Source of the DNA: an uncultured virus (IMG/VR IMGVR_UViG_3300028840_008158)
Taxonomy: Duplodnaviria; Heunggongvirae; Uroviricota; Caudoviricetes
Reading direction: 5' to 3' (one strand)
Virus record (IMG/VR): IMGVR_UViG_3300028840_008158
Length of the DNA stretch: 57,056 nucleotides
How positions within the stretch are numbered: the first letter of the stretch is position 1; each line of letters begins with the position of its first letter. This document shows, piece by piece, positions 1 through 57,056 of the stretch. A program made the translations under genes and the position numbers. The notes below the pieces were generated by a model. It was not told the origin of the DNA and made no database searches. It saw nothing but the letters and a program-made list of their open reading frames with translations.

Positions 1-191
1 AGCTTGGACCAGAAGCTCGTCGAGATGAGCAAGGAGAAGTTCGGGATTCGCGCGATCGGGTCCTCCGTCTCGGGGATGTCCCCGCTGGCGCGCAAGGACG
101 TCAAGGCCGCGCTACGGATGAGCAAGGAGGAGGAGGCCGAGTTCGAGGAGGGGATGGCGGCGGACTTGTTCGGCAACGACGAGGAGGAAAA

Positions 192-440
192 GTGGAAGCC
201 ATTGAGCATTTTGGCAAACCCCAGAGAGAATGCGAGGTCTGCAAGAAGCGGATAACGGAGTTCCGCATCCTGAGGATCAAGGTCTCGGCCAAGTCCGGCG
301 AGAAGCTCGCCGATCTGCGATACGAGGTTCCGCTCTGCGAGAAGCATCGCGGGGACGAATCGGCGGCCGTCAACGTCGGGGTTTCCTGGGAGAAGGAGCT
401 ATACAAGGATGACGGCAAGGAAGCTCTCGTGGCCAAGTAA
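192..440 (+). CDS. small hypothetical protein, possible Zn-binding (CxxC...CxxH)
   Basis: GAGGAGG RBS before GTG; CEVC and CEKH motifs; overlaps partial upstream ORF 4-255. Confidence 0.45.
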   Translation: MEAIEHFGKPQRECEVCKKRITEFRILRIKVSAKSGEKLADLRYEVPLCEKHRGDESAAVNVGVSWEKELYKDDGKEALVAK

Positions 441-701
441 GCCGGGCGCGAACTGGAAGGTGCTCCGGGGAAGGAGGGGGATTCATTTCCCCGACTTGTT
501 CAACGTTCTTGATCAACGGGTATACGAGGGCGTGAAGGGCCGGTTCGGGTTCTGGGGGATGGAGGTCGTTAATAAGATCGCCGACGAGATGCGCGCCTTC
601 GTAGTTACGGGGCCGTTCGGGTACGTTCTAGATCGTCGCGTCGTGTGGGATTTTGACGTGCGTTGGGGACGTTTTCCCCAAGGACCAAAGGAGAACGAAA
701 A

Positions 702-1580
702 ATGAGGCGACGTAAATTCCTGGCCGTGACAATGCTGGCCCTCCTGGCGGCTTGCAGCAAACCAACGACCCCGGATCCCGTCCTGACCCACGGAGATGAC
801 CGGGCTCTCCTGGTGGGGATCAACGAGTATCCAGGAGCGCCGCTGAGGGGATGCGTGAACGACGTCAACAACGTGAAGGAATACCTGATCAAGGAACAAG
901 CGTTCCCCGCCGACAGGATCATCGTCCTGACCGACAAGGACGCCACGCGAAACGCCATATGGAAGAAGCTGGAGTGGCTCGTCGCCGACGCCAAGGCCGG
1001 GGACCGCCGCTACTTCCATTTCTCTGGGCATGGTACGGAGTTCGCCGGTCGCGAGACCGAAACGCAGCCCGGGGGCATGAACCAGGTCATCTGTCCATAC
1101 GACTTCGACTGGACCGAGAAGACGATGGTCATGGACGTCGAGTTCAGGGACCTCTTCAAGAAGATGCCCGAGGGCGTCGTGTTCAACTGGGCCAGCGACT
1201 CGTGTCATTCCGGCGACCTGACTAGGGACCTCGGGCGCCCCGAGGCCAAGCCGAGGCGCTACCCCACGACTCCGGACGACGTCAAGGCCCGGATCAAGAA
1301 GGCGAAGGAGCTCGGGCTGAAGGGGAAGGGATTCATCGGCGGCCTCCTGGACGTGGGATACGTCTCCGGATGCAAGTACGACCAGACGTCGGCCGACGCC
1401 TACGAGGATGGCGAGTATTGCGGGGCGATGACCCATTTCCTCCTGAAGACGCTACGGGAGATGCCTGACAAGCCCCTCGTGGAGGTCGTCAAGGAGCTCA
1501 ACGTCAAGCTGGCCTACAAGTTCTATACCCAAAGGCCGCAATGCGAGGGGGCACGGTTCAACAAGCCCTTCCTGAAATGA
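702..1580 (+). CDS. metacaspase / caspase-family peptidase C14 with lipoprotein signal peptide
   Basis: RALLVGINEY, LRGCVND, catalytic HFSGHG and SDSCHSG; N-terminus MRRRKFLAVTMLALLAAC (lipobox). Confidence 0.9.
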   Translation: MRRRKFLAVTMLALLAACSKPTTPDPVLTHGDDRALLVGINEYPGAPLRGCVNDVNNVKEYLIKEQAFPADRIIVLTDKDATRNAIWKKLEWLVADAKAGDRRYFHFSGHGTEFAGRETETQPGGMNQVICPYDFDWTEKTMVMDVEFRDLFKKMPEGVVFNWASDSCHSGDLTRDLGRPEAKPRRYPTTPDDVKARIKKAKELGLKGKGFIGGLLDVGYVSGCKYDQTSADAYEDGEYCGAMTHFLLKTLREMPDKPLVEVVKELNVKLAYKFYTQRPQCEGARFNKPFLK

Positions 1581-1930
1581 CGGGGGCCGCATGGACAGGA
1601 AAGCATACGAGGACAAGATAAGGAAGGGATACGAGGAACTGCGCGGCTATCCCCCGACCAAGGAATCCATCGACTTGATAATGGGAATCTGCTGCGACTT
1701 GGCGAAGCTCAGGATGAGGTCTCTCGAGGCCCAAGCCAATGTCCGCCGATCATAACGTCTTGAGCCACCAGACGTAGAACGCCCACGGGACGAGCAGCAG
1801 GAGCGGGGACAACGCCCAGCCCCACGAGATCGCGAACCAAACCTTCAGGAGGACCAGGGCTCCGGTCCCGCCGATGGCGATGACGGGGGGAAGAACGAGG
1901 GCGAGCGCCATCAAAGGGAAAATCCACATC

Positions 1931-2587
1931 TCATTCTTCCTTTAGGATCAAGCCCAGGCTCTTCGCGTCCAGCTCGCCCTTCAGCTTCAGGTATTTCGTT
2001 ATGATGTTCGATCCCACGAGGAGCGCCTTGTCCTTTTCGAGGGGGAACATCGCGATGCCGAGCGCGATCACGCGGCCTTTCTCGTCGAGGACGGGCCCCC
2101 CGCTGCTCCCGTGATTGAAGTCCTCTATGCGGGCCGTCCATAGGGGACCAATGCGCTCCGTCATCTTCCCCTTCTTCATCGACATCTCCATCCCGACGAA
2201 GAAGTTGGGGTTGATGATCTTTTGCCCCTCCTTGGGCCCCTTCTCCTCGATATTCAGGACGAACGGCGGCTTGATCGCCGGCCTGAGGACGCATAGGTCG
2301 AACGTCCTGTCCAGCTTGACGATCTCGCAGCGTATCCATCCGACGGGGAAATCGACGAGGATTTCCTTTGGTTTCTCGCCGTTCTTGGCGAGGTTACCCG
2401 CGTAGAGGATGACGTGGGCCGCCGTGATGATGTAATCGTTGCCGTCGTGCCTGACCGGGAAGGATAGCCCGTGTTGCGAGCAAAGCGTTTGCTTGTCGGG
2501 CTGGAAGTTGGACTTGACGCGGAAGGCGAACGGTTCGCCGCCCAAGGCGGCCGCGCACAAGAGGAACAACAGGGTCGCGTATCGCAT
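1931..2587 (-). CDS. secreted trypsin-like serine protease
   Basis: signal peptide MRYATLLFLLCAAALG; TAAHV, DLCVL, HGSSGGPV triad motifs. Confidence 0.85.
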   Translation of the reverse strand: MRYATLLFLLCAAALGGEPFAFRVKSNFQPDKQTLCSQHGLSFPVRHDGNDYIITAAHVILYAGNLAKNGEKPKEILVDFPVGWIRCEIVKLDRTFDLCVLRPAIKPPFVLNIEEKGPKEGQKIINPNFFVGMEMSMKKGKMTERIGPLWTARIEDFNHGSSGGPVLDEKGRVIALGIAMFPLEKDKALLVGSNIITKYLKLKGELDAKSLGLILKEE

Positions 2588-2625
2588 TTCTTTGACCCCG
2601 CTGGTATATTCCCCCAGAACTTGCC

Positions 2626-3036
2626 TCAAACCTTCACGACCAGGAACGAAAACAGGAAGCGCCCGTCCTTCAATCTCATCCGGAAGGACTGCAAGCCCGG
2701 GTCCTTGAAGGAGGCTTCCTTACCGGAGGCGAGGAGGTCGACGCCGCGCTTGAAGAGCTCGTCGAGGCTGCCCGGCGGCGACGTGGGCTCGAGGAACATG
2801 GTGGTGGACTTGACTGATCCCGACATCGAGTACGAGTTCGACCATGCCCGGATGCGAAGGGTCGCCTTGTCCTCTATCTTGATCCTGATGGCGTCGCCCG
2901 TATCCAGGCGTTCCTCGGCCCAGGACAGGACGCCCTCGAGCCTACCGCGCAACGCCACCTCGGACGCCACGTCCTCGATGTCATCCCGGGACAGCGATCT
3001 CCATGACCCGCGCTTGCGCTCGCGGACGACGATCAT
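2626..3036 (-). CDS. hypothetical protein
   Basis: ORF with GGAGA RBS, protein-like composition. Confidence 0.5.
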   Translation of the reverse strand: MIVVRERKRGSWRSLSRDDIEDVASEVALRGRLEGVLSWAEERLDTGDAIRIKIEDKATLRIRAWSNSYSMSGSVKSTTMFLEPTSPPGSLDELFKRGVDLLASGKEASFKDPGLQSFRMRLKDGRFLFSFLVVKV

Positions 3037-3113
3037 TGGATCTCCCCCTGTCGTCATCTTACGTCCCTTGCGCGAGCCCTCCTGCATGGTATGATGAATA
3101 CGAGGAGGACGTC

Positions 3114-3284
3114 ATGGCCAACAAGGAGAAGACGGAGAAGGACGCCTGGAAGAAGGTTTCCGACAGCGCCGAGGAGATGGTCTCGTCCATCGAGAAGGGC
3201 GGCAGCGAGGCCTCGATCAAGAAGGCGACTGACAAGTTCCGGGGGGCGTCCTCGGACTACATGAAACTTGTCTCCAAAAAATAA
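3114..3284 (+). CDS. small hypothetical protein
   Basis: GAGGAGG RBS, TATGAT upstream, 56 aa. Confidence 0.55.
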   Translation: MANKEKTEKDAWKKVSDSAEEMVSSIEKGGSEASIKKATDKFRGASSDYMKLVSKK

Positions 3285-3295
3285 AGGAATTGGGC

Positions 3296-3324
3296 TTGCG
3301 GCGTCCAATCTATTGGTGTATTAT
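3296..3324 (+). promoter_or_regulatory. sigma70-like promoter of tRNA array 1
   Basis: TTGCGG-17 nt-TATTAT with A-rich UP-like tract upstream. Confidence 0.65.
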
Positions 3325-3383
3325 GATTCTAGCGAGGCCGGGACCCTGACTAGGGCCGGCCCTTGAGCCAAGGATCGAGGATC

Positions 3384-3440
3384 ATGTCAAGAAACGGTTG
3401 TCGGTTTAACGGTAGGATGAATCGAGGGCTGAGCCCTTGA
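3384..3440 (+). CDS. attenuator leader peptide 1 (MSRNGCRFNGRMNRGLSP)
   Basis: AAGGA/GAGGA RBS; codons AGA, CGG, AGG, CGA, GGT x2, GGG, TGT, TTT, ATG x2 match every anticodon type of array 1; stop codon lies in the antiterminator arm. Confidence 0.75.
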   Translation: MSRNGCRFNGRMNRGLSP

Positions 3441-3501
3441 GCGAAGTCGTTTTTCCCCGACGACGCTTGAGGGCGAGCCAGAGGCTCGCCCTTCTTGTTT
3501 T
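3433..3501 (+). terminator. attenuator 1: antiterminator (3433-3443 with 3464-3474) overlapping intrinsic terminator (3469-3493 plus U tract)
   Basis: GCCCTTGAGCG/CGCTTGAGGGC 11 bp incl. 2 G-U; GAGGGCGAGCC-AGA-GGCTCGCCCTT then CTTGTTTT. Confidence 0.8.
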
Positions 3502-3507
3502 CGGGGA

Positions 3508-3521
3508 GGATCTTTGACAAG
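3508..3521 (+). promoter_or_regulatory. boxA-like antitermination motif
   Basis: GGATCTTTGACAAG; TCTTTGACAAG repeated at 9970-9980 in the same position relative to terminator and first tRNA. Confidence 0.55.
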
Positions 3522-3539
3522 CGAATAAGCCGGACGCGC

Positions 3540-3616
3540 CCAGGGGTGGTGTAGGTCGGTCTGCACGCCTGCCTGAAGAGCAGGAGGTACTGGTTCGATT
3601 CCAGTTCCCTGGGCCA
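3540..3616 (+). tRNA. tRNA-Phe(GAA)
   Basis: cloverleaf, anticodon arm CCTGC-CTGAAGA-GCAGG, TTCGATT, CCA. Confidence 0.85.
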
Positions 3617-3620
3617 GTTC

Positions 3621-3696
3621 CCAGGGGTAGTGTAGTTGGATGGCACGCGACCCTGAAGACGTCGAGGCGGCGGTTCGAATCCGCCCCCCTGGACCA
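3621..3696 (+). tRNA. tRNA-Phe(GAA)
   Basis: CCAGGGG/CCCCTGG acceptor, loop CTGAAGA, TTCGAAT, ACCA. Confidence 0.85.
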
Positions 3697-3743
3697 TTTA
3701 ACTCAAACGAGGAACAAACGTTACGTTGTAGGATGAAAGTAAG

Positions 3744-3929
3744 ATGACGAAGTTGAAGAAGGACCTTGCCCTGAAGTTGTACAGGCTTAGGGAGAAGGAC
3801 GAGAGACTGTACGAGGAATGCATGACCGTCCTCCCGCGAGACGTTCGCGACGAGGTGACGGACGCCATGCAACTCATGGTCCTGCTGGACGAGCAGGAAC
3901 GGAGAGAAGAGATTGTCGCGGGCGGCTAG
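3744..3929 (+). CDS. small hypothetical protein inside tRNA array
   Basis: 61-aa ORF; stop codon lies inside the next tRNA gene. Confidence 0.5.
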   Translation: MTKLKKDLALKLYRLREKDERLYEECMTVLPRDVRDEVTDAMQLMVLLDEQERREEIVAGG

Positions 3930-3992
3930 GCGTGGTCGTCTGGCGGGGCTCATATCCCTGCAATCGGGGTTCGATTCCCTGGCCCGCTACCA
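3917..3992 (+). tRNA. tRNA-Met(CAT), initiator-like
   Basis: C1:U72 mismatch, three G-C pairs closing loop CTCATAT, ACCA. Confidence 0.75.
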
Positions 3993-4078
3993 AATCAAGT
4001 CCCCTCCGACCGCAAAGACCCGGTCATCCGGCCGCACCGGCCCTGATGGATTACCGGCGAGCTTCCGAGGGGCGAAAA

Positions 4079-4151
4079 AGCGACGACGGCGTAGAGTCGA
4101 CCTAGCTCTCATAAGGCTGGGGAGAGGGTGCGATCCCCTCCGTCGCTACCA
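4079..4151 (+). tRNA. tRNA-Met/Ile2(CAT), atypical
   Basis: AGCGACG/CGTCGCT acceptor, loop CTCATAA, T-loop TGCGATC, ACCA. Confidence 0.65.
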
Positions 4152-4155
4152 GATT

Positions 4156-4231
4156 CGCCGCGTAGCCAAGCGGGCAAGGCGACGGATTGCAACTCCGTTA
4201 CGCGCTGGTTCGAATCCAGCCGCGGCGTCCA
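4156..4231 (+). tRNA. tRNA-Cys(GCA)
   Basis: ACGGA-TTGCAAC-TCCGT, U73, CCA. Confidence 0.9.
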
Positions 4232-4238
4232 AGATCGA

Positions 4239-4315
4239 CGCAGGGTGGAGCAGCCTGGCAGCTCGCCAGCCTCATAAGCTGGAGGTCGGAGGTTCGAATC
4301 CTCTCCCTGCTACCA
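4239..4315 (+). tRNA. tRNA-Met(CAT), fMet-like acceptor
   Basis: CGCAGGGTGGAGCAGCCTGG start, CCAGC-CTCATAA-GCTGG, ACCA. Confidence 0.9.
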
Positions 4316-4318
4316 AAC

Positions 4319-4394
4319 GTGGGTGTGGTGTAGCGGCTCTGCACGCGACCTTGCCAAGGTCGAGGTACCGGTTCGACCCCGGTCATCCACTCCA
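4319..4394 (+). tRNA. tRNA-Gly(GCC)
   Basis: CGACC-TTGCCAA-GGTCG, TCCA end. Confidence 0.9.
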
Positions 4395-4395
4395 A

Positions 4396-4469
4396 GCTGG
4401 CGTAGCTCAATGGTAGAGCACTTGGTTCCCAACCAAGGTACGGGAGTTCGATTCTCCTCGTCAGCTCCA
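4396..4469 (+). tRNA. tRNA-Gly(CCC)
   Basis: CTTGG-TTCCCAA-CCAAG, TCCA end. Confidence 0.9.
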
Positions 4470-4480
4470 AAGGAGGCCAA

Positions 4481-4741
4481 ATGGCCCATTTCGTGTTCGT
4501 GATAGACGACAAATTCGTGTACAAGCGGCTGGCGCCGGACAAGCGAGAGGCCGAGAAGCACGCCGCGGAGAAATATCCAGGGGCGAAAGAAATCAAGTTC
4601 GTGGGCAAGAACAGCGACCCAAACGACCGTGGATGGACGATTTACGACAGGTGGACGAAGAAGATCGCGGCCAAGGAGGAGAAAGAGGCCAAGGATCAGG
4701 CGAAAAAAGAGGCGAAGGGTCCAGCAGAAGAGGTTCCATGA
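4481..4741 (+). CDS. hypothetical protein
   Basis: AAGGAGG RBS, 86 aa. Confidence 0.65.
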   Translation: MAHFVFVIDDKFVYKRLAPDKREAEKHAAEKYPGAKEIKFVGKNSDPNDRGWTIYDRWTKKIAAKEEKEAKDQAKKEAKGPAEEVP

Positions 4742-4780
4742 GGGCCACGGGATCTCCGCTCGTCTCATAGAACCTCCATA

Positions 4781-4855
4781 GGGGCAGATGGCAAACGGTG
4801 CGCCGAACGTCTGCAAAGCGTTTCTTAGCGGGTTCGACTCCCGCCTGCCCCTCCA
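4781..4855 (+). tRNA. tRNA-Cys(GCA)
   Basis: AACGT-CTGCAAA-GCGTT, GGGGCAG/CTGCCCC, TCCA. Confidence 0.85.
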
Positions 4856-4857
4856 GC

Positions 4858-4933
4858 TTCCCCGTGGTCCAAAGGACGAGGGCGCAGGCCTCCGGAGCCT
4901 GAGGTCCGGGTTCGATTCCCGGCGGGGATGCCA
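4858..4933 (+). tRNA. tRNA-Arg(CCG)
   Basis: CAGGC-CTCCGGA-GCCTG, TTCGATT, GCCA. Confidence 0.85.
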
Positions 4934-4948
4934 AACGAGGGGGTCGAC

Positions 4949-5185
4949 ATGAGCAACCGAATCCCGACCCGGATCGTCCCCCTGGATTGCGATTGCTGCG
5001 GCTCCCCCGTCCAGACGATGTCGAGCTGCCTTTTTTGCGAGGCGATCCTTTGCGTTGAATGCAAGATGGCTCACGACTGCGATGGCGGCACGAGTCGTCC
5101 CAGGGGCCTCAAGGCGGCGAGGAAGTCGTCGCGGCGAAGGAAGAAGCCCCGGAAGAAGCCGCGCAAGCCCCTTCGCAAGACCTAA
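4949..5185 (+). CDS. small Cys-rich Zn-finger protein with basic tail
   Basis: CDCC, CLFC, CVEC motifs; GAGGGG RBS. Confidence 0.5.
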   Translation: MSNRIPTRIVPLDCDCCGSPVQTMSSCLFCEAILCVECKMAHDCDGGTSRPRGLKAARKSSRRRKKPRKKPRKPLRKT

Positions 5186-5259
5186 GCCCCCGTAGTGTAA
5201 TGATAGCACGATCGTCTTCTAAGCGATCAGCCCAGGGTGAGTACCTGGCGGGGGTACCA
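5186..5259 (+). tRNA. tRNA-Arg(TCT)
   Basis: ATCGT-CTTCTAA-GCGAT; atypical T-loop GTGAGTA; ACCA. Confidence 0.8.
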
Positions 5260-5288
5260 ATTGACTTGAACGATGTTCTGGATACAAT

Positions 5289-5364
5289 GCCCTCGTAGTG
5301 TAGTGGAGCGCACGCGACGCTTCGAACGTCGAAGAGGCGGGTTCGATTCCTCCCGAGGGTGCCA
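5289..5364 (+). tRNA. tRNA-Arg(TCG)
   Basis: CGACG-CTTCGAA-CGTCG, GCCA. Confidence 0.85.
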
Positions 5365-5722
5365 AATGAGACAAATCTTGTTCGTAACGCCCGGGGGTCT
5401 CCGTCGCTCGTATTGCAACGCGGCCCCGTTTTCTTCCATCTGGGGGCGCAATGAGATGATCCGCGATGCGTGGCATAGAGACGCGCGTCGCCTGACGTTG
5501 ACGGCGGTGATCATTCATCATGCATGCCTCCCGGGCTTGGAAGACAGGCCGCTCTGATGAGACATCTCGTGAACGCGATCTACGATGGTTGCTGTGCCGA
5601 GGCGAGGCTCCATGTCCGTTCCGGCAGTCGGTTGAACATCATAGCGACGGTCATGGACGCCATGCGAAAGGTCGACTACGAATACACGTACGTGATGGAA
5701 GATTCGATGAAGAACAAAACGC

Positions 5723-5797
5723 GCCCCCGTAGTGTAGCGCATCGCACGGCTCCGTCCTAAGGAGCAAGGGAGGGTTGGACTCCTTCCGGGGGTACCA
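5723..5797 (+). tRNA. tRNA-Arg(CCT)
   Basis: GCTCC-GTCCTAA-GGAGC, T-loop TTGGACT, ACCA. Confidence 0.8.
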
Positions 5798-6037
5798 AAA
5801 GGAATCGGGAATGAGCTGCTTGTCGAGCTTCTTGTTGACGGACGAGGGACTTCCAGGATATCCCGCGCCCAGGTATGACATGCGCGTCGTATGGAATCCT
5901 CCTCATGCGCCCGTGATGGATAGCGGCGAGCTCATCTCCATGGGTTCGCGCCCGTGGTGGCGTCGCCATGCCATGATCGCGCCCTGGAACGGCGCGTTGA
6001 TCGAAGCCTACGAGTCGTGGGTATACGCCATGAAAGA

Positions 6038-6751
6038 TCAATCATAAAGCCCGATGGCGTGCTTGTACATGACCGAGAGCTTGTCCTCCAGGCCGCATTT
6101 GTTGCATCGCATCCTCTCGAGGTTGGCGGTCAGCTCCTCGGGCGTCGAGTCGATCGTACCGATCTTGTGGCAGAGCGGCGATTCGCCCGCGACGATGGTC
6201 CCGTCGACGTTGATGGACGGCGTACACATCTTGGCGCCCTGGCGCAAGAACTTGATCGCCTCCCTCACGTCCCCCGTGGAACGCGTCACGCTTCGCAGGT
6301 TGAAGCACGTCGGGGCTTGCTTGTCGCATTTGATCTCGTTGGCGACGGCCCTCCCCAGCGGAATGATCGTCCTTATGCGGTCCTCATACCGGAACAGGGG
6401 ATGATCGAACTTCTCGATCCTGGTCTTGTAGAAGCGCGGGTCGGCAGTGACCTGGACCCAAATCCCTAGCCTGATTACCTCCTCGCGCAGCGCGTCATCT
6501 TCCAGGAACATGCCGTTGCTGAGCATGACGACGCGGGACAGTCGTTCCGTGGCGACGGATAGGAACTCCAGCGCCCGGGGATGGTCCATGGGTTCGCCCC
6601 CGGAAACGAGCATGAAAGACAACGTGTTGGAATCAATGAAGTCGATGATCTTTCGGAACGTCTCCATGGTCATGTGCTCCCCGGAAGGGGACGCCTCGAC
6701 CATGCAATGAGGGCAGTTCATGCGGCATTTGTGGGTTATACGCACGAGCAT
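6038..6751 (-). CDS. radical SAM protein with C-terminal Cys cluster
   Basis: CRMNCPHC (CxxxCxxC), SGGEP, C-terminal CxxC. Confidence 0.85.
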   Translation of the reverse strand: MLVRITHKCRMNCPHCMVEASPSGEHMTMETFRKIIDFIDSNTLSFMLVSGGEPMDHPRALEFLSVATERLSRVVMLSNGMFLEDDALREEVIRLGIWVQVTADPRFYKTRIEKFDHPLFRYEDRIRTIIPLGRAVANEIKCDKQAPTCFNLRSVTRSTGDVREAIKFLRQGAKMCTPSINVDGTIVAGESPLCHKIGTIDSTPEELTANLERMRCNKCGLEDKLSVMYKHAIGLYD

Positions 6752-6803
6752 GCCTCGTCCTCCTGCCCGTGGGGACGGGCCTTCTTTTCACCTGACGTCC
6801 GGC

Positions 6804-6831
6804 TTGACATCGCTTGTCATGGGGGTAGGAT
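6804..6831 (+). promoter_or_regulatory. sigma70-like promoter
   Basis: TTGACA-16 nt-TAGGAT. Confidence 0.6.
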
Positions 6832-6851
6832 GACGTTGGAGGTGGAACGTC

Positions 6852-7025
6852 ATGAAGACCAGGAAAGAGGCGCGTTTCGGGACGCCGGAAGAGGTTCGTA
6901 ACCAGGTCGAGGAGTTGTACCAGAAGTACGGCTTTGGGAAAACGAACAAGAAGCCCAGGCTAAACGAGGACGAGCCCCCGGCGTGGGTCGTGGAAATCGC
7001 CGAGAAGGCGGCGAAAAAGGATTGA
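6852..7025 (+). CDS. 57-aa hypothetical protein (not in ORF track)
   Basis: GGAGGT RBS; MKTRKEARFGTPEEVRNQ...AEKAAKKD. Confidence 0.55.
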   Translation: MKTRKEARFGTPEEVRNQVEELYQKYGFGKTNKKPRLNEDEPPAWVVEIAEKAAKKD

Positions 7026-7030
7026 GTTGT

Positions 7031-7103
7031 GCGTCGATAGCTCAGCGGCAGAGCGTTCGGCTCTTTAACCGAATGGACGCAGGTTCGAGCCCTGCTCGGC
7101 GCA
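7031..7103 (+). tRNA. tRNA-like RNA, Lys-like, 8-nt anticodon loop (CTCTTTAA), no encoded CCA
   Basis: GCGTCGA/TCGGCGC acceptor, canonical D and T arms, TTCGG-CTCTTTAA-CCGAA. Confidence 0.7.
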
Positions 7104-7117
7104 TTGAAAATTGAGGT

Positions 7118-7193
7118 TGTTGGGTAGCTCAGCGGTAGAGCGTTCGGCTCATAATCCGAATGGACGCAGGTTCGAGCCCTGCCCCAACAACCA
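7118..7193 (+). tRNA. tRNA-like RNA, Met-like, 8-nt anticodon loop (CTCATAAT)
   Basis: TGTTGGG/CCCAACA acceptor, TTCGG-CTCATAAT-CCGAA, ACCA; arms almost identical to 7031-7103. Confidence 0.7.
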
Positions 7194-7215
7194 TCATATT
7201 ATCAAGGAGGGGATC

Positions 7216-8607
7216 ATGAACGAGCGTTTCAAGACCCGCGACGAATTCCTAAAGTACCTCCACGGGACGCTGGACGAGCGCGCCCGGCCGGAGGACGTCG
7301 GCCAGGCCATCCTGGCCGGAGAGAAGTTCCTTCCGCTCGCGTTGCCGAAGGCGCTCCGCAAGCGGCTCTCCTCGATGAAGCCGCTCCCGAGCTACATGTC
7401 GGCCGACTTCAAGCGCGTCGTCGGCGCCGAGAGCGCCGTCAAGGTGGCCAAGGACATCTTCCCCAAGAACGGCATCCCCGTCAAGGGGCTCAGCCCGGAC
7501 GACCCGGCGTCGATCCGCGCGTTCATCTCGAGGGCGTCGAAGGCTATCGGCAGGAAGGTCCGCGAGAACTTCGCCCAGAGGAAGAACCGGAAGGATCGCC
7601 GGAAGTCCAAGATCAAGCTGTCCAAGCGGCAGTTCAACAAGCTCTACAGGTTCATTTGCAGGCTCGAGGAGAAGGCCGAGCGCATGGAGCGCGAGGGCAT
7701 CCGGCGCGACATGACGATGGCGGCCAAGTCCAAGCTCGCCAGCAAGATCTCCTGGAGGGACTTCAAGAAGTCCGCCGCGTCCGCCGCGTTCATCGCCTAC
7801 TACACGGCGACCAGCAACCGCCGCAGCGAGTTCACGTGGGGCAAGCAGTCTCGCGCCTACGACAAGGTGGCGGAGTCCCTGCTCGAGGAGGTATGCGCGA
7901 AGGACAAGTCCTCCAATTGGTTCGCCATCTCCCACGTCTTCACGCCGCAGCGCGTGGTCTCCAGGCTGACCGACAAGCAGAAGGGTCGCCTGGCGGGGCT
8001 CTACTTCGGCGTGGTCGAGCAGGCTTGCCTCATCATGGAGGAGGTCTGGCGCGACAACGACATCGCCCGCGACACGATGATCGTGAAGCGTGGCAACGAC
8101 AGCTCGACGTGGAACACGATGGCCGGCGCCTACAACAAGGCCCGCGAGGCTTGGTTCGCCATCCTCAGGGACATGGGCATGGACGCCGTCATCGAGGCTT
8201 GCTGCCCCGGGAAGGCGCTCCGGCTCATGGCCGCCGACGTCGCGTGGATGCATCGCCACTTCAACGAGGGGCTCGACCCGGACACGTCCGTCTGGAACGA
8301 GCTGCCGCTCCCGTGGGACGTCGTGCTCCACGAGGTTCCGTGCCCGCGCAAGATGGTCCAGGCGGTATGCGACAAGCACAAGGTCAAGTCCTCGGGCGGC
8401 TGGGTCGCCGCGCGCGACATCAAGGTCGCGCAGGCGTTCAAGGCCACGCCGGAGCTGGTCCACGGCGTTACCGTCTCCAGCCCGTCCCTCGGCAAGATCC
8501 TAAAGAAGTCGGGGGCGTTCTCGGGCAAGGGGCTCAGGCGCGACGCCAAGATGCCCGGCATCATCAAGAAGCACAAGAACAGGCGCGTGGTCGTCGACAA
8601 GGAGTGA
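7216..8607 (+). CDS. 463-aa basic hypothetical protein
   Basis: AAGGAGG RBS, strong GC3 coding bias; no motif I can assign. Confidence 0.85.
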   Translation: MNERFKTRDEFLKYLHGTLDERARPEDVGQAILAGEKFLPLALPKALRKRLSSMKPLPSYMSADFKRVVGAESAVKVAKDIFPKNGIPVKGLSPDDPASIRAFISRASKAIGRKVRENFAQRKNRKDRRKSKIKLSKRQFNKLYRFICRLEEKAERMEREGIRRDMTMAAKSKLASKISWRDFKKSAASAAFIAYYTATSNRRSEFTWGKQSRAYDKVAESLLEEVCAKDKSSNWFAISHVFTPQRVVSRLTDKQKGRLAGLYFGVVEQACLIMEEVWRDNDIARDTMIVKRGNDSSTWNTMAGAYNKAREAWFAILRDMGMDAVIEACCPGKALRLMAADVAWMHRHFNEGLDPDTSVWNELPLPWDVVLHEVPCPRKMVQAVCDKHKVKSSGGWVAARDIKVAQAFKATPELVHGVTVSSPSLGKILKKSGAFSGKGLRRDAKMPGIIKKHKNRRVVVDKE

Positions 8608-8778
8608 GGCGATGGAGCGCTGCGTTTGCCGGTCCCGCGTCCCCCTCGGATTGATGTCCGTCGTTTCCGAGGACGCTGAGATCCGGGCCCAGCGGGCGTG
8701 GGAGAGGGGCGTCGGACGGACGCACGGGCGCGCTATTACCGACTTCATCATCAAGAGGATGGGACGAAGGGGGTTCCA

Positions 8779-9183
8779 ATGAGCCCGGAGAAGGACGCCG
8801 AGCTGGTCCGAAAATACCCCATGCTTTACGCCCAGCGGGAAGGCCGCATGTCCGAAACCTGCATGTGCTGGGGGTTCGAATGCGACGACGGCTGGTACTC
8901 GCTCATCGACGAGTTGTCCGCCAGGCTGGAGGGGCTCAACCGGGAGATCGCTTCCGGGGGCGGCCTCCCCATCGAGGCTTGCCAGGTGAAGGAGAAGTTC
9001 GGGACCCTTAGGTTCTACACGGACGCGGTACCAGGCGAGCATTCCGACCAGGTCGAGAAGTGGATCGAGGAGGCGGAGGAGAAGTCGGCGAGGACCTGCG
9101 AGCATTGCGGAAACCCCGGCAAGACGAGGGGCGGCGGGTGGATCATGACCTTGTGCGAGGATTGCGCCAAGGAACGAAGATGA
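8779..9183 (+). CDS. phage-type hypothetical protein (GW...QVKEKFGxLRFY...CExCG)
   Basis: motif pattern familiar from large phage genomes. Confidence 0.75.
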   Translation: MSPEKDAELVRKYPMLYAQREGRMSETCMCWGFECDDGWYSLIDELSARLEGLNREIASGGGLPIEACQVKEKFGTLRFYTDAVPGEHSDQVEKWIEEAEEKSARTCEHCGNPGKTRGGGWIMTLCEDCAKERR

Positions 9184-9725
9184 AAAGGCTCAACCTCAGA
9201 TGCGACGGGACGATCTTCCTCTCGGAGGACGCCGCGACGATCGTGGTGGGGAACGGCTACGCCTACGAGGGGAGGGCGCGGCCGACGTTCATGGACGAGT
9301 TCTACTTCTTCGGCCTGTCACACGTAGTCCCGATATCGTCGATCCCGAGGTGGCTCCTGGACGTTTGCAAATCCCCGGCCGGAAGGATGGGGACCGGGCT
9401 CGTGCCTTTCGTCGGGACGGCCGTCATGAGGGAGGAATCGGACCAGGTCGGCCTCTGGATCAACCGTGGCGAGACCATGGTCCTGAACCTGACCAAAGGC
9501 GTCCCGGTTTGGCGCAGGACGGCCGACGGGAACTTCATACCGTCCTGGGGCGCGACGTCCCTACAAGATTCGGATTCCCGAGGGAACCGAGCGCTGGACA
9601 GGATGAGGGAACTAGAGGGCGAAAGGCTCGATGTCTCCACGGTTCCGGGGTGGGCGGTGACCAAGACGAACGGCGATCCGGACCTGGTTTTGCCCAAGAA
9701 AAAATTTGGCAGGAAAATCTCTTGA
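9180..9725 (+). CDS. hypothetical protein
   Basis: ATGA coupling to upstream gene. Confidence 0.6.
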   Translation: MKRLNLRCDGTIFLSEDAATIVVGNGYAYEGRARPTFMDEFYFFGLSHVVPISSIPRWLLDVCKSPAGRMGTGLVPFVGTAVMREESDQVGLWINRGETMVLNLTKGVPVWRRTADGNFIPSWGATSLQDSDSRGNRALDRMRELEGERLDVSTVPGWAVTKTNGDPDLVLPKKKFGRKIS

Positions 9726-9750
9726 CGGCGGTCAAGATATAACGTAGGAT
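9722..9750 (+). promoter_or_regulatory. sigma70-like promoter of tRNA array 2
   Basis: TTGACG-17 nt-TAGGAT with A tracts upstream. Confidence 0.7.
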
Positions 9751-9789
9751 ACTCGTGAGGGCCAATGTTGGCCCCGGAGGAAACGGACG

Positions 9790-9885
9790 ATGTTCCGCTT
9801 AGGTTCAGGAAATGGATTGGCAGGACTCCTCGCGAGCGCGAGCGCGGATTCGCATGATTCCGCCCTGTCATATCGCGGCCCCTGA
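9790..9885 (+). CDS. attenuator leader peptide 2 (MFRLGSGNGLAGLLASASADSHDSALSYRGP)
   Basis: GGAGG RBS 9776-9780; 24 of 31 codons are Leu/Gly/Ser/Ala/Asp/His, the amino acids of array 2. Confidence 0.8.
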   Translation: MFRLGSGNGLAGLLASASADSHDSALSYRGP

Positions 9886-9946
9886 ACCGACCTAATTCTC
9901 AGGGAAGGTTCAGGGGCGAGCCCGAAAGGCTCGCCCCTTTCTTTTT
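9878..9946 (+). terminator. attenuator 2: antiterminator (9878-9888 with 9907-9917) overlapping intrinsic terminator (9912-9938 plus U tract)
   Basis: GCCCCTGAACC/GGTTCAGGGGC perfect 11 bp; AGGGGCGAGCC-CGAAA-GGCTCGCCCCT then TTCTTTTT. Confidence 0.85.
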
Positions 9947-9966
9947 GCCGGAAGACGGAAGACGTA

Positions 9967-9980
9967 GGTTCTTTGACAAG
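9967..9980 (+). promoter_or_regulatory. boxA-like antitermination motif
   Basis: GGTTCTTTGACAAG, second copy of the 3508-3521 motif. Confidence 0.55.
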
Positions 9981-9999
9981 AGAAGATGGCCGTCAATGT

Positions 10000-10074
10000 G
10001 GTGGCTATGGTGTAATGGTAGCCCGCTTGCCTGTGGCGCAAGAGGCCCGGGTCCGATTCCCGGTAGTCACCCCA
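10000..10074 (+). tRNA. tRNA-His(GTG)
   Basis: G-1/C73, CTTGC-CTGTGGC-GCAAG, CCA. Confidence 0.9.
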
Positions 10075-10084
10075 ATACATACGT

Positions 10085-10161
10085 GGCGTGGTGGCCCAAC
10101 TGGCAGAGGCGAACGGCTCAGAACCGTTTTGTTGGGGGTTCGACTCCCCCCCACGCTACCA
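10085..10161 (+). tRNA. tRNA-Leu(CAG), short variable loop
   Basis: AACGG-CTCAGAA-CCGTT, 5-nt variable region, ACCA. Confidence 0.85.
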
Positions 10162-10355
10162 TTACTGAGTTTCTACGAGGACATTTACGGAAAGAGCGGA
10201 AATGGACAAGGAGATTCCTACCCCGTAAGCACGACGGCAGCGTCCTAGTGGCGTCTGGGCAATGGGAGGCCAAGTAACCGGCGGCCGCGATAGCCACCGG
10301 CGAAAGCGCCAACTGCCAAGGGGATAAGCGCGGAACACGCCGCCGCCGCGCGGGA

Positions 10356-10426
10356 TGCCCGGTAGCTCAACGGCAGAGCAGCCCCCAGAGAGGGGGAAGA
10401 TGCGGGTTCGAATCCCGTCCGTGGTA
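10356..10426 (+). ncRNA. tRNA-like element with 5-nt loop (AGAGA) instead of an anticodon loop
   Basis: TAGCTCAACGGCAGAGC D arm, CCCCC-AGAGA-GGGGG, GCGGG-TTCGAAT-CCCGT; bulged acceptor, no CCA. Confidence 0.6.
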
Positions 10427-10427
10427 C

Positions 10428-10492
10428 TGGTTCTCGTCCAAAGTAGGACGCCGCCCGCAAGGCGGAAATCGGGGTGCAAGTCCTCGGAGCCA
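10428..10492 (+). ncRNA. tRNA-like element with 5-nt loop (CGCAA)
   Basis: TGGTTC/GAGCCA stem, GTCC/GGAC D arm, CCGCC-CGCAA-GGCGG, CGGGG-TGCAAGT-CCTCG. Confidence 0.55.
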
Positions 10493-10515
10493 ATTTCCTT
10501 TACCATTTCCACCAC

Positions 10516-10592
10516 GGTCTTGAGGTCGAAGCAGTCGAGACGCCTGCCTGTCACGCAGGAGAAAGCGGGTGCGAGTCCCGTCCTGACCGCCA
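10516..10592 (+). tRNA. tRNA-Asp(GTC)
   Basis: CCTGC-CTGTCAC-GCAGG, GCCA. Confidence 0.85.
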
Positions 10593-10606
10593 TTTGCAAC
10601 AGATTT

Positions 10607-10682
10607 GGCGCGGTAGCCCAACGGCAGAGGCACATGCTTCAAACCCATGTCAGTGAGGGTTCGAGTCCCTCCCGCGCTACCA
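10607..10682 (+). tRNA. tRNA-Leu(CAA), short variable loop
   Basis: loop TTCAAAC, GGCGCGG/CCGCGCT, ACCA. Confidence 0.85.
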
Positions 10683-10687
10683 ACTTC

Positions 10688-10761
10688 GCGGGTGTAAGTC
10701 AATGGCAGACTACCTGGCTTCCAACCAGGATACGGGAGTTCGATTCTCCCTACCCGCACCA
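10688..10761 (+). tRNA. tRNA-Gly(TCC)
   Basis: CCTGG-CTTCCAA-CCAGG, ACCA. Confidence 0.9.
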
Positions 10762-10770
10762 AGACGAGAC

Positions 10771-10858
10771 GGAAGGCGAACCGGACGAGAGCGCCGGGGC
10801 TGGTTTGAAGCCAGCGCGTGCCCTCGGGCATGGGGGGCAGGACCTCCGCCTTCCGCCA
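10771..10858 (+). tRNA. tRNA-Ser(TGA)
   Basis: GCTGG-TTTGAAG-CCAGC, long variable arm, atypical T arm, GCCA. Confidence 0.75.
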
Positions 10859-10859
10859 C

Positions 10860-10947
10860 GGAAGACGAACCGGACAAGCGAGCCGGGACTGGTTCGAAGC
10901 CAGCGCGTGCCCTCGGGCATGGGGTGCAAATCCTCCGTCTTCCGCCA
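10860..10947 (+). tRNA. tRNA-Ser(CGA)
   Basis: loop TTCGAAG, long variable arm, GCCA; paralog of the preceding gene. Confidence 0.8.
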
Positions 10948-11059
10948 TGAAACGCGGGGTATCGGGCTTGGCTCCGACTCGGTACCCGAAACGCATCCAG
11001 ATCGGGCCCCATGAATCGGCGAGCCGGGGGCCGAAAAAGCGTAACCGGTACTGGAAACT

Positions 11060-11147
11060 GCGTGGTCGTCTAACGAACGCGGGGTACCCCGCAGGACGCC
11101 GCCACGAAAGGCGGAAATGGAGGGTTGAAGTCCCTCCCCACGCTCCA
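11060..11147 (+). ncRNA. tRNA-like element with 6-nt loop (ACGAAA) and a hairpin inserted in the D loop
   Basis: GCGTGG/CCACGC then TCCA, CCGCC-ACGAAA-GGCGG, GAGGG-TTGAAGT-CCCTC, palindrome GCGGGGTACCCCGC in D loop. Confidence 0.55.
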
Positions 11148-11148
11148 A

Positions 11149-11240
11149 GGAAGGCCGCCGGAGTCCGGAGAGCCGGGCCGGTTTGCTAAACCGGGGGCGT
11201 CATAAGCGCTCAGCGGGTTCGAATCCCGCGCCTTCCGCCA
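11149..11240 (+). tRNA. tRNA-Ser(GCT)
   Basis: CCGGT-TTGCTAA-ACCGG, long variable arm, GCCA. Confidence 0.85.
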
Positions 11241-11249
11241 GAAATTCGG

Positions 11250-11309
11250 GGGGGCGTCGTATGGCTGGCAGCCATGAGGTCACGGGTTCGAGCCCCGTCG
11301 CCTCCACCA
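11250..11309 (+). tRNA. D-armless tRNA-Ala(GGC) (60 nt; functional or pseudogene)
   Basis: GGGGGCG/CGCCTCC with G3:U70, only TCG between acceptor and anticodon arm, loop CTGGCAG, intact T arm, ACCA. Confidence 0.65.
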
Positions 11310-11317
11310 CGAGATTT

Positions 11318-11392
11318 GGGGGCGCATGTACCGTAGGGGCGAAAATCCCTCGCACGGATTTTGGGTGGGTGCAACTCCCATCGCCTCCACCA
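11318..11392 (+). tRNA. tRNA-Ala(CGC)
   Basis: G3:U70, AATCC-CTCGCAC-GGATT, ACCA. Confidence 0.75.
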
Positions 11393-11573
11393 TTTTTTGC
11401 AATGCAAAGGGTTTATCTTCCATTCTTCGCAACCTATGCGATTTCCAACCTGGAATGCGCCTGTAATACGCATCACGCGAAAAGGCATTTGAAGTTGGTA
11501 GACGGAGAATGGGTATACGATCTCAAGAGCCTTACTCCAAGAGAAATGCTCGGAACCATTCCTGATTGAAGGC

Positions 11574-11648
11574 GGGGCCATCGTCCAATGGGAGGACGCA
11601 AGCTCGGCAGGCTTGAAATGGCGGGTTCGAATCCCCCTGGCTCCACCA
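11574..11648 (+). tRNA. tRNA-Ala(GGC)
   Basis: G3:U70, CAAGC-TCGGCAG-GCTTG (C33), ACCA. Confidence 0.8.
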
Positions 11649-11656
11649 AGTTTTAA

Positions 11657-11731
11657 GGGCCCGTAGTGTAGTGGCGATCATGCCTGATTGTCGATCAGGC
11701 GACGGGGGTTCGATTCCCCTCGGGCCCGCCA
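11657..11731 (+). tRNA. tRNA-Asp(GTC)
   Basis: CCTGA-TTGTCGA-TCAGG, GCCA. Confidence 0.85.
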
Positions 11732-11734
11732 TCC

Positions 11735-11770
11735 TGGACCGAGTTCGCCATTTGGACCGAGTTCGCCATT
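11735..11770. repeat. 18-bp tandem duplication TGGACCGAGTTCGCCATT x2
   Basis: exact direct repeat just after tRNA-Asp. Confidence 0.85.
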
Positions 11771-11988
11771 ATCCACTGGACCAGCGTCCATGAATCAGGT
11801 CGGGAACCTGGGAATACTCTTCGGCTGAACGAATGGAATATTTCGTTGACGAAGACCCGGTCCTTCTCGACCATCAGATGAGGCGGCACGTGTTTGGCGA
11901 CGAAGTACCGGCCCTTCTTATGGGGGCCGGACTCCAAGGGGCAGATAGTCGTCGCGAAGTGGATCGAGTATCGCATGCAGGATCATAC

Positions 11989-12076
11989 GGAAGGTGAACC
12001 GGACAAGCGCGCCGGGGCTGCTTGGAAGGCAGTTCGTGCCTTAGGGCATGAGGGGCGGCACCTCCTCCTTCCGCCA
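11989..12076 (+). tRNA. tRNA-Ser(GGA)
   Basis: GCTGC-TTGGAAG-GCAGT, long variable arm, atypical T arm, GCCA. Confidence 0.75.
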
Positions 12077-12217
12077 TTTTCTCGAAAGGACTCCACTGGG
12101 TTTCTGATGATTCATCCATGAAAAACATCAACATCAGCCTCCCATGGCCGTTGGTCGTAGTCGGGATCGTTCTCGACATTGCGATGATCATCACGATCAT
12201 AATATTGTTGTTGTAGA

Positions 12218-12300
12218 GCGCAGGTGGCGGAACTGGCAGACGCGCTAGGTCGAGAGCCTAGTGGGAGACCGTGGGGGTTCGAATCCCCCCCTGCGCACCA
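12218..12300 (+). tRNA. tRNA-Leu(GAG)
   Basis: CTAGG-TCGAGAG-CCTAG, extended variable arm, ACCA. Confidence 0.85.
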
Positions 12301-12303
12301 TTT

Positions 12304-12379
12304 GGGGACCCATGTTCCAAGGGGGCGACGACGCCTTGCAAGCATCGTGAGCCGGGTTCGATTCCCGGGGTCTCCACCA
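12304..12379 (+). tRNA. tRNA-Ala(TGC)
   Basis: G3:U70, loop CTTGCAA, TTCGATT, ACCA. Confidence 0.8.
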
Positions 12380-12398
12380 TGCCTTTAAGGAGATGATC

Positions 12399-12757
12399 AT
12401 GAAGCGAAAGGACGAAATCCCCAAGAAGGACTCGCTTGGGCACCGATGGATGCCGAGACGGGGAAGGCAGTCGATCCTGCCCAACATCTGCGTTGAATGC
12501 GGCGCGATTTCCGGGACGGACGACGCCTGCAAGAAATGCAAACCATGACCGACGAGTACTTTTGCCACGTATGCGGGTTCAGGAAGAAGGTCGGGGGTCG
12601 CGAGGACGACGGTCCCATCGTCGTCAAGTCGGTCCCGATGCAGCTCAAGGTGATCTACTCGTGTTCAAGGGTCAAGAACATTGCCGATACGGAGATCAGG
12701 CACGTCGTCAAGGAGCATGGGATTCCTCGTCGTCAGGGGAGCGGGGATGAGTCCTGA
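12399..12757 (+). CDS. two coupled small CxxC proteins (12399-12548 and 12545-12757)
   Basis: AAGGAG RBS, ATGA overlap, CVEC/CKKC and CHVC motifs. Confidence 0.45.
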
Positions 12758-12774
12758 GTATCAGCAGTATACAT

Positions 12775-12849
12775 GGCGCGGTGGCCCAACGGCAGAGGCG
12801 CGTGGCTTAGGCCCACGAGATGAGGGTTCGACTCCCTCCCGCGCTACCA
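12775..12849 (+). tRNA. tRNA-Leu(TAG), short variable loop
   Basis: CGTGG-CTTAGGC-CCACG, ACCA. Confidence 0.85.
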
Positions 12850-13067
12850 ATTCCGGTACCCTGGGACATGCAATGACGCGGCGACGGAGCGATGATGCAT
12901 GTTCGTCAGCACGATGGTCGGGGCGAGGTTGCCGAATCCCCCGATGATGTTCCTTCTGGGTGGTCCCGACAACATCCTGCCGTTGATGACCGAGATGACG
13001 TGATTCTCCAGGGGGATCACACCAGGAGGAGTCACGACTTTCTTGGCGAGGGAATAAACTAATTCGT

Positions 13068-13546
13068 TCATCGTCCTGCGATCCAATCCCATGCGCTAGC
13101 AACGCTATCGTCGCTTCTCGGTGACAGTAGCAATCTGAAAGTCCCGTCGGCTACGCGTTCGAAAGGGGCGTTGGTCCTGTCCATGTGTTCCCAGAGGATG
13201 TCCCCGTGATGTATCTCGCGTAGCCTTATCCATGGACTTCCCCATGGGACGTTCTCCATCGCGTTTCTGACGATCCTTTTTGTTTCGCCGGGATGTTCGT
13301 ATTCGACCGACACGTTGACGTGGTCTGGAATGAGCTTGTTGAGGACATCGGCAATGGGTCTCATTTCCCTTTTTCCTTTTTGGGGTTCATGAACCGGTCC
13401 ATGGACTTGATGATGTCCTCGGCCTTCATGGGGGGCTCGCACGTCCGACACCAATATCGAGGCCCGAACCCCATGTTCATCCCGAGGCCGGCCTCGTTCG
13501 GGTTGATCTCCTTGTCGCATTTGAAGCATCTTACTTTTTCGCCCAT
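13068..13546 (-). CDS. two small antisense hypothetical ORFs (13361-13546 with CxxC motifs; 13068-13364)
   Basis: AGGAAG and AGGGA RBS-like motifs, ATGA coupling. Confidence 0.5.
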
Positions 13547-13561
13547 CTGTCTTCCTTTCGT

Positions 13562-13638
13562 GGCGCGGTAGGCCAATCGGGAGAGCTAGGACACTTAAAA
13601 TGTCCGGGTTGAGGGTTCGACTCCCTCCCGCGCTACCA
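13562..13638 (+). tRNA. tRNA-Leu(TAA), short variable loop
   Basis: GGACA-CTTAAAA-TGTCC, ACCA. Confidence 0.85.
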
Positions 13639-13832
13639 ATTCTCGAATGCGATCCGCGTGTATCTCGACGAGGGATTCATGAGGCACGTCGTCGAGCAAC
13701 CAATTTCGAATGAAATGACCGTTCCTGTTGTATATCTGCAAACGTACGAAAATTTTGGGGCATATAACGACTTCTTCGGCGATGGATTTGCGTTCCCCCG
13801 AGCCCATGTTATACTTCGTGTAGGAGGGCGCC

Positions 13833-14219
13833 ATGAGGTTGATCCTTTTCCTGATGATGCTGTTCCCGGCCACGGCTCTGGCGCGTTCCTGCGACCCGTG
13901 GCAGATGAGGGTCGTCTACCCCCAAACGCGTACGGTCGTCATTTTCGTCCATCATAATCCTCCGGTCAAGACAATAAGGCGCATGCCGGATCCGCCCGAG
14001 CCGATGCCAGGCTGGGGCCGGATTCCGGGCCCCAACGAGAAGAGGTTCGTCAACGGGAGCGCCCGGAAACCCAAGGTCGACCAATACGAGAAGTGGAAGG
14101 CATCGAGGGGGGGCGACGCCAAGCCGGACGACTCAGGGGATCGCCGGAAGCGGGTCGAGGAGATTCGAAGGACGAGGGAGTTCATCATGGACGCCCTGTC
14201 CCGAGAGGAGGACGAGTGA
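13833..14219 (+). CDS. secreted hypothetical protein
   Basis: AGGAGG RBS, signal peptide ending ALA. Confidence 0.6.
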   Translation: MRLILFLMMLFPATALARSCDPWQMRVVYPQTRTVVIFVHHNPPVKTIRRMPDPPEPMPGWGRIPGPNEKRFVNGSARKPKVDQYEKWKASRGGDAKPDDSGDRRKRVEEIRRTREFIMDALSREEDE

Positions 14220-14460
14220 GTCGTCGATACCTGTACGCGAGGCGCCCGCGCCTGTCCCATTACGGGGGGCCTCTCCACGTCGAGTTCAAGTGGAGATCGG
14301 CTTGGCCGGGCCACGCGGATAGGGGACGTGATCACGTCGTCCTCAAGACGCCCGTCGAGATGGACGCGTTCCGCGAAATAGCGAATGCGTTCGTGACGTG
14401 GCCTAAGGTCGATTCGTGGTCCTCCATGTACGACAGCGTTAGGCTGCGTTGCGGGGGGGA

Positions 14461-14745
14461 ATGATGGCGTATGATCATTACATGAGGACTCCGGAACAGT
14501 TCATCGACGACATGCTGGAACGCGGGCGCCATTGGACGGCCATCTTGTCGGTCGCTCGGGTCATTCGGGGGGGATCATGGGCGGCGAAGGTCAAGGGCAT
14601 CCTGAGAGACAGGAAGATCGTCCCCGGCGACGACGAGAAGCTGAACGCGGCTAGGGACAAGATGCTGAAGGAGGACGTTCGGCGCCAGCAAGATCGAGAG
14701 AAGCGCGAGAAGAGGGAGCGACACCGGAGAAGGAAGAAGAAATGA
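14461..14745 (+). CDS. hypothetical protein with basic C-terminus
   Basis: coupled ORF chain. Confidence 0.55.
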   Translation: MMAYDHYMRTPEQFIDDMLERGRHWTAILSVARVIRGGSWAAKVKGILRDRKIVPGDDEKLNAARDKMLKEDVRRQQDREKREKRERHRRRKKK

Positions 14746-15212
14746 AGCCCAAGGCGACCAAGTTCGTCGTGATGGACGAGTACAGCGTGGCCAAGTACGA
14801 GTGCGACGAGCCTCACATAGTGATATCCATTCGGAGCCCTTCCGGCGAGCGGGTAAGGCTCCCCAAGAACGACTTGCGGATGGATACGCTATGGCTCGCC
14901 TTTCATGACGTCGACGATACCGAGGGGGGACAGCAGGCGCGCCACATGATCAAGGTCCTCCGAGAGGAACCCGTCATCTTCAGCCTCAAGATGGCGCGCA
15001 AGGTTTTGGACTTCGTCGAGCGGAACGCCGAGGCGACGACCATCGTCGTCAACTGCGAGGCCGGGATCAGCCGGAGCGCCGGGGTCGCCGCCTCCTTGTC
15101 CAAGGTCTTGACGGGCGACGACGAGGAGTTTTTCAGGAGGTATTGCCCCAATACCACGGCGTACAAGAAGATAATGAAGGAGGCGGTCAAGAAGTGGGTA
15201 TGGTGTCAATAG
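14742..15212 (+). CDS. protein-tyrosine/dual-specificity phosphatase-like protein
   Basis: VNCEAGISRS (Cx5R P-loop), FHD acid loop. Confidence 0.8.
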   Translation: MKPKATKFVVMDEYSVAKYECDEPHIVISIRSPSGERVRLPKNDLRMDTLWLAFHDVDDTEGGQQARHMIKVLREEPVIFSLKMARKVLDFVERNAEATTIVVNCEAGISRSAGVAASLSKVLTGDDEEFFRRYCPNTTAYKKIMKEAVKKWVWCQ

Positions 15213-15269
15213 CGAGCATGCGAGCCTTCCAAGCTCGAGGGGAGGGTGCAAGTCCCTCTACCCACACCA
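15194..15269 (+). tRNA. tRNA-Gly(TCC)
   Basis: CGAGC-CTTCCAA-GCTCG, ACCA; overlaps end of phosphatase ORF. Confidence 0.8.
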
Positions 15270-15612
15270 ACATCTCCTTTTTACGGATTTTATTTTGATT
15301 CGTTTCTTTTGTGGCTGAATGGATTTCGGTTTCCAGCCTTTCGGAAACTTTTTCTGGCAACAGGGGCATGGGACGTAGGGTCCGCCATCACATCCACAGT
15401 AGGCCATTTAATTTATCCCCTTGAAGGGTCGCCACTCGTTGGGCGCTCCCATCAAAACGCGCCCATCAAAAATGGAATCCATGATCAACCGATTCATGCT
15501 TCGCTGCGTTTCTTTCCCATGGGCGAAGGCGTCGTTGGCCTTCCGCAATATCTTGATTCCGTAGCCGACCTCCAGGGAGCAAAGCACGACGGGAAAAGCG
15601 CCGCTGTACATC

Positions 15613-15642
15613 AAATTGGTCCTCAAGAAATTGGTCCTCAAG
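15613..15642. repeat. 15-bp tandem duplication AAATTGGTCCTCAAG x2
   Basis: exact direct repeat. Confidence 0.8.
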
Positions 15643-15921
15643 CTAGTTCTCCCCGTAACGCGTGTTCTCCGTCCGGATCGCCTTGACCGCCTTCTGGACT
15701 AGCGGATCCCGTGACAGCTTTTTCTCCTCGTCGGGGGTCGCCTTCCGGGTGGTCAACCGATTGTCTTCCTTGACGATGAACATGAACGGCATCGCGCACT
15801 TGATGCATAACCCCACGTCGCCGTCCGTCGGCATGACGCCTTCGTCCCCCACCTCGGTCACCCTGTCGTTCGTCTTCCCGCAATACGGGCACACATGTTT
15901 CCCGACGTCGAAACTGTCCAT
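15643..15921 (-). CDS. Zn-finger hypothetical protein
   Basis: AGGAGAGG RBS, CPYC and CIKC; TATAAT upstream. Confidence 0.6.
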   Translation of the reverse strand: MDSFDVGKHVCPYCGKTNDRVTEVGDEGVMPTDGDVGLCIKCAMPFMFIVKEDNRLTTRKATPDEEKKLSRDPLVQKAVKAIRTENTRYGEN

Positions 15922-16027
15922 GACCTCTCCTCCTTTGGCGAGATTATAGGGGGTTATGGACAATGCGCAACAAGGAGTACGGTTTCCGTTCTGGGTATAC
16001 CATCGGTAGGGCAGGAGAGGAAAGCGC

Positions 16028-16471
16028 ATGGACATCTCGAACGAGGCCCTAATGGTCGCATTGGCCGTCGTAACCGCAGTGGTTGGGGCGGGTTGGGCCA
16101 TATATAGGTTCATTCGAGGAATCGACAAGCGCGCCTCCGAGAAGGAGCTCGAGGCTCGCGAGAACAAGGTCGACAACCGGATGAAGGCCATCGAGCACCA
16201 ACAGGAGGACATCCGAAGGGACGCCGAGAAGTCGCTCAAGAACGTGAGCGACAAGTTCGCCCTGGAAAGGGACAACCTGTTGTTGAAGATCGGAGCCCTG
16301 GAGAAGCAAGTCGACGCGCTGTCGTCCAAGCAGTCGCGAGACTACGTCAGGCACGACGAGATACTCAACGACATCAGGGAGGTTCTCGCCGACGTCCGGG
16401 AAACCGTCGCGGGGTTCGGGAAGGATTTCGTGACCCGCAAGGAGTTCATGGAGGGGAAGCGGGATGATTGA
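16028..16471 (+). CDS. N-terminally membrane-anchored coiled-coil protein
   Basis: hydrophobic helix then charged heptads; GGAGAGG RBS. Confidence 0.7.
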   Translation: MDISNEALMVALAVVTAVVGAGWAIYRFIRGIDKRASEKELEARENKVDNRMKAIEHQQEDIRRDAEKSLKNVSDKFALERDNLLLKIGALEKQVDALSSKQSRDYVRHDEILNDIREVLADVRETVAGFGKDFVTRKEFMEGKRDD

Positions 16472-16844
16472 AGTCCTTGTAGTTGACCCGAACAAGGTTT
16501 ACGCGGGAATGATCAAGACCATCCTGATGGAGCAGCTCAAGGACGCGTCCGTCGACGTGGCGGGCAACATCCACGAGCTCAAGCGCAGGCTGAGTCAGTC
16601 CAACTACGACCTCGTCCTCGCTGACCTGTCCATCTCGATGGACGGGGACGAGATGAAGGACATCCTTCAGGGGGAGGTCGCGCCGGGCTCGATCATCTTC
16701 TGGTCGACCCTGGAGCGCAAGGAAGGCATGATCGAGAAGCCTTCCACCCGATTTGAGTTGAAGGACGCCATCAATTCGGTGTTGCAGGATACCCACGAGA
16801 TAAGGATCAACCTCGAAGAGACGCAACTCATGATCAGGCCATGA
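16464..16844 (+). CDS. single-domain response-regulator receiver-like protein
   Basis: VLVVD, YDLVLADL...DG, KP motifs. Confidence 0.7.
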   Translation: MIEVLVVDPNKVYAGMIKTILMEQLKDASVDVAGNIHELKRRLSQSNYDLVLADLSISMDGDEMKDILQGEVAPGSIIFWSTLERKEGMIEKPSTRFELKDAINSVLQDTHEIRINLEETQLMIRP

Positions 16845-17724
16845 GGAACGGCTTCCCGGCCCGCGTTCCTTCCACCTGGGGAACCTGGCTGTACCCGGCC
16901 TTCGCCAGGTCCTTCCTGACCTTCTTCACGATCTCATCCAACGGCGTGCTCTGTGGTTGCGACGTAAGTTCCGTGTAAAGGAAGTGAGACAGCGCGCCGC
17001 AGGGCTTTCCGTTGATCTCGGTATCGGACGCCGTCTGGTTGGACCGGCAGGCCGAGACGAATCCGACGTCGAGCTTGCCCGCCGTCGCGGCCCTCGCCAG
17101 CCTCGTCCGGCGATGCGTCCGTCGCCCTAGCTTGGCCATGATCTCGTGGGGCGGCTTGAGGAATCGAGCTCGCTCGGGGGTCGGGGTCATCCCCAAGGAC
17201 GCGAACAGGGACATGTGCCGCATGGACCTTTGCAGGTCTCCGCTGTGGCAGCTATCGCTGACCCAGTTGAGGAGGACGCCCTTGGGCATCGGCGCGAGGA
17301 TCGAGTAATACGCCTTGTCGGTGATCATCTTGTTGGGCGTCCAATCGAAGTCGACCGGGACGATGACCTCGGAGAGGCCGTCCGCCTCGTTCGCGTTGGG
17401 GTATTGGGTCCCGTGCCCGCTGAAGTGATGGAAGCGCCTGTCTCCCGGTAGGGCTCCCGAGGCGAGCCAGCGCAGGCCGTCCATGATGTTCTCGGTCGTG
17501 GCGTCCTTGTCCAGGAGGACGAGGATGTCCGAGCTCTTGAGTCCAAAGTGGACGATGAGTATCTTCTTGATCATCTTGACGTCGTTGACGCAACCATACA
17601 GGGGGGACGTCCGGTAGGCGTTTATGCCGACGAGGAACGCCTTGTGCCCGCGTCCGGTCGCCGGCAGGTTCAACGTCCGCTGGCCGAGGAGTCTACGGAA
17701 AAGTTTTCTCAGGAAGAACCACAT
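16834..17724 (-). CDS. second metacaspase (peptidase C14)
   Basis: KAFLVGINAY, LYGCVND, HFSGHG, SDSCHSG; clear paralog of 702-1580. Confidence 0.9.
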   Translation of the reverse strand: MWFFLRKLFRRLLGQRTLNLPATGRGHKAFLVGINAYRTSPLYGCVNDVKMIKKILIVHFGLKSSDILVLLDKDATTENIMDGLRWLASGALPGDRRFHHFSGHGTQYPNANEADGLSEVIVPVDFDWTPNKMITDKAYYSILAPMPKGVLLNWVSDSCHSGDLQRSMRHMSLFASLGMTPTPERARFLKPPHEIMAKLGRRTHRRTRLARAATAGKLDVGFVSACRSNQTASDTEINGKPCGALSHFLYTELTSQPQSTPLDEIVKKVRKDLAKAGYSQVPQVEGTRAGKPFLMA

Positions 17725-17979
17725 GGGGGAGCCCTCCTTCCCACTGTGTCTTTCTAAGAGGGCGTTACTTTCTCCTGCCACCAACCTTGGATACCTTCCA
17801 CCCGTATTCCGGGCTGTCCCGGTCCGATATGACGTTGCCGACGACGGCGTCCTTCTCGGGGACCCAGGCGACCCGCGTGGCCCCCCCGTACTTCAGGACG
17901 CATTGCCTTTCCATGGGATACCCCCCCGTATAATGAATGTCCTCGGGACCACGTATGATCCCCTCTAAAGGAGAAGACG

Positions 17980-18363
17980 ATGGCCGAACCAAATGATGGC
18001 AAGAAAAAAGAAGAGGAGATCGACGCCGAGCTTGCCTCCATTCTCTGGACGAGCCTCACGAACATGATGTCATGGGTCATGTTCAGGGCCATGCTCGAGG
18101 CTCGCGAGGAGTCGGACGCGAGAGAGATGGTTGATCGCATCCTGTCCGAATGGCGCGGGAAGCTCATGACGGACGTCAACCTGAAGATCAACGATCTCGC
18201 CAACTTGCGCCAGTCGTTGCCGGGTAACCTGTTCTCCGGGATGCTGCCGGACGAGGAGCAGACGAGGGTGAAGTTCGCCAAGTCGATCAAGTCCGTCGAG
18301 GGCTTGGCCAGGCAGATGTTGTTCTCGAAGCCCTCGGAGGAGGGGGAGGAGGAAACCTCATGA
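17980..18363 (+). CDS. hypothetical protein
   Basis: AAGGAG RBS, TATAAT upstream. Confidence 0.65.
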   Translation: MAEPNDGKKKEEEIDAELASILWTSLTNMMSWVMFRAMLEAREESDAREMVDRILSEWRGKLMTDVNLKINDLANLRQSLPGNLFSGMLPDEEQTRVKFAKSIKSVEGLARQMLFSKPSEEGEEETS

Positions 18364-19325
18364 ACAGGATCGCGTTGGCCGTCCTGATGTTGATCCCGCT
18401 ATGCGGTTGCCTGGACGTCAAGCCAAGGACGGGGAACGAGGGCAATGACACCGTCGTCCAGCCTGCCCCAGACGTTCACGTGAACGTGCCGCCACCCCAG
18501 ACGGTCGACCAAGAGGAGGTCAAGTCCGAGATTCGCAAGGCCGCGAGCGACGTCAAGACGGAGGTCAGGTCATCGGCGAACAACACCCAGAGCAACATGT
18601 CTGGCCTCGTCAACGCCTCGGTCTCTAAGCTGGGGGAGGAGATCACCGGGGTCAAGGCCGAGATCGGGGATGTCCAGACCGACGTCACGGGCATCAAGTC
18701 AGAAGTCGGCGACATCAAGACCGAGGTTACCGGGGTCAAGGCCGAGATCGGGGATGTCCAGACCGACGTCACGGGCGTCAAGTCAGAAGTCGGCGACATC
18801 AAGACCGAGGTTACCGGGGTCAAGGCCGAGGTCGGCGACGTCAAGACCGAGGTCACTGGGGTCAAGGAGATGGTCAACGACATACGCCTTGAGGTCGGCA
18901 AGATCAACGCGCTGGGGCAGGCGGGGATCAACAACAAGCTGGAGCAGATAGAGGAGCACGTCAAGAACAATGCCGGACGCGACGTCAATTACCTGCCCCG
19001 GGAGGCCGTCAAGCTGATGATCGGCATCATCACGGCCCTCTGTGGCCTCGCGACGACCATCGTGATGGTCCTCGGGCGCAACGCGAGGATCAGGGAGCGC
19101 GAGGAGGCGGACCGGGAGCGAGAGAACGTGAAGTACTGGCAGGGGGTCGCGATGAAGGCGATCGGCGCCCTCGACCCGGACAAGAGCAAGGACATCGGGG
19201 CTCCTAGAAGCCTCGGAACGCCCCCGCGCCCTTCATTTTCGTGGATCGAGACCGCTTGCAGCGCGCTGGTCGTGGTCTCGTTCGTGGCTTTCCTCGCCTA
19301 CCTGATGTGGGGGCTCATCACGTGA
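18360..19325 (+). CDS. lipoprotein with heptad-repeat coiled coil and two C-terminal hydrophobic segments
   Basis: lipobox LCGC; repeats TGVKAEIGDVQTDVTGIKSEVGDIKTEV. Confidence 0.75.
   Translation: MNRIALAVLMLIPLCGCLDVKPRTGNEGNDTVVQPAPDVHVNVPPPQTVDQEEVKSEIRKAASDVKTEVRSSANNTQSNMSGLVNASVSKLGEEITGVKAEIGDVQTDVTGIKSEVGDIKTEVTGVKAEIGDVQTDVTGVKSEVGDIKTEVTGVKAEVGDVKTEVTGVKEMVNDIRLEVGKINALGQAGINNKLEQIEEHVKNNAGRDVNYLPREAVKLMIGIITALCGLATTIVMVLGRNARIREREEADRERENVKYWQGVAMKAIGALDPDKSKDIGAPRSLGTPPRPSFSWIETACSALVVVSFVAFLAYLMWGLIT
18645..18867 (+). repeat. 84-bp tandem repeat built from 21-bp heptad units
   Basis: units start 18645, 18729 and 18813 (partial); near identical. Confidence 0.85.
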
Positions 19326-20209
19326 TAATACGAAGGGTCAGCCTGGAGAACTTCCGCTGGGTCAAGGAAGGGACGTTCGAGTTCGGGACGGACTTCACCT
19401 GCCTGTTGGGTGGCAACGGGGAGGGAAAGACGACCGTCCTGGACGCGATATCCCTGTGTTGCTCGAGCCTGGACTTCGCCGGGGAGATCGGGGCCATCGC
19501 CAAGGGCGAGGACTGGTCCCCGACGGCCACCCCCAAGCAGAGGCGAGACGCCTACCTGAGGCGTAACGTCCGGGCGTTCTGGGACAATAACCCGACGGGC
19601 TTCCGGGTCGAGACGACCATGGAGCACGAGGGCGAGACGCTCGAGGTCGTCCTGACGGAGAAGGGGTTCGAGCGCAACGACATCCTGGAGAAGCCGTGGT
19701 GGTGGGCTGGCTTGACTTACTACGCCAAGTTCGACTCCGACATGGTGAACTTCCAGTTGAGACACGACCTCTGGCCCGCGTTCGCGGACGCCTTCGAGGG
19801 GGTTACGGGCATCCCGGTCGAGCCGGAGGTCATGACGGACGACGAGCTCGAGGAGCTGGGGGAGGACTCTCGCGTCGTGACGGGCTTCTTCCTGCTGAAG
19901 GGTGGGTTGCGCATCCCTTCCCGATACGCGTCCTCGGGGGAGAAGAAGATAGGGAAGACGCTCTCGCAGGTCGTCAACCTGGAGAAGGAGCGTCTTCCGC
20001 ACGTGGTCCTCGTCGACGAGATCGAGAGGCATGTTCATTACAAGAGGCACCTGGCGATGCTGGAGAACCTGAAGCGCATCTTCGCCGGGATGCAGGTCAT
20101 AGCGACGACGCATTCGACCGTGGTGATGGACAGGTACGAGCCGAGGTCCCACTTATTAGACGTGGAAGAAGCCTGCCATGCGCATGCTGGTAACCGGAAA
20201 GGAAAGTAA
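19322..20209 (+). CDS. ABC-type (AAA_21/SMC-like) ATPase
   Basis: LENFR, Walker A GGNGEGKT, SSGEK signature, Walker B VLVDEIE, TTHS. Confidence 0.85.
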   Translation: MIIRRVSLENFRWVKEGTFEFGTDFTCLLGGNGEGKTTVLDAISLCCSSLDFAGEIGAIAKGEDWSPTATPKQRRDAYLRRNVRAFWDNNPTGFRVETTMEHEGETLEVVLTEKGFERNDILEKPWWWAGLTYYAKFDSDMVNFQLRHDLWPAFADAFEGVTGIPVEPEVMTDDELEELGEDSRVVTGFFLLKGGLRIPSRYASSGEKKIGKTLSQVVNLEKERLPHVVLVDEIERHVHYKRHLAMLENLKRIFAGMQVIATTHSTVVMDRYEPRSHLLDVEEACHAHAGNRKGK

Positions 20210-20212
20210 GAC

Positions 20213-20794
20213 ATGGAAATTCCAAAGGCCGAAGTCGACGTCCTGAAGTGCGCGGAGGAGGTCAAGGCGTACATCCAACGCGAGAAGTTCAACCTGATCG
20301 ACTCGGACAAGACGGCCATCGAGGCGTGGCCCGCCCCGGATGACCCGTCGACGCCCGAGCTATGCAGGTTCAGGGATCAGCACGAGGACCTCTTCGCCTA
20401 CATCTCCACGTTGGAGGTGGCTGACGACGGGACCGGCTACCCGTTCGAGCTGGCGAACGAGTTCAAGTCGGTCGTGGCGGCCATCGAGAGGGAGGTCAAC
20501 TCCGACCATCGCTTCTGGGAGGAGCTCCGCGAGGAGGTCATCCCTCTTTACGGGAAGATGAGGGTCACGCGGGAGAAGGACGGCTCGATGAGCTTCAAGG
20601 AGATCGACGACGGCAGGGACAGCCATTGGAGCAAGCGGTGGAAGAGCGCGGAGCTCTTCTACGACCCGATCCCCGAGGGCGTCAAGACGACCATGAAGTA
20701 CAAGAACTACAGGACGGGCGAGATGAAGGCCGGGTCCGAGAAGACCATCTCCGACAAGGTCATACCGGCGGGATTCGTGATAAGGATAAAATGA
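20213..20794 (+). CDS. hypothetical protein
   Basis: long ORF in operon context. Confidence 0.65.
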   Translation: MEIPKAEVDVLKCAEEVKAYIQREKFNLIDSDKTAIEAWPAPDDPSTPELCRFRDQHEDLFAYISTLEVADDGTGYPFELANEFKSVVAAIEREVNSDHRFWEELREEVIPLYGKMRVTREKDGSMSFKEIDDGRDSHWSKRWKSAELFYDPIPEGVKTTMKYKNYRTGEMKAGSEKTISDKVIPAGFVIRIK

Positions 20795-21132
20795 TGGGCA
20801 CGAAGATCATCATGACGTCCGCGTGGAAGAACACGGAGGTTTGCAACAACTGCGGGAACGTCAACGATTACTTCTTCGATGCCCCCTCCCCGCTTTGCGA
20901 CAGTATCGGGCGCCCTCTGGACCGCGGGGAGGACTGGAGCCTCCACCGCCCGTGCCCTAACTGCGGGAAGAAGGACAGCAAGGAGAAGGTCGTCAGGGTG
21001 GTCTACATCATGAAGGGCAAAAGGAAGTGGCTTTTCTGGAGGGAAAAGCATTTCAGCCGATACTTCGAGGAGATGACGGACGACGGCCCCAGGGTATTGC
21101 CCAAGGGGCCCTACAAGAAGGAGGCCCCATGA
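20791..21132 (+). CDS. Zn-ribbon hypothetical protein
   Basis: CNNC, CPNC. Confidence 0.55.
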   Translation: MMGTKIIMTSAWKNTEVCNNCGNVNDYFFDAPSPLCDSIGRPLDRGEDWSLHRPCPNCGKKDSKEKVVRVVYIMKGKRKWLFWREKHFSRYFEEMTDDGPRVLPKGPYKKEAP

Positions 21133-21530
21133 ACGCGGAACAAAAGATGGTTCATGAGTTCCATGAAACCTTCGGCAGCACGATCAACGACAAACCGACG
21201 ATTCCCTCCCCACGGGACGTCGGGCTGCGAAAGGCGCTGATAGCGGAGGAGGCGCGGGAGTTCGAGGAGGCCGCGGACAAGGGGGACCTCGAGGAGATCG
21301 CCAAGGAGCTCGCCGACATCCTGGTCGTGACCTACGGGGCGGCCGTCACGTACGGCATCGACATGGAGGAGGTGTTCCGCGAGGTTCACAGGTCGAACAT
21401 GAGCAAGGTCTGGGAGGACGGGACCATCCGCCGGAGGGAGGACGGGAAGGTCCTGAAGCCCCCGACCTACTCCAAGGCGAACGTCGGACCGATACTTTCC
21501 GCGCAATCTGGATTGACAAAACCCGTGTAA
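21129..21530 (+). CDS. MazG-like / PRA-PH family NTP pyrophosphohydrolase
   Basis: EEAREF, KELADILVV, EVHRSNMSK, DGKVLKP. Confidence 0.85.
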   Translation: MNAEQKMVHEFHETFGSTINDKPTIPSPRDVGLRKALIAEEAREFEEAADKGDLEEIAKELADILVVTYGAAVTYGIDMEEVFREVHRSNMSKVWEDGTIRRREDGKVLKPPTYSKANVGPILSAQSGLTKPV

Positions 21531-21540
21531 GGGGTAGTAT
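21513..21540 (+). promoter_or_regulatory. sigma70-like promoter upstream of HNH gene
   Basis: TTGACA-16 nt-TAGTAT. Confidence 0.55.
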
Positions 21541-21564
21541 TCGGGCGGGAAGGCGGTGATCCTG

Positions 21565-22212
21565 ATGAGCAAAAACATCCTGGAGGAGCATGTCCTGGTG
21601 CTGAACAAGCATTGGATGCCCATCGGGGCATGCACGGTAGCCGAGGCGTTCAATCGAATCGCCAGCGGGAACGGCAGGTTTCTCGATCCCGAGGACTACT
21701 CGCTCAACGACTTCGAATCGTGGATCGAGAAGGAGCCGGTCGACGGTCGCATCGTCAGGACCGCGTGGCTACAGATTCGGGTACCCGAGGTCATGATCCT
21801 GAGGTCCGGGAAGATGCCCGAGATCAGGCAGATGGCGTTCAGCCGCAGGAACCTGCTGCGCCGGGACCGCCACATGTGCCAGTACTGTGGCGACACCCCG
21901 CATCCACGCTACCTGACGATAGACCACGTCACCCCTCGGAGGAGGGGGGGCAAGTCGACGTGGGAGAATTGCGTCATCAGTTGCGTCGGTTGCAACCGCA
22001 GGAAGGCGGACCGGCTGCCCTCCGAGGCGGGCATGAAGCTCCTGCCGCGCCCGGAGCTGAAGTCGCTGTTCCCGGAGACGCCCAAGAAGTGGGCCGTCCC
22101 CTACCAGCCGGCGTGGTCTCCGATCTTCAAGGTGAATCCGGAGAAGATCAGGCCCGCCTGGAAGTCCTTCGTCGGCAACGTGGGGGGCAAGTTCGAGCCG
22201 TGCTCCCCGTAG
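21565..22212 (+). CDS. HNH endonuclease
   Basis: VLVLN, RDRHMCQYCG, TIDHVTP..GG.STWEN.V.SCVGCN. Confidence 0.9.
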   Translation: MSKNILEEHVLVLNKHWMPIGACTVAEAFNRIASGNGRFLDPEDYSLNDFESWIEKEPVDGRIVRTAWLQIRVPEVMILRSGKMPEIRQMAFSRRNLLRRDRHMCQYCGDTPHPRYLTIDHVTPRRRGGKSTWENCVISCVGCNRRKADRLPSEAGMKLLPRPELKSLFPETPKKWAVPYQPAWSPIFKVNPEKIRPAWKSFVGNVGGKFEPCSP

Positions 22213-22904
22213 GACTGTCGTCCGTCTCCATCGGCCCCGTCGAGCTAAGGTTCGCGGGGCTGGGGACGGGCGATTCCCTCCTCGTCGGGTCCTTCGGATG
22301 TCCCCTCCGATGCCGATTCTGCATGAACCATGACGTCAGTCATCGAAAGCCCATGGTCGTTTCCATGGACTGCGCGGAATGGATCGCGGGGCGCGCTCGC
22401 GGATTGCGGGGCGTTATCTTCACCCATTCCGAGCCGTTGGCCGTCCCTTCCCTCGTGGAGGATGTCCACTCGATGGCGAATGGGTTCGTCGCGGCCAAGA
22501 CATCGGCCCACTGCGAGCAGGACGAGTTCGAGTCCTTCCTGGGCTCCGTCGACGCCGTGAACGTGGACGTCAAGGGGGACGACGAGGCTTACCATGAACT
22601 TTGCGGGGGCGATTTCGTGAAGGTCATGAGGAACGTCGAACTGGCCGTCAACGCGAGGAAGATCGTCGAGTTGACCTTCCTGGTCATCCCCGGCATGGAG
22701 GACGGCCTCGAGCGAGCCATGGAGTGCGCCTCCGAGGTCGCCCCCGACGCGACGGCTTGGGTTACGGGTTTCGTACCGTCGAACCGGATGATGGACTGGC
22801 CGATGGCGCGACGAGCGGACGTCGACGCGGCGGCGGAGCGTCTTTCCGGGCTGTTCAAGGAAGTCAGGAACCATCACTCGAATCCAGCAGCGGAGGACAG
22901 GTGA
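22200..22904 (+). CDS. radical SAM protein (PFL-activase/AmmeMemoRadiSam-like)
   Basis: GCPLRCRFCMN, FTHSEP, DAVNVDVKG; start uncertain. Confidence 0.75.
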   Translation: MLPVGLSSVSIGPVELRFAGLGTGDSLLVGSFGCPLRCRFCMNHDVSHRKPMVVSMDCAEWIAGRARGLRGVIFTHSEPLAVPSLVEDVHSMANGFVAAKTSAHCEQDEFESFLGSVDAVNVDVKGDDEAYHELCGGDFVKVMRNVELAVNARKIVELTFLVIPGMEDGLERAMECASEVAPDATAWVTGFVPSNRMMDWPMARRADVDAAAERLSGLFKEVRNHHSNPAAEDR

Positions 22905-23206
22905 TGGGTTGGGCGAGCAGACACATCGAGAAGCTCGGGAACGGAGAGGCCGTGTCCTTTCGTCCTCGCGGCAATTCCATGAAGGGGCGTATCGAGTGCG
23001 GCCAGCTTTGCACCGTTGAGCCCGTCGAGTCCTCGTCGTTGCAGGTCGGCGACGTGGTCCTTTGCAAGGTCAAGGGCAACGAGTACCTGCATATCATAAA
23101 AGCCATGGACGGGAAGAGGTTTCAGATAGGGAACAACAAGGGCAGGATCAACGGTTGGATCGGTCCTGGCTCGATATATGGAAAGCTGGCGTCGGTGGAG
23201 GATTGA
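22904..23206 (+). CDS. S24/S26 peptidase-like small protein
   Basis: GNSM motif, VGDVVL. Confidence 0.6.
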   Translation: MGWASRHIEKLGNGEAVSFRPRGNSMKGRIECGQLCTVEPVESSSLQVGDVVLCKVKGNEYLHIIKAMDGKRFQIGNNKGRINGWIGPGSIYGKLASVED

Positions 23207-23207
23207 C

Positions 23208-23480
23208 ATGCTATACGACTACGAATGCGAGTCATGCGGGGTGATCGAGATCGACAAGGACATGGATGATCCGGACCCCAAGATATGCCCCAAGTGCAAG
23301 TCCAAGCTGACCAGGATATTCGGATGCAACGTCATGCAGGGAAACCGGCCCCCTTGGACGTACAAGGACGCCCTGAAGTACAAGACGTGCTCATTCAACG
23401 GCGGTCCCAAGGTCAAGATCGACCCGAAGAAGCATGGCGACGTGGGTTCCTGGAACAGCCCAGGAGAGGTCGTCAAGTGA
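23208..23480 (+). CDS. FmdB-family zinc-ribbon protein
   Basis: YDYECESCG...CPKC...LTRI. Confidence 0.75.
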
Positions 23481-23779
23481 GGAACTACTACGCCGTCCTG
23501 CATGTCAAGCCATCAGCCTCTCCATCGGAGATCAAGGCCGCCTTCCGCAGGCTCGCGCGCGAGTGGCATCCCGACGTCAACGACGAGGAGGAGGCCGCCG
23601 AGCGGTTCAAGGAAATCGCGGAGGCTTACGCGACCCTCGGGAACCCCATCAAGCGCCGGGCTTACGACGCCTCTAGGGCGACGCTCTCGGTCATGTTCAT
23701 GGACGAGTTGTTCGAGGAGAAGAAAGCCTGCAAGACGTGCCCTACCTGCGGCGGGACGGGGATCGTCAGCGATCAATGA
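23477..23779 (+). CDS. J-domain (DnaJ-like) protein
   Basis: [28 protein letters not shown]-terminal CPTCGGTG. Confidence 0.85.
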
Positions 23780-24025
23780 CAAAATACCAGACCGAATTTT
23801 CCATCAGGTGGTGAAAAGGGAGGATGTTTTCTATGTTCGGGAAGGCGGTGGTGATGCGATCATGCGTCTCCCTCCCGTACGGCAGGAAGTAGTACCTGAG
23901 TTGCTGGGGGGCCGCGTACCAAGTCTTGTGCCAACAGAATACGGCGACCATCGTACTCGAGTCGTACTCGCCCGTTCCTGGACCACGAGCGAAATTCAAT
24001 GCGAACTCCGGCTTGAAGGCTCCCA

Positions 24026-24325
24026 TTATTGAAATTCTTTCTGAAATTCTTTCGTGGTAGTCTGTTCGATGATTTCCCGGGCGCTCAGCGATCCATGGAT
24101 GACGGGCACGAGCAACGTGAACCTCGGTACCTTCGTGCTTGCGGGGGCATGACGTGGCGGCTTCGGGTCGACCATCTCGCTGAATACCTTTTCCGGCCTC
24201 GCGTAGCATCGTCCTTCCGAGTCATGGTAGACGACAAGGGTTTCCCCGGTCTCCGTATGCTTGGCGACGTGTCTCACGACGTAGAGGCCGCCCTTGTAAT
24301 GCTGGTAGACGCCCGTCTGGATCAT
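24026..24325 (-). CDS. DUF1653-like protein
   Basis: GVYQHYKGGLY, HTET.E.LVVY, ARP...F. Confidence 0.8.
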   Translation of the reverse strand: MIQTGVYQHYKGGLYVVRHVAKHTETGETLVVYHDSEGRCYARPEKVFSEMVDPKPPRHAPASTKVPRFTLLVPVIHGSLSAREIIEQTTTKEFQKEFQ

Positions 24326-24398
24326 GTCTCTTTCCTCCTTTCCCGGCATTATAGCGTCGACCCCCGGAAAGGCCAGTAGTTGTCGGTATCATCAGTCC

Positions 24399-24716
24399 AT
24401 GGAGTTCCGGCGCGTAGAGGTCAAGAAAACCATACGGCACCAGGAACGGGTGGCCGACCCCCTCGAGGCAGGAAAGATTTTCGAGGCGCTTCGGGACAAT
24501 CGACTCGGCTTTTCCATGAGGTACGGGCAAATGGGATGGCTTCGTTCTTGCAGCGTCGTCGAGCTGAAGGATGAAGCGGTCAGGATTTTTTCGCGCCAGC
24601 CATCCAAGGTTTACGTCTGGGCCGACTTCAAGGACATCGAGAACGTCGAGGTGGAGAGCAACTGCGACTTTCTCGTCGAGGAAGACGACCAGGGCCGGTG
24701 GGCCAGGATCATCTGA
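24399..24716 (+). CDS. hypothetical protein
   Basis: ORF right after TATCAT (possibly leaderless). Confidence 0.5.
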   Translation: MEFRRVEVKKTIRHQERVADPLEAGKIFEALRDNRLGFSMRYGQMGWLRSCSVVELKDEAVRIFSRQPSKVYVWADFKDIENVEVESNCDFLVEEDDQGRWARII

Positions 24717-24735
24717 AATTGACCAAGGAGGAAAC

Positions 24736-26715
24736 ATGTCCGACTCGTTGATCAACTCGTTGCGAGAACACGCCGGGAAGCGAGCCCAGGAGAAGAAGGC
24801 GATCTCCATGGAGGAGTACATCGACAAGGTCCGGGCGAACCCCGGCGTCGCCGGCGGCTCCCACCGCCGGGTTTACGACATGATCCGCAGTTACGGGGTC
24901 AAGATCGACGCGGAGAGCGGGAACGAGACGTACCTGTTCTTCGAGCGAGAGCTGTTCGGCATCGAGGACTCCCTGAGGGAGGTCATGGAGTACTTCAAGG
25001 GGGCCGCGCTCGGTTCCGACGTCTCGAAGCGCTTCCTCCTCGTGTACGGACCTCCATCGTCCGGGAAGTCCAACCTCGTCTCCATGATCAAGGACGCCAT
25101 GGAGGCGTGGACGCTGACCGACGAGGGGGCCGTCTACGCCGTCGAGGGATGCCCGATGAACGAGGAACCCTTGCACGCCATCCCGAAGGACTTGCGAGCC
25201 GAAGTGTCCAAGGACCTTAACGTGACCATCGAGGGAGAGCTGTGCCCCGTCTGCGCTATGAGGCTGCGCCAACTGGACGGGGACTTCATGAAGCTCCAGG
25301 TCAAGCGGATTTACTTCTCACAGCAGGCGCGACTCGGGCTCGGTTCCTTCGTGCCCTCGGATCCGAAATCCCAGGATCTCGCGGAGTTGATCGGGTCGGT
25401 GGACTTGTCCAAGATCGGGGAGCACGGGACGGAATCCGACCCTCGGGCGTGGAAGTTCGACGGGGAACTCAACGTGGCCAACCGGGGGATCATGGAGTTC
25501 ATCGAGATACTGAAGGTCGACCCGAAGTTCCTGTACGTCCTGCTCACCGCGACGCAGGAAAAGGTCATCAAGACGCCTCGCTTCCCGCTGATAAGCTGCG
25601 ACGAGGTCATCCTCAGCCATACGAACGAGAGCGAGTACAAGGAGTTCGTGGGCAACCCCAAGAACGAAGCGCTGATCGACCGCATGATCGTCTGCAAGAT
25701 ACCGTACAACCTGAGGGTCAAGGACGAGGTCCGGATATACGAGAAGTTGCTGCGGGGGGGCGGCCTCGCGGGCGTTCACGTCGCCCCGCACACGCTGCGC
25801 GTCGCGTCCATGTTCGCCGTCCTGAGCAGGATCGAGGACCCCAAGGACCAGAACCTCGACAAGGTCAAGAAGATGAAGCTCTACGACGGCGAGGAGGTCG
25901 AGGGCTTCAGCCTGAAGGACGTCCCGCGCATCCAGAAGGAGAGCGGAGGCACCGAGGGCATGGACGGCGTGAGCCCGAGGTACATCATCAACCGCCTTGT
26001 CACGACGGCCATACGCGGCATCGAGGAGGAGGACGAGGAGGAACGTAAGAAGGAAAAGACGCCGGACTTCGTGCAACGGAAGCGACACGTCAAGTTCATC
26101 ACCCCGATACACGTTCTTCGAAGCCTCAAGGAAGGGCTGAGGACGTCGAGCAAGTTCAAGCCGGAGGAGCGCACTCGTTACGAGGACCTGATCTCGGAGG
26201 TCCGTAAGGAGTTCGACGAGATCGCCAAGAACGAGGTCCAGAAAGCGTTCTTCGTGTCGTTCGAGGACGAGGCCAAGACGCTTCTCGACAACTACATCGA
26301 CAACGTCGAGGCGTTCCTGGAGAAGACGAAGCTCGAGGACCCGATCACCAAGGAGGAGATCGAGCCCAGCGAGCAGCTCATGCGCTCGATCGAGAACAAG
26401 ATCGGCATCAGCGACACCGGGAAGGACTCCTTCCGCAACGAGATCATGCGTAAGGTCGCGGCCATGACGCGCCGGGGCGACAAGTTCCGCTACGACAGCC
26501 ACGGGAGGCTCCGCGAGGCCATCGAGAAGCAGCTCTTCGAGGACCGCAAGGACCTCATCAAGATGACGATCACGTCGAGGACCAAGCGCGATCCCGACGA
26601 GCTGAAGCGGATCAACCAGGTCGTCGACACGCTATGCGAGAAGCACGGGTACATCCCGGAGAGCGCGAACGAGCTACTCAAGTACGTCAGCTCGATCATG
26701 ATGAGGGAAAAATGA
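24736..26715 (+). CDS. prkA: PrkA/YeaG family AAA+ serine protein kinase
   Basis: GPPSSGKS, CPMNEEPL, DPRAW.FDGELNVANRGIMEFIE, GMDGVSPRY. Confidence 0.92.
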   Translation: MSDSLINSLREHAGKRAQEKKAISMEEYIDKVRANPGVAGGSHRRVYDMIRSYGVKIDAESGNETYLFFERELFGIEDSLREVMEYFKGAALGSDVSKRFLLVYGPPSSGKSNLVSMIKDAMEAWTLTDEGAVYAVEGCPMNEEPLHAIPKDLRAEVSKDLNVTIEGELCPVCAMRLRQLDGDFMKLQVKRIYFSQQARLGLGSFVPSDPKSQDLAELIGSVDLSKIGEHGTESDPRAWKFDGELNVANRGIMEFIEILKVDPKFLYVLLTATQEKVIKTPRFPLISCDEVILSHTNESEYKEFVGNPKNEALIDRMIVCKIPYNLRVKDEVRIYEKLLRGGGLAGVHVAPHTLRVASMFAVLSRIEDPKDQNLDKVKKMKLYDGEEVEGFSLKDVPRIQKESGGTEGMDGVSPRYIINRLVTTAIRGIEEEDEEERKKEKTPDFVQRKRHVKFITPIHVLRSLKEGLRTSSKFKPEERTRYEDLISEVRKEFDEIAKNEVQKAFFVSFEDEAKTLLDNYIDNVEAFLEKTKLEDPITKEEIEPSEQLMRSIENKIGISDTGKDSFRNEIMRKVAAMTRRGDKFRYDSHGRLREAIEKQLFEDRKDLIKMTITSRTKRDPDELKRINQVVDTLCEKHGYIPESANELLKYVSSIMMREK

Positions 26716-26912
26716 GAAAAATCCTTGAGAACTTTTGCCTGGCGTTGAGCTGGTCAGCATTGCCGACCCTGGCGGTCCTTGCCGGGTCGGCCAACGTACC
26801 CGGCGAGCAGTTAGTCGGGGGAAGTCACCTGGTTCTAGGGATCATGATCTCGTCTTTCGTCACGGGGATCGGGTTCATCCTGCTTTCGTTCGTGAGGGAG
26901 GCGGAGAAGTAA
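26712..26912 (+). CDS. small membrane protein
   Basis: two hydrophobic stretches, coupled start. Confidence 0.5.
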   Translation: MRKILENFCLALSWSALPTLAVLAGSANVPGEQLVGGSHLVLGIMISSFVTGIGFILLSFVREAEK

Positions 26913-27589
26913 TGAAGACAATCCTCGGTCCGACGGATGCCAAGGTCGTCAAGCGCGAGGAGGCTCCCATCCACGATCCCGTCATCGACGCGCTTTACCG
27001 TCCGCGCCCGCGGTTCGTAACGTACCTCGAGACCGAGGTTAGACATAGGCTTCTGGGAGCCCCTGAAGCGGAGTCCGTTACGGCAGTCGTTACGGAAATC
27101 GCTAAGCCGGATAAGGAGGGAGAGGGGGCCATTCCCATCAAGACCAGGTATCCTCAAAAATTGTTGTACGGCAGGTGGTGTTGCAACTACCACGTCAAGA
27201 CGGTGGCGTCGTTGACGCCTGATCAGGCCAAACGAATCCTGTTTGGGACGGACGACCGGGGGGAGACGTCGAACCATCATTGGGAATTTACGAAGCCCAC
27301 GACCTTGGAGGCGACCTTGACCTACCCGCTGTCCGTGGACGTCAAGATAACTGTTTCGCCCCCCATGCGCGTCAAGGACGAGGAGGATGAGTTCCCCGGA
27401 ACAGGGGGCAGCTTCAACAGCTTCGGGCTCTTCCTGCTGGCCCTCGCCAAGGAGTACGAGCGCATCTACGCGGAGGACAACGTCGACCCGTCCAAGTACG
27501 GCATTTGGGGGCATGCCCTCGGGGACCTTTTCTTCGAGGTCGTGGAGGTATGCAAGGACGGCCGCGTTTACGTCGGCATCGGATCGTAA
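26912..27589 (+). CDS. hypothetical protein
   Basis: coupled ORF, C-terminal YGIWGH.LGDL.FE. Confidence 0.65.
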   Translation: MKTILGPTDAKVVKREEAPIHDPVIDALYRPRPRFVTYLETEVRHRLLGAPEAESVTAVVTEIAKPDKEGEGAIPIKTRYPQKLLYGRWCCNYHVKTVASLTPDQAKRILFGTDDRGETSNHHWEFTKPTTLEATLTYPLSVDVKITVSPPMRVKDEEDEFPGTGGSFNSFGLFLLALAKEYERIYAEDNVDPSKYGIWGHALGDLFFEVVEVCKDGRVYVGIGS

Positions 27590-27608
27590 GGCCAGGAGGG
27601 GTTCGCGC

Positions 27609-28787
27609 ATGGGAATCCTTAGGAGCAACCTCCCCTATGACCTGCGTCGTAGGGGACAACTGGACTCCAATCGCCACCAGAAGAAGATCAAGGAGGCCAT
27701 CAAGAAGAACCTCCACAAGATCATCTCCGAGGAGGCGATCATCACGACCGACGGGAAGCGGACCACCCGCGTCCCCGTCAAGTACCTCGACAGCTATTAC
27801 TTCCGTCACGGGTATCCCAAGGACGGCGCGGGGCACGGCGAAGGCAAGGAGGGGGACATCCTCAAGAAGGGCAAGAAGAAGGGCGAGGGAGGGGGAAAGC
27901 AGCCCGGTAACGAGCCCGGGATCGACATCTACGACGCCGAAATCACGGTCGAGGAGCTCACCCAGATGATGCTGGAGGACCTCGGGTTGCCGTGGCTCGA
28001 GAAGAAGGACAAGGTCGAGATCGTCACCACGGAGACCAAGTTCACGGACCTTCGCAAGAAGGGCATCATGTCGAACTGGGCGAAGCGCGCGACCGTCATG
28101 GAGAACATCAAGCGCAACGCCAAGGAGTCGAACGACCCGCGGTTCAAGGGTCTCACGGACGACGACATGCGGTTCCGGACGTGGGACGACATCGTCGAGC
28201 GTCATTCCAACGCGGTCGTCTACCTGATGATGGACCGGAGCGGGTCCATGGACGACCACAAGCGGTACCTCTGCAAGGCCACCTTCTGGTGGATATGCCG
28301 TTTCCTGGAACGCAAGTACGACCACGTCGAGGTGGTCTTCATCGCCCACGACGCGGCGGCGCAGGTCGTCCCGGAGAAGGACTTCTTCGCGATATCCTCG
28401 TGGGGCGGCACGAAATGCTCCTCGGCCTACGACCTGGCCTGGAAGGACATTCGGGAGTCTCGGCCCCGGAACTTGTGGAACGTGTACGTCTTCCACTTCT
28501 CGGACGGGGAGAACTGGCGCGAGGACAACGAGAACTGCGTCAAGGTCGTCAAGGAGATGATCGAGCGCGTCAACATGCTCGCGTACGGGGAGGTTCATTA
28601 CGAGGGCGACGACGACGAGGAGGACGACAACAACAGCCCATTCTTCACGCCCCTGATGAAGACCTTCAAGGACAGGATCGGAGACCATGATCGGCTGCTT
28701 CTCGCCCGCATGTCGCGCAAGTCGGACGTGTTCAAAACCCTAAAGGCGTTCCTCGGCGTGGAGGATGACAAGGAGGCGGCCAAGTGA
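27609..28787 (+). CDS. yhbH: YeaH/YhbH (DUF444) vWA-domain protein
   Basis: RHQKKIKEAIK, MMDRSGSM, FIAH, GGTKCSSAY, YVFHFSDGEN. Confidence 0.9.
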   Translation: MGILRSNLPYDLRRRGQLDSNRHQKKIKEAIKKNLHKIISEEAIITTDGKRTTRVPVKYLDSYYFRHGYPKDGAGHGEGKEGDILKKGKKKGEGGGKQPGNEPGIDIYDAEITVEELTQMMLEDLGLPWLEKKDKVEIVTTETKFTDLRKKGIMSNWAKRATVMENIKRNAKESNDPRFKGLTDDDMRFRTWDDIVERHSNAVVYLMMDRSGSMDDHKRYLCKATFWWICRFLERKYDHVEVVFIAHDAAAQVVPEKDFFAISSWGGTKCSSAYDLAWKDIRESRPRNLWNVYVFHFSDGENWREDNENCVKVVKEMIERVNMLAYGEVHYEGDDDEEDDNNSPFFTPLMKTFKDRIGDHDRLLLARMSRKSDVFKTLKAFLGVEDDKEAAK

Positions 28788-28789
28788 GC

Positions 28790-29920
28790 ATGCGCGTCGT
28801 CTCCCTGTTCGCCGGGATAGGCGGCTTCGACCTGGCCATGGAAAGGGCCGGGATGAAGGTCGTCGCCCAGGTCGAGAAGGACAAGAACTGCCTGAAGCTA
28901 CTGGGGGAGAAGTGGCCCGACGTCCCCCAATTCGACGACGTCTGCACCGTGGGGAAACACAACCTCCCCGAATGCGACGTGATATGCGGCGGATTCCCGT
29001 GCCAGGACGTCAGCGCCGCCGGGAAGCGGGCCGGCTTGGCCGGGGAGCGATCAGGACTCTTCTACGAGATGGGGAGGATCATCGATGAACGAAAGCCTAC
29101 TTGGTGCATTTGGGAGAATGTTCCCGGATTACTCAATTCCACAAACGGAAGAGACATTCTCGCGGTGGTCAAGGAGTTTCACGAACTCGGGTTTGATGGA
29201 GGATGGCGAGTTATTGATGCTGAGTACCTCGGAGTGGCCCAGCGAAGAAGAAGGGTCTTCGGTGTGTTCGCTCGCCGAGATATTGGAGCCCGAAGTCCCG
29301 GAGAAGTACTATCTGTCTTCGAAGGCGTGCGAGGGCATCCTCCGCCGCGCCGAAAAGCGAGGAAACAAGCTCCCGGAACCGTTGAAGAAAGCCCTGGAGC
29401 AGGTGGCTCGAAAGTGATCTCGTTCTCCTGCAAGGATCACGGGGCCGACGCCCGCGACGACGTGGCTCCGACCCTGCGCAGCATGAACTACGTCGACTCG
29501 CACATAAGCGGGGGCGGTCACGTCGCGGTGGCGTTCAAGCCGTCTCATTATACTAGGGACAAGGACGGCTCGCCCTCCGAGATATTCCCCCCGCTGTCGG
29601 CCGACGCGGACAAGGGCGATCAAGACCCGGTAATATTCCAGTCTCGGATCGCCCGCAACGGGCGCGGGCAGCCTGAGGACGTTTGTCCGGCGCTCAACGG
29701 GAGCGACGCCGGGGCCACGTCCGACATGAGACCGTTGGTGGCGACCAAGTCTTGCGTCAGGAGGCTGACGCCCGTCGAATGCGAGCGCCTCCAGGGGTTT
29801 CCCGATGACTGGACCGCGGGTTTCAGCGACAGCGTACGCTACAGGATGCTCGGGAACGCCGTGGCGGTCCCCTGCGTCGAGTGGATAGCCAGGAGGCTGG
29901 CCAATGTCGAAGAGTCTTGA
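28790..29920 (+). CDS. dcm: C5 DNA cytosine methyltransferase (alpha chain)
   Basis: FAGIGG, GFPCQ, WENV, QRRRR, RRLTPVECERLQGFPD, GNAV. Confidence 0.92.
   Translation: MRVVSLFAGIGGFDLAMERAGMKVVAQVEKDKNCLKLLGEKWPDVPQFDDVCTVGKHNLPECDVICGGFPCQDVSAAGKRAGLAGERSGLFYEMGRIIDERKPTWCIWENVPGLLNSTNGRDILAVVKEFHELGFDGGWRVIDAEYLGVAQRRRRVFGVFARRDIGARSPGEVLSVFEGVRGHPPPRRKARKQAPGTVEESPGAGGSKVISFSCKDHGADARDDVAPTLRSMNYVDSHISGGGHVAVAFKPSHYTRDKDGSPSEIFPPLSADADKGDQDPVIFQSRIARNGRGQPEDVCPALNGSDAGATSDMRPLVATKSCVRRLTPVECERLQGFPDDWTAGFSDSVRYRMLGNAVAVPCVEWIARRLANVEES
29085..29417 (+). CDS. nested alternative-frame ORF, M.EcoHK31I beta-polypeptide-like
   Basis: GGAGG RBS inside dcm; CSLAEILE...KYYLSSKACEGILRRAEKRG. Confidence 0.75.
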   Translation: MNESLLGAFGRMFPDYSIPQTEETFSRWSRSFTNSGLMEDGELLMLSTSEWPSEEEGSSVCSLAEILEPEVPEKYYLSSKACEGILRRAEKRGNKLPEPLKKALEQVARK

Positions 29921-31409
29921 CGAGCGCTTCGAGGAGATCGAGGCGCTGGCGGACAAGATGGGGCTCGACCCCTTCCCGGTCATCTACGAGGTCGTCCCGA
30001 GGGAGATCATCTGGGACGTCTCCTCGTACGGGCTCCCTACCCGCATGTCGCATTGGTCGTTCGGGCGTTCGTTCGTCCACCAGAAGACGTACGGGGAGAT
30101 GGGGTTCTCCAAGATCTACGAGCTGATCCTGAACAACGACCCGTCCTACGCCTTCCTAGACGAGACGAACCCGGACGTCGTCAACCTGCTCGTTTGCGCG
30201 CATTGCCTGGGTCATTCGGACTTCTTCAAGAACAACGCGATGTTCCGACGGACGAACAGGAACATGGTCAACCAGGCGGAACGCAACGCTCACGCGATAG
30301 AGGCGCTGAAGGAGAAATACGGGATCGAGGTCGTCGAGGACTGGATGGACGTGGCGTTCTCCATTGACCGGCACATCGACTGGAACATGGGGGAGAACAG
30401 GCAACGCTACCCGCAACAGGAACACGTCTTCAAGAAGATCGATCCTCTTCCGTACGCGGACTTGTTCGGCGAGGACATGAAACCGCGAGTGAAGCACGAG
30501 ATCAAGAACAAGACGTTTCCGCCCCATCACGAGCGCGACTTGCTCTGGTTCCTGGGGACGTACGCGAACCTGCTGCCGTGGCAGCGCGAGGTATTCGCGA
30601 TGATTCGTTCGGAAAGCTACTACTTCTACCCGCAGTTCATGACGAAGATCATGAACGAGGGTTGGGCGAGCTTCTGGCACGCCGAGTTGATGCTCAACTA
30701 CGAGGGCTTGACGTCCGCCGAGCACATGGACTTCGCCAAGGCTCACGCGGGCGTCGTCAGCGCGGGACGAGGTGGATCCCTGAACCCGTACTACGTCGGG
30801 TTCCGCGTCTTCGGCGACATCAAGAAACGCTGGGACGAGTACCACGAGGAGGGGCTGAAGGACAAGGCGTTCATGGCCGGCGACGACGTCGACAAGTACG
30901 ACGACGAAGGGAACGTCGTCATGTCGAAAATGACGGGCGCCCAGAAGATGTTCCAGGTGAGGGCGGACGACGACGACGTGAGCTTCATCCAGAACTACCT
31001 GACGAAGGACCTCGCCCAGGACATGAAGCTCTTCAGGTTCGGGACGCGGGGAACCACCGAGGATCCGGAGGAGGACGACATCATCCTGAAGTCCCGCGAC
31101 CTGGAGAAGATCATCGAGAGCATGACCACCCGGCTGCATAACTACGGGGTTCCGCCGATCTACATCAAGGAGGTCAACGACAAGGACCGGGCTCTCGTAC
31201 TCGTCCATGACGGCTCGGACAAGACCCCCCTCGACGAGACGTACGCGAGGGGAACCCTGACCTACATCGCCAAGACGTGGGGACACAAGGTGTCGCTCTA
31301 CACGAGGGATCGGTTCGGGAAGCCGCTGGTCTACGTCCTGGACGAGAAGTCCTCCGTCAAGAAGGTCCAGGATGGCGACGACCAGACCGTAATCGAGGTC
31401 GAGATATGA
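29904..31409 (+). CDS. spoVR: SpoVR/YcgB family protein
   Basis: HWSFG, IYELILN.DPSYAFL, AHCLGHSDFFKNN, YFYPQ..TKIMNEGWAS.WH, NPYY.GF. Confidence 0.92.
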   Translation: MSKSLDERFEEIEALADKMGLDPFPVIYEVVPREIIWDVSSYGLPTRMSHWSFGRSFVHQKTYGEMGFSKIYELILNNDPSYAFLDETNPDVVNLLVCAHCLGHSDFFKNNAMFRRTNRNMVNQAERNAHAIEALKEKYGIEVVEDWMDVAFSIDRHIDWNMGENRQRYPQQEHVFKKIDPLPYADLFGEDMKPRVKHEIKNKTFPPHHERDLLWFLGTYANLLPWQREVFAMIRSESYYFYPQFMTKIMNEGWASFWHAELMLNYEGLTSAEHMDFAKAHAGVVSAGRGGSLNPYYVGFRVFGDIKKRWDEYHEEGLKDKAFMAGDDVDKYDDEGNVVMSKMTGAQKMFQVRADDDDVSFIQNYLTKDLAQDMKLFRFGTRGTTEDPEEDDIILKSRDLEKIIESMTTRLHNYGVPPIYIKEVNDKDRALVLVHDGSDKTPLDETYARGTLTYIAKTWGHKVSLYTRDRFGKPLVYVLDEKSSVKKVQDGDDQTVIEVEI

Positions 31410-32623
31410 ACCTCTCTGGGAACAAGATTCTCATCATTGGGGACTTGATCCTGGACTACTACCGTTTTTTGGAAGCCGAACGAGTCAGCCCGGAAGCCCC
31501 CATAGTCGTCTTCGCCGAGAAGGAGGTTCAATGGAGGTTCGGTGGCGCCGCTAACGTGGCCAACAACCTCAAGGCCATGGGCGTCGACGACGTCAAGCTC
31601 TTTACCGTGGTCGGGGAGGACTTCGACGAGTACAAGAACAGCATATCGTTCGTGGAGAACCTGCACGGGAGCCACTTCAACGGGAAGATCGCCTCCTTCG
31701 TGGAACCGATCATATGCCCCCGCCGCAAGACCACCGTCAAGGAGCGGTTCATCGCCCGCTCGCAACAAGTACTCAGGGTCGACTCCCAGACGCGGGAGCC
31801 GGTCCCGGAGTCGATATTCCGGGGGATGATCCAGCGCGTCATCGAATGCCTCGACGGGGCGACGGCCATCGTCGTGTCGGACTACGCCCATGGCGTCATG
31901 AGGCGCAGCGAGTACCTGGAATGCCTGCTGGTATACGCTAGGGACAAGGGCATCCCGGTAGTAGTTGACACGAAGTCCAGGGAGGCGCTGACGATGTATC
32001 GCCGGGCGTCCATCGTCGTCCCGAACTCGGCCGAAGCCCGGTTCATATGCGGGTCCAGCATCGACGCGCGAGGACACGACGACGCGTTCCTCGCCGGGTA
32101 CATCATGGACGTAATGGACCTCGACGCGGCGGCCGTGACGCTTGGTCACGGGGGGGCCGTCATGGCCACCCGGAAGTGGACTCGCAAGTTCAAGGCGCTC
32201 GACGAGGGCGACGAGGAGGTCGTGGACGTAACGGGGGCCGGCGACACGCTCGCGGCCGCCTTGGCTGCCGCTTTGGGTGCTGGAATGCCGTATGATGAGG
32301 CCATGAAGGTGGCGCAGGCGGCTTCTGGCGTCGTGGTCCAGAAGCTCGGCGTCGCCACGGTGACTGCCGAGGAAGTGCGCGAAGCCCTGAAAAGGTACGA
32401 GGGCGAGGGAGGTAGAGAAGATGTCCAGAAAGGGCGACGAGCTGGGTCAAACGCTGCAAAAACTCGCGGCGTATGTCGAGGAAAAGGCGAAGCTCGTGAA
32501 GGAGCATCGTCCCGACGACGAGTTCCTGAAGAAGGACGTGGAGTTCCTGATGGAGGTTCTGGTGGCCCTGGACAACCTGAACAAGAGGGCGAACCTACTG
32601 GAGCAGGAGGCGGGCCTGAATGA
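31406..32623 (+). CDS. RfaE/HldE-type heptose-7-phosphate kinase (PfkB family); tail overlaps next gene
   Basis: GDLILD.Y, RVSPEAP, GGAANVA.NL, SDYAHG, DVTGAGDT. Confidence 0.85.
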   Translation: MNLSGNKILIIGDLILDYYRFLEAERVSPEAPIVVFAEKEVQWRFGGAANVANNLKAMGVDDVKLFTVVGEDFDEYKNSISFVENLHGSHFNGKIASFVEPIICPRRKTTVKERFIARSQQVLRVDSQTREPVPESIFRGMIQRVIECLDGATAIVVSDYAHGVMRRSEYLECLLVYARDKGIPVVVDTKSREALTMYRRASIVVPNSAEARFICGSSIDARGHDDAFLAGYIMDVMDLDAAAVTLGHGGAVMATRKWTRKFKALDEGDEEVVDVTGAGDTLAAALAAALGAGMPYDEAMKVAQAASGVVVQKLGVATVTAEEVREALKRYEGEGGREDVQKGRRAGSNAAKTRGVCRGKGEAREGASSRRRVPEEGRGVPDGGSGGPGQPEQEGEPTGAGGGPE

Positions 32624-32678
32624 CGCCTTCATCGATTCCAGCGACATCCCGACCCGGATCGGGGGCATGATCAAGTAA
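32421..32678 (+). CDS. hypothetical coiled-coil protein
   Basis: GGAGG RBS, 85 aa. Confidence 0.55.
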   Translation: MSRKGDELGQTLQKLAAYVEEKAKLVKEHRPDDEFLKKDVEFLMEVLVALDNLNKRANLLEQEAGLNDAFIDSSDIPTRIGGMIK

Positions 32679-32895
32679 TGGAACAGGAGAACAAGAATTC
32701 CCACGGGGAGATCATCCATCACGACGAGGACGGCAATCCGTACGTCCTCGACGAGGCCGGAAACAAGAGGCCCCCATGTACTCCGAGATCGTGAATGACG
32801 GAAGCGACTTCAGGACGTACGACACGTCGCAAGGTCATTGTGCCTTTTGCGGAAAGTTGACTTGCAGAGGATCTTGCTTCAAGTAAGGGGACACG

Positions 32896-33438
32896 ATGGA
32901 AGTCTGCGTCAAGGACGTGATCGGGCCGCTGCCTGATTTCAGCGGGATCATAGTCGTGGAGGCCGACAAGAAGGTTTTCCCGGTCAGGTGCTCCCTGGCC
33001 GACGCCGAGACGTGTCACGACATACTGACCACGGGGACGTCGAGCGGCCCCTACTCCTCCGTCACGAGCGTCTTCAAGGCGTCGTCCGTCTCGATCACCG
33101 GGTCCGAGCTCGTCGAGCGGGAGGGCGGCTTGCATTCGTCCGTGACGCTAAAGAGGGGGCGCAAGAAGATGCGCCTCGCGTCGGATAACGCCGCGATGGC
33201 GATCAACCTGTCGTTGTTGTCCGAATGCCCGCTGCTCATCGACGACGAATGCCTGGCGCGGCTCAAGGACTCGTCCCGGACGTACAACGCGGTTCGCTGC
33301 GAGATCAGGATGCTCTGGCCGATGCACCAGCTCAACAAGACCAGCGAGTTGCAGGCCATGACGGAGTACATGGAGGACGCTTTCCCAGATGGATGGTCGG
33401 TCACGATCAATGATGAAGGGTACCCGCCAGGCGAATGA
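32896..33438 (+). CDS. hypothetical protein, possibly DUF151 bifunctional-nuclease-like
   Basis: weak pattern resemblance only. Confidence 0.45.
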   Translation: MEVCVKDVIGPLPDFSGIIVVEADKKVFPVRCSLADAETCHDILTTGTSSGPYSSVTSVFKASSVSITGSELVEREGGLHSSVTLKRGRKKMRLASDNAAMAINLSLLSECPLLIDDECLARLKDSSRTYNAVRCEIRMLWPMHQLNKTSELQAMTEYMEDAFPDGWSVTINDEGYPPGE

Positions 33439-33898
33439 CGGGGACAAGGTGGTCCTCCTCGTCGGGGACTACGACCCTCCTACCATGGACTACCTCAGGG
33501 CCATCGAGGCGTTGCAGCTAGAGAAAGGGGTCGATCACGTCTGGGCTTGCCCCGTCAAGTCGGAGGACAAGGAACGGGCTCGCCTCCTGACGATGTCGTT
33601 CTGCGCCGAGGTCGCGTCCAGGAAGAAACCCGTGACCTGCTGCACCGTGGGGCTTGATCGCGATCTCGATCCCGATGGCCTCGCCTCGTGGTGCCGCCAG
33701 CGCTATGCGACTTTCCGCTTCGAGACGGTCTCCGTTTCAGACGTCAAGTTCGCGGGGGAGGAGGGCGACGGGGTCAAGGTGTCCAAGTTCCTGCGCGTAG
33801 GGGACGTGAGGGACAGGATCGGCTCCGGGTACGACGAATCGAGGTCTTTCACCCCAGGAACGTGGAGCCTTATCCAGGCGAGGAAGTACTACCGATGA
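33389..33898 (+). CDS. degenerate HIGH-type nucleotidyltransferase-like (NadD-like) protein
   Basis: LLVGDYDPPT resembles GxFDPxH but lacks the His residues; start uncertain. Confidence 0.4.
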   Translation: MDGRSRSMMKGTRQANDGDKVVLLVGDYDPPTMDYLRAIEALQLEKGVDHVWACPVKSEDKERARLLTMSFCAEVASRKKPVTCCTVGLDRDLDPDGLASWCRQRYATFRFETVSVSDVKFAGEEGDGVKVSKFLRVGDVRDRIGSGYDESRSFTPGTWSLIQARKYYR

Positions 33899-34278
33899 TC
33901 AGGATCAAGGAAAAGATCAAGTTCAACCTCATGGAGTACCGGACGGTTGGCGGCGAGGAGAAGACGATTCCGATCAAGGCGTTCTGCTCCGCGGTCATCC
34001 CGAAGCACGGTCCAGACGACGAGAGGTTGATGGGCTTGAACATCGGGATCGCGATACCTTTCGAGGGACCGGAGCAAAGCGAGGAGTGGTTCGATGAGTT
34101 CTGCGGGGAGAAGTGGGACTTCTTCGACGTAGTTCTCTCAAGCGACGAGGGGTTTCGCATCCCCGTTTGCGTACACGCAGGCAACTACTACGACGACGCG
34201 TATGGGTCGGCCTGCCTATTTGGATATTTCTCCCCGGGTTATTTCGAGCCCAGTCCAGAGACGAGGACGGCAAAATGA
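33895..34278 (+). CDS. hypothetical protein
   Basis: coupled ORF. Confidence 0.5.
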   Translation: MIRIKEKIKFNLMEYRTVGGEEKTIPIKAFCSAVIPKHGPDDERLMGLNIGIAIPFEGPEQSEEWFDEFCGEKWDFFDVVLSSDEGFRIPVCVHAGNYYDDAYGSACLFGYFSPGYFEPSPETRTAK

Positions 34279-34616
34279 TGTGGATCGACAAGGAAAAGAA
34301 AAAGGACGGCTTCGACGGCGTCCTCCTGGTAGTCAATCACCAGGACAACGATACTCCGGATAAGCTGGAGGCGCTGGTCGATGCCGTGGCGTACGCCCAC
34401 GCCGACGGCCACGCGGTGTTCTACGTTTTCGACGACATCGAGGCGGTCAAGCCCCCGCCCGACGAGGTCGAATGGCGCGATGACATGGACTTCCTGCGGC
34501 CGTTGAAGGGACAGGGCGTCGAGGAGTTCATGAAGGCCGTCATGGACGAGATCAAGCCGAGGTTCAGCGAGGAGAAGCACGTCTTTTCCAACGGGGTCAG
34601 GAAAACCGTCTCCTGA
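34275..34616 (+). CDS. hypothetical protein
   Basis: coupled ORF. Confidence 0.5.
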   Translation: MMWIDKEKKKDGFDGVLLVVNHQDNDTPDKLEALVDAVAYAHADGHAVFYVFDDIEAVKPPPDEVEWRDDMDFLRPLKGQGVEEFMKAVMDEIKPRFSEEKHVFSNGVRKTVS

Positions 34617-34965
34617 AGTTCCTGACGTCGACGAACCCATCGTCCCCGAGCAACGTAACGCCGAACAGCTCAAAGACTTGAACGTAGAGACGATACATCT
34701 CGGACTTCGATATCCTATGTGGGTCCGTGACCATGATCGAGAATACGCCGCCGGACCCGAACTCCGGTTCGTCGCGCATCGCCAGGGTCGTTCCCCATCC
34801 GACGTCCCATAGGAATGACACGTATCCCTCGAAAGTCAGGTGACACAGGAACGGGTGCATTCTGGGTATGTCGAGGAGTCCCGAGGCGACCTTGGAGGCG
34901 GGTCCGATCGGGAGGACCTTGACGGATACGTCGTCGACGATTGCCGGCTTCCAGAATGTTATCAT
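34597..34965 (-). CDS. hypothetical protein
   Basis: 122-aa ORF divergent from dnaE. Confidence 0.5.
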   Translation of the reverse strand: MITFWKPAIVDDVSVKVLPIGPASKVASGLLDIPRMHPFLCHLTFEGYVSFLWDVGWGTTLAMRDEPEFGSGGVFSIMVTDPHRISKSEMYRLYVQVFELFGVTLLGDDGFVDVRNFRRRFS

Positions 34966-35031
34966 CCTGATTTCTTATTCGTGGGACCGTACGCGGCGTC
35001 CTTCGACGTATCATCCCAAGCCGGAGGAACC

Positions 35032-37986
35032 ATGTTCGCTCATCATCACCTTCATAGCGAATACTCGCCGCTCGACGCCCCCGTCGGGTTGAAATCGCTG
35101 GTCTCCATGTCGAAGTCCCTGGGATACAAGACGGTTACCGTGACGGACCACGGAACGATCGCCTCCTGGGTCAAGCTCGCCGGGTTATGCAAGAACGCCG
35201 GGTTGAAACCCATATTCGGCATCGAGGCGTACTTCACGCCGGACCGGACGCATCGGGAGGGGCGCAACAATTACCACCTGATCCTGATCGCCAAGACGAA
35301 CGAGGGGCTCAGGAACATTTTTCGCATGGTCGAGCAATCCTACCGGACCGGGTTCTATTACTCACCGCGCGTGGACTGGGAGCTTCTCGAGGCGCATCGG
35401 GAGGGCGTCATATGCTCGACGGCCTGCATCAGCGGGTACGTTCCGGCCCTCATCAACGAGAAGGGCTACGAGGAAGCCAAGAAGGCGGCGCTCCGGTTCA
35501 AGCGTATATACGGTGACGACTTCTACATGGAGGTGCAGAACCACGGGTTGAAGGAGGAGAACGAGCTGTTCCCGCAGGTCGCTCGCATGGCCAGCGAGAT
35601 CGGGTCCAAATTGCTGGCGACCAACGACGTCCATTACCTGCGCCGCAAGGACGCGAACGTCCAGGAGGCGCTGATGGCGCTGAACATGGACAAGTGCCTG
35701 AAGGACGAAAACAGGATCAGGATGGAGTCCAACGAGTTCTACCTCAAGAGCCCGGAAGAGATGTACGAGGCGTTCGGGGGGAAGAACCGGCAGGCCATCC
35801 AGTCCGCCGTCCAGATCGCCGAGGAATGCGTCGCCGAGATGGAGTTCGGGAAGACGCAGCTCCCATCGTTCGAGATACCCGAGGGCGAGACGCCGTTGGA
35901 TTACCTGGAACGGCTCTCGCGGGCCGGACTCCGCGAGCGCGGAAAGGAGGGGATCGAGGAGTACGAGGAACGGTTCGCCGAGGAGATGGGCGTCCTGCGA
36001 AGGCTGCGCGACAAGGGGCGAGCGTTCGACGAGTACTTCCTAGTCGTCTGGGACTACGTCAACTACGCGTGGAAGAACGGCATACGCGTCGGGGTAGGGC
36101 GCGGATCGGGCGTGGGGTCGCTCATCCTGTACTGCCTTCGCATAACCAACCTTGATCCGCTGAAATATGACCTGCTGTTCGAGCGCTTCCTCGACGAGGA
36201 ACGCAACGAGATGCCCGACGTCGACATCGACTTCGACAGGGAGCGCGGCGAGGAGATCCTGAAGTACGTGTCCGACAAGTACGGGGATGATCACGTCGCG
36301 AGGATCATGACGTTCATCACGTACCACGTCGCCGCTTCCATAAAAGCGGCCTACCGAGTATTCGATCCCGGCGGGACGTGGGAGCGCGAGCAGAAGAGCA
36401 ACGGTTCGGCATCGGGCGGCAAGTACAAGTTCAAGCGGTCCAAGTCCAAGTCTGGTGGCTACAGGGACGAGACGGCCCGCATGGCCGACGACCTGACCAA
36501 GTTCCTTCCCAAGGGACTCGACGAGAGGCCGTCCAACAAGCTGACGTTCGACCGGGAAAAGTTTCAGGCCAAGCCCGACGAGCTGCTGTACGCCTACGAC
36601 GTCCCCGAGATCAGGGACGCCAAGGCTCGCTACCCGGACATCTTCGCCTTCGCGGAGGCCATCGAGGGGCTGGTTCAGGCGCGTGGTCAGCATCCGGCGG
36701 GCATCCTGATCACCGAATGTCCCATCGTCGATTTCGTCCCTCAGGAGTTTGCTGGCAAGAAAAACGACCTGGCGACCGCCTGGGACATGGTGGACGTCGA
36801 CAAGCTGGGGGGCATCAAGTTCGACATGCTGAGGACCAAGGTCCTGACGGTCCTCACCACCTGCCTGGAATCGATCAAGAGGGTTCGCGGCGAGGACGTC
36901 GACATCGACAACGTCGAGCCATCCGATCCGGGCGTCCTGGGTATCTTCTCGAGGGGCGACACGCTCTGTATTTTCCAGTTCGAGTCGGATGGCATGGCGA
37001 AGACGCTCCGCGAGATGAAAGTGGACTGCTTCGAGGACGTCATCGCGGCCAACGCGCTCTACCGGCCCGGCCCCAAGGACAACATCCCGTCATTCATCAG
37101 GCGCAAGCATGGGAACGAGAAGGTCAACTACCCTGCCCCCGCTCTGGAGGCCATCCTCGGGCCGACCTACGGGATATTCGTCTATCAGGAGCAGGTGATG
37201 AAGGCGTGTCGCGTTTTGGCCGGATTCAGCGGCAGCGAGGCTGACCGGGTCAGAAAGGCGATGGGCAAGAAGAAGATGGCCCTCCTGGAGGAGATGAAGG
37301 GCAAGTTCCTCAAGGGCTGCGAGAAGGAAAAAACGTGCTCTCCGCAGGTGGCGTCTTCGATCTGGGAGACCATGAAGAAGTTCGGAGAATACGCGTTCAA
37401 CAAGTCGCACGCCGCCGCCTACGCTTACACGGCGTATCAATGCGCCTACCTGAAGCATTACTACCCGGTCGAGTTCATGGCCGCCCAGATGACGGTAGAG
37501 GCCAACGTCTCGAAGACGCTGGCGAAGTACGAGTCCGGGACGAGGGGCATGGGGATTCGAATCCTCCCGCTGGACGTGAACAAGTCCAAGGGCGACTACA
37601 CGGTGGAGGGCTCCAAGGAGAAGCTCGCCATCCGTCGCGGATTCAAGGGCGTCAAGAACCTCGGACGCGCGTACGCGGACATCGAGGCCGGGCAGCCCTA
37701 CAAGAACATGTTCGACTACTGCATGAGATCCGGCGACGGGTCCAGGAAGGACGTCGTGACGGCCCTCATCGACGTGGGGGCGTTCGACTGGCTGTTGGAC
37801 GGCCTGACGCGGGTTCTCGGACGCGCAGCGACGCGGGCGGACATCGAGTCCGAATACGTCGACAAGTCGTCCCGCGCCAAGAAGGAGAAGAACATCAAGG
37901 GCGCTCGCAAGGAGGAAAAGGAGGGGATCGGAATCCTCTTTGGAATGGACGAAGAGGAACCCGCGTCAGGGTTCTCCATGGAGTGA
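35032..37986 (+). CDS. dnaE: DNA polymerase III alpha subunit, C-terminally short
   Basis: PHP HLHSEYS/TDHG, GRGSG.GS, FERFL, PDVDIDFD, FNKSHA; GGAGG RBS. Confidence 0.95.
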   Translation: MFAHHHLHSEYSPLDAPVGLKSLVSMSKSLGYKTVTVTDHGTIASWVKLAGLCKNAGLKPIFGIEAYFTPDRTHREGRNNYHLILIAKTNEGLRNIFRMVEQSYRTGFYYSPRVDWELLEAHREGVICSTACISGYVPALINEKGYEEAKKAALRFKRIYGDDFYMEVQNHGLKEENELFPQVARMASEIGSKLLATNDVHYLRRKDANVQEALMALNMDKCLKDENRIRMESNEFYLKSPEEMYEAFGGKNRQAIQSAVQIAEECVAEMEFGKTQLPSFEIPEGETPLDYLERLSRAGLRERGKEGIEEYEERFAEEMGVLRRLRDKGRAFDEYFLVVWDYVNYAWKNGIRVGVGRGSGVGSLILYCLRITNLDPLKYDLLFERFLDEERNEMPDVDIDFDRERGEEILKYVSDKYGDDHVARIMTFITYHVAASIKAAYRVFDPGGTWEREQKSNGSASGGKYKFKRSKSKSGGYRDETARMADDLTKFLPKGLDERPSNKLTFDREKFQAKPDELLYAYDVPEIRDAKARYPDIFAFAEAIEGLVQARGQHPAGILITECPIVDFVPQEFAGKKNDLATAWDMVDVDKLGGIKFDMLRTKVLTVLTTCLESIKRVRGEDVDIDNVEPSDPGVLGIFSRGDTLCIFQFESDGMAKTLREMKVDCFEDVIAANALYRPGPKDNIPSFIRRKHGNEKVNYPAPALEAILGPTYGIFVYQEQVMKACRVLAGFSGSEADRVRKAMGKKKMALLEEMKGKFLKGCEKEKTCSPQVASSIWETMKKFGEYAFNKSHAAAYAYTAYQCAYLKHYYPVEFMAAQMTVEANVSKTLAKYESGTRGMGIRILPLDVNKSKGDYTVEGSKEKLAIRRGFKGVKNLGRAYADIEAGQPYKNMFDYCMRSGDGSRKDVVTALIDVGAFDWLLDGLTRVLGRAATRADIESEYVDKSSRAKKEKNIKGARKEEKEGIGILFGMDEEEPASGFSME

Positions 37987-37990
37987 AGAC

Positions 37991-39103
37991 ATGAGCTGGG
38001 GAGACATCATCAACGGCCCGGTAGAGGAAGAAAAGAAGCTGCTCCGCGACGACTGGAGCGAGCAGGAGAGGAGGTTCAAGGACAACGTCAAGTCGTTCGT
38101 CGATTCGATCGAGGTGGCCAACCCGTTGGTCGTCGAGTACCCCGAAAAAGCGAAATCGCAAGGTGACCCCGTGCAAAGCGTTGCAAATTCCCCCGAAAAA
38201 AACGAGAAAAAATCCCCTGAAAAGAAGGAGAGCGGGGGCGCCTTTGTAGAATCAATCTCGAGGGCCGATGCCCCACAGGAAGTACCAAGACCAGCGGAAC
38301 CAGCGGAACCAGAACCAGCGGAACCAGCGAAACAAACGGAGCCCAAGGACGTGCCAAACCCCAAGACCCCCGAACCCGCCAGCGAGGATTGGATTTCTTC
38401 CGAACCTCAAAACCCCACCAAGAAAGGCCCGCTGCCTTCCTTCTCGGACTTCGACGCCGAGGGCTTCGAGCGCGAGATGGCGAAGATGTCCGACGTCATC
38501 GAGCGCGTCAAGTCGTTCGACCTCAGCCACTACGCTCAGCAGATCGGGACGTTCGGGGTCCACGTCGACCTCGACGCCCATCGCGAGAACCCCGAGGTCA
38601 TCGCCTCGGCATTTACCTTGATATACGGGGCGTATACCACCGTGCATGCTCGTCTTATGGAGCTACTTCCGATCCGGCATCGGATCGATTCCGTCGTCGA
38701 TTACCTTACCGACATCGGGGTGGCATTCTCCAAGGCGAGCAACAAGGAGCGCAGGATGGGCCAGGTCAAGCTCGCCCTCGGCGACCTCATCCAATTGCAG
38801 GACGACGTTCGCGAGGTATGCGACAGCTACGAACGAACCTGCAAACACCTTTTGTCCCAGCACGACATGGTCAGCCGATTGTTCACCTGGCATCAGAATT
38901 ATCTCATTCCGCGAAATGTGGGGATGCGCCTGCCGGCTGGCGACGACGCCCCCAGGGCGCCGTCCGCTCCTCGGCGAACGCCGGAGCCCGAGGAGCCGAA
39001 GCGTAAGTTCGAGGACAATGAATTTAGCGGCTTGGACGACATGCCGTCGAAGCCGAAGATGAAGGACAGGCAGCCGGGCTTCGTCAATTTCGGCGAATTC
39101 TGA
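37991..39103 (+). CDS. hypothetical protein with Pro/Glu-rich linker
   Basis: long ORF, PAEP repeats. Confidence 0.7.
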   Translation: MSWGDIINGPVEEEKKLLRDDWSEQERRFKDNVKSFVDSIEVANPLVVEYPEKAKSQGDPVQSVANSPEKNEKKSPEKKESGGAFVESISRADAPQEVPRPAEPAEPEPAEPAKQTEPKDVPNPKTPEPASEDWISSEPQNPTKKGPLPSFSDFDAEGFEREMAKMSDVIERVKSFDLSHYAQQIGTFGVHVDLDAHRENPEVIASAFTLIYGAYTTVHARLMELLPIRHRIDSVVDYLTDIGVAFSKASNKERRMGQVKLALGDLIQLQDDVREVCDSYERTCKHLLSQHDMVSRLFTWHQNYLIPRNVGMRLPAGDDAPRAPSAPRRTPEPEEPKRKFEDNEFSGLDDMPSKPKMKDRQPGFVNFGEF

Positions 39104-39144
39104 ACCCGGTAATTGGAATGCGCCGAGGGCGCGAAGGAGGAGAG

Positions 39145-39825
39145 ATGGGTTTCATTGATTGGAAGTCGAAGGACGCGGGGCGACAATCCTTCGGGGGTAG
39201 CGGCTCCGGCGGCGATTTCATGAAGCTGGAGATCAACAAGACGTACAAGCTACGCATGGTGGGCAAGCCCTACGAGTATTTCCAGCATTGGGAGCCGATC
39301 ATCTGCCGGTCACCCGGTATCAAGGACGGCCAAGTCCTCGACCCGCTCATGCTGGAGCAGAAGAACCCCGCTCCTAGATACGCCTGCTGGTTCATCAACC
39401 GCGACGACGGAGCCCTGAAGATCGTCGATTTCCCGGGGTCGCTATTGGATAGCTTCCTCGAGTGGGCGAAGGCGTACAACGCGGAGCCAGGCGGACGCAA
39501 CGGTTGCGACTGGCAGGTCAAGCGGGAAGGCCAGGCGAGCGACCCTCGCAAGTCCAAGTACAAGGCGATGCCTCTTGATCGCGCTCCCTTCACCGAGGAC
39601 GAGCTCTCGATGATCAAGGCGAAGGGCGACCTCGCCGCCATCCTCGAGGAGTTCAGGAAGCCGAACACGCCGGAGGAGATCAGGCGCATGCTCGCGGAGA
39701 AGCGTGGCGACGCCGGAGGAGGCGGAGGAGGCGGATCGCATAAGCAGGGACAACAGCAACAGGGCCAGTCACAATCGCAGTCCCAATCGCAATCGAAGTC
39801 GGATGATGATGAAATACCGTTCTGA
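39145..39825 (+). CDS. gp32-like single-stranded DNA-binding protein
   Basis: Gly/Gln/Ser linker and acidic DDDEIPF C-terminus; between dnaE and recA. Confidence 0.7.
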   Translation: MGFIDWKSKDAGRQSFGGSGSGGDFMKLEINKTYKLRMVGKPYEYFQHWEPIICRSPGIKDGQVLDPLMLEQKNPAPRYACWFINRDDGALKIVDFPGSLLDSFLEWAKAYNAEPGGRNGCDWQVKREGQASDPRKSKYKAMPLDRAPFTEDELSMIKAKGDLAAILEEFRKPNTPEEIRRMLAEKRGDAGGGGGGGSHKQGQQQQGQSQSQSQSQSKSDDDEIPF

Positions 39826-39842
39826 ACCTGATGTCCCTTATC

Positions 39843-39864
39843 CCCGGGGGCATGAGCCCCCGGG
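39843..39864 (+). other. 9-bp GC hairpin between SSB gene and recA RBS
   Basis: CCCGGGGGC-ATGA-GCCCCCGGG, no U tract. Confidence 0.55.
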
Positions 39865-39882
39865 AAACAAAGGAGAAGTCCT

Positions 39883-41121
39883 ATGAGCAAGAAAACGCTT
39901 CAGGCAGCGGGAGCAGAGCCCGAAGAAGAGCAAACGGGAAAGAACAAACCGACCAAGGAGGAGAAGGACGCGAAGAAGAAGGCGCACATCCAGGAAAAAA
40001 ATCGCCTCGCGATGATGGAGCAGCTCAGGAGCTTGACGGGCCTCAACGAAAACGACTTGTATTACTCCGGGGAGAAGAACGAGGAGATCGAGGTCATTTC
40101 CACCGGCCACGAGGAGGTCGACAGCGTCCTCACGCCGGACATATACGAGAAGACGGGGAAGGGCGGCGTCCCGAGGGGGTTCATCTGCGAGCTGTACGGG
40201 CCCGTCCAGGGCGGCAAGAGCAGCCTGGCGTTGATGCTCGCCGGAAGCGTGACGCGGGAGAAGAACGTCGTCATGTGGGCCGACGTCGAGGGTAGCCTTT
40301 ATCCCGACTGGGCCGAGAGGCACGGCGTCGACAGGAAGTACCTGGCTACTATCAGCCCGGCGGCCGGTCGTTACGGCGAGTGGTACCTCGACCACATAGA
40401 GAAGGGCATCGGCAAAGGGATCGTGAAACTCCTGGTAATCGACTCCGTGGCTGCCCTCCTGCCAAAGGTGATGATGGAGGCCGATATCGAGGACGACAAG
40501 GTAGCGGCGCTGGCGAGGATGATGTCCAAGGCGATGCCCAGGTTCGTCGGGATAGCCAAGCAAGGAAACTGCGCCATCGTCCTGATCAACCAGGTCAGGA
40601 GCAAGGCCGGAAGGGCGGCCATGTTCGGTAATCCCGAGACGACGCCCGGAGGGGGCGCCATCGGGTTCTTTTCCTCGATCCGTGTTCGCTTGCAGCGGCC
40701 CGGAAAGAACGACAGGGGGATTTACCTGCATGGCGAGGAGATCGGCATGCGGTCACACATCCAGACGGTCAAGAATCGCTTTGGGCGCTGCTTCATGGAA
40801 TCGATCCTGCCGATCTATTACGGGTCCCAGAAGCCGACGATGATGGACCAGTTGCTCGACATGGCCCTCGTCAAGAAGGTCGTCTCGTCCAAGACGTCCA
40901 AGGACGAGCTTAACCCCAAGCAGTACTTCACGTTGAAGGGATTCCCCAAGCTGACCAACGTCGACGGGTTCGACGCGTTCAGGAAGGACTTGGACGTCGA
41001 TGCGCTCCGGGAGATCGGAAGGCGGCTGAAGGAGAAGAAGGGCGCCCACCTGACCCCCGAGCTGGAGAAGTACGTCTTGGAGCCGTTCATCGAGGAGGAC
41101 GAGGATGCTCCCCCGGCTTGA
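39883..41121 (+). CDS. recA: RecA/UvsX-like recombinase
   Basis: GGVPRG.I.ELYGPVQGGKS, VIDSVAAL, INQVR, FGNPETTPGG.AI.F. Confidence 0.92.
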   Translation: MSKKTLQAAGAEPEEEQTGKNKPTKEEKDAKKKAHIQEKNRLAMMEQLRSLTGLNENDLYYSGEKNEEIEVISTGHEEVDSVLTPDIYEKTGKGGVPRGFICELYGPVQGGKSSLALMLAGSVTREKNVVMWADVEGSLYPDWAERHGVDRKYLATISPAAGRYGEWYLDHIEKGIGKGIVKLLVIDSVAALLPKVMMEADIEDDKVAALARMMSKAMPRFVGIAKQGNCAIVLINQVRSKAGRAAMFGNPETTPGGGAIGFFSSIRVRLQRPGKNDRGIYLHGEEIGMRSHIQTVKNRFGRCFMESILPIYYGSQKPTMMDQLLDMALVKKVVSSKTSKDELNPKQYFTLKGFPKLTNVDGFDAFRKDLDVDALREIGRRLKEKKGAHLTPELEKYVLEPFIEEDEDAPPA

Positions 41122-41953
41122 GGATTACAAGCCGATACGGGTAGCCAGTCTTTCCCAAACGGACCGATACATGGAGTACGGCGCGAGCAGGCTCGCGCTC
41201 TGCGGTCCTCGCGGGAAGGTGGCGAGGGATTACCTGATCTTCGAGCGGGGCCTCGACCCCGCCGTCATTGCCGACTTCAGACTCGGGTACGTCCCGTCCG
41301 ACATGAAGGGACACCCGTTCGCCGGAAGGATCGTCATGCCCATCATGGACGCGTACGACAACCTGCTGGCGTTGTCCGTCCGAGCCATCATCGACGGGGT
41401 CACCCCCAAGTACTGGAACGAGCGCTTCGAGAAGAGCGAGCACCTTTTCGGGATGAACATCGCCAAGCGATGGATATGCCGACGCGGGTATTCGATCATC
41501 GTCGAGGGTCAGATGGACGTCATGTCCATGCATGGTCACGGGTTCGGGAACACCGTCGGGATCATGGGGGGCTACATGTCCCACGTCCACGTACAAATCC
41601 TCCGCAGGTGGGCCCCCGTCGTCGTCCTGTTGATGGACTCGGACTCGGCCGGACGCGGGCACGCGGACACGGCGATGGGCGTCATCGAGGCGTTCTCCTC
41701 AACCATAAAATTCTCCGAGTTGAGCAAACAGAAGGCGGCGGAGGAGTCCCTGAGGGGGAGGCGCCTCTTCAACGTCCCGACCATCTCGCGGCCTTACGAC
41801 GAGTTTCGCGGGATCATCGCGACGTTGCCGCGGGCGGTCGACAAGGACGACCCGGCGTCGTTCCTGAAGTCGAGGGGTTCCGGCAGCATGCGGTGGGTAC
41901 TCAGGAACGCGTTCTCGGAAGCAGGCATCGCTATCCCGGAGGACCTGGAATGA
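41105..41953 (+). CDS. dnaG: DnaG-like primase (catalytic core plus TOPRIM, no Zn-binding domain)
   Basis: F.GRIVMPI, PKYWN, IVEGQMDV, DSDSAG, DDPA. Confidence 0.85.
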   Translation: MLPRLEDYKPIRVASLSQTDRYMEYGASRLALCGPRGKVARDYLIFERGLDPAVIADFRLGYVPSDMKGHPFAGRIVMPIMDAYDNLLALSVRAIIDGVTPKYWNERFEKSEHLFGMNIAKRWICRRGYSIIVEGQMDVMSMHGHGFGNTVGIMGGYMSHVHVQILRRWAPVVVLLMDSDSAGRGHADTAMGVIEAFSSTIKFSELSKQKAAEESLRGRRLFNVPTISRPYDEFRGIIATLPRAVDKDDPASFLKSRGSGSMRWVLRNAFSEAGIAIPEDLE

Positions 41954-42771
41954 AGCCTCCCAGCGTCGACGAGATGGTTCGCGGCTTCATGGTCGAGAAG
42001 GCGTTGAATGGAGATCGCCGATACGACGTCTTCCACCCGTCCGCGTGGGGTTCTTGCCTTCGCAGGATCGCGTACCAACATTATAACGAGACGGAAAAAT
42101 TTTACGAAAAGAAAGCCCATGAAGTTGACTGTCGGGGGGAACGGATATACGATAACGGTCATGGAACGCACGCCAGGTGGCAGAAGTACCTGGACGGCGC
42201 GGGAATATTGCGGGGGGCGTGGAAGTGCGGCAATCCATGTTGCGGGAAGGTCTACGGGGCGCAGGAACCCCTTGGAATATTCAACCCGTCTACGGACTCG
42301 TCATGGCGTTGCGATTGCAAGAACCACATCCTCGAATACCAAGAATTAAAAGTATCGTCCGGCCCTCGGTACAACTTCGAGGGTCATGTCGACGCCATCG
42401 TCGACGCTCGTGGATCCCCTTTTTCTACCGGCGTCGAGGACATGGATTTGTTCGTTGTCGACATGAAGACGATGAAGGACAGCATGTTCGTGGAATTGTC
42501 GGAAGCGAAAAGGGAACACGTCGTCCAAGTTCATATATATATGTGGTTGCTGAATTTGAGGTCGTCCGTGGTATTGTACGAGAACAAGGACAATCAAGCG
42601 GTGAAAGAGATGTTCGTCCCTCGCGACGACGCGTTGGTCGATCGGATCAAGCGCGACGCGGAATGGCTCTTGGACGTCATAGCGCGGAGGAAGTTGCCGC
42701 CGCGGCCAGCGGGATCGAGCCCTGCTCGATTCCCCTGCAAATGGTGCGAGTTCAATCGCATCTGTTTTTGA
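41950..42771 (+). CDS. Cas4-like / PD-(D/E)xK nuclease with Fe-S cysteines
   Basis: HPS...C.R, GH.TH, GHVD, DMKT, Q...YM, CKWCEF..IC. Confidence 0.8.
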   Translation: MKPPSVDEMVRGFMVEKALNGDRRYDVFHPSAWGSCLRRIAYQHYNETEKFYEKKAHEVDCRGERIYDNGHGTHARWQKYLDGAGILRGAWKCGNPCCGKVYGAQEPLGIFNPSTDSSWRCDCKNHILEYQELKVSSGPRYNFEGHVDAIVDARGSPFSTGVEDMDLFVVDMKTMKDSMFVELSEAKREHVVQVHIYMWLLNLRSSVVLYENKDNQAVKEMFVPRDDALVDRIKRDAEWLLDVIARRKLPPRPAGSSPARFPCKWCEFNRICF

Positions 42772-42786
42772 CGAGAAGGAGGCTCC

Positions 42787-44493
42787 ATGTCTTACGATTA
42801 CGAGGCGATGAAGAAGGCCAAGAATTGGCATCACGACATCAAGAAAATCGGAAAGGACTGGATAGAGACGGTCGTCCAACGGTACCAGAGATCGAAGGAC
42901 CCCGGGTTGCTGGACTCGATCATCAAGAACTACGCCATCTTTCGTCCCGGGTGGGCGAGGGCGTTCGCTCCCTTCTTCGGGGACGACGTTGAAGAGGGGA
43001 GCGCGGTCCATGACAAGGTCGTATGGTCCAGCGCGGAGAAGTTCAAGAGGAACAAGACCAAGAAGGGTGACGGCCTGGCGTTCAACGCGTACCTCGTAAG
43101 CGGCCTGTTGAACACCCTCAAGAACCTCTACAACCAGAAGACGTCCCACAAGAATCACCCGCGCAAGAAATGCCCCATTTGCGGGGACCAGGTTTACAAG
43201 ATCGACGAGAAGCACCTCGCCCATCGGATGACGACCAACAAGTACCGCAAGCTTCACCCGAAAGCCCCGTTGTCGTCTCCGGACGGGAGGACGGTCTGCC
43301 CGGTGAGCGGGGAGAAGGTCGAGGAGATAACGGAGTGGCGCCTGAACCGGCTGAATGGGTCCTACTCCCTGGACGATTTCCGGGCGGAGTTCCCGGATTT
43401 GTCGCCGAAGGAGGCGAAGTGCCCGATGACGGGCATGACGGTGACGATGACGCCGGAATACCCAGCGTCCCTTGGGGATGGCTACGAGGAAAGGCAGTTC
43501 ATTCGAGACTTCCCGTCCTGCGAGGCGATCATGAGTTGCCCATTTACCGGGAAGAAGATGCTTGGGATGACGCAGGAGCGTCTCGACGCGGCCCTCGGTC
43601 AATCATCGACGGACAAGCGCGTCAGCATGCGATCATTCGTCCTGTCGAACAAGAACGTCACGCTCAGGGCCAGGAGGCTCAAGGTCAGGAATCCCTATAC
43701 CAAGAAGATGGTCGACCAGTTGACGCCGCAGATGCTCGCCGAGGCCGGGACCAACGTCAAGGATCACTTGGCCCGGTACGCGAAGATTTGGATCGACAAG
43801 TTCTACCCCGATACCGTTTGCTGCCCGTTCACTGGCAGGCGCGTCAAGCAGATTCGACATTCCGACCTCGAGAAGCTCGGAAGGACGCCCATCGACTTCT
43901 ACAACGCGGTATCGGAGTACCCGTTGTTCCGCTACCAGGTCAAATGCGTCGAATGCGGCAAGTGGGTCGATAACATCTGGGAGCACCTCGAGGCGGTTCC
44001 TCATTTCTACGCGGAGAGCCTGACGCTACAGGAGTACGAGGCGTCCTTCGGTCAGAACGCCACGCAGGCTTACGTCAGCAACAACAGCTACGTCGAGAAC
44101 GAGTCCGGTGACAGCATCCACGTGGCCGACCTGTTCGCCAAGGTGACCAAGAAGCCGGTCGACATGATGGAGGTTGAGGACAGCCTCTCCAAGGTCGCGA
44201 AGGACGAGATGGACAAGCGTCTGGTCTCCTCGGTCAGGAGCGCGTCTACCCTGGAGGACGTCTTCTTCGCCGCCGCCGAGAAGAGGATCATGCCGCTCAA
44301 GTTCAAGTTCGCGCTCGGGATGACGAAGGAGGTCAGAGCTGCGGTCAAGACGGCCCTCGGGTTCGCCGACTTCGACATCGCCAAGCCGCCGAACATCGGG
44401 ACCAAGGAGGTCGTCGTCATGGTCCCCTCGCGATCGACGCTGAGGGCGCGAATGATGAGGCTGATCGAGGAATCGGACATCATGGAGGGATGA
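42787..44493 (+). CDS. sigma-factor-like protein with internal Zn-finger-like repeats
   Basis: N-terminal VWSSAEKF...FNAYL...LNTLKNLY resembles sigma70 region 2; repeats CPICG, CPVSG, CPMTG, CPFTG, NPYTK, CPFTG, CVECG. Confidence 0.55.
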   Translation: MSYDYEAMKKAKNWHHDIKKIGKDWIETVVQRYQRSKDPGLLDSIIKNYAIFRPGWARAFAPFFGDDVEEGSAVHDKVVWSSAEKFKRNKTKKGDGLAFNAYLVSGLLNTLKNLYNQKTSHKNHPRKKCPICGDQVYKIDEKHLAHRMTTNKYRKLHPKAPLSSPDGRTVCPVSGEKVEEITEWRLNRLNGSYSLDDFRAEFPDLSPKEAKCPMTGMTVTMTPEYPASLGDGYEERQFIRDFPSCEAIMSCPFTGKKMLGMTQERLDAALGQSSTDKRVSMRSFVLSNKNVTLRARRLKVRNPYTKKMVDQLTPQMLAEAGTNVKDHLARYAKIWIDKFYPDTVCCPFTGRRVKQIRHSDLEKLGRTPIDFYNAVSEYPLFRYQVKCVECGKWVDNIWEHLEAVPHFYAESLTLQEYEASFGQNATQAYVSNNSYVENESGDSIHVADLFAKVTKKPVDMMEVEDSLSKVAKDEMDKRLVSSVRSASTLEDVFFAAAEKRIMPLKFKFALGMTKEVRAAVKTALGFADFDIAKPPNIGTKEVVVMVPSRSTLRARMMRLIEESDIMEG

Positions 44494-44643
44494 TATGATT
44501 TTCTACACGTTGACGGGCTACTACTTGCCGTCTAATTCGTTGGCTCCGGTCGAGATCATGGTCATATGGGCTTGACCTCGATGATGCCCCATGGGTTCAT
44601 AACGACGACGGGCTTCCTGTGGGCGGCTCCTTGCCAGTAAATT

Positions 44644-45255
44644 TCATCCCTGCTCCTTCTCGTACCAGAAGTCTATCCTGATCAGGCTGATCCTGCCCGT
44701 CTTGGCCTGGACGGTCTCCCACGTAGGTACGATCTCCGACTTCATGCCGTTGGCGTAACCGCTCGACCGGGCCATCACGCAACCCATGATCGCCCGATAC
44801 ACGGCGTCCGGCCCGATGCACTTGAGGGCTACCCCCTTGCCTCCCAGCGCCATGCCGTTGATTGCGGTAGCCAGCCTCGTGGCGGCCGCGTGGTCTCCTC
44901 CCTCCGTTTTCTTCCCCGACACCTTGCATTCGGCGAATTTCGCGGGGGGCTTGCCGTTTACGGCCTCGACCATCATGCAAATGGCGACCGCCGCCGGGTC
45001 GTCGGTGGCCTCGGCCTTACCGAATACGGGGGCGACGCCGAACTTGATGCCGGCTTCCTTGACGCGCTCGTTCGTGATCGCGATGGCCTTGACGGCCGAA
45101 TTGACGGCCGCCTCCTTGATCGCCCTCGCCCGGCAATAGCCCACCTCTCTCAGGCGCCAGCCCATGGCGGCGGCGACCTTCTTGGCGTAGCCCTTGTCCT
45201 TCGACGACGATACTTTCAGGATGACTTCCTCTTCCTGTTCCATGGGGATAATCAT
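44644..45255 (-). CDS. spoVS: tandem two-domain SpoVS-like protein
   Basis: ILKVSS...VAAA...RAI..AAVNSAVKAIAI; second copy CKVSG...LATAI...KCIGPDAVYRAI...IVPTW. Confidence 0.75.
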   Translation of the reverse strand: MIIPMEQEEEVILKVSSSKDKGYAKKVAAAMGWRLREVGYCRARAIKEAAVNSAVKAIAITNERVKEAGIKFGVAPVFGKAEATDDPAAVAICMMVEAVNGKPPAKFAECKVSGKKTEGGDHAAATRLATAINGMALGGKGVALKCIGPDAVYRAIMGCVMARSSGYANGMKSEIVPTWETVQAKTGRISLIRIDFWYEKEQG

Positions 45256-45310
45256 ACGGCGTGGGGACCGTTCAGGAGGTCGTCTTCATATAATCGAATG
45301 GGAGGAAGAC

Positions 45311-46027
45311 ATGCATCCATACAAGATGAAGCCGTCGGAGGCAGACTTGAAGATCGCCTTGTACAAGGCCGATTCCGTCCAGGGAAAGGTTCCCTCGACG
45401 ACCTGCTCCAACCGTGGCGAGTGTTGTCGGGCTGGCTGCCCCAACATGTACTACTGCGAGTACGTGAGGATGGCCGAGCACGTCGCGGAGTTGCCCCTCG
45501 AACGTCGTGCGGTAATCATCGAGGAAAGCCTGCGTCGCTACCTGAAGCCGCAGGTCGTAGACGACCCGAAGCCGTGCCTTTTCCTTTCCGAGACGATCAT
45601 CGACGGGGTCATCACCGGGAGCCGTTGCGACGTGTACGAGGTACGCCCTCTGAAGTGCCGCCTGTACGGGTTGATCCCGGAAGAGATGTACAAGAGGAAC
45701 GTCGCGTCGGTCGCGAGGGAGATGGAGGTCGAGAAGGAGCGTGTCCCGCTCTGCGTTCAATGCGACCAGGTCAGGGGGCGCGTCATGGCCGAGAGCGAGA
45801 TCGCGGCCATGGAGAAGGATCTTCGCCAGGCCGACCTCGTCCTTGGGATGCCGAAGTCCGTCCAGGACGATGGCTTCGGTTTCCTCACTTTCCACGACTG
45901 GCATTTGATGACGCAATTGGGCGAGGAGTGGCTGGAGGGATTGAGCGCGTTGCGCCTGCGCTGCTCGGACGACGAGAAGGAACAATTCGTCGCGGCTTTG
46001 AAGGCAGAGTTGGCGAGTTGTTTATGA
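45311..46027 (+). CDS. YkgJ-family (CxxCxxCC) cysteine-cluster protein
   Basis: CSNRGECC, CLFL, CDVYEVRPLKCRLYG. Confidence 0.8.
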   Translation: MHPYKMKPSEADLKIALYKADSVQGKVPSTTCSNRGECCRAGCPNMYYCEYVRMAEHVAELPLERRAVIIEESLRRYLKPQVVDDPKPCLFLSETIIDGVITGSRCDVYEVRPLKCRLYGLIPEEMYKRNVASVAREMEVEKERVPLCVQCDQVRGRVMAESEIAAMEKDLRQADLVLGMPKSVQDDGFGFLTFHDWHLMTQLGEEWLEGLSALRLRCSDDEKEQFVAALKAELASCL

Positions 46028-46043
46028 AAAGGAGAGTGAAGCC

Positions 46044-46349
46044 ATGATGAAGATACCATCCGTCGGACAAGGCGCTTCGGAGCCTCAAGTGACCATGAAG
46101 GGCACGATCACGAACGCCCATTATTACGCGGAGCATTCGTGCATCGCCGTCCACCTCGACATGGAGGACGGATCAAAGCGGCGCGCCTACGTCTACGCCT
46201 CGGCGCTCCTGTTCGGCGGCAAGCCAGCCGATCAGGTTCCAAAAAAAGACGTGGACAGGGAAATGAACAAGACGGCCGAATTATTCCTGAAGGCCAGAGG
46301 CAAGAAGATCAACGTCGCCATGGACGAGAGCCAAGCGAGGATCGCATGA
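46044..46349 (+). CDS. hypothetical protein
   Basis: AAGGAG RBS. Confidence 0.55.
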   Translation: MMKIPSVGQGASEPQVTMKGTITNAHYYAEHSCIAVHLDMEDGSKRRAYVYASALLFGGKPADQVPKKDVDREMNKTAELFLKARGKKINVAMDESQARIA

Positions 46350-46645
46350 TCGACATCGTCGTCAGTGACGGTTGTCCGTTCTGCCCCAAGCAACTTGAGG
46401 TCATGCAGAAGTCCTTTCGAGAAGGGGACTACCATGTTATTCGTACGGGGACCAAGGAATTCGACGAATACGAGCTAAACGAAAGCATTGATGGCTTCCC
46501 GTTCGTGGTGATACGGGATAAAGAGGGTCGCGTCAGGTACGCCGCCAAGGGGTACATGGACGCGAGGCAACTTGACGCGAGGATAGCAAGGTACTCCGGG
46601 CCGAATCGGGGGTTCAACCTGAGGAAAGCCCGGTCCGAGAGTTAA
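46346..46645 (+). CDS. glutaredoxin/thioredoxin-like protein
   Basis: CPFC active site, GFP cis-Pro motif; adjacent to RNR. Confidence 0.8.
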   Translation: MIDIVVSDGCPFCPKQLEVMQKSFREGDYHVIRTGTKEFDEYELNESIDGFPFVVIRDKEGRVRYAAKGYMDARQLDARIARYSGPNRGFNLRKARSES

Positions 46646-46723
46646 CCAAGGCTCAGGCCAAAGCGCAATCCGCCGGGTCAAGCCCGACGGGTGGGGGGAT
46701 TTTTTGTCCCGAGGGGGAAGAGC

Positions 46724-48670
46724 ATGAAGTACGTCGAGAGGCTCAGCGACAAGTTCGTACGACGTTATCGAAGGCATTCCCCTCCATGGGGGCCGATCGG
46801 CCTCGTCACCTACAAGCGAACCTACGCGAGGCGCATCGAGGAGGAGGGTCGTACCGAGGAATGGTACGAGACGGTCGCCCGATGCGTCAACGGGGCGCTG
46901 GGCATTGGCATGCGGATGAACGAGGATGAGGCCGAGTACCTCTACGACGCCGTCTTCAACCTGAAGTGTACCTTCTCGGGAAGGGGCTTGTGGCAACTCG
47001 GTACCAAGACGGTCGAGCGCTTCGGTGGCGACAGCCTGATGAACTGTTGGGCGTGTTCCGTGTCTGATCCCATCGAGCCCTTCTGCTTCACCTTCAACGA
47101 GTTGATGCTTGGCGGCGGCGTGGGTTTCAACATCCAGCGCGAACACGTCTACGAGATACCGAAGGTCAAGCACGACGTGAAGATCGTCCGCATCGACGAC
47201 AAGGACGTCGACTTCATCGTTCCCGACAACAGGGAGGGTTGGGTTCAATTGCTGAGGCGTACCCTCGAGGCGTTCTTCGTGACCGGAAAGTCGTTCAGCT
47301 ACAGCACGATCTGTATCCGCCCCAAGGGCGCGCGGATCAAGAGTTTCGGGGGGACGGCGAGCGGACCCGAGGACCTCTGCAAGGGGATAACCCAGATCGC
47401 GTCGGTGCTCAAGAATCGCGTGGGCAAGAAACTACGGACCATTGACTGCCTCGACATCATGAACATCATCGGGAGCGTCGTCGTCGCGGGTAACGTCCGG
47501 CGCTCGGCCATGCTCGCCCTCGGGGACATCGACGACCAGCTCTACCTGGACGCGAAGAACTGGGAGAAGGAAAGCATCCCGAATTGGCGCTCCATGAGCA
47601 ACAACTCGGTCGTCTGCAACAAGGCCAAGTATCTTCACGACGGGTTTTGGTCGACCTACGAGGGCGGTGCGGAGCCGTACGGGCTCATCAACCTTAACAA
47701 CTGCCGTAGGTTCGGCCGGATCGTCGACGGGACGGGCTACAGGCCCGATCCTCGCGTCATAGGGACCAATCCTTGCGGGGAGATACCGTTGGCCTCCGAG
47801 GAGTCGTGTAACCTGGCGGAAATCTTCCTCCCGAACATCAAGGACGTCGACGAGTTCAAGAAGGTCGCCACCTCGATGTACAAGGTCGTCAAGGCCATCT
47901 CGTGCTTACCGATGATACACGATTCGACGACCGAGGTCGTCAAGGAGCATCATCGTCTCGGGATCAGCGTTTCCGGGTTCCTCCAGTCCAAGTTCGTCGG
48001 TGATTCAGACGCGTTCGACGCCGTCTACAAGCACCTGGAGCAGGTCGACGAGAAATACAGCAACGTCCTCGGATGCGGTCGCAGCGTCAAGCTGACCACG
48101 GTCAAGCCCAGCGGGACCGTCAGCCTGATGCCCGGCGTGACGCCGGGAGTCCACCCGGCCTACGCGGAACATTACATCCGCCGCATCAGGATGGCCTCCA
48201 ACGACCCCCTCATTGACGTGTGTCGAGCCCACGGGCACCTCGTCGAGCCGCAGGTCAGGCTCGACGGGAGTCGCGACATGGATACGATGGTCGTCTCCTT
48301 TCCCGTAAAGGTCCCCAAGGGGACGATCGTCGCCAAGGACGTCTCGGCCGTCAAGCAGCTCGAGTACGCCCGGTTCCTCCAGCGGCATTGGAGCGACAAC
48401 TCGGTATCGGTGACGGTCTATTACCGCAAGGAGGAGCTCCCCGAGATCAAGGCTTGGCTGAAGGACAACTACGACAAACACGTCAAGACCGTCAGTTTCC
48501 TGCTCCATTCCGAGCATGGCTTCGAGCAAGCCCCGTACGAGGAGATCGACGCCGAGGAATACAAGCGTATGTCGTCATCCGTAAAGAGGATACGCTCCAT
48601 TCATGACGAGAACTCCATGAGCCTCGCGGAGTCTCTCGAGTGCGAAGGGGGAATGTGCCCGGTCAAGTGA
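46724..48670 (+). CDS. nrdJ: class II (B12-dependent) ribonucleotide reductase, monomeric RTPR type
   Basis: YKRTYAR, LMLGGGVGF, GNVRRSA, TNPCGEI, TTVKPSGT, C-terminal CEGGMCPVK. Confidence 0.92.
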   Translation: MKYVERLSDKFVRRYRRHSPPWGPIGLVTYKRTYARRIEEEGRTEEWYETVARCVNGALGIGMRMNEDEAEYLYDAVFNLKCTFSGRGLWQLGTKTVERFGGDSLMNCWACSVSDPIEPFCFTFNELMLGGGVGFNIQREHVYEIPKVKHDVKIVRIDDKDVDFIVPDNREGWVQLLRRTLEAFFVTGKSFSYSTICIRPKGARIKSFGGTASGPEDLCKGITQIASVLKNRVGKKLRTIDCLDIMNIIGSVVVAGNVRRSAMLALGDIDDQLYLDAKNWEKESIPNWRSMSNNSVVCNKAKYLHDGFWSTYEGGAEPYGLINLNNCRRFGRIVDGTGYRPDPRVIGTNPCGEIPLASEESCNLAEIFLPNIKDVDEFKKVATSMYKVVKAISCLPMIHDSTTEVVKEHHRLGISVSGFLQSKFVGDSDAFDAVYKHLEQVDEKYSNVLGCGRSVKLTTVKPSGTVSLMPGVTPGVHPAYAEHYIRRIRMASNDPLIDVCRAHGHLVEPQVRLDGSRDMDTMVVSFPVKVPKGTIVAKDVSAVKQLEYARFLQRHWSDNSVSVTVYYRKEELPEIKAWLKDNYDKHVKTVSFLLHSEHGFEQAPYEEIDAEEYKRMSSSVKRIRSIHDENSMSLAESLECEGGMCPVK

Positions 48671-48722
48671 TTTTTCCTTGTGTCGCGACCCTTGAAGAAG
48701 TATCTTTTGAACTGGAGACGAG

Positions 48723-50597
48723 ATGAAGCCGAACGAACAGCAGCAATGCGTCATAAAACACGTGGACGGGGCTTGCCTCGTCGTGGCCGTCCCCGGTTCC
48801 GGCAAGACGGCGTCCATGACCGAGCGGATCAAGAACCTGGTCCGGATCGGGAAGGACCCGACGTCCATCCTGGCGATAACCTTTACCAACAAGGCGGCGG
48901 ACGAGATGCGCCGCCGTATATCCTCGGCGGTAGGCGACGGGCCGGCCTCGAAGATGACCATCTCGACCTTCCATAGCCTCTGCGCGAGGATCATCCGGGC
49001 CAACTCGATGATCCTGGGTTTGACCAAGTCATACACGATCTATGACGACGACGACCAGGAGAGGATGCTCCGCAAGGCGATCTTCAAGATCGAGGGAGAC
49101 GGGTTCTCTCCCTCCCCCGAGTACTGGGACGGCATCCGGGCGTTCGTCGAGGGAAAGCGCAATAACCTGCTCACGGACGAGGAGGCGAGCGAGCGATACG
49201 ACGTCGGGGGATCGCAGCTAAAGGCGGCCCAGGAATACCTGTCGTCGCTCGCGTCGTCGAACGCTGTCGATTTCACGGGGTTGTTGTCCGAGACGGTAAG
49301 GCTCTTCGAGTCGCATCCCGAGATACTGGCCTACTACCAGAAGAGGTTCCTCTACGTCAACGTAGACGAGGTTCAGGACACCAACGTGGCCCAGTACAGG
49401 CTCGTCAAGCTGATCGCTTCCCACGGGAACGTCATGTTCATCGGCGACCTGGACCAGTCGATATACCGCTGGCGGGGCGCGACCCCGGAGAACGTCCTCC
49501 AGTTCGAGAAGGATTTCGATCCGGTGGTCCTCAAGCTGGAGAAGAACTACCGTTCCACCCCCCAGATTCTCGAGCCCGCCCACCAGCTCATCAAGAGGAA
49601 CTCTCTCCGCAAGGACACGGAGCTGGTTACCGACAACGCGGACGGCGACGCGCCAATCGTCAGGCGTTGCCCCGATGACCGGGAAATGGCCATGCGCATT
49701 GCCTACATGGCCAAGAACCACCTCACGGCCGGGGTTCCGCCCAAGGAGATCGCGGTCTTCTATCGCGTCAACTACGTTTCCCGAATCCTCGAGGATGCCC
49801 TGAGGGCATTACGGATACCCTACAAGGTCATCGGGGGGCAGAGTTTCTACGCCCGGATGGAGGTCAAGACGTGCCTTGCGATCCTGAAGCTCATGTCCAA
49901 TCATCGCGACAGGGCGAGCTTCCACAGGGTGGTCGAGTTCTGTTGTCGCGGCGTCGGCGAGAAGACCATCGGCGACGTCATCGACGAGGCCACCGGCTCG
50001 AAGACCGTCATGCAGGCCGCCAAGGAAAGGGCATCGGCGGGGGATCGCATCGGGAAGGGGTTGTCAGTCCTAGTGGACGCCTTCGAGGGGAAGCCCAGGG
50101 AGCCCCACGCCGCCCTGCTCCACGTCGCCAGGCGAACTGCCTTCTGGGACAAGATGGCGGCCGAGAGCAGGGCGGACAATGATCGTTGCGCTAACATAAC
50201 GGAGCTGTCCGAGGACGTCTTCCGTTACGTCAATGACGGCGGGACGCTGGACGGGTACCTGCAAAACGTCTCCCTCATCTCGTCGGCGGACGAGGAGGGG
50301 AAGGAGAAGCAGATCAGGCTGATGACGATGCACGCCTGCAAGGGGCTCGAGTTCGACGTGGTGCTGATCTCCCACGCTAACCAGAAGATCGTCCCCCACA
50401 AGCGCGTCCTCGAGATCGAGTCCTCGACGGAGCGCGGGAAGCAACTGGAGGAGGAGCGACGCCTCTTCTACGTCGCCATGACGAGGGCCAAGAAACATCT
50501 CGGGATTTTCCATTTCCAAAAAAGAAAGCGCGGGTCGTCGACCGAATACTTCTCGCCTTCCCAGTTCATCGGGGAGAGCGGGCTGCGCTCTTACTAG
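48723..50597 (+). CDS. uvrD: UvrD/PcrA family helicase
   Basis: AVPGSGKT, TFTNKAA, VDEVQDTN, GDLDQSIY.WRGA, NYRST, TMH..KGLEF, EERRLFYVAMTRA. Confidence 0.95.
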   Translation: MKPNEQQQCVIKHVDGACLVVAVPGSGKTASMTERIKNLVRIGKDPTSILAITFTNKAADEMRRRISSAVGDGPASKMTISTFHSLCARIIRANSMILGLTKSYTIYDDDDQERMLRKAIFKIEGDGFSPSPEYWDGIRAFVEGKRNNLLTDEEASERYDVGGSQLKAAQEYLSSLASSNAVDFTGLLSETVRLFESHPEILAYYQKRFLYVNVDEVQDTNVAQYRLVKLIASHGNVMFIGDLDQSIYRWRGATPENVLQFEKDFDPVVLKLEKNYRSTPQILEPAHQLIKRNSLRKDTELVTDNADGDAPIVRRCPDDREMAMRIAYMAKNHLTAGVPPKEIAVFYRVNYVSRILEDALRALRIPYKVIGGQSFYARMEVKTCLAILKLMSNHRDRASFHRVVEFCCRGVGEKTIGDVIDEATGSKTVMQAAKERASAGDRIGKGLSVLVDAFEGKPREPHAALLHVARRTAFWDKMAAESRADNDRCANITELSEDVFRYVNDGGTLDGYLQNVSLISSADEEGKEKQIRLMTMHACKGLEFDVVLISHANQKIVPHKRVLEIESSTERGKQLEEERRLFYVAMTRAKKHLGIFHFQKRKRGSSTEYFSPSQFIGESGLRSY

Positions 50598-50608
50598 GAG
50601 GATGGTCG

Positions 50609-51295
50609 ATGTTGCCGCATTTCAGATCAAACGCGTGGCGACAAGTTCTTAACGAAGCCATTGTGATGGAAACCATAGAGGACACGTACGAGCATCTGCA
50701 TGCGAAACTCCCTCCAGCGGGACCAGCGGGGCGTCCCACCAGGAGACTGCTCGGATGGTGGGAAAGATACCATCAGATCGCGCATCATCGTTCCCCATTG
50801 TCTGAATACCTCACCGAGGAGTACATGAATGCCGTGGTGCGGCTGTTGGCCCACCCGCTCGAGAAAATCAAGGTGGGCGGCCACGACATGCGCCCCTACA
50901 TCGCGCCGAGGGAAAGGCGCGCGCCGATGATGTGTTACCGGATTTGCGACGAGAAGGACGGCAAGCCCATGACGCTGTTCCACGGCGTCAACGGATCACG
51001 AAAGATTCCCCTCGACGAATGGATCGAGGCAAGCGTCAAGCTCGTCCACGACGGGAGCGACAAGGGATGGAGGATGCGTAGGCGGTACCGTTCGGGGTTT
51101 CATTCCCTCAAGGACAAGAAGGCCGCCAGGCGCGTCCTGCGGGAGACGTTCAAGAACCTCGAGAACAGGGTCATCGTCCGCGTCCGGGTCAAGAACACGT
51201 GGTCGAAGGAACATAGCAGGCACGACGTCGTCCTGTCGAGATTCCTGAAGATTACGAAGGAGGACTGGTGGAGGCGAGAGAAGGCGGACGCCTGA
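50609..51295 (+). CDS. hypothetical protein
   Basis: AGGAGG RBS; TLFHG and Y.SGFH in C-terminal half. Confidence 0.55.
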   Translation: MLPHFRSNAWRQVLNEAIVMETIEDTYEHLHAKLPPAGPAGRPTRRLLGWWERYHQIAHHRSPLSEYLTEEYMNAVVRLLAHPLEKIKVGGHDMRPYIAPRERRAPMMCYRICDEKDGKPMTLFHGVNGSRKIPLDEWIEASVKLVHDGSDKGWRMRRRYRSGFHSLKDKKAARRVLRETFKNLENRVIVRVRVKNTWSKEHSRHDVVLSRFLKITKEDWWRREKADA

Positions 51296-51548
51296 ACCTC
51301 TGCTTCAGGCTCGACGCGTGGACGCAAGCGGGGGCTTGCCCGGACGGGATAGGGGCATGCGTTTTCATGATCGCTCGGCGCGGGCGGAAGTATTCCAAAC
51401 ACCTTGAATTAGCGAAGATTTCCGTGTATTGTTCCGAAGAGGGGCAGAGAGAGTTCGGGAAATTCAACGAGGGGGCGATCAACCAGCGGTTCCTCTACGA
51501 CGCGTACATAGAAAGGTTCAACAAGGCCACCGGAAGGATGATAGTCTG

Positions 51549-52073
51549 ATGGAGACCATGACCATCCGCATCCCCAAGCGATGCAAGAAGGCGTTCGAGA
51601 GGCGCGCCCTCCGGGCCAGGACGCAGGACTACGTCAACAAGGTCCTCGCCGACGACATCGACGGGGACTACGACGGCCTCATCAGGCTGATCCGACACAA
51701 GATTTCAAGGATGAGGAAATGCATCGTCGGCAACGACATCGTCGCCGACGCGGAGGAGATCGGCCGCCAGATGCAAGAGGTGGAGGACGCCCTCGGACGC
51801 TTGGACGACGACGAATACTTCTTCAAGCCGCTTACGGCCCTCCATAAGAAGTACGGTGTCAAATACGCGTGGATAAGAGGAGACAAGGGGAAGAACGGGG
51901 ACCGGTTCTCGACCCTGGGGCTCGTCCCGATCAAGAAGGGGACGAAGTTCGACGAGAGAAAGTATCGGGCCGAGTTCAGGAAGCTCGCGGATCGCGCCGA
52001 CAAGGAGCGACAGCGCGACCTGGACATCGCCTTCGACGGAATCAAGAAGAACATAGAAGGGTGGTGGGACTGA
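51549..52073 (+). CDS. hypothetical protein ending in WWD
   Basis: coupled ORF. Confidence 0.6.
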   Translation: METMTIRIPKRCKKAFERRALRARTQDYVNKVLADDIDGDYDGLIRLIRHKISRMRKCIVGNDIVADAEEIGRQMQEVEDALGRLDDDEYFFKPLTALHKKYGVKYAWIRGDKGKNGDRFSTLGLVPIKKGTKFDERKYRAEFRKLADRADKERQRDLDIAFDGIKKNIEGWWD

Positions 52074-53008
52074 TGAACGTCCTGGTCACCGGGGGCGCCG
52101 GTTTCATCGGCAGCCACATCGTGGAGAGGGCTCTTTCGGAGGGGGCTTCCGTCAGGGTCTTGGACAATCTATCCAGCGGGAAGATGGCCAACATCGAGGC
52201 CGTTCTGGACAAGATAGAGTTTTTCAGGGGGGACATCCTCTCAGAAAGCTTCCTCGAGGAGGCGGTTAGGGACGTGGACGTGATCTTTCACGAGGCGGCC
52301 ATCGTTAGCGTCCCGCAGTCCATCCGGGAACCCATCAAGTCGCACATGAACGGCTCCCACGCCACCCTCAAGCTCATGCAGTCCGCGCGCGAAGCTGGCG
52401 TCTCCAGGGTCGTCATCGCCTCTTCGGCGGCGGTTTACGGGGACGCCCCGGCCCTTCCCAAGGACGAGTCGATGCCCCTGGAGCCCATCTCCCCTTACGC
52501 CGCGACGAAAGCCGCTTGCGAAAGCTACGCCCGGGCGTTCGCCCGATCATACCACGTGGACGCGGTGTCCTTGCGCTACTTCAACGTTTTCGGGCCTAGG
52601 CAAGACCCGTCAAGCCCTTATAGCGGGGTGATATCCAAGTTTTGCAAGGCTTTCGTTAACGATGATCCCATAACGATCTTCGGAGACGGGGAGCAAAGCA
52701 GGGACTTCGTGTACGTTGATAACGTCGTGGAGGCGAATTGGCTCGCCGCGATGTCAAAGGCGTTCAAGGGAGAGGCGATCAACGTCGGCTGCGGGCAGGG
52801 CGTAACCCTGAACAAGATGATCGAAGCCTTGAACTCCCTGACGGCCTCGCGTCGCGAGGCCGCGTACGACGTGGAACGCCCTGGCGACATCCGACATTCG
52901 AGGGCCGACCTTACCAAGGCGAGAAGGGTTCTTGGATACAAGCCTAAAGTGGGCTTCCTGGAGGGTCTCTCCCGTACCCTGGAATGGTATCAACGGGGCG
53001 GCGAGTAG
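52073..53008 (+). CDS. NAD-dependent epimerase/dehydratase (UDP-hexose 4-epimerase-like)
   Basis: VTGGAGFIG, SSAAVYG, YAATK, RYFNVFGPRQ. Confidence 0.92.
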   Translation: MNVLVTGGAGFIGSHIVERALSEGASVRVLDNLSSGKMANIEAVLDKIEFFRGDILSESFLEEAVRDVDVIFHEAAIVSVPQSIREPIKSHMNGSHATLKLMQSAREAGVSRVVIASSAAVYGDAPALPKDESMPLEPISPYAATKAACESYARAFARSYHVDAVSLRYFNVFGPRQDPSSPYSGVISKFCKAFVNDDPITIFGDGEQSRDFVYVDNVVEANWLAAMSKAFKGEAINVGCGQGVTLNKMIEALNSLTASRREAAYDVERPGDIRHSRADLTKARRVLGYKPKVGFLEGLSRTLEWYQRGGE

Positions 53009-53178
53009 AACGTGCCCGGCTTGGGCCACTTGCCAACGTGGTTCTTGCAATCCTCGTTCTCGCAGCCGCATCCGGATGGGATCAGCTTCGCGCCGCATTG
53101 ACCGCATTTGTGGTCGGAATACGGGCCGCGCTTCTCGTTCTTCTTTTTCTTTGCCATGCCTCAATGATACGGATAGGG

Positions 53179-53592
53179 CTAGCGCCCTTCAAGCCATTTG
53201 TCGGTCTCGGTCATCAGCTTCCGGTGGGCTTCCTCGTCCTTCTCGATCTGCTCCTTGGTCTCTGGCAATCCCCATCCGGCTCTAGGGGGAGCGCCTTCCT
53301 CCCTCCACGCGGGGAGCTTGGGCTTCGACACGACCTCGAATTGGTCGCGGGCGAGCTTGAGCTCGTAGAACCCAACTTTGCCCTTGAACTTTTCAGTCGT
53401 ATCGTGGAATCGCACGAGGTAGGCGGGATACTCGGGTGGAACCTTTGATCCGTAGAGGTGTTCCCCTTTCGAATGGCCTATGATCTCTCCGTTGCCCCAG
53501 TCTGGATGCATGCGGCCGCCAATTGGCTTGACCCACGTGCCTATCGGCAATAGCTCGTCCCATTCTTCCTTGGCCGCCGTGTACCAAAGCAT
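53179..53592 (-). CDS. hypothetical protein
   Basis: GGAGG RBS. Confidence 0.5.
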   Translation of the reverse strand: MLWYTAAKEEWDELLPIGTWVKPIGGRMHPDWGNGEIIGHSKGEHLYGSKVPPEYPAYLVRFHDTTEKFKGKVGFYELKLARDQFEVVSKPKLPAWREEGAPPRAGWGLPETKEQIEKDEEAHRKLMTETDKWLEGR

Positions 53593-53676
53593 GTCGACCT
53601 CCGTTCATCGTTGGGTTCGTACGCCAGAAGCCGACTCCCTTTCTGTATCATCCCCCCAGGAAAAGGAGATCGAAGC

Positions 53677-54105
53677 ATGAAGATCAAGCCCGAGTGGGAG
53701 GTTAACAAGGAGGCCGAGGGGATCGTCGAGAAGCTCTGCGACCTGTACCCCGAGAAGATAGGGCACGTGAGCCCCGACTTCATCGGCTGCGCCCAGATCG
53801 TCAACAAGGACCAGCCGGAGAGCCAGGACTGGAACGCCAAGCTGGTGGGCGTCAAGGAGCCCGTCACCCTATACTGCCCCAAGCGGTACATCGTCGTGTT
53901 CTACCGGAACAAGTGGGAGATGCTGACCGCGGCCCAGAAGTCGGCCCTGATCATGTCCAAGCTCCTGCGCATCCCCGAGGACCCGGACGGGTCCATGCTC
54001 ACCGAGGACCTCAAGGACATCAAGTGCCTGGTCAAGACGTTCGGGGTCGACTATCTCGACAGCCCGACGCTCCCGGACATGGCGGCGGAAAGGGTGACCT
54101 TCTGA
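53677..54105 (+). CDS. phage metallopeptidase-like protein lacking HExxH
   Basis: WEMLTAAQKSALIMSKLLRIP and DLKDI..LVKTFG align by eye with W..L...QK.AL..HEL.H and HDVEEF..IV.RYG. Confidence 0.45.
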   Translation: MKIKPEWEVNKEAEGIVEKLCDLYPEKIGHVSPDFIGCAQIVNKDQPESQDWNAKLVGVKEPVTLYCPKRYIVVFYRNKWEMLTAAQKSALIMSKLLRIPEDPDGSMLTEDLKDIKCLVKTFGVDYLDSPTLPDMAAERVTF

Positions 54106-54332
54106 TGGGTCCGACCGTGGCGCAGTTGATCGAGCAGCTCGAGCGGCTTCCGCCTGACAAGTTCGTCATTTGCCAGATCGTCCAGCAGGAGAAGCCCACG
54201 GAGGGGAAACCGAGCGCGTGGAACATGTGCTTTTCCTTCGAGGACACGCGATCCAAGTTCGTTCAACTGAGGGTCGAGCACCCGGAATTAACGCGACTTC
54301 CGGAATGGCCTGAGAAAGGCGAGCCTACGTGA
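54105..54332 (+). CDS. hypothetical protein
   Basis: [14 protein letters not shown], coupled start. Confidence 0.5.
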
Positions 54333-54370
54333 GCTGTACTCGACCAGAACACGAGGAAGGAGATCGAGCG

Positions 54371-55345
54371 GTGAAACGCGCTTTGATCACGGGCGTTACC
54401 GGACAGGATGGTTCGTATCTGTCCGAATTGCTGTTGAAGAAGGGCTACGAGGTTTACGGCCTCAAGCGCAGGATTTCCGTTCCGTCAACGGGTCGCCTCG
54501 GGGACGTCCTGAACAAGCTCATCATCATCGACGGGGACTTGTCCGATTCGTCGTCATTGGTGCGCGCCGTCAAGATGTCGAGGCCCGACGAGGTTTATAA
54601 CTTGGCGGCCCAGAGCTTCGTCCGAACCTCCTTCGAGCAGCCAGAGTTGACCGGCGATGTCACGGGGCTAGGAGTGACTCGGCTGCTGGAGGCCATCAAG
54701 ACGTTCGCCCCGGACGCGCGTTTCTACCAGGCGTCCACGTCGGAGATGTTCGGCGGCCATCCGCCCCCGCAGAACGACCAGACGCCTTTCTATCCTCGGA
54801 GCCCGTACGGGGTCGCCAAGCTGTACGCGCATTGGATGGTCAGGAACTACCGCGAGTCGTACAACATGTTCGCTTGCTCCGGGCTCCTTTTCAACCACGA
54901 GAGCCCCCGTCGCGGGGGCGAGTTCGTCACCCAGAAGATCGCCCGAGGGGCCGCCCGGATCAAGCTCGGAAAGTGCGACAAGTTATACCTGGGGAACATG
55001 GAAGCCAGGAGGGATTGGGGGCACGCCAGGGACTACGTCGAGGCCATGTGGCTCATGCTGCAACAGGACGCTCCGGATGACTACGTGGTGGCGACCGGCG
55101 AGAGCCATACGGTAAAGGAGTTCGTCGAGCTCGCCTTCGGGAGGGTCGGCCTCGATTGGGAGAATCACGTCGAGATCGATCCCAAGTTCTACAGGCCGTC
55201 GGAGGTCAACTTCCTGATGGGCGACAGCTCGAAGGCCAAGAAGAAGCTGGGGTGGGAGCCAAAGATACTCTTTCGGGAGCTCGTCGAGGAGATGGTCGAC
55301 TATGCCATGGCCCATCCCGAGTCCCTGGAGGAGGACACGGCATGA
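54371..55345 (+). CDS. gmd: GDP-mannose 4,6-dehydratase
   Basis: [54 protein letters not shown]. Confidence 0.95.
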
Positions 55346-55935
55346 TCATCGGCATTGCCGGCCGTAAACGCGTAGGCAAGAACTTTGTGGCGAATGTAAT
55401 CGCTGGCCTCCTAAAGCGAGACGACGAGGTCGAGCTCGTCGCCTTCGCGGATCCGATCAAGGAATTCTGCAACGAGGTCCTAGGGATCGACAAGAAGTAC
55501 CTCTGGGGAGACGGAGACAAGAACACGCCTACTCGATATTCGTGGGAGGAAACCTTAGGCGGAGAAGACGTTCCGACGCCCGGGGGCCCGATGAGCGTCC
55601 GGCAGATCATGCAGGTCGTCGGGACGGAACTCGGAAGGAACATCTGGGGCAAGGACATCTGGGTCAGGGCCATGGAGAACCGGATCAAGAACGGCGATGC
55701 CGACTCGTGGATCATCACCGACGTCAGGATGGTCAACGAGGCGCAGGCCGTCCGCGAGTGGGGGGGCATCGTTATCCGGGTCGATGGGGCCCCACGACAG
55801 GGAGGCGGCGTCGACATGCACGAGACGGAAAGGATGATTGACTCGCTGGAGGTCGACGCGATAATCGACAACGGTTCGGGGATGACCAAGGAAGGGCTCG
55901 AGGACCAGGTCAAGGAAATCCTGAAATGGGAATGA
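55342..55935 (+). CDS. phage-type deoxynucleoside monophosphate kinase
   Basis: [40 protein letters not shown]. Confidence 0.85.
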
Positions 55936-57056
55936 TCTACAACCGTTACCGCCCCCGCTGCCTCGACGAGGTCAAAGGCCAGGACTACGCCAAGCGCGTC
56001 CTTGCCAGGCAGGTCGAGGCCAAGCAGGTTCCCAACGCGTACCTGTTCATCGGCCCCGCCGGGACCGGCAAGACGACCTGCGCCCGTATCCTGGCGGCCA
56101 TGCTCAATTGCTCGGACGCCCCCACCACGAAGCCCGACCCGGAGGAGGACTTCGTCAAGGACATCCTGGCGGGGCAATGCCAGTACGACGTCTACGAGAT
56201 CGACGCCGCCAGCTACGGCCGCGTGGAGAACGCCAGGAAGCTGCGCGAGGAGGCGTTCATCGCCCCCCTCGTCATGAACAAGAAGGTATACATCGTCGAC
56301 GAGTGTCACCGGCTTTCCCCCGAGGCGTGGGAGGCCCTCCTGAAGATCATGGAGGAGCCACCCAAGTTCGTCCTGTTCATCCTTTGCACGACCGACCCCT
56401 CCAAGATCAAGCCGACGATCCTGACCCGGGCCATGGTCCTCGAGTTCAAGCCCCTCTCCACGAACGACGTCATGTCCGAGCTTAGGCGCGTCTCGATCGC
56501 CGAGGAGATCAAGATCGACGACGACGCCCTGAGGATACTCGCCACGTCATCGCGTGGATCGATGAGGCAGGCGCTCAATTGGCTGGAGGCTTGCTCCGAC
56601 GGTAGCGAGGGCAAGCGCGTGACCGCCGACGCCTTGTCCGGGCAGATCGGGCTCGTCAACCGCTCGCGGGCGAGGGACTTCGTCAACGCCGTCATCCAGC
56701 GTAAGTTCGTCGACTCCCTGGAGGCGAGCTCGGCCTCCCTTTCGGAGGGATGCTCGGCCCCCGACTTCCTGGCGGAATGCGCGAACTACTGTCACGACAT
56801 GATGCTGGCGACGGCGAGCGGGTACAGCATGGAGAACCTCGGGTATACCTCTTCCGAGATCGACGACGTGAGAAAAAGCCGGGAAGAACTCGTCAAGTCG
56901 TGCAATGCCGGGGCCGCCATCGACGTCCTATTATTGTGGATATCCGCGTTGCAGGAGGCGAGTTCGCTGACTGTTTTCAACATGAACCCTCAATTCATGG
57001 CGGACACGGCGTTCGTCAAAATGCATTCGTACATGCGGTCGAAGACCGCCAGTTAA
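55932..57056 (+). CDS. dnaX: DNA polymerase III gamma/tau clamp-loader subunit (short)
   Basis: YRP...EV.GQ, GPAGTGKTT, EIDAAS, IVDECH, ALLK.MEEPP. Confidence 0.92.
   Translation: MIYNRYRPRCLDEVKGQDYAKRVLARQVEAKQVPNAYLFIGPAGTGKTTCARILAAMLNCSDAPTTKPDPEEDFVKDILAGQCQYDVYEIDAASYGRVENARKLREEAFIAPLVMNKKVYIVDECHRLSPEAWEALLKIMEEPPKFVLFILCTTDPSKIKPTILTRAMVLEFKPLSTNDVMSELRRVSIAEEIKIDDDALRILATSSRGSMRQALNWLEACSDGSEGKRVTADALSGQIGLVNRSRARDFVNAVIQRKFVDSLEASSASLSEGCSAPDFLAECANYCHDMMLATASGYSMENLGYTSSEIDDVRKSREELVKSCNAGAAIDVLLLWISALQEASSLTVFNMNPQFMADTAFVKMHSYMRSKTAS

Follow-up and report, generated by a model that had tools for sequence, protein, structure and literature searches.

Two tRNA arrays in the 57,056-base stretch of viral DNA analysed here (the window), which belongs to a phage-like genome of very large size, are each preceded by a leader module that is quite likely, judging from its sequence, to be a ribosome-mediated leader-peptide transcription attenuator that senses isoacceptor decoding and gates the matching tRNA genes. 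The output of tRNA is probably raised when ribosomes read the codons listed in the leader slowly. An earlier note on this DNA had read the two loci as ribosome-mediated attenuation, and every testable sequence-level claim of that reading held up; it is supported by the match of each leader to its own array, a match that extends to synonymous codons, by the attenuator geometry, and by the conservation of the open reading frame and helices. The note knew of no report of leader-peptide attenuation controlling tRNA arrays, and our literature searches likewise found no published case of codon-listing leader attenuators ahead of such arrays.

The two modules (3296-3521 and 9722-9980; modules and tRNAs all lie on the plus strand) have one common layout, as previously claimed and now confirmed by the sequence and by palindrome and TCTTTGACAAG scans: promoter, Shine-Dalgarno, short ORF, antiterminator, a strong GGGCGAGCC/GGCTCGCCC terminator, TCTTTGACAAG and first tRNA, with the leader stop codon contained in the antiterminator 5′ strand. 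The palindrome GGGCGAGCC-N3-5-GGCTCGCCC has just two copies in the 57,056 bases (3471-3491 and 9914-9936; none in 100 shuffles), and exact TCTTTGACAAG occurs in the window only at 3511 and 9970, the 12 further matches with one or two mismatches being at chance level (14 found versus 10.2 expected). Terminators 1 and 2 are the top two terminator-like sites within 2900-15600. Because a 440,765-base contig, identical to the window DNA, contains the terminator plus TCTTTGACAAG pattern in these two copies only, a third leader, if any, is made of other sequence or located elsewhere.

Module 1 is immediately preceded by a protein gene whose end lies at 3284. The leader-1 promoter (3296..3324), read from the sequence, consists of a -35 TTGCGG (3296-3301), a 17-nt spacer and a -10 TATTAT (3319-3324); it scores under threshold in a consensus scan, and its TTGCG and the TGGTGTA stretch 5′ of the -10 are invariant across two diverged metagenomic relatives of the module. 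The 5′ UTR folds into a hairpin (3336..3361; outer stem GGCCGG/CCGGCC, inner stem CCCT/AGGG), and the outer stem becomes GGACG/CGTCC and CGGG/CCCG in the relatives with pairing kept, as read by eye from the alignment. The Shine-Dalgarno-like GAGGA (3377..3381) has a short spacing of 2-3 nt to the ATG, and CGAGGA at this site is invariant in the relatives. Leader ORF 1 (MSRNGCRFNGRMNRGLSP and stop; 3384..3440) has 18 codons plus TGA, the sense codons after ATG being TCA AGA AAC GGT TGT CGG TTT AAC GGT AGG ATG AAT CGA GGG CTG AGC CCT. The antiterminator 5′ strand CCCTTGAGCG (3434..3443) holds the stop codon (3438-3440) and is copied as a 14-nt direct repeat (93%) at 3359-3372 in the 5′ UTR, and the 3′ strand CGCTTGAGGG (3464..3473) overlaps the terminator base by 3-5 nt. 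Intrinsic terminator 1 (3469..3501) has an 11-pair stem (3469-3493), an AGA loop and a T-rich tail through 3501, and the TCTTTGACAAG motif (3511..3521), kept in both relatives, lies 18 nt 5′ of the first tRNA.

Module 2 begins with a promoter (9722..9750; TTGACG, 17-nt spacer, TAGGAT) and a Shine-Dalgarno GGAGGA (9776..9781), read from the sequence 8 nt upstream of the ATG of leader ORF 2 (MFRLGSGNGLAGLLASASADSHDSALSYRGP and stop; 9790..9885; 31 codons plus TGA). Segment 1, GGTTCAGG (9802..9809; inverted repeat I3, direct repeat D3), lies within this ORF and pairs with segment 2, GGCCCCTGAACC (9877..9888; inverted repeats I2 and I3), which holds the stop codon (9883-9885). Segment 3, GGTTCAGGGGC (9907..9917; inverted repeat I2, 11 nt, 100% complementary), forms a pairing with segment 2 and shares bases with the 5′ arm of intrinsic terminator 2 (9912..9947), an 11-pair stem (9912-9938) followed by TTCTTTTTG; the TCTTTGACAAG motif (9970..9980) is 20 nt 5′ of the first tRNA. 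The three inverted repeats are nested and perfect (1:2, 8 nt; 2:3, 11 nt; 3:4, 11 nt), and leader 2 has the four-segment structure of a textbook attenuator; in leader 1 no clear pairing of the 1:2 type was seen.

No anticodon is common to both arrays, in agreement with the earlier note (ARAGORN, Rfam, cloverleaf scan and folds). The tRNA types that it listed are all present, and its list was incomplete: Rfam, the scan and folds added Phe at 3540, a weak Met at 4079, Arg TCT at 5186, an Asp-like gene at 10516, Ser at 10771, 10860 and 11989, and Ala CGC at 11318. Array 1 (ARAGORN and Rfam unless stated) comprises Phe GAA (3540..3616; Rfam 55.8 bits and cloverleaf scan, missed by default ARAGORN), Phe GAA (3621..3696), Met CAT (3921..3992; ARAGORN), the weak Met CAT (4079..4151; T-loop TGCGATC, Rfam 23.2 bits, under the gathering score), Cys GCA (4156..4231), Met CAT (4239..4315), Gly GCC (4319..4394), Gly CCC (4396..4469), Cys GCA (4781..4855), Arg CCG (4858..4933), Arg TCT (5186..5259; Rfam 47.6 bits, missed by default ARAGORN), Arg TCG (5289..5364) and Arg CCT (5723..5797; ARAGORN). 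Array 2, with the same default support, comprises His GTG (10001..10074), Leu CAG (10085..10161), Asp-like GTC (10516..10592; weak acceptor stem, Rfam 40.9 bits), Leu CAA (10607..10682), Gly TCC (10688..10761), Ser TGA (10771..10858; non-standard T-loop, with a cloverleaf, long variable arm and CCA end in an unconstrained fold), Ser CGA (10860..10947; T-loop TGCAAAT, fold), Ser GCT (11149..11240; ARAGORN, fold), Ala CGC (11318..11392; G3:U70, T-loop TGCAACT, ARAGORN at relaxed threshold only), Ala GGC (11574..11648), Asp GTC (11657..11731), Ser GGA (11989..12076; fold), Leu GAG (12218..12300), Ala TGC (12304..12379; ARAGORN), Leu TAG (12775..12849), Leu TAA (13562..13638) and a distant second Gly TCC (15194..15269). 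The Ser TGA, CGA and GGA genes are type II and were missed by both ARAGORN and Rfam. Small ORFs interrupt both arrays. Since opposite-strand ORFs occupy about 12850-13560, between the leader-2 array body and Leu TAA, the membership of Leu TAA and the second Gly TCC in the leader-2 unit is uncertain and both may lie outside its transcript; together with a promoter-like site (5261-5288) immediately 5′ of Arg TCG, these ORFs imply that some tRNAs may be leader-independent.

The codon match of each leader to its own array is far above chance. When decoding is taken strictly, the 17 sense codons of leader 1 account for 9/9 array-1 anticodons and the 30 sense codons of leader 2 for 14/15 of array 2, against cross-matches of 3/15 for leader 1 on array 2 and 2/9 for leader 2 on array 1; the claim that each leader holds the codons of its own array is therefore specific by cross-matches, window scan and shuffles alike. 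When stop-free windows were taken from all six frames across the 57 kb, 9/9 was reached by 4 of 80,995 17-codon windows, all overlapping leader 1, and 14/15 by 6 of 64,778, all overlapping leader 2. Anticodon sets from ARAGORN only gave 8/8 for array 1 (4 windows, all self) and 10/11 for array 2 (12 windows, 6 self). The real leaders did better than shuffled ones (observed coverage matched by 1 of 100,000 nucleotide shuffles per leader), and synonymous redraws, with the peptide fixed and the element's own usage, reached it in 296 and 114 of 100,000. One codon is listed per anticodon for all four of Arg, all four of Ser, all three of Ala and four of the five of Leu. The leaders also contain codons rare in the element's own ORFs, such as AGA, TTA, GCA and TCA (0.04, 0.01, 0.03 and 0.05 of their families). 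Codons non-cognate to their own array number 7/17 in leader 1 and 8/30 in leader 2; Asn appears four times among the leader codons, and no Asn tRNA was seen in the arrays. The proposed division of Gly codons stands in that GGG is confined to leader 1 and GGA to leader 2; it is not a clean split, as GGT and GGC, codons read by the Gly GCC of array 1, occur in leader 2 as well.

The two relatives of module 1, with tRNAs 70-95% identical and arrays visible in part, keep the leader 1 frame, the four Arg codons and the helices, and their ORF indels are multiples of three. Both retain AGA, AGG, CGG, CGA, TGT, TTT, GGT, GGG and ATG while flanking codons vary, and each covers 9/9 of the window's array-1 set (3 of 50,000 shuffles each). 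Four pairs of the stop-codon-bearing helix are altered on both sides, i.e. compensatory. In one relative, L079, the array includes a Gly TCC gene and the leader contains no GGA; this leader ends Leu-TGA; the Pro-TGA ending noted earlier is found in the other three of the four distinct leaders.

Ribosome masks were placed on the RNA of these four leaders (two here, two relatives) and the terminator-base probability was calculated with an equilibrium model. Masks on the stop or on the final 4-5 codons gave at least 0.95 in all four, and masks farther upstream reduced it at many positions. The model is uneven: many upstream stall positions in leader 1 and L079 still favour the terminator, and leader 1 unoccupied by a ribosome is predicted to read through (0.15). 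Leader 1 CGA and GGG are so near the antiterminator strand that a ribosome stalled there would cover it, and their conservation may have a structural cause. Terminator and antiterminator are arranged as in a leader-peptide attenuator.

We propose that transcription would start at a sigma-70-like promoter and that the short ORF would then be translated, its codons being one by one those decoded by the tRNAs encoded downstream. With fast decoding the ribosome would reach the stop codon and, because this lies within the antiterminator 5′ strand, cover that strand, so that the GC-rich terminator folds and transcription stops before the tRNAs. A delay at any listed codon would let the antiterminator form at the expense of the lower terminator stem, allowing RNA polymerase to continue into the array. 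Such a circuit would act by negative feedback: a given tRNA set would be made when decoding by it is slow, and for no longer than that. Translation of the leader ORFs, the direction of the switch, its physiological trigger and read-through upon stalling are what we infer here from sequence; none of the listed RNA runs contains this DNA. The sensed variable is more likely isoacceptor tRNA supply than amino-acid supply, since every synonymous codon appears a single time in the leaders and no one codon is repeated in its place.

It is unlikely that the modules, as real attenuators, sense translation capacity in general or the supply of amino acids (charged tRNA from the host as well as from the element) instead of a shortage of particular isoacceptors, with the codon list only mirroring the amino acids served. 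Any stall, starvation included, would act alike on structure in the mask model, and a large part of the match can be seen between amino acids (10/17 and 22/30 codons cognate to their own arrays). However, the synonymous choice is itself non-random by the redraws above, and known amino-acid sensors rely on one or two codons repeated in runs, unlike the one codon per Arg, Ser, Ala or Leu anticodon listed here. Less probable still is an opposite sign or other logic, in which efficient leader translation via the element's tRNAs favours read-through (feed-forward) or shields the transcript from Rho or nucleases. The predicted read-through of untranslated leader 1 would fit, and the second copy of the antiterminator strand within the 5′ UTR (3359-3372) shows a switch more complex than the model; yet 29-31 nt separate the leader stop codons from the terminator stems downstream, which puts the terminator out of reach of a terminating ribosome but leaves the antiterminator strand covered by it, and last-codon masks favour the terminator in all four leaders.

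The TTGACA inside TCTTTGACAAG is a -35 consensus and is conserved in all four leaders, and the protein gene ending at 3284 just 5′ of module 1 would suit terminators that simply close upstream units, with an unrecognised promoter at TCTTTGACAAG driving the arrays, the ORFs incidental and the codons a matter of chance. We consider this very improbable: a separate promoter lies in each module between the ORF and the gene that precedes it, no -10-like hexamer was seen by eye 16-18 nt 3′ of TTGACA in any of the four leaders, the codon match is not given by chance in the window scan and shuffles, and both the ORF and the helices have been conserved, compensatory changes included. T-box leaders share the terminator/antiterminator logic of these modules, and an untranslated leader RNA could in principle sense tRNAs directly by codon-anticodon pairing, like a T-box specifier. 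This reading has hardly any probability in our estimation, given that an Rfam scan with E values allowed to reach 1 matched no T-box or other riboswitch family, that a Shine-Dalgarno, start, open frame and frame-preserving indels are all present, and that nine to fourteen different specifiers within one leader would, to our knowledge, be unprecedented.

Array 2 also holds three elements that were excluded from the anticodon set: a degenerate tRNA-like element (10357..10429; Rfam 39.5 bits) whose acceptor stem is poor and whose GAG sits in a non-standard loop, a second tRNA-like element that has acceptor and T arms and lacks a standard anticodon loop (11060..11147), and a mini tRNA-like RNA of about 60 nt (11250..11312) with an Ala-type acceptor carrying G3:U70, a T arm and CCA, which gave an ends-only match to the Rfam tmRNA model (38.2 bits, under the gathering score).

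Two tRNA arrays in the window are each preceded by a module of the same anatomy. A promoter at 3296-3324 (TTGCGG-17-TATTAT) precedes leader 1, the short ORF at 3384-3440, and one at 9722-9750 (TTGACG-17-TAGGAT) precedes leader 2, the short ORF at 9790-9885; both ORFs have a start and a Shine-Dalgarno-like element and lie near the promoter, with a short spacing of 2 nt between the leader-1 Shine-Dalgarno and its start. Intrinsic terminators with 11-pair GC-rich stems and T tracts stand between each leader ORF and its tRNAs (3469-3501 and 9912-9947) and are followed by a conserved motif; the common layout described in an earlier note is borne out. Two copies of the terminator palindrome GGGCGAGCC-N3-5-GGCTCGCCC are present in the window, against none in 100 shuffles, and its sites in the two modules are the top two terminator-like sites in 2900-15600. 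Exact copies of TCTTTGACAAG are found within the window solely at 3511 and 9970. The motif TCTTTGACAAGnGAA is kept in all four leaders compared (3511-3521, 9970-9980 and the leaders of two metagenome loci, L078 and L079), 17-20 nt 5' of the first tRNA. TTGACA lies inside it, and no -10-like hexamer follows in the four leaders; a role of TCTTTGACAAG as a promoter was rejected for want of a -10.

The tRNA gene cluster itself is certain. ARAGORN called 24 tRNA genes, all on the + strand, from 3621 to 15269. Rfam, a cloverleaf scan and unconstrained folds added a second Phe gene, Arg TCT, a weak Met, Ala CGC and a second Asp-like gene, and three Ser tRNAs of type II (TGA, CGA, GGA), whose T-loops are non-standard, were missed by both ARAGORN and Rfam. 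At a relaxed threshold, ARAGORN gave 50 calls, many of them spurious, which were used solely as a cross-check for Ala CGC. Array 1 (3540-5797) carries nine distinct anticodons (GAA, CAT, GCA, GCC, CCC, CCG, TCT, TCG, CCT) and array 2 (10001-15269) carries fifteen (GTG, CAG, CAA, TCC, TGA, CGA, GCT, CGC, GGC, GTC, GGA, GAG, TGC, TAG, TAA); on these full lists the arrays have no anticodon in common, as had been proposed. A promoter-like site lies within array 1 at 5261-5288, and the Leu TAA and second Gly TCC genes, which sit past opposite-strand ORFs relative to leader 2, may lie outside its unit. Pfam and PHROG scans of the small ORFs within the arrays returned nothing informative.

Each leader contains codons read by its own array. 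Under a strict decoding rule, in which G34 pairs with C or U, C34 with G and U34 with A alone, the 17 sense codons of leader 1 cover 9/9 array-1 anticodons, and the 30 codons of leader 2 cover 14/15 array-2 anticodons, CTA being absent. Coverage of 9/9 is reached in four of 80,995 stop-free 17-codon windows in six frames, all four overlapping leader 1, and coverage of 14/15 in six of 64,778 windows, all overlapping leader 2, while each leader set against the other array gives ordinary values (3/15 and 2/9). Because hand-added tRNAs could bias the match, the comparison was repeated with ARAGORN-only anticodon sets, giving 8/8 (4 windows, all self) and 10/11 (12 windows, 6 self). The expectation that upstream ORF codons would match the array better than shuffled leaders held, with 1 of 100,000 open-frame nucleotide shuffles reaching the observed coverage for each leader. 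When the peptide was fixed and synonymous codons were redrawn according to element usage (29 ORFs, 10,352 codons), 296 and 114 of 100,000 draws reached it, and with uniform synonymous choice 906 and 5,524 of 100,000 did. Taken together, the window, shuffle and synonymous-redraw tests place the match at the level of amino acids and of codons alike. For its four Arg tRNAs, leader 1 has exactly AGA, CGG, AGG and CGA, and leader 2 has TTA, TTG, CTC and CTG for Leu, TCA, TCG, TCC and AGC for Ser, and GCA, GCG and GCC for Ala. Many of the listed codons are rare in the element's genes.

The lists are not perfect. Codons that are not cognate to the leader's own array make up 7/17 in leader 1 and 8/30 in leader 2, Asn codons occur four times in the leaders and no Asn tRNA was seen, and by eye the order of codons shows no collinearity with the order of tRNAs. 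The partial split of Gly codons claimed in the earlier note holds for GGA, with three occurrences in leader 2 and none in leader 1, but leader 2 also has GGT and GGC, which are read by the Gly GCC tRNA of array 1.

Diverged relatives preserve the leader-1 type of leader. A scan of metagenome contigs with the terminator-plus-motif pattern gave 79 loci, five of which have the full palindrome with tRNAs behind it; 74 were unrelated chance or coding matches, two (L040 and L041) were the window itself with 0 mismatches, and three were relatives, L031, on contig Ga0307376_10003821, and L079 being near-identical to each other and L078 distinct. The tRNAs of the relatives are 70-95% identical to those of the window, and the first 4-8 tRNAs of their arrays are visible. 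Their leaders, MDAKCCFRFIGRNRRMGRGPCL and MNSKCCFRFIGRSRSMGRGPCP, each closed by a stop, differ by indels in multiples of three that leave the frame intact; TGT, CGG, TTT, GGT, AGR, ATG, CGA and GGG are constant core codons, and the flanks vary. The window's leader 1 is without the central AGA-AAC-AGG-CGC stretch of the relatives but has AGA at codon 3, so that AGA, AGG, CGG and CGA are still present in all three leaders. Both relatives' leaders cover 9/9 of the window's array-1 set, which 3 of 50,000 shuffles reach in each case, and 3/15 of array 2. In the stop-codon helix, 4/8 pairs are changed on both sides, as are 5/50 predicted pairs in all. Gly TCC lies in the array behind a leader-1-type leader in the relatives, and GGA is present in the L078 leader and absent from that of L079; in the window, Gly TCC is in array 2 and GGA in leader 2, and the association of Gly TCC with GGA thus fits two of three genomes.

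A metagenome contig of 440,765 bases, on which L040 and L041 lie and parts of which are identical to the window, has only these two copies of the terminator-plus-motif pattern. In the viral collection scanned, this pattern gave one unrelated match with no tRNAs, and of 35 loci found with the terminator palindrome alone, none had a tRNA array; a scan of species genomes gave 80 loci, none with two or more tRNAs. Megablast of 3200-15400 against phage records matched only tRNA-Met, in four Streptomyces phage records, and a protein-based scan with the neighbouring 463-aa protein found no relative.

The leader RNA can be folded as a switch. Three perfect inverted repeats are nested in leader 2: segment 1 (9802-9809, within the ORF) pairs with segment 2 (9881-9888), segment 2 (9878-9888, holding the stop codon) pairs with segment 3 (9907-9917), and the terminator arms are 9912-9922 and 9928-9938, which is the four-segment design of a trp-type attenuator. 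In leader 1, the antiterminator is formed by CCCTTGAGCG (3434-3443, with the stop codon inside) and CGCTTGAGGG (3464-3473), the latter overlapping the base of the terminator stem at 3469-3493. In both modules the stop codon thus lies inside the antiterminator 5' strand (3434-3443, 9877-9888) and the 3' strand overlaps the terminator base by 3-6 nt. With the stop codons 29-31 nt 5' of the terminator stems, the terminator itself is out of reach of a ribosome that terminates there. The leader-1 5' UTR contains a further copy of the antiterminator 5' strand, as one half of a 14-nt direct repeat (93%; 3359-3372 vs 3433-3446); in the relatives this copy is not obvious.

In the equilibrium model used, which does not capture kinetics, the ribosome was represented by keeping positions -15 to +12 relative to the A-site codon unpaired. 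A mask placed on the stop or the last 4-5 codons leaves the terminator base paired with a predicted probability of at least 0.95 in four of four leaders, and with masks further upstream the predicted terminator probability is lower at many positions. For leader 2 it stays at or below 0.27 at all but one of the first 13 sense codons, the thirteenth having 0.53, and for L078 it is no higher than 0.39 for the start codon and the first 17 sense codons. The modelled drop is uneven, with values from 0.00 to 0.88 in leader 1 and mostly 0.7-0.95 in L079. Without a ribosome, leader 2, which has the 1:2 pairing of 9802-9809 with 9881-9888, gives a predicted terminator probability of 0.97, and leader 1 and the relatives show no clear 1:2 pairing and model values of 0.15, 0.67 and 0.20.

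Negative feedback by ribosome-mediated attenuation appears to be the best-supported reading of these modules. Fast decoding of the listed codons would bring the ribosome to the stop codon, where it would block the antiterminator, and transcription would end; a stall at any listed codon would free the antiterminator and let the polymerase enter the array. We infer translation of the leader ORFs, the sign of the switch and its trigger. Since each isoacceptor's codon is listed, instead of a single codon in a run, the sensed variable is more likely tRNA supply than amino-acid supply. The earlier note's observation of two matched leader/array modules is confirmed by layout, codon match and conservation, and its interpretation as attenuation is supported, so far as sequence can show, by the codon match, the helices and the diverged relatives. 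It is possible, if rather doubtful, that the tRNA genes are split into amino-acid-sorted regulons, each with an isoacceptor-resolved decoding sensor in the form of a leader listing all codons that its regulon serves. Such an inducible and self-limiting replacement-tRNA system would switch on if host tRNAs ran short or were being degraded by tRNA-targeting defences, and off once the element's own tRNAs had restored decoding. If the leaders work as read, tRNA supply would be regulated codon by codon via ribosome reading speed, which would offer a reason for the grouping of tRNA genes by amino acid in some large phages and would tie phage tRNA arrays, directly and testably, to host tRNA shortage or destruction. 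The leaders would then be compact natural sensors of single-isoacceptor decoding, with a possible use as tRNA-pool reporters.

Attenuation by a leader peptide is textbook knowledge for genes whose products synthesize amino acids or charge tRNAs. Among enterobacterial amino-acid operons, the thr leader contains Thr and Ile codons, and the ilvGMEDA and ilvBN leaders contain Ile, Val and Leu codons. The modules described here are like these multivalent leaders in having a promoter-proximal short ORF whose putative regulatory codons stand for several amino acids, alternative 2:3 and 3:4 hairpins, joined in leader 2 by a clear 1:2 pairing, with an intrinsic terminator 5' of the regulated genes, and a terminator predicted to be favoured by a ribosome at the stop codon. 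They differ in that the regulated genes would be tRNA genes rather than biosynthetic enzymes, in the setting of a huge phage-like element, and in that codons are listed about once per isoacceptor (up to 14 anticodons and 6 amino acids) instead of in runs. An ordinary amino-acid operon leader fits less well: the genes downstream are tRNAs and small ORFs, not amino-acid biosynthesis genes, and none of the curated leaders (Trp, His, Leu, Thr, Phe) is among the 41 Rfam matches in 3200-15400 at E of at most 1. The pheL and pheM leaders also act by leader-peptide attenuation, and pheM controls a translation-apparatus gene, pheST (Phe-tRNA synthetase). E. coli pheL, the pheA leader, ends in CCC UGA (PMC3082878), and leader 2 ends alike. 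However, pheL and pheM sense one amino acid via runs of Phe codons, and neither is known to control tRNA genes. T-box riboswitches also sense tRNA status and switch a terminator and antiterminator 5' of translation-related genes, but a T-box acts without a ribosome, by direct binding of uncharged tRNA, whereas the modules here have an ORF with a Shine-Dalgarno; no T-box (specifier loop, T-box sequence) was matched by Rfam in 3200-15400 at E of at most 1. A full-text literature search, judged by titles and abstract openings, found no leader-peptide attenuation of tRNA genes.

Phage-encoded tRNAs offer a further comparison. T5 tRNAs are reported to counter retron effectors and PARIS AriB (PMC11555353, PMC12409363), and the likeness lies in a mobile element whose own tRNAs can replace those of the host. 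The abstracts of these papers do not mention decoding as a control on the expression of tRNA genes, and evasion of defence is putative here. Streptomyces phage Wakanda (NC_070785) similarly has many tRNA genes interspersed with tiny ORFs; unlike those of the window, its tRNAs show no grouping by amino acid. Nine of its upstream ORFs, taken as a control and judged by eye, had no codon match and no leader terminator, and the 29-aa ORF before Ile GAT, Ser TGA and Asp GTC contains one ATC, no TCA and no GAY.

The window has a GC content of about 0.60 and carries genes of replication and nucleotide metabolism (DnaE, RecA, a class II ribonucleotide reductase, UvrD and a clamp loader) and many orphan ORFs; one window protein is also recorded on a 546,851-base contig. 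Of four sequencing runs listed, two contain this DNA, and no RNA run containing it is among them. No structural or packaging gene was found in the window, and the element is absent from the viral collection scanned; its identity as a huge phage is therefore only likely. Between the arrays lies the 463-aa protein (7216-8607), for which a search gave 1204 homologues (E at most 0.001) from a range of bacteria and from metagenomes, the closest two at 60-61% identity, and which matches no Pfam or PHROG family. Adjoining the arrays are a caspase-like peptidase C14 domain protein (16834-17784, - strand) and an AAA_21/AAA_15 ATPase (19241-20209, + strand), domains that are often found in defence or counter-defence genes. 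The bacterial stress-kinase trio of PrkA kinase, DUF444 and SpoVR-like genes is also carried (24571-31409), all three with strong PHROG matches and with a C5 cytosine methylase inserted between them.

Several unusual RNAs accompany the arrays. Non-standard T-loops (TGCAAnT, TGCGATC, GGCAGGA) replace TTCGAAT in the tRNAs at 4079, 10771, 10860, 11318, 11989 and 15194. A tRNA pair with nearly identical bodies (7031-7104 and 7118-7193; Rfam 59.9 and 62 bits) has 8-nt anticodon loops, CTCTTTAA and CTCATAAT, in which ARAGORN calls the four-base anticodons cttt and cata; these may be quadruplet or frameshift-type decoders, or inactive. Upstream of the pair are a promoter-like site (6804-6831) and then a Lys-rich 57-aa ORF (6852-7025), with no terminator between ORF and tRNAs. 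Three degenerate tRNA-like elements (10357-10429, 10426-10495 and 11060-11147) have good T arms and broken acceptor stems or anticodon loops, and are possibly decayed tRNA genes or another type of small RNA. In a mini tRNA-like RNA of roughly 60 nt (11250-11312), the acceptor stem is of Ala type with G3:U70, a T arm and CCA are present, and a single hairpin stands in place of the D and anticodon arms. The match of this RNA to the Rfam tmRNA model is confined to the ends and, at 38.2 bits, falls short of the gathering score, and the gene that follows is the tRNA-Ala CGC, with an identical acceptor stem.

Follow-up and report, generated by a model that had tools for sequence, protein, structure and literature searches.

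Two arrays of tRNA genes in an uncultured virus (Caudoviricetes; IMGVR_UViG_3300028840_008158) are each preceded by a short open reading frame (ORF) whose codons mirror the anticodons of the tRNAs that follow, and whose stop codon lies in one arm of a helix overlapping an intrinsic terminator. We conclude that both leaders are probably ribosome-mediated transcription attenuators of their own arrays, sensing the supply of the tRNAs that those arrays encode. Throughout, "the window" is the whole stretch of 57,056 nt that was analysed. The same order of elements was present twice: promoter-like site, 5' hairpin, Shine-Dalgarno (SD) site, short ORF, antiterminator helix (regions 2 and 3, 2:3), terminator, a conserved box and the first tRNA gene. 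The core of this reading had been proposed in an initial annotation of the first leader, of which the codon-mirroring ORF, the terminator and the overlapping antiterminator were borne out, while a 1:2 hairpin, which is not conserved, and a lost tRNA-Asn gene were not.

Anatomy of the leaders and arrays

Leader 1 and its array comprised the following features, all on the + strand.

3296–3521, +: leader 1 as a whole
3296–3324, +: promoter-like site; -35 TTGCGG (3296–3301), 17-nt spacer, -10 TATTAT (3319–3324)
3336–3361, +: 5' hairpin, GGCCGG..CCCT-GACT-AGGG..CCGGCC
3370–3381, +: SD-like sequences AAGGA (3370–3374) and GAGGA (3377–3381)
3384–3440, +: leader-1 ORF, 18 codons plus TGA (MSRNGCRFNGRMNRGLSP); homologue of 22 codons at 228–296 in the relative L006
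3422–3429, +: region 1 (TCGAGGGC), pairing with 3433–3440 in the window only
3433–3443, +: region 2, antiterminator 5' arm, including the stop codon (3438–3440)
3464–3474, +: region 3, antiterminator 3' arm, sharing 6 nt with the terminator 5' arm
3469–3502, +: predicted intrinsic terminator, stem 3469–3493 (11 pairs, 8 of them G-C) and T-rich tail; L006 counterpart at 325–349
3511–3521, +: box TCTTTGACAAG (11 nt), 18 nt 5' of the first array-1 tRNA
3540–5797, +: array 1, 13 tRNA genes of 9 anticodon types with small + strand ORFs in between: Phe GAA (two), CAT (three), Cys GCA (two), Gly GCC, Gly CCC, Arg CCG, Arg TCT, Arg TCG and Arg CCT

The promoter-like site was read by eye and scores under the threshold of the promoter scan; L006, a diverged relative, had a matching layout at 141–169 (TTGCGT, 17 nt, TAGGAT). 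Transcription would start near 3331. The 5' hairpin kept 9 of its 10 pairs in L006, one of them through a change on both sides, and CGAGGA(A)TC immediately 5' of the leader ATG was likewise kept. The ORF ran exactly as first spelled out, from ATG at 3384 through 17 sense codons to TGA, and the 2:3 helix between 3433–3443 and 3464–3474 (11 pairs, two of them G-U) and the 3:4 terminator with its T-run were both found as described. The 1:2 hairpin of TCGAGGGC with GCCCTTGA (3422–3440) also exists, at -11.3 kcal/mol, but is not conserved in L006, where a different hairpin, lying entirely upstream of region 2, takes its place.

Leader 2 had the same build and preceded array 2.

9722–9980, +: leader 2 as a whole
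9722–9750, +: promoter-like site from the promoter scan; TTGACG, 17 nt, TAGGAT
9759–9774, +: 5' hairpin; in L006 a hairpin of different sequence in the same place
9790–9885, +: leader-2 ORF, 31 codons plus TGA (MFRLGSGNGLAGLLASASADSHDSALSYRGP), with GGAGGA 8 nt upstream
9802–9809, +: region 1 (GGTTCAGG), identical in letters to region 3; duplex with region 2 of -15.1 kcal/mol
9878–9888, +: region 2, spanning the stop codon (9883–9885)
9907–9917, +: region 3, pairing with region 2 at 11 positions (all Watson-Crick) and overlapping the terminator by 6 nt
9912–9947, +: predicted intrinsic terminator, stem 9912–9938 (11 pairs, 9 of them G-C), then a T-run
9970–9980, +: second copy of box TCTTTGACAAG, 20 nt 5' of tRNA-His
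10001–13638, +: array 2, His GTG, Leu CAG, Leu CAA, Gly TCC, Ser TGA, Ser CGA, Ser GCT, Ala GGC, Asp GTC, Ser GGA, Leu GAG, Ala TGC, Leu TAG and Leu TAA, plus several aberrant tRNA-like elements
15194–15269: an additional Gly TCC tRNA

ARAGORN at default settings identified 10 genes in 3540–5800; Rfam added 3540–3613 and 5186–5256, and relaxed ARAGORN added 4071–4151. Read from the sequence, the tRNAs at 3540–3616, 5186–5259 and 4079–4154 had the anticodon loops CTGAAGA (GAA, Phe), CTTCTAA (TCT, Arg) and CTCATAA (CAT), respectively. The array-2 Ser tRNAs TGA, CGA and GGA were assigned manually, with their L006 homologues aligned, and these three and two of the array-1 tRNAs depend on our own reading. 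The two leader terminators (3469–3493 and 9912–9938) were the top-scoring + strand terminator sites in 1–16500, and the terminator scan returned no + strand terminator-like sites within array 1 or within 10001–15300. Promoter-like sites inside the arrays (5261–5288 and 12173–12200; promoter scan) could feed the distal tRNAs independently, and since two minus-strand genes separate Leu-TAG from Leu-TAA, array 2 is perhaps not a single transcription unit. No third such leader exists in the window: the two tRNAs at 7030–7193 are preceded by a promoter and an unremarkable 57-aa gene, with no terminator.

Leader codons match the tRNAs of their own array

Ten of the 17 leader-1 codons were matched by array-1 tRNAs, and together they represented all nine anticodon types of the array, as first reported; against 200,000 strings of codons sampled at random from the codon usage of the window, this gave P = 4.2e-4 for matches and 2.2e-4 for coverage. 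In leader 2, 22/30 codons were matched and 14/14 types were covered (P = 2e-5 and 6.2e-4). Crossing the leaders and arrays abolished the match, with 4/17 for leader 1 against array 2 (P 0.89) and 3/30 for leader 2 against array 1 (P 0.95). In a native null of 80,969 stop-free 17-codon windows from all six frames, 125 reached 10 matches and six reached full coverage for leader 1, but none did both; for leader 2, 0/64,750 windows attained both observed values. Among 520 small ORFs, none with full coverage was shorter than leader 1 (the next in length had 41 codons) and leader 2 ranked top on both measures. The leader–array codon match is not chance. It became weaker when ARAGORN-default tRNAs and a crude automatic definition of arrays were used (binomial P 0.0013 for leader 2 and 0.0093 for leader 1), and a crude automated scan of small ORFs ahead of tRNAs for codon matches still placed the two leaders top in the window. 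Applied to T5 (60 ORFs, best P 0.037) and Streptomyces phage Wakanda (60 ORFs, best P 0.004), the same scan gave nothing above the multiple-testing level.

The initial annotation had drawn attention to the Arg codons of leader 1, and this was correct: AGA, CGG, AGG and CGA each occur once, CGT and CGC are absent, and array 1 has no Arg(ACG) gene. Seven of 17 codons in leader 1 and eight of 30 in leader 2 were unmatched. Three of those in leader 1 are Asn codons, previously taken as a possible trace of a lost tRNA-Asn gene. A missed gene was looked for in 3540–6040 by ARAGORN, at any threshold, and by Rfam, and none was found; nor was there one in array 1 of L006, whose leader 1 has a single Asn codon. 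Since their positions are not conserved and array 1 carries no tRNA-Asn in either genome, the Asn codons look like variable filler, not the remains of a lost gene.

Conservation in a diverged relative

L006 is a 14-kb contig whose neighbour protein is ~60% identical to that of the window, and it carries both leaders in frame (hereafter leaders 1' and 2'). Leader 1' matched its own array in 13/21 codons and 10/10 types (P = 4e-5) and leader 2' in 19/33 codons and 12/12 types (P = 4.9e-4), each with a null cross-control. Leader 1' carries AGA, AGG, CGG and CGA once each at partly shifted positions, and leader 2' (8376–8480, 34 codons) has single TTA, CTA, TTG, CTC and CTG codons alongside Leu tRNAs TAA, TAG, CAA, GAG and CAG. 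The ORFs differ between the genomes by indels of 9, 6 and 3 nt, the latter two in leader 2, all in frame. The peptide sequences are poorly conserved and the codon classes are retained: in leader 2, 17 of the 22 array-matched codons were identical in L006 vs 2 of the 8 unmatched ones (Fisher P = 0.028). Start codon, SD-like site, frame and stop placement were retained in 5/5 contigs with leader 2 and 2/2 with leader 1, and contigs L007–L009 likewise conserved a ribosome-binding site and short ORF.

The leader-1 antiterminator covaries. All 11 pairs were retained between the window and L006, with four double-sided changes, three one-sided changes and none broken, and for the whole leader-1 structure 97.6% of cells pair vs 26–60% when the partner is slid by 1–3 columns. 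The leader-2 helix is invariant in L006, giving no signal for or against pairing. The stop codon fell inside the antiterminator 5' arm in all four leaders of the window and L006. As evidence, this conservation comes from two lineages that are homologous rather than independent.

Beyond these contigs, two closer relatives, P0002 (on a 64,897-bp contig) and P0003, were seen as proteins only. A search of the phage collection gave no close relatives, searches of IMG/VR with DnaE, with the 452-aa neighbour protein or with its alignment found no relatives, and IMG/VR DNA-pattern searches returned unrelated loci without tRNAs, or nothing. Searches of genome contigs gave a match in a Streptomyces gene, which we regard as chance, and otherwise nothing. 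Two DNA sequencing runs contain the stretch, with identical leaders, other pieces in them being tRNA genes of other organisms; no RNA sequencing runs containing it were listed. Of 23 ORFs compared with PHROGs, none was clearly a structural gene.

Predicted folding of the leaders

The 2:3 helix was predicted to be stronger (-25.0 kcal/mol in leader 1 and -26.9 in leader 2) than the terminator (-21.1 and -23.8) and the 1:2 pairing (-11.3 and -15.1), and both leader folds were more stable than shuffled sequences (z = -3.15 and -4.14). We then folded the leaders with the positions covered by a ribosome masked, which is an equilibrium model. In leader 2, the terminator had a probability of 0.95 in the absence of a ribosome and also when one covered the last five codons, and the antiterminator reached 0.92–0.99 with a ribosome stalled at codons 3–12. 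Leader 1' favoured the antiterminator by default (0.82) and the terminator when a ribosome sat at the stop codon (0.96). The folds switched as expected for leaders 2, 2' and 1', and for leader 1 at four codons only. Its ribosome-free ensemble was split (terminator 0.83, antiterminator 0.32), and antitermination was predicted solely for stalls at GGT, AGG, ATG and AAT (3411–3420) and not for the early sensed codons AGA, GGT, TGT, CGG and TTT, which fit only a kinetic race model.

Alternative explanations

A ribosome-mediated attenuator could instead sense general translation capacity, such as free ribosomes, elongation rate or amino-acid starvation, with the codon match being secondary. Its anatomy would be identical to that of a tRNA-sensing leader, and because the ribosome-free default of leader 1 leans to antitermination, any loss of translation would open it. 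Furthermore, judging by the gene content found, where the window and L006 differ in their tRNA genes the leaders do not change accordingly. L006 has Gly-TCC in array 1, yet leader 1' is without GGA; leader 2' has four AGC/AGT and two GGA codons, and neither a Ser-GCT nor a Gly-TCC gene could be identified in the 14-kb contig; leader 1' has CGC, and there is no Arg-ACG gene. A general sensor does not, however, account for leaders that match their own array and not the other one in both genomes, for four rare Arg codons and five Leu codon types that are kept as sets while their positions shift, or for matched codons that are more conserved than unmatched ones. We therefore consider it unlikely, although it is the strongest of the alternatives.

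Less likely again is that promoter, short ORF and terminator form a separate small gene for a peptide or small RNA, the arrays being transcribed from another promoter, possibly via the TCTTTGACAAG box. The strength of the terminator and the other promoter-like sites within the arrays suit this explanation, as does the box itself, which has a perfect TTGACA between terminator and tRNA in 4/4 leaders; it occurs in two exact copies in the window, each 3' of a leader terminator, and is present in L006 and L008. We dropped the box as a σ70 promoter on its geometry: with a spacing of 16–18 nt after TTGACA, the -10 element would coincide with the beginning of the tRNA gene, where there is no TA-rich hexamer. 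We also discarded a pairing between the box and the 5' end of the leader-1 ORF, which has 7 bp in the window and is absent in L006. A separate gene would leave unexplained both the array-specific codon match and the conserved, covarying helix in which the stop codon lies and which shares sequence with the terminator; moreover, the peptides are poorly conserved beside retained codon classes.

That the leaders are structured untranslated 5' regions acting in processing or stability, with accidental reading frames and codon content, is slightly more doubtful still. The folds are stabler than shuffles, and G+C-rich DNA often has open frames; codon adaptation of the leaders was low (0.37–0.50 vs 0.57–0.87 for genes), which suits a non-coding frame and does not discriminate between the readings. 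Against accident stand the retained start, SD-like site, frame and stop placement, ORF indels that are all multiples of three, and a joint codon match reached by none of the native windows (0/80,969 and 0/64,750).

Direct binding of tRNAs by the leader RNA, as in a T-box with the codon-like triplets as specifiers, is very improbable: the triplets are complementary to the array anticodons and a terminator/antiterminator pair is present, but the triplets lie in one frame between an SD-start and a stop, neither Stem I nor a T-box sequence is visible, and the Rfam T-box model gave no match, whether at its gathering score or with E relaxed to 10. The Rfam His, Leu, Thr, Trp and Phe leader families likewise gave no match at E up to 10, and sub-threshold Rfam matches were limited to the terminator hairpin (BjrC68, 23.8 bits vs a cut-off of 39).

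Proposed mechanism and significance

We return to attenuation by tRNA supply as the preferred reading. From these features we infer translation of the ORFs, termination and a response to tRNA supply as follows. The transcript would open with the short ORF and its SD site. Were the codons read fast, a ribosome would be at the stop codon, within region 2, while regions 3 and 4 were being synthesized; with region 2 covered the terminator would form, and the tRNA genes would not be transcribed. If a tRNA for one of the leader codons were scarce, decoding would slow and region 2 would be free to pair with region 3, which contributes 6 nt to the terminator 5' arm; as 2:3 pairing would prevent the terminator, polymerase would enter the array. 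Because each leader has a codon for each anticodon type of its array, the array could respond to any of its tRNAs, switching on when one became limiting and off again once it was supplied.

Among the translation genes of phages, those for tRNAs are the commonest, and to our knowledge hardly anything is known of how their expression is controlled. Feedback from decoding speed is established for amino-acid synthesis operons; a full-text literature search found no published account of leader-peptide attenuation of tRNA genes. If our reading is true, tRNA supply would be under direct feedback from decoding speed, and each group of tRNA genes would have one common sensor, which would account for their grouping into arrays as found. 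It would also tie phage tRNAs to depletion of host tRNAs, where the triggering shortage could stem from a mismatch in codon usage with the host or from host anti-phage nucleases that cut tRNAs. More broadly, we find the case evenly balanced that large phages and phage-like elements carry arrays as self-regulating "tRNA-stats", in which the leader serves as a codon catalogue that has a single codon for every anticodon encoded and distinguishes synonymous codons, shortage of a single tRNA turns on that array and its own products turn it off. Such leaders would be natural, compact, multiplexed sensors for individual isoacceptor tRNAs. As its four Arg codons are rare in Escherichia coli, leader 1 is testable in ordinary E. 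coli strains.

Comparison with known attenuators

Leader-peptide attenuators of enterobacteria (trpL, hisL, leuL, thrL and pheL) lie in amino-acid operons. Both leaders resemble them in having a promoter-proximal short ORF with candidate regulatory codons, a terminator before the regulated genes, and a mutually exclusive antiterminator that would be blocked by a ribosome finishing the peptide at the stop codon; in leader 2, where region 1 repeats region 3, the classical 1:2, 2:3 and 3:4 scheme is found. Unlike in those systems, the regulated genes would be tRNA genes rather than biosynthetic enzymes, a repeated codon is replaced by approximately one codon per anticodon type with isoacceptors kept separate, and the signal would be tRNA abundance instead of amino-acid supply. 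Multivalent attenuators are known from ilvGMEDA and ilvBN (Leu, Val and Ile codons) and the thr leader (Thr and Ile), and similarly integrate several codon classes in one leader. Those leaders use two or three amino acids in runs, whereas leader 1 covers five amino acids (9 types) and leader 2 six (14 types), with codons that are mostly single and with synonymous ones distinguished.

T-box riboswitches share terminator/antiterminator control that reports the state of a particular tRNA; they bind uncharged tRNA through one specifier codon without translation, whereas the elements here include an SD site, a start codon and an in-frame stop. The pheST attenuator, in which the pheM leader with its Phe codons lies ahead of the phenylalanyl-tRNA synthetase, similarly applies leader-peptide attenuation to the translation apparatus, as feedback on the supply of charged tRNA. 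There a synthetase for one amino acid is regulated; here the tRNA genes themselves would be.

Genomic setting and tRNA arrays

The window (60% G+C) is part of a larger contig, L004, whose length is at least 440,765 bp, and its protein is listed on one of 546,851 bp. The window carries genes for DnaE, a clamp-loader subunit, RecA, primase, UvrD and ribonucleotide reductase, as well as for PrkA/DUF444/SpoVR, a C5 methylase and two caspase-like proteins. The PrkA–DUF444–SpoVR gene set (24571-31409) is interrupted by the C5 DNA methylase gene, and the proteins with a caspase domain are encoded at 663-1580 and 16834-17784. As no clear virion gene was found among the 23 ORFs tested, we refer to the window as a phage-like element; it belongs to a giant element that is likely a phage.

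ARAGORN and Rfam placed two tRNA arrays on the plus strand between 3540 and ~15300, each preceded by a leader (leader 1, 3296-3521; leader 2, 9722-9980). In array 1, ARAGORN found 10 tRNAs, Rfam added 3540-3613 and 5186-5256, and relaxed ARAGORN added 4071-4151. The anticodon loops of the added genes, read from the sequence, gave a second Phe GAA, a fourth Arg tRNA (TCT) and a third CAT, for a total of 13 tRNA genes and 9 anticodon types. Array 2 contained His, five Leu, Gly-TCC, four Ser, two Ala and Asp tRNAs. Of the Ser genes, three are paralogues of ~90 nt each that default ARAGORN and the Rfam gathering score missed; they were read by hand from a repeat family:

10770-10858, plus strand: tRNA-Ser (TGA)
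10859-10947, plus strand: tRNA-Ser (CGA)
11988-12076, plus strand: tRNA-Ser (GGA)

These three genes align with homologues in the relative contig L006, and homologues occur in L005, L006 and L008.

Leader codons match the downstream anticodons

The leader-1 ORF (3384-3440) has exactly the sequence read in the initial annotation, which had proposed that its codons mirror the tRNAs of array 1. Direct comparison bears this out: the leader has a codon for each of the 9 anticodon types, AGA, CGG, AGG and CGA each occur once, CGT and CGC are absent, and array 1 has no Arg-ACG gene. The further suggestion that three Asn codons may point to a lost tRNA-Asn gene is not supported: neither ARAGORN (default or relaxed) nor Rfam detected a tRNA-Asn in 3540-6040. 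Since these codons are not conserved and neither the window nor L006 has such a gene in array 1, the three Asn codons look like filler.

Leader 2 is a second, independent instance of the same design, with its parts in the same order as in leader 1. The 11-mer TCTTTGACAAG occurs in exactly two copies in the window, one after each leader terminator. The parts of leader 2 are:

From 9722, plus strand: promoter-like site (TTGACG, 17 nt, TAGGAT)
Between promoter-like site and ORF: 5' hairpin, then GGAGGA
9790-9885, plus strand: ORF of 31 codons, its stop inside CCCCTGAACC
3' of the ORF: GGTTCAGGGG, complement of CCCCTGAACC, overlapping the terminator
9912-9938: terminator, a near-twin of that of leader 1
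After the terminator: conserved box, then tRNA-His

We evaluated the codon match under wobble rules in which G34 reads C/U, U34 reads A/G and C34 reads G, using 200,000 random codon strings drawn from the codon usage of the window (12,000 codons). For leader 1 against array 1, 10 of 17 codons matched (P = 4.2e-4 for 10 or more) and all 9 types were covered (P = 2.2e-4); for leader 2 against array 2, the values were 22 of 30 codons (P = 2e-5) and 14 of 14 types (P = 6.2e-4). As such strings do not reflect how real DNA is composed when read off-frame, every stop-free 17-codon stretch in all six frames of the window (n = 80,969) served as a second null: 125 reached 10 matches, six had full coverage and none had both. 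None of 64,750 30-codon stretches reached both values of leader 2, which ranked first among 520 small ORFs. The most important controls are the crosses between leaders and arrays, with 4/17 codons matched for leader 1 against array 2 (P 0.89) and 3/30 for leader 2 against array 1 (P 0.95). The match of leader 1 to array 1 is real and non-random.

Conservation in related contigs

An alignment of a neighbour protein of 463 aa was used to scan metagenomes for relatives. Besides the contig of the window itself, this gave five contigs in which that protein has ~60% identity. L006 (13,992 bp) is syntenic with the window and carries both leaders, here L1' and L2':

L006 228-296: L1' ORF, 22 codons
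L006 8376-8480: L2' ORF, 34 codons

L1' has a 9-nt insertion relative to leader 1 that keeps the frame, and contains AGA, AGG, CGG and CGA once each plus CGC, along with three Cys codons, two Phe codons, GGT/GGC/GGG and an internal ATG. The two peptides align loosely around a common core (CGG TTT A-C GGT AG-, ATG, CGA GGG). L2' differs from leader 2 by in-frame insertions of 6 and 3 nt, and has TTA, CTA, TTG, CTC and CTG once each, the Leu tRNAs of L006 being TAA, TAG, CAA, GAG and CAG. Against their own arrays, L1' matched 13/21 codons and 10/10 types (P 4e-5) and L2' 19/33 codons and 12/12 types (P 4.9e-4), values that are not independent of those of the window because the leaders are homologous; crosses gave 3/21 and 5/33, respectively. 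This comparison shows that codon sets are maintained while positions turn over. Between leader 2 and L2', 17 of 22 array-matched codons were identical, compared to 2 of 8 unmatched ones (Fisher P = 0.028), and those two fall in regions 1 and 2.

L2' is also present in L007, L008 and L009, where the sequence directly 5' of the ATG differs and the downstream ORF is the same. This stretch is a hot spot (L008 1530-1590; L009 ~1530-1560): in L008, a duplication of 31 nt covers the beginning of the leader-2 ORF, region 1 included, and in L009 the second codon differs, as does the SD, which is stronger; the ORF is otherwise unchanged in both.

Predicted RNA structures and proposed attenuation

The 2:3 antiterminator pairing proposed initially for leader 1 (3433-3443 with 3464-3474) is kept at 11/11 pairs in both the window and L006, with four both-sided changes, three one-sided and none broken; the proposed 1:2 hairpin is present in the window and is not conserved. 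For the whole structure, sliding the 3' partner by 1-3 columns lowered pairing from 97.6% to 26-60% and double changes from 5 to 0-1, and the observed covariation was reached in 17 of 500 column shuffles, which for two sequences is modest but clean evidence. The leader-1 terminator is nearly invariant between window and L006, and regions 1, 2 and 3 of leader 2 are invariant, hence uninformative on covariation. In all four leaders the stop codon lies within the antiterminator 5' arm. Stability is highest for the 2:3 helix (-25.0 and -26.9 kcal/mol in leaders 1 and 2), lower for the terminator (-21.1 and -23.8) and lowest for the 1:2 hairpin (-11.3 and -15.1).

Each leader was folded to the end of the terminator stem with a ribosome mask that was stepped by codon and kept the A-site codon unpaired together with 15 nt on its 5' side and 12 nt on its 3' side. 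Leader 2 and L2' are predicted to fold like a textbook attenuator: without a ribosome the terminator is favoured (0.94-0.95) since region 2 is held by region 1, the antiterminator prevails (0.92-0.99) when the ribosome stalls at codons 3-12 or at some later ones, and the terminator returns (0.95-0.96) once it occupies the stop or any of the last five codons. L1' is open by default (antiterminator 0.82) and closes (terminator 0.96) only when the ORF end is occupied by a ribosome. Leader 1 of the window is intermediate without a ribosome (terminator 0.83, antiterminator 0.32) and in this model opens only for stalls at 3411-3420; for its early codons the model would need kinetics, in which any delay would stop the ribosome from getting to region 2 before polymerase passes.

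The best reading is that both leaders are probably attenuators that sense tRNA supply. The circuit would be a negative feedback in which a scarce tRNA slows translation of the leader, allowing read-through and more of that tRNA, until more tRNA gives fast translation and termination. Some observations fit poorly: differences between window and L006 in Gly-TCC, Ser-GCT and CGC are not followed by the leaders, and, given promoter-like sites inside the arrays and two minus-strand genes ahead of Leu-TAA, an array may not be a single transcription unit. Nor does attenuation account for a conserved box, TCTTTGACAA(G/C), that contains TTGACA and lies after the leader terminator, 18-20 nt ahead of the first tRNA of each array:

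Window 3511-3521 and 9970-9980
L006 377-387 and 8550-8559
L008 ~1776-1786

The box is too close to the first tRNA to be the -35 element of its sigma-70 promoter.

Other tRNA-like elements

Between the arrays, without a leader and with their own promoter-like site upstream, are tRNAs that score high (57-65 bits in Rfam) and have anticodon loops of 8 nt (window 7030-7104 and 7118-7193; L006 6101-6341). ARAGORN gives their anticodons as four letters: cttt and cata for the window, and a tandem of cata, ctta and cttt for L006. At window 11250-11309 and 11318-11392 and L006 9995-10069 are tRNA-like elements whose acceptor stem is of the alanine type (G3:U70, A73, encoded CCA) and whose bodies are aberrant, one without a D arm; the element at 11318-11392 and its copy in L006 share 96% identity, compared to 72-95% for ordinary array tRNAs. 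The arrays also contain dispersed degenerate tRNA-like elements and 3' halves of tRNAs that consist of just a T arm and CCA (window 10357-10429, 10426-10495, 11077-11148; L006 1123-1147, 4318-4342), which suggests that tRNA genes turn over through duplication and decay.

In phage T5 (NC_005859 35617-35892, minus strand), gene T5.072 contains KSWEGWEGEIEWLYFY directly 5' of four tRNA genes (Tyr, Glu, Trp and Phe), and the interval between T5.072 and these tRNAs contains a hairpin that overlaps the annotated P14a promoter. Only 4 of 18,185 stop-free 16-codon stretches in the 22-kb T5 tRNA region reach 10 matches and all four types, all overlapping KSWEGWEGEIEWLYFY.

Comparison with known systems

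The leaders matched no Rfam leader family, and neither are they T-boxes. Full-text search, whose scope did not extend to older subscription literature (e.g. on the phage T5 tRNA region), found no description of leader attenuation of tRNA genes, and passages of PMC10732093 and PMC4810235 have no bearing on leader control of such genes. Five of the six features that define leader-peptide attenuators were found in silico, the sixth being dependence on translation and tRNA supply, and in modelled mechanism the window leaders match that class. What is new in them is the target, which is tRNA genes, and a leader that is a catalogue of the anticodons of its array.

Follow-up and report, generated by a model that had tools for sequence, protein, structure and literature searches.

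The window, which is the whole stretch of 57,056 nucleotides analysed here (uncultured virus IMGVR_UViG_3300028840_008158), is part of a contig no longer than 546,851 bases and encodes DNA polymerase III alpha, ribonucleotide reductase, RecA, UvrD and PrkA/YeaH/SpoVR, together with 24 tRNA calls by ARAGORN; its genome is probably that of a jumbo phage. The locus studied contains a promoter-like site, a short ORF, two tRNA-like RNAs and a larger ORF whose product is here named the partner protein (Table 1).

Table 1. Features of the tRNA-like RNA and partner protein locus in the window.
Feature	Position	Strand	Remarks
Sigma70-type promoter-like site TTGACA-16-TAGGAT	6804..6831	+	10/12 consensus; putative promoter
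57-aa ORF	6852..7025	+	Unconserved; probably a passenger outside the unit
tRNA-like RNA 1	7031..7103	+	Family scaffold, CCA not encoded; loop CUC-UUU-AA, equal to CUC plus tRNA-Lys(UUU) positions 34-38
RNA 1 8-nt loop CTCTTTAA	7061..7068	+	Fixed CUC and variable UUUAA; read directly from the sequence
tRNA-like RNA 2	7118..7193	+	U1-A72, A73, CCA encoded; loop CU-CAU-AA plus an extra U, a tRNA-Met(CAU) mimic
RNA 2 8-nt loop CTCATAAT	7148..7155	+	Fixed CUC and variable AUAAU; read directly from the sequence
Shine-Dalgarno-like AAGGAGG before ATG	7204..7210	+	Read from the sequence
463-aa partner protein	7216..8607	+	Basic, mostly helical; no recognised family or solved fold

The two cloverleaves with 8-nt loops described in the original prediction were recovered by ARAGORN, which reported both as 'tRNA-???' with four-base anticodons, by the Rfam tRNA model (59.9 and 62.0 bits) and by direct reading of both loops. 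Their arms are nearly identical, as had been claimed (93% identity over 58 nt), and the family model R1, in the building of which both were used, gives them 88.2 and 93.0 bits for RNA 1 and RNA 2, respectively. The argument that two different 8-nt loops are not a sequencing error also held. Positions 6700-8700 showed no differences and no gaps against contigs of two public runs (either of which is possibly the source of the window DNA; runs X3-X5, with small shares, were not counted as evidence), and locus L104, with a 60%-identical partner protein, contains three such RNAs, two of them with the loops of the window and the third also with an 8-nt loop; a sequencing or assembly error was thus rejected. 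The RNA 2 loop recurs in L104 and L105.

The absence of an encoded CCA in RNA 1 was borne out. For RNA 2 it had been proposed that a 10-bp acceptor helix buries the ACC tail; this helix does appear in the fold, but the RNA ends in an intact A-CCA (7190-7193) and the extension requires a 5' leader, so it concerns only the precursor. The promoter-like site is present as stated and is a consensus match only, with three such sites found against 0.9 expected in shuffled sequences. In L104 a TTGACT-16-TAGGAT site lies directly before the RNAs and the short ORF is absent. The 57-aa ORF exists, but was rejected as a third part of the unit since it is missing from L104 and had no significant match across 316 loci, an identical one excepted. 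The ORF of the partner protein starts 22 nt past RNA 2, has a pI of 10.1 and lacks a family match, all in agreement with the prediction, and no terminator-like site was found between the RNAs and the gene in the window.

Among 8000 candidates scored, 1204 were relatives of the partner protein, and 572 clusters were counted at 50% identity, nearly all of about 420-500 residues. Relatives were present in 348 genome-collection stretches, 241 metagenome stretches, 15 viral loci and 7 plasmids, and 80 stretches from each of the first two sources were kept for analysis. A tree of 92 rows was built by a quick method, with two duplicate loci and short matches omitted, and was used only to follow loop turnover among close proteins; its 77 labelled rows span 14 phyla. 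The gene is rare: even with the seed genomes counted in, 401 Planctomycetota genomes gave three cases, of which one is a fragment, and 401 Bacteroidota genomes gave two. Genome G228 contains an N-terminal gene fragment only, and no RNA.

The RNAs travel with this gene. In the first set, which includes two duplicate loci, a family RNA was found in 95 of 95 loci, 90 by a pattern matcher and the other five by R1. In a further metagenome set, which played no part in building R1, 74 of 80 loci were positive; this set also contains the DNA of the window itself and repeats some earlier loci. Among the six misses, the contigs of L106-L108 and L112 stop at the expected place of the RNA and L116 ends 127 nt past the match. 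In L138 the gene is intact, and the available flanks, 219 nt upstream and 1.2 kb downstream, contain no RNA. The reverse search gave a similar picture: the RNA pattern occurred in seven IMG/VR contigs, all seven with the gene, and in five of the 401 Planctomycetota and 401 Bacteroidota genomes, four times beside a full gene and once beside a 40-residue C-terminal gene remnant. A degenerate cloverleaf without a gene (L316), obtained with a looser CAC pattern, was not counted as a member.

In nearly all loci surveyed, a gene of the one protein family is thus accompanied by members of the one tRNA-like RNA family, with 1-4 family RNAs per locus. This agrees with the expectation that homologs carry associated tRNA-like repeats, and the co-occurrence strongly supports the proposal that the RNAs would be structural partners of the protein. 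The expected upstream position did not generalise: the RNAs lie upstream in the window and several other phage-like loci but downstream in most bacteria, and their loops are often of 7 nt. No neighbouring gene family recurs in more than three of the 95 loci; the surrounding genes being unconserved, the unit is self-contained.

In 94 aligned RNAs, 99.1% of cells were paired and 16 of 21 pairs showed compensatory changes, including all seven acceptor pairs; the first matcher demanded six of seven acceptor pairs, which biases the acceptor pairing percentage upward but does not create compensatory changes. Covariation was seen in all four helices, and the Rfam RF00005 model gave 48-73 bits in eight loci. 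The elbow, the D arm and the T arm are canonical and the acceptor stem sequence is free. Fixed elements are the D arm, the T arm, the two G-C pairs that close the anticodon stem, C32, U33 (replaced by A in a small subgroup) and the next C, as well as a UGGAC variable loop, whose GGAC occurs in 181 of 226 family RNAs against 2 of 123 ordinary tRNAs. The T loop ends in AGC in 171/226 and 2/123, respectively. In five whole genomes R1 gave 83-94 bits to the family RNAs, 79 to one host tRNA-Asn and at most 69 to the other tRNAs listed, which makes tRNA-Asn or tRNA-Lys the closest match of the family body.

The 8-nt loop, presented in the original prediction as the distinguishing trait, is true of both window RNAs but of only 103 of the 226 family RNAs; 95 loops have 7 nt, 23 have 9, three have 6 and two have 10, so that 131 loops differ from 7 nt, and one further loop of 14 nt was seen. 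ARAGORN calls the 7-nt members ordinary tRNA-Lys, -Gln or -Thr. Other traits of decoding tRNAs are poorly kept. A pyrimidine stands at position 37 in 44 of 198 family loops, whereas only 2 of the 123 ordinary tRNAs from these loci have one there. Of the 226 RNAs, 13 encode CCA; the share is 5/19 where the neighbour tRNAs encode it and 0/18 where the neighbour tRNAs lack it. The discriminator and the first pair are unrelated to the anticodon, N73 being G in 19, A in 14, U in 12 and C in 3 of the Lys-type RNAs, and G in 16, U in 13, A in 8 and C in 5 of the Gln-type RNAs. Since neither CCA nor acceptor identity is kept, charging and quadruplet decoding are unlikely, which weakens the suggestion that these RNAs are quadruplet decoders or +1 suppressors.

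The loop starts with the fixed CUC, followed by three to seven variable bases that copy positions 34/35-38 of real anticodon loops. The 7-nt loops read as CU, a C-anticodon and positions 37-38; for the 8-nt loops the reading is CUC followed by a U- or G-anticodon and positions 37-38 (for example UUU-AA, UUC-AC, GUC-AC, UCU-AA, UGG-GU, UCG-GA and GUG-GA). The first variable base of the 8-nt loops is distributed as in wobble bases (U 77, G 24, A 2, C 0; n = 103), C-anticodons taking the 7-nt form. The readable loops (n = 198) were mostly assigned to Lys (48), Gln (42) and Glu (14). The Met loop of the window, with its extra base on the 3' side, is one of only two such among the 103 8-nt loops.

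A neighbour rule supports this reading. In the first set, G37 followed G36 in 16/18 of the 8-nt loops against 0/42 after other bases, and in 13/14 of the 7-nt loops against 1/33; in the held-out set the values were 14/17 against 0/22 and 17/18 against 1/29. With distinct loops counted once over all data, the rule was kept in 8/11 against 0/40 and in 6/8 against 2/23, while loops new to the held-out set (1/2 against 0/7) are too few to test it alone; the family RNAs are kin by descent, so its significance overstates independence. Ordinary tRNAs of the same loci follow a looser form (19/41 against 5/81), and other reading frames of the loop gave a weak or null signal. Moreover, 65 of 198 segments (33%) equal the 34-38 five-mer of an ordinary tRNA from these loci, against 5.3% for random segments, and 56 of 198 (28%) are the perfect complement of some tRNA loop window, against 16% at random. 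Direct copying (6-fold over random) therefore fits better than pairing with tRNA loops (1.7-fold).

Where a host with a CUG-GA loop also had its own tRNA-Gln(CUG) found, three of the four tRNAs were also CUG-GA; in the exception the tRNA has A37-C38 and the family loop G37-A38. In two UUG hosts the tRNA agrees with the family loop at 37 and differs at 38. Many Streptomyces loops look drifted which, together with the frequency of pyrimidine 37, indicates that not every loop is a faithful copy. The variable segment also turns over rapidly: loops differ in 27 of 34 pairs of RNAs with identical bodies and are all different in 36 of 36 multi-RNA loci of the first set, and close proteins switch loop from Asp to Lys or from Lys to Glu.

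The partner proteins are basic, with a median pI of 9.2 across 240 family members, and residues 101-180 of the window protein contain 28 K/R and 8 D/E. Ten residues (R203, D216, W299, N300, N307, R310, K333, D341, W367 and W396) are kept in no fewer than 115 of the 127 diverse rows compared. Structure prediction and a Foldseek search had been proposed as checks; the first gave a confident, mostly helical AlphaFold2 model (pLDDT 92.7, and 95.5 for residues 165-445), but the second found no PDB match better than E 0.043. Searches of Pfam, PHROGs, NCBIfam and PADLOC did not match the protein; in Pfam no family reached E 0.05, while the same library detected TROVE and vWA_Ro60 in a neighbour. The only PDB profile match, HutP (E about 1), was taken as chance. 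VIA-align Z scores of 7.4 for the whole model (75 residues, rmsd 2.1, an Avd/S23-type four-helix bundle) and at best 5.1 for residues 165-445 were within background, results that prove neither different folds nor the novelty of this fold. ESM Atlas returned weak integrase-like feature matches at 0.77, or nothing. No catalytic or effector domain was recognised, cultured phages in INPHARED had no match, and longer fused forms were absent from 8000 candidates of 857-2445 residues, which is weak evidence. Two uncharacterised giant virus proteins, A0A3G4ZSE3 of Edafosvirus and A0A5K0U9D9 of Yasminevirus, matched the fold along the length of the partner protein (Foldseek E 3e-13 and 1e-11, TM 0.63) with only 14-15% identity.

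RNA-repair genes adjoin the unit in at least 12 of 178 loci, as judged from 189 scanned neighbour proteins, a subset of all neighbours. They include RtcB (L003, a fragment, L004, L019 and L110), RtcA (L004 and L045), a kinase with Thg1 (L021 and L026), Thg1 (L092), Hen1 (L026 and L049), TROVE (L073), KptA (L175) and RlaP (L204). These neighbours could place the unit in tRNA-damage biology and keep a repair role open, at low probability. Anticodon nuclease or defence genes did not recur beside the unit. No family RNA was found at 50 Bacteroidota RtcB loci (best 48.9 bits), and no Band-7 domain in the partner protein or the 189 neighbours.

A constant body suits a single partner, and a diversified, arrayed and authentic-looking anticodon suits outside enzymes that differ in their target. 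Anticodon nucleases are such enzymes, and two of them match the window: PrrC cuts tRNA-Lys(UUU) and VapC tRNA-fMet, according to PMC10264068, in agreement with what the original prediction had stated. The explanation that we prefer, at about even odds, is therefore a ribonucleoprotein that displays exchangeable anticodon baits to tRNA-cutting enzymes, as inhibitor or tripwire. The basic helical protein would bind the fixed RNA body and keep the RNA from translation, and the exposed bait would be what toxins, defence nucleases and similar enzymes recognise when their target is the anticodon loop of host tRNAs. The nuclease would then be tied up, or cutting of the bait would release an activity of the protein. 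The first outcome, that of a decoy or inhibitor, is possible though short of probable, and the second, that of a tripwire, is rather doubtful. In the phage-like window genome, the Lys(UUU) and Met(CAU) baits could protect translation alongside the large tRNA array. The suggestion of an anticodon-nuclease decoy or sensor is thus consistent with the loop mimicry and hypervariability; however, the extra loop base may abolish nuclease recognition, which would be unwelcome in a decoy. All of this goes beyond co-occurrence and sequence anatomy, and is what we infer from them.

The closest competitor, though improbable, is that the complex serves RNA repair, as scaffold, model substrate or loop-nucleotide donor for RtcB, Pnkp/Hen1-type or related enzymes, the fixed CUC marking a junction and the variable part being the piece to restore on anticodon-cut tRNAs. 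The RtcB, RtcA, Thg1, Hen1, TROVE, KptA and RlaP neighbours favour it, as do variable parts that begin at 33, 34, 35 or 36 of the real loop, as cut products would, and the proposal, in 10.1101/312249, that Ro60/YrlA and b7a-tRNA are repair cofactors. However, such a neighbour is present at only about 12 of 178 loci, no neighbour family exceeds 3 of 95, the Bacteroidota RtcB loci are negative (0/50), and no ligase or transferase fold was found in the partner protein. Less probable still is a mimic acting on the ribosome, in which the RNA, once completed with CCA and carried by the protein, would enter the A site at a matching codon; C-N34-N35-N36 would pair with codon plus G and shift the frame, or the RNA would flag ribosomes starved of a destroyed tRNA. 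The canonical elbow and D/T arms, the C that is always the 5'-most putative anticodon base, the G37 rule shared with decoding tRNAs and the encoding of CCA beside CCA-encoding neighbours (5/19 against 0/18) would fit. Against these stand loop lengths of 6-10 nt plus one of 14, pyrimidine 37 in 44/198, 14 of 19 RNAs lacking CCA despite CCA-encoding neighbours, no link of discriminator or first pair with the anticodon, and a partner gene that is an unbroken frame needing no frameshift.

A selfish type III-like toxin-antitoxin, with the protein as a toxin, perhaps tRNA-directed, and the RNA as a neutralising substrate mimic, appears unlikely to a slightly greater degree. The unit consists of two parts, has a patchy distribution (2-3 of the 401 genomes in each phylum sampled) and is present on plasmids (seven records) and phages; an RNA persists beside a deleted gene in G275, and intact genes almost never lack an RNA. 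However, up to four loops per protein would be superfluous for neutralising a single toxin, loops change at a nearly constant protein (the Dysgonomonas/Prevotella and Aquimarina pairs), the window has no terminator-like site between RNAs and gene, and no toxin family matched in Pfam, NCBIfam or PADLOC. The least probable of these explanations, and very unlikely in our view, is a sponge for host synthetases or modification enzymes reading G36-G37/U36-A37, or a kissing partner of tRNA loops. The kept loop dinucleotides, which would be those by which TrmD and the t6A pathway recognise their targets, count in its favour, as do the 56 of 198 segments that perfectly complement some tRNA loop window. 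Such complements exceed the random level (16%) by only 1.7-fold, direct copies by 6-fold, and rapid loop turnover would be left unexplained against conserved host enzymes.

The protein-RNA pair is real and widespread, and the bait mechanism is a reasoned bet. A stronger form of it, a programmable tRNA-damage tripwire or trap made of a new-fold protein and an array of tRNA-shaped guides with a swappable anticodon segment, is put forward tentatively. If it were true, a cell or phage could sense or neutralise chosen anticodon nucleases, with 3-6 base changes sufficing to retarget the complex, in the logic of constant scaffold and variable spacer of other RNA-guided systems. Swapping a few loop bases should then swap specificity, which is directly testable. 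The unit occurs in at least 14 bacterial phyla, on plasmids and in large phages, its protein has fold relatives in giant viruses, and it yields a new RNA family and a confidently modelled protein without a solved relative. It also poses an annotation risk: 7-nt members pass as ordinary tRNAs, and those with 8 nt might wrongly be taken for natural quadruplet decoders.

Bacterial immunity and toxin warfare commonly end in the cutting of tRNA. Resistant tRNAs that replace the cut ones and repair enzymes are the counter-measures known to us, and the unit could add a third kind, in which a dedicated protein would be equipped with exchangeable anticodon look-alikes in an array. No description of this protein-RNA pair was found in the literature searched or in Rfam 15, although Burroughs and Aravind 2016 and subscription papers could contain one.

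Several known systems are related in part. The +1 frameshift suppressor and quadruplet tRNAs have 8-nt anticodon loops on a normal tRNA body; in the family RNAs, in contrast, the extra base is a fixed C on the 5' side of a normal anticodon, the loop may have anything between 6 and 10 nt, and the signals for charging are unconserved. Type III toxin-antitoxins (ToxN, CptN, TenpN and AbiF, with pseudoknot repeats) gave no match, and the family RNA is a cloverleaf. A T5 tRNA is said to act against PARIS. Phage nuclease-resistant tRNAs, as presented in PMC10264068, are similarly tRNA-shaped, with altered anticodon loops, a tRNA array and Lys/Met anticodons, but are working replacements for cut tRNAs. 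The family RNAs have one body for all anticodons, mostly no CCA, no acceptor identity, a dedicated partner protein and a location mainly in bacterial genomes.

Burroughs and Aravind reportedly described b7a-tRNA with an SPFH/Band-7 protein in 2016, as a predicted pair. The b7a-tRNA lies beside SPFH/Band-7 and RtcB, according to 10.1101/312249, which cites that work; the unit studied here had no Band-7 among the 189 neighbour proteins scanned and RtcB at only four loci. RNAs of two Band-7 and RtcB loci had 20-28 bits under R1, against 58-96 for nearly all family members, and one of them looked YrlA-like. The comparison of the original prediction with Ro60 and YrlA is useful as an analogy only. 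Ro60/Rsr (TROVE) and YrlA (RF02553) also combine a helical protein with an adjacent tRNA-mimicking RNA with conserved D/T arms, in bacteria and phages and sometimes near RtcB, as outlined in PMC4201824 and 10.1101/312249, and YrlA has been proposed, in PMC7790460, as a competitive inhibitor of an anticodon nuclease. In YrlA, as 10.1101/312249 describes it, the acceptor stem is closed and an anticodon loop is missing, whereas the family RNA is a full, unpermuted cloverleaf with an open acceptor end, in which the anticodon loop is the variable, arrayed part; Rfam calls it tRNA only, not YrlA. Ro60 is composed of TROVE and vWA, neither of which matched the partner protein, and its ring-shaped HEAT-like fold was absent among the structural matches listed. 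By analogy, the unit would thus resemble Ro60-YrlA or Band-7/b7a-tRNA in general plan and depart from both in their defining features, where these could be tested.

Several unusual tRNA-like elements were found in the window in addition to the family RNAs (the tRNA-like RNAs encoded with the partner protein), and are listed in the table together with other genes and related loci. Both GAA-loop tRNA genes have unusual bodies starting with CCAGGGG, and ARAGORN called the one at 3540-3616 as Gln, at low threshold only.

Coordinates of features in the window and in other loci (L-numbers)
Location	Feature	Details
3540-3616	tRNA gene, GAA in loop	adjoins 3621-3696
3621-3696	tRNA gene, GAA in loop	adjoins 3540-3616
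6038-6751 (-)	radical SAM gene	directly upstream of promoter-like site, opposite strand
10357-10429	tRNA-like element	loop CAGAGAG, without CCA; Rfam 39.5 bits
10770-10858	long-arm tRNA-Ser-like element	one of three similar
10859-10947	long-arm tRNA-Ser-like element	one of three similar
11250-11309	short tRNA-like element	3' end TCCACCA
11318-11392	short tRNA-like element	3' end TCCACCA
11988-12076	long-arm tRNA-Ser-like element	one of three similar
24571-31409	PrkA, YeaH/DUF444 and SpoVR genes, grouped	in phage-like genome
L204:3853-3940	family RNA, 14-nt loop	Miltoncostaea plasmid
L298:870-966	sub-threshold YrlA-like or tRNA-like RNA	near Bacteroidota RtcB gene
L299:6575-6686	as L298	as L298
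L303:5987-6050	as L298	as L298
L305:6046-6148	as L298	as L298
L306:382-507	as L298	as L298

The three tRNA-Ser-like elements share 82-83% similarity and have TGA, CGA and GGA in their loops, CCA ends and odd T loops; none was called by ARAGORN at default or matched by Rfam, even at E<=1.

Outside the window, L183:3809-4043 (genome G275) holds an intact RNA and, adjoining it, the partner gene deleted down to a 40-codon remnant. In loci L204, L205 and L206, RefSeq locus-tag numbering has gaps precisely at the RNA positions, suggesting that the source entries carry RNA-gene annotations for them; the table from which the tags were taken has no RNA gene entries. Genes for RlaP and two peptidyl-tRNA hydrolases lie near the L204 RNA, and Band-7 genes adjoin two of the five sub-threshold RNAs. 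Radical SAM genes, such as the one upstream of the promoter-like site in the window, also adjoin loci L053 and L091.

The partner protein has predicted fold relatives in the giant viruses Edafosvirus (BFVD A0A3G4ZSE3) and Yasminevirus (A0A5K0U9D9), the latter reported to carry 70 tRNA genes (PMC11946776). The short elements at 11250-11309 and 11318-11392 gave sub-threshold scores of 38 and 23 bits, respectively, against the tmRNA tRNA-like domain and weakly matched permuted tmRNA; they may represent a split tmRNA or mini-RNAs that accept alanine.
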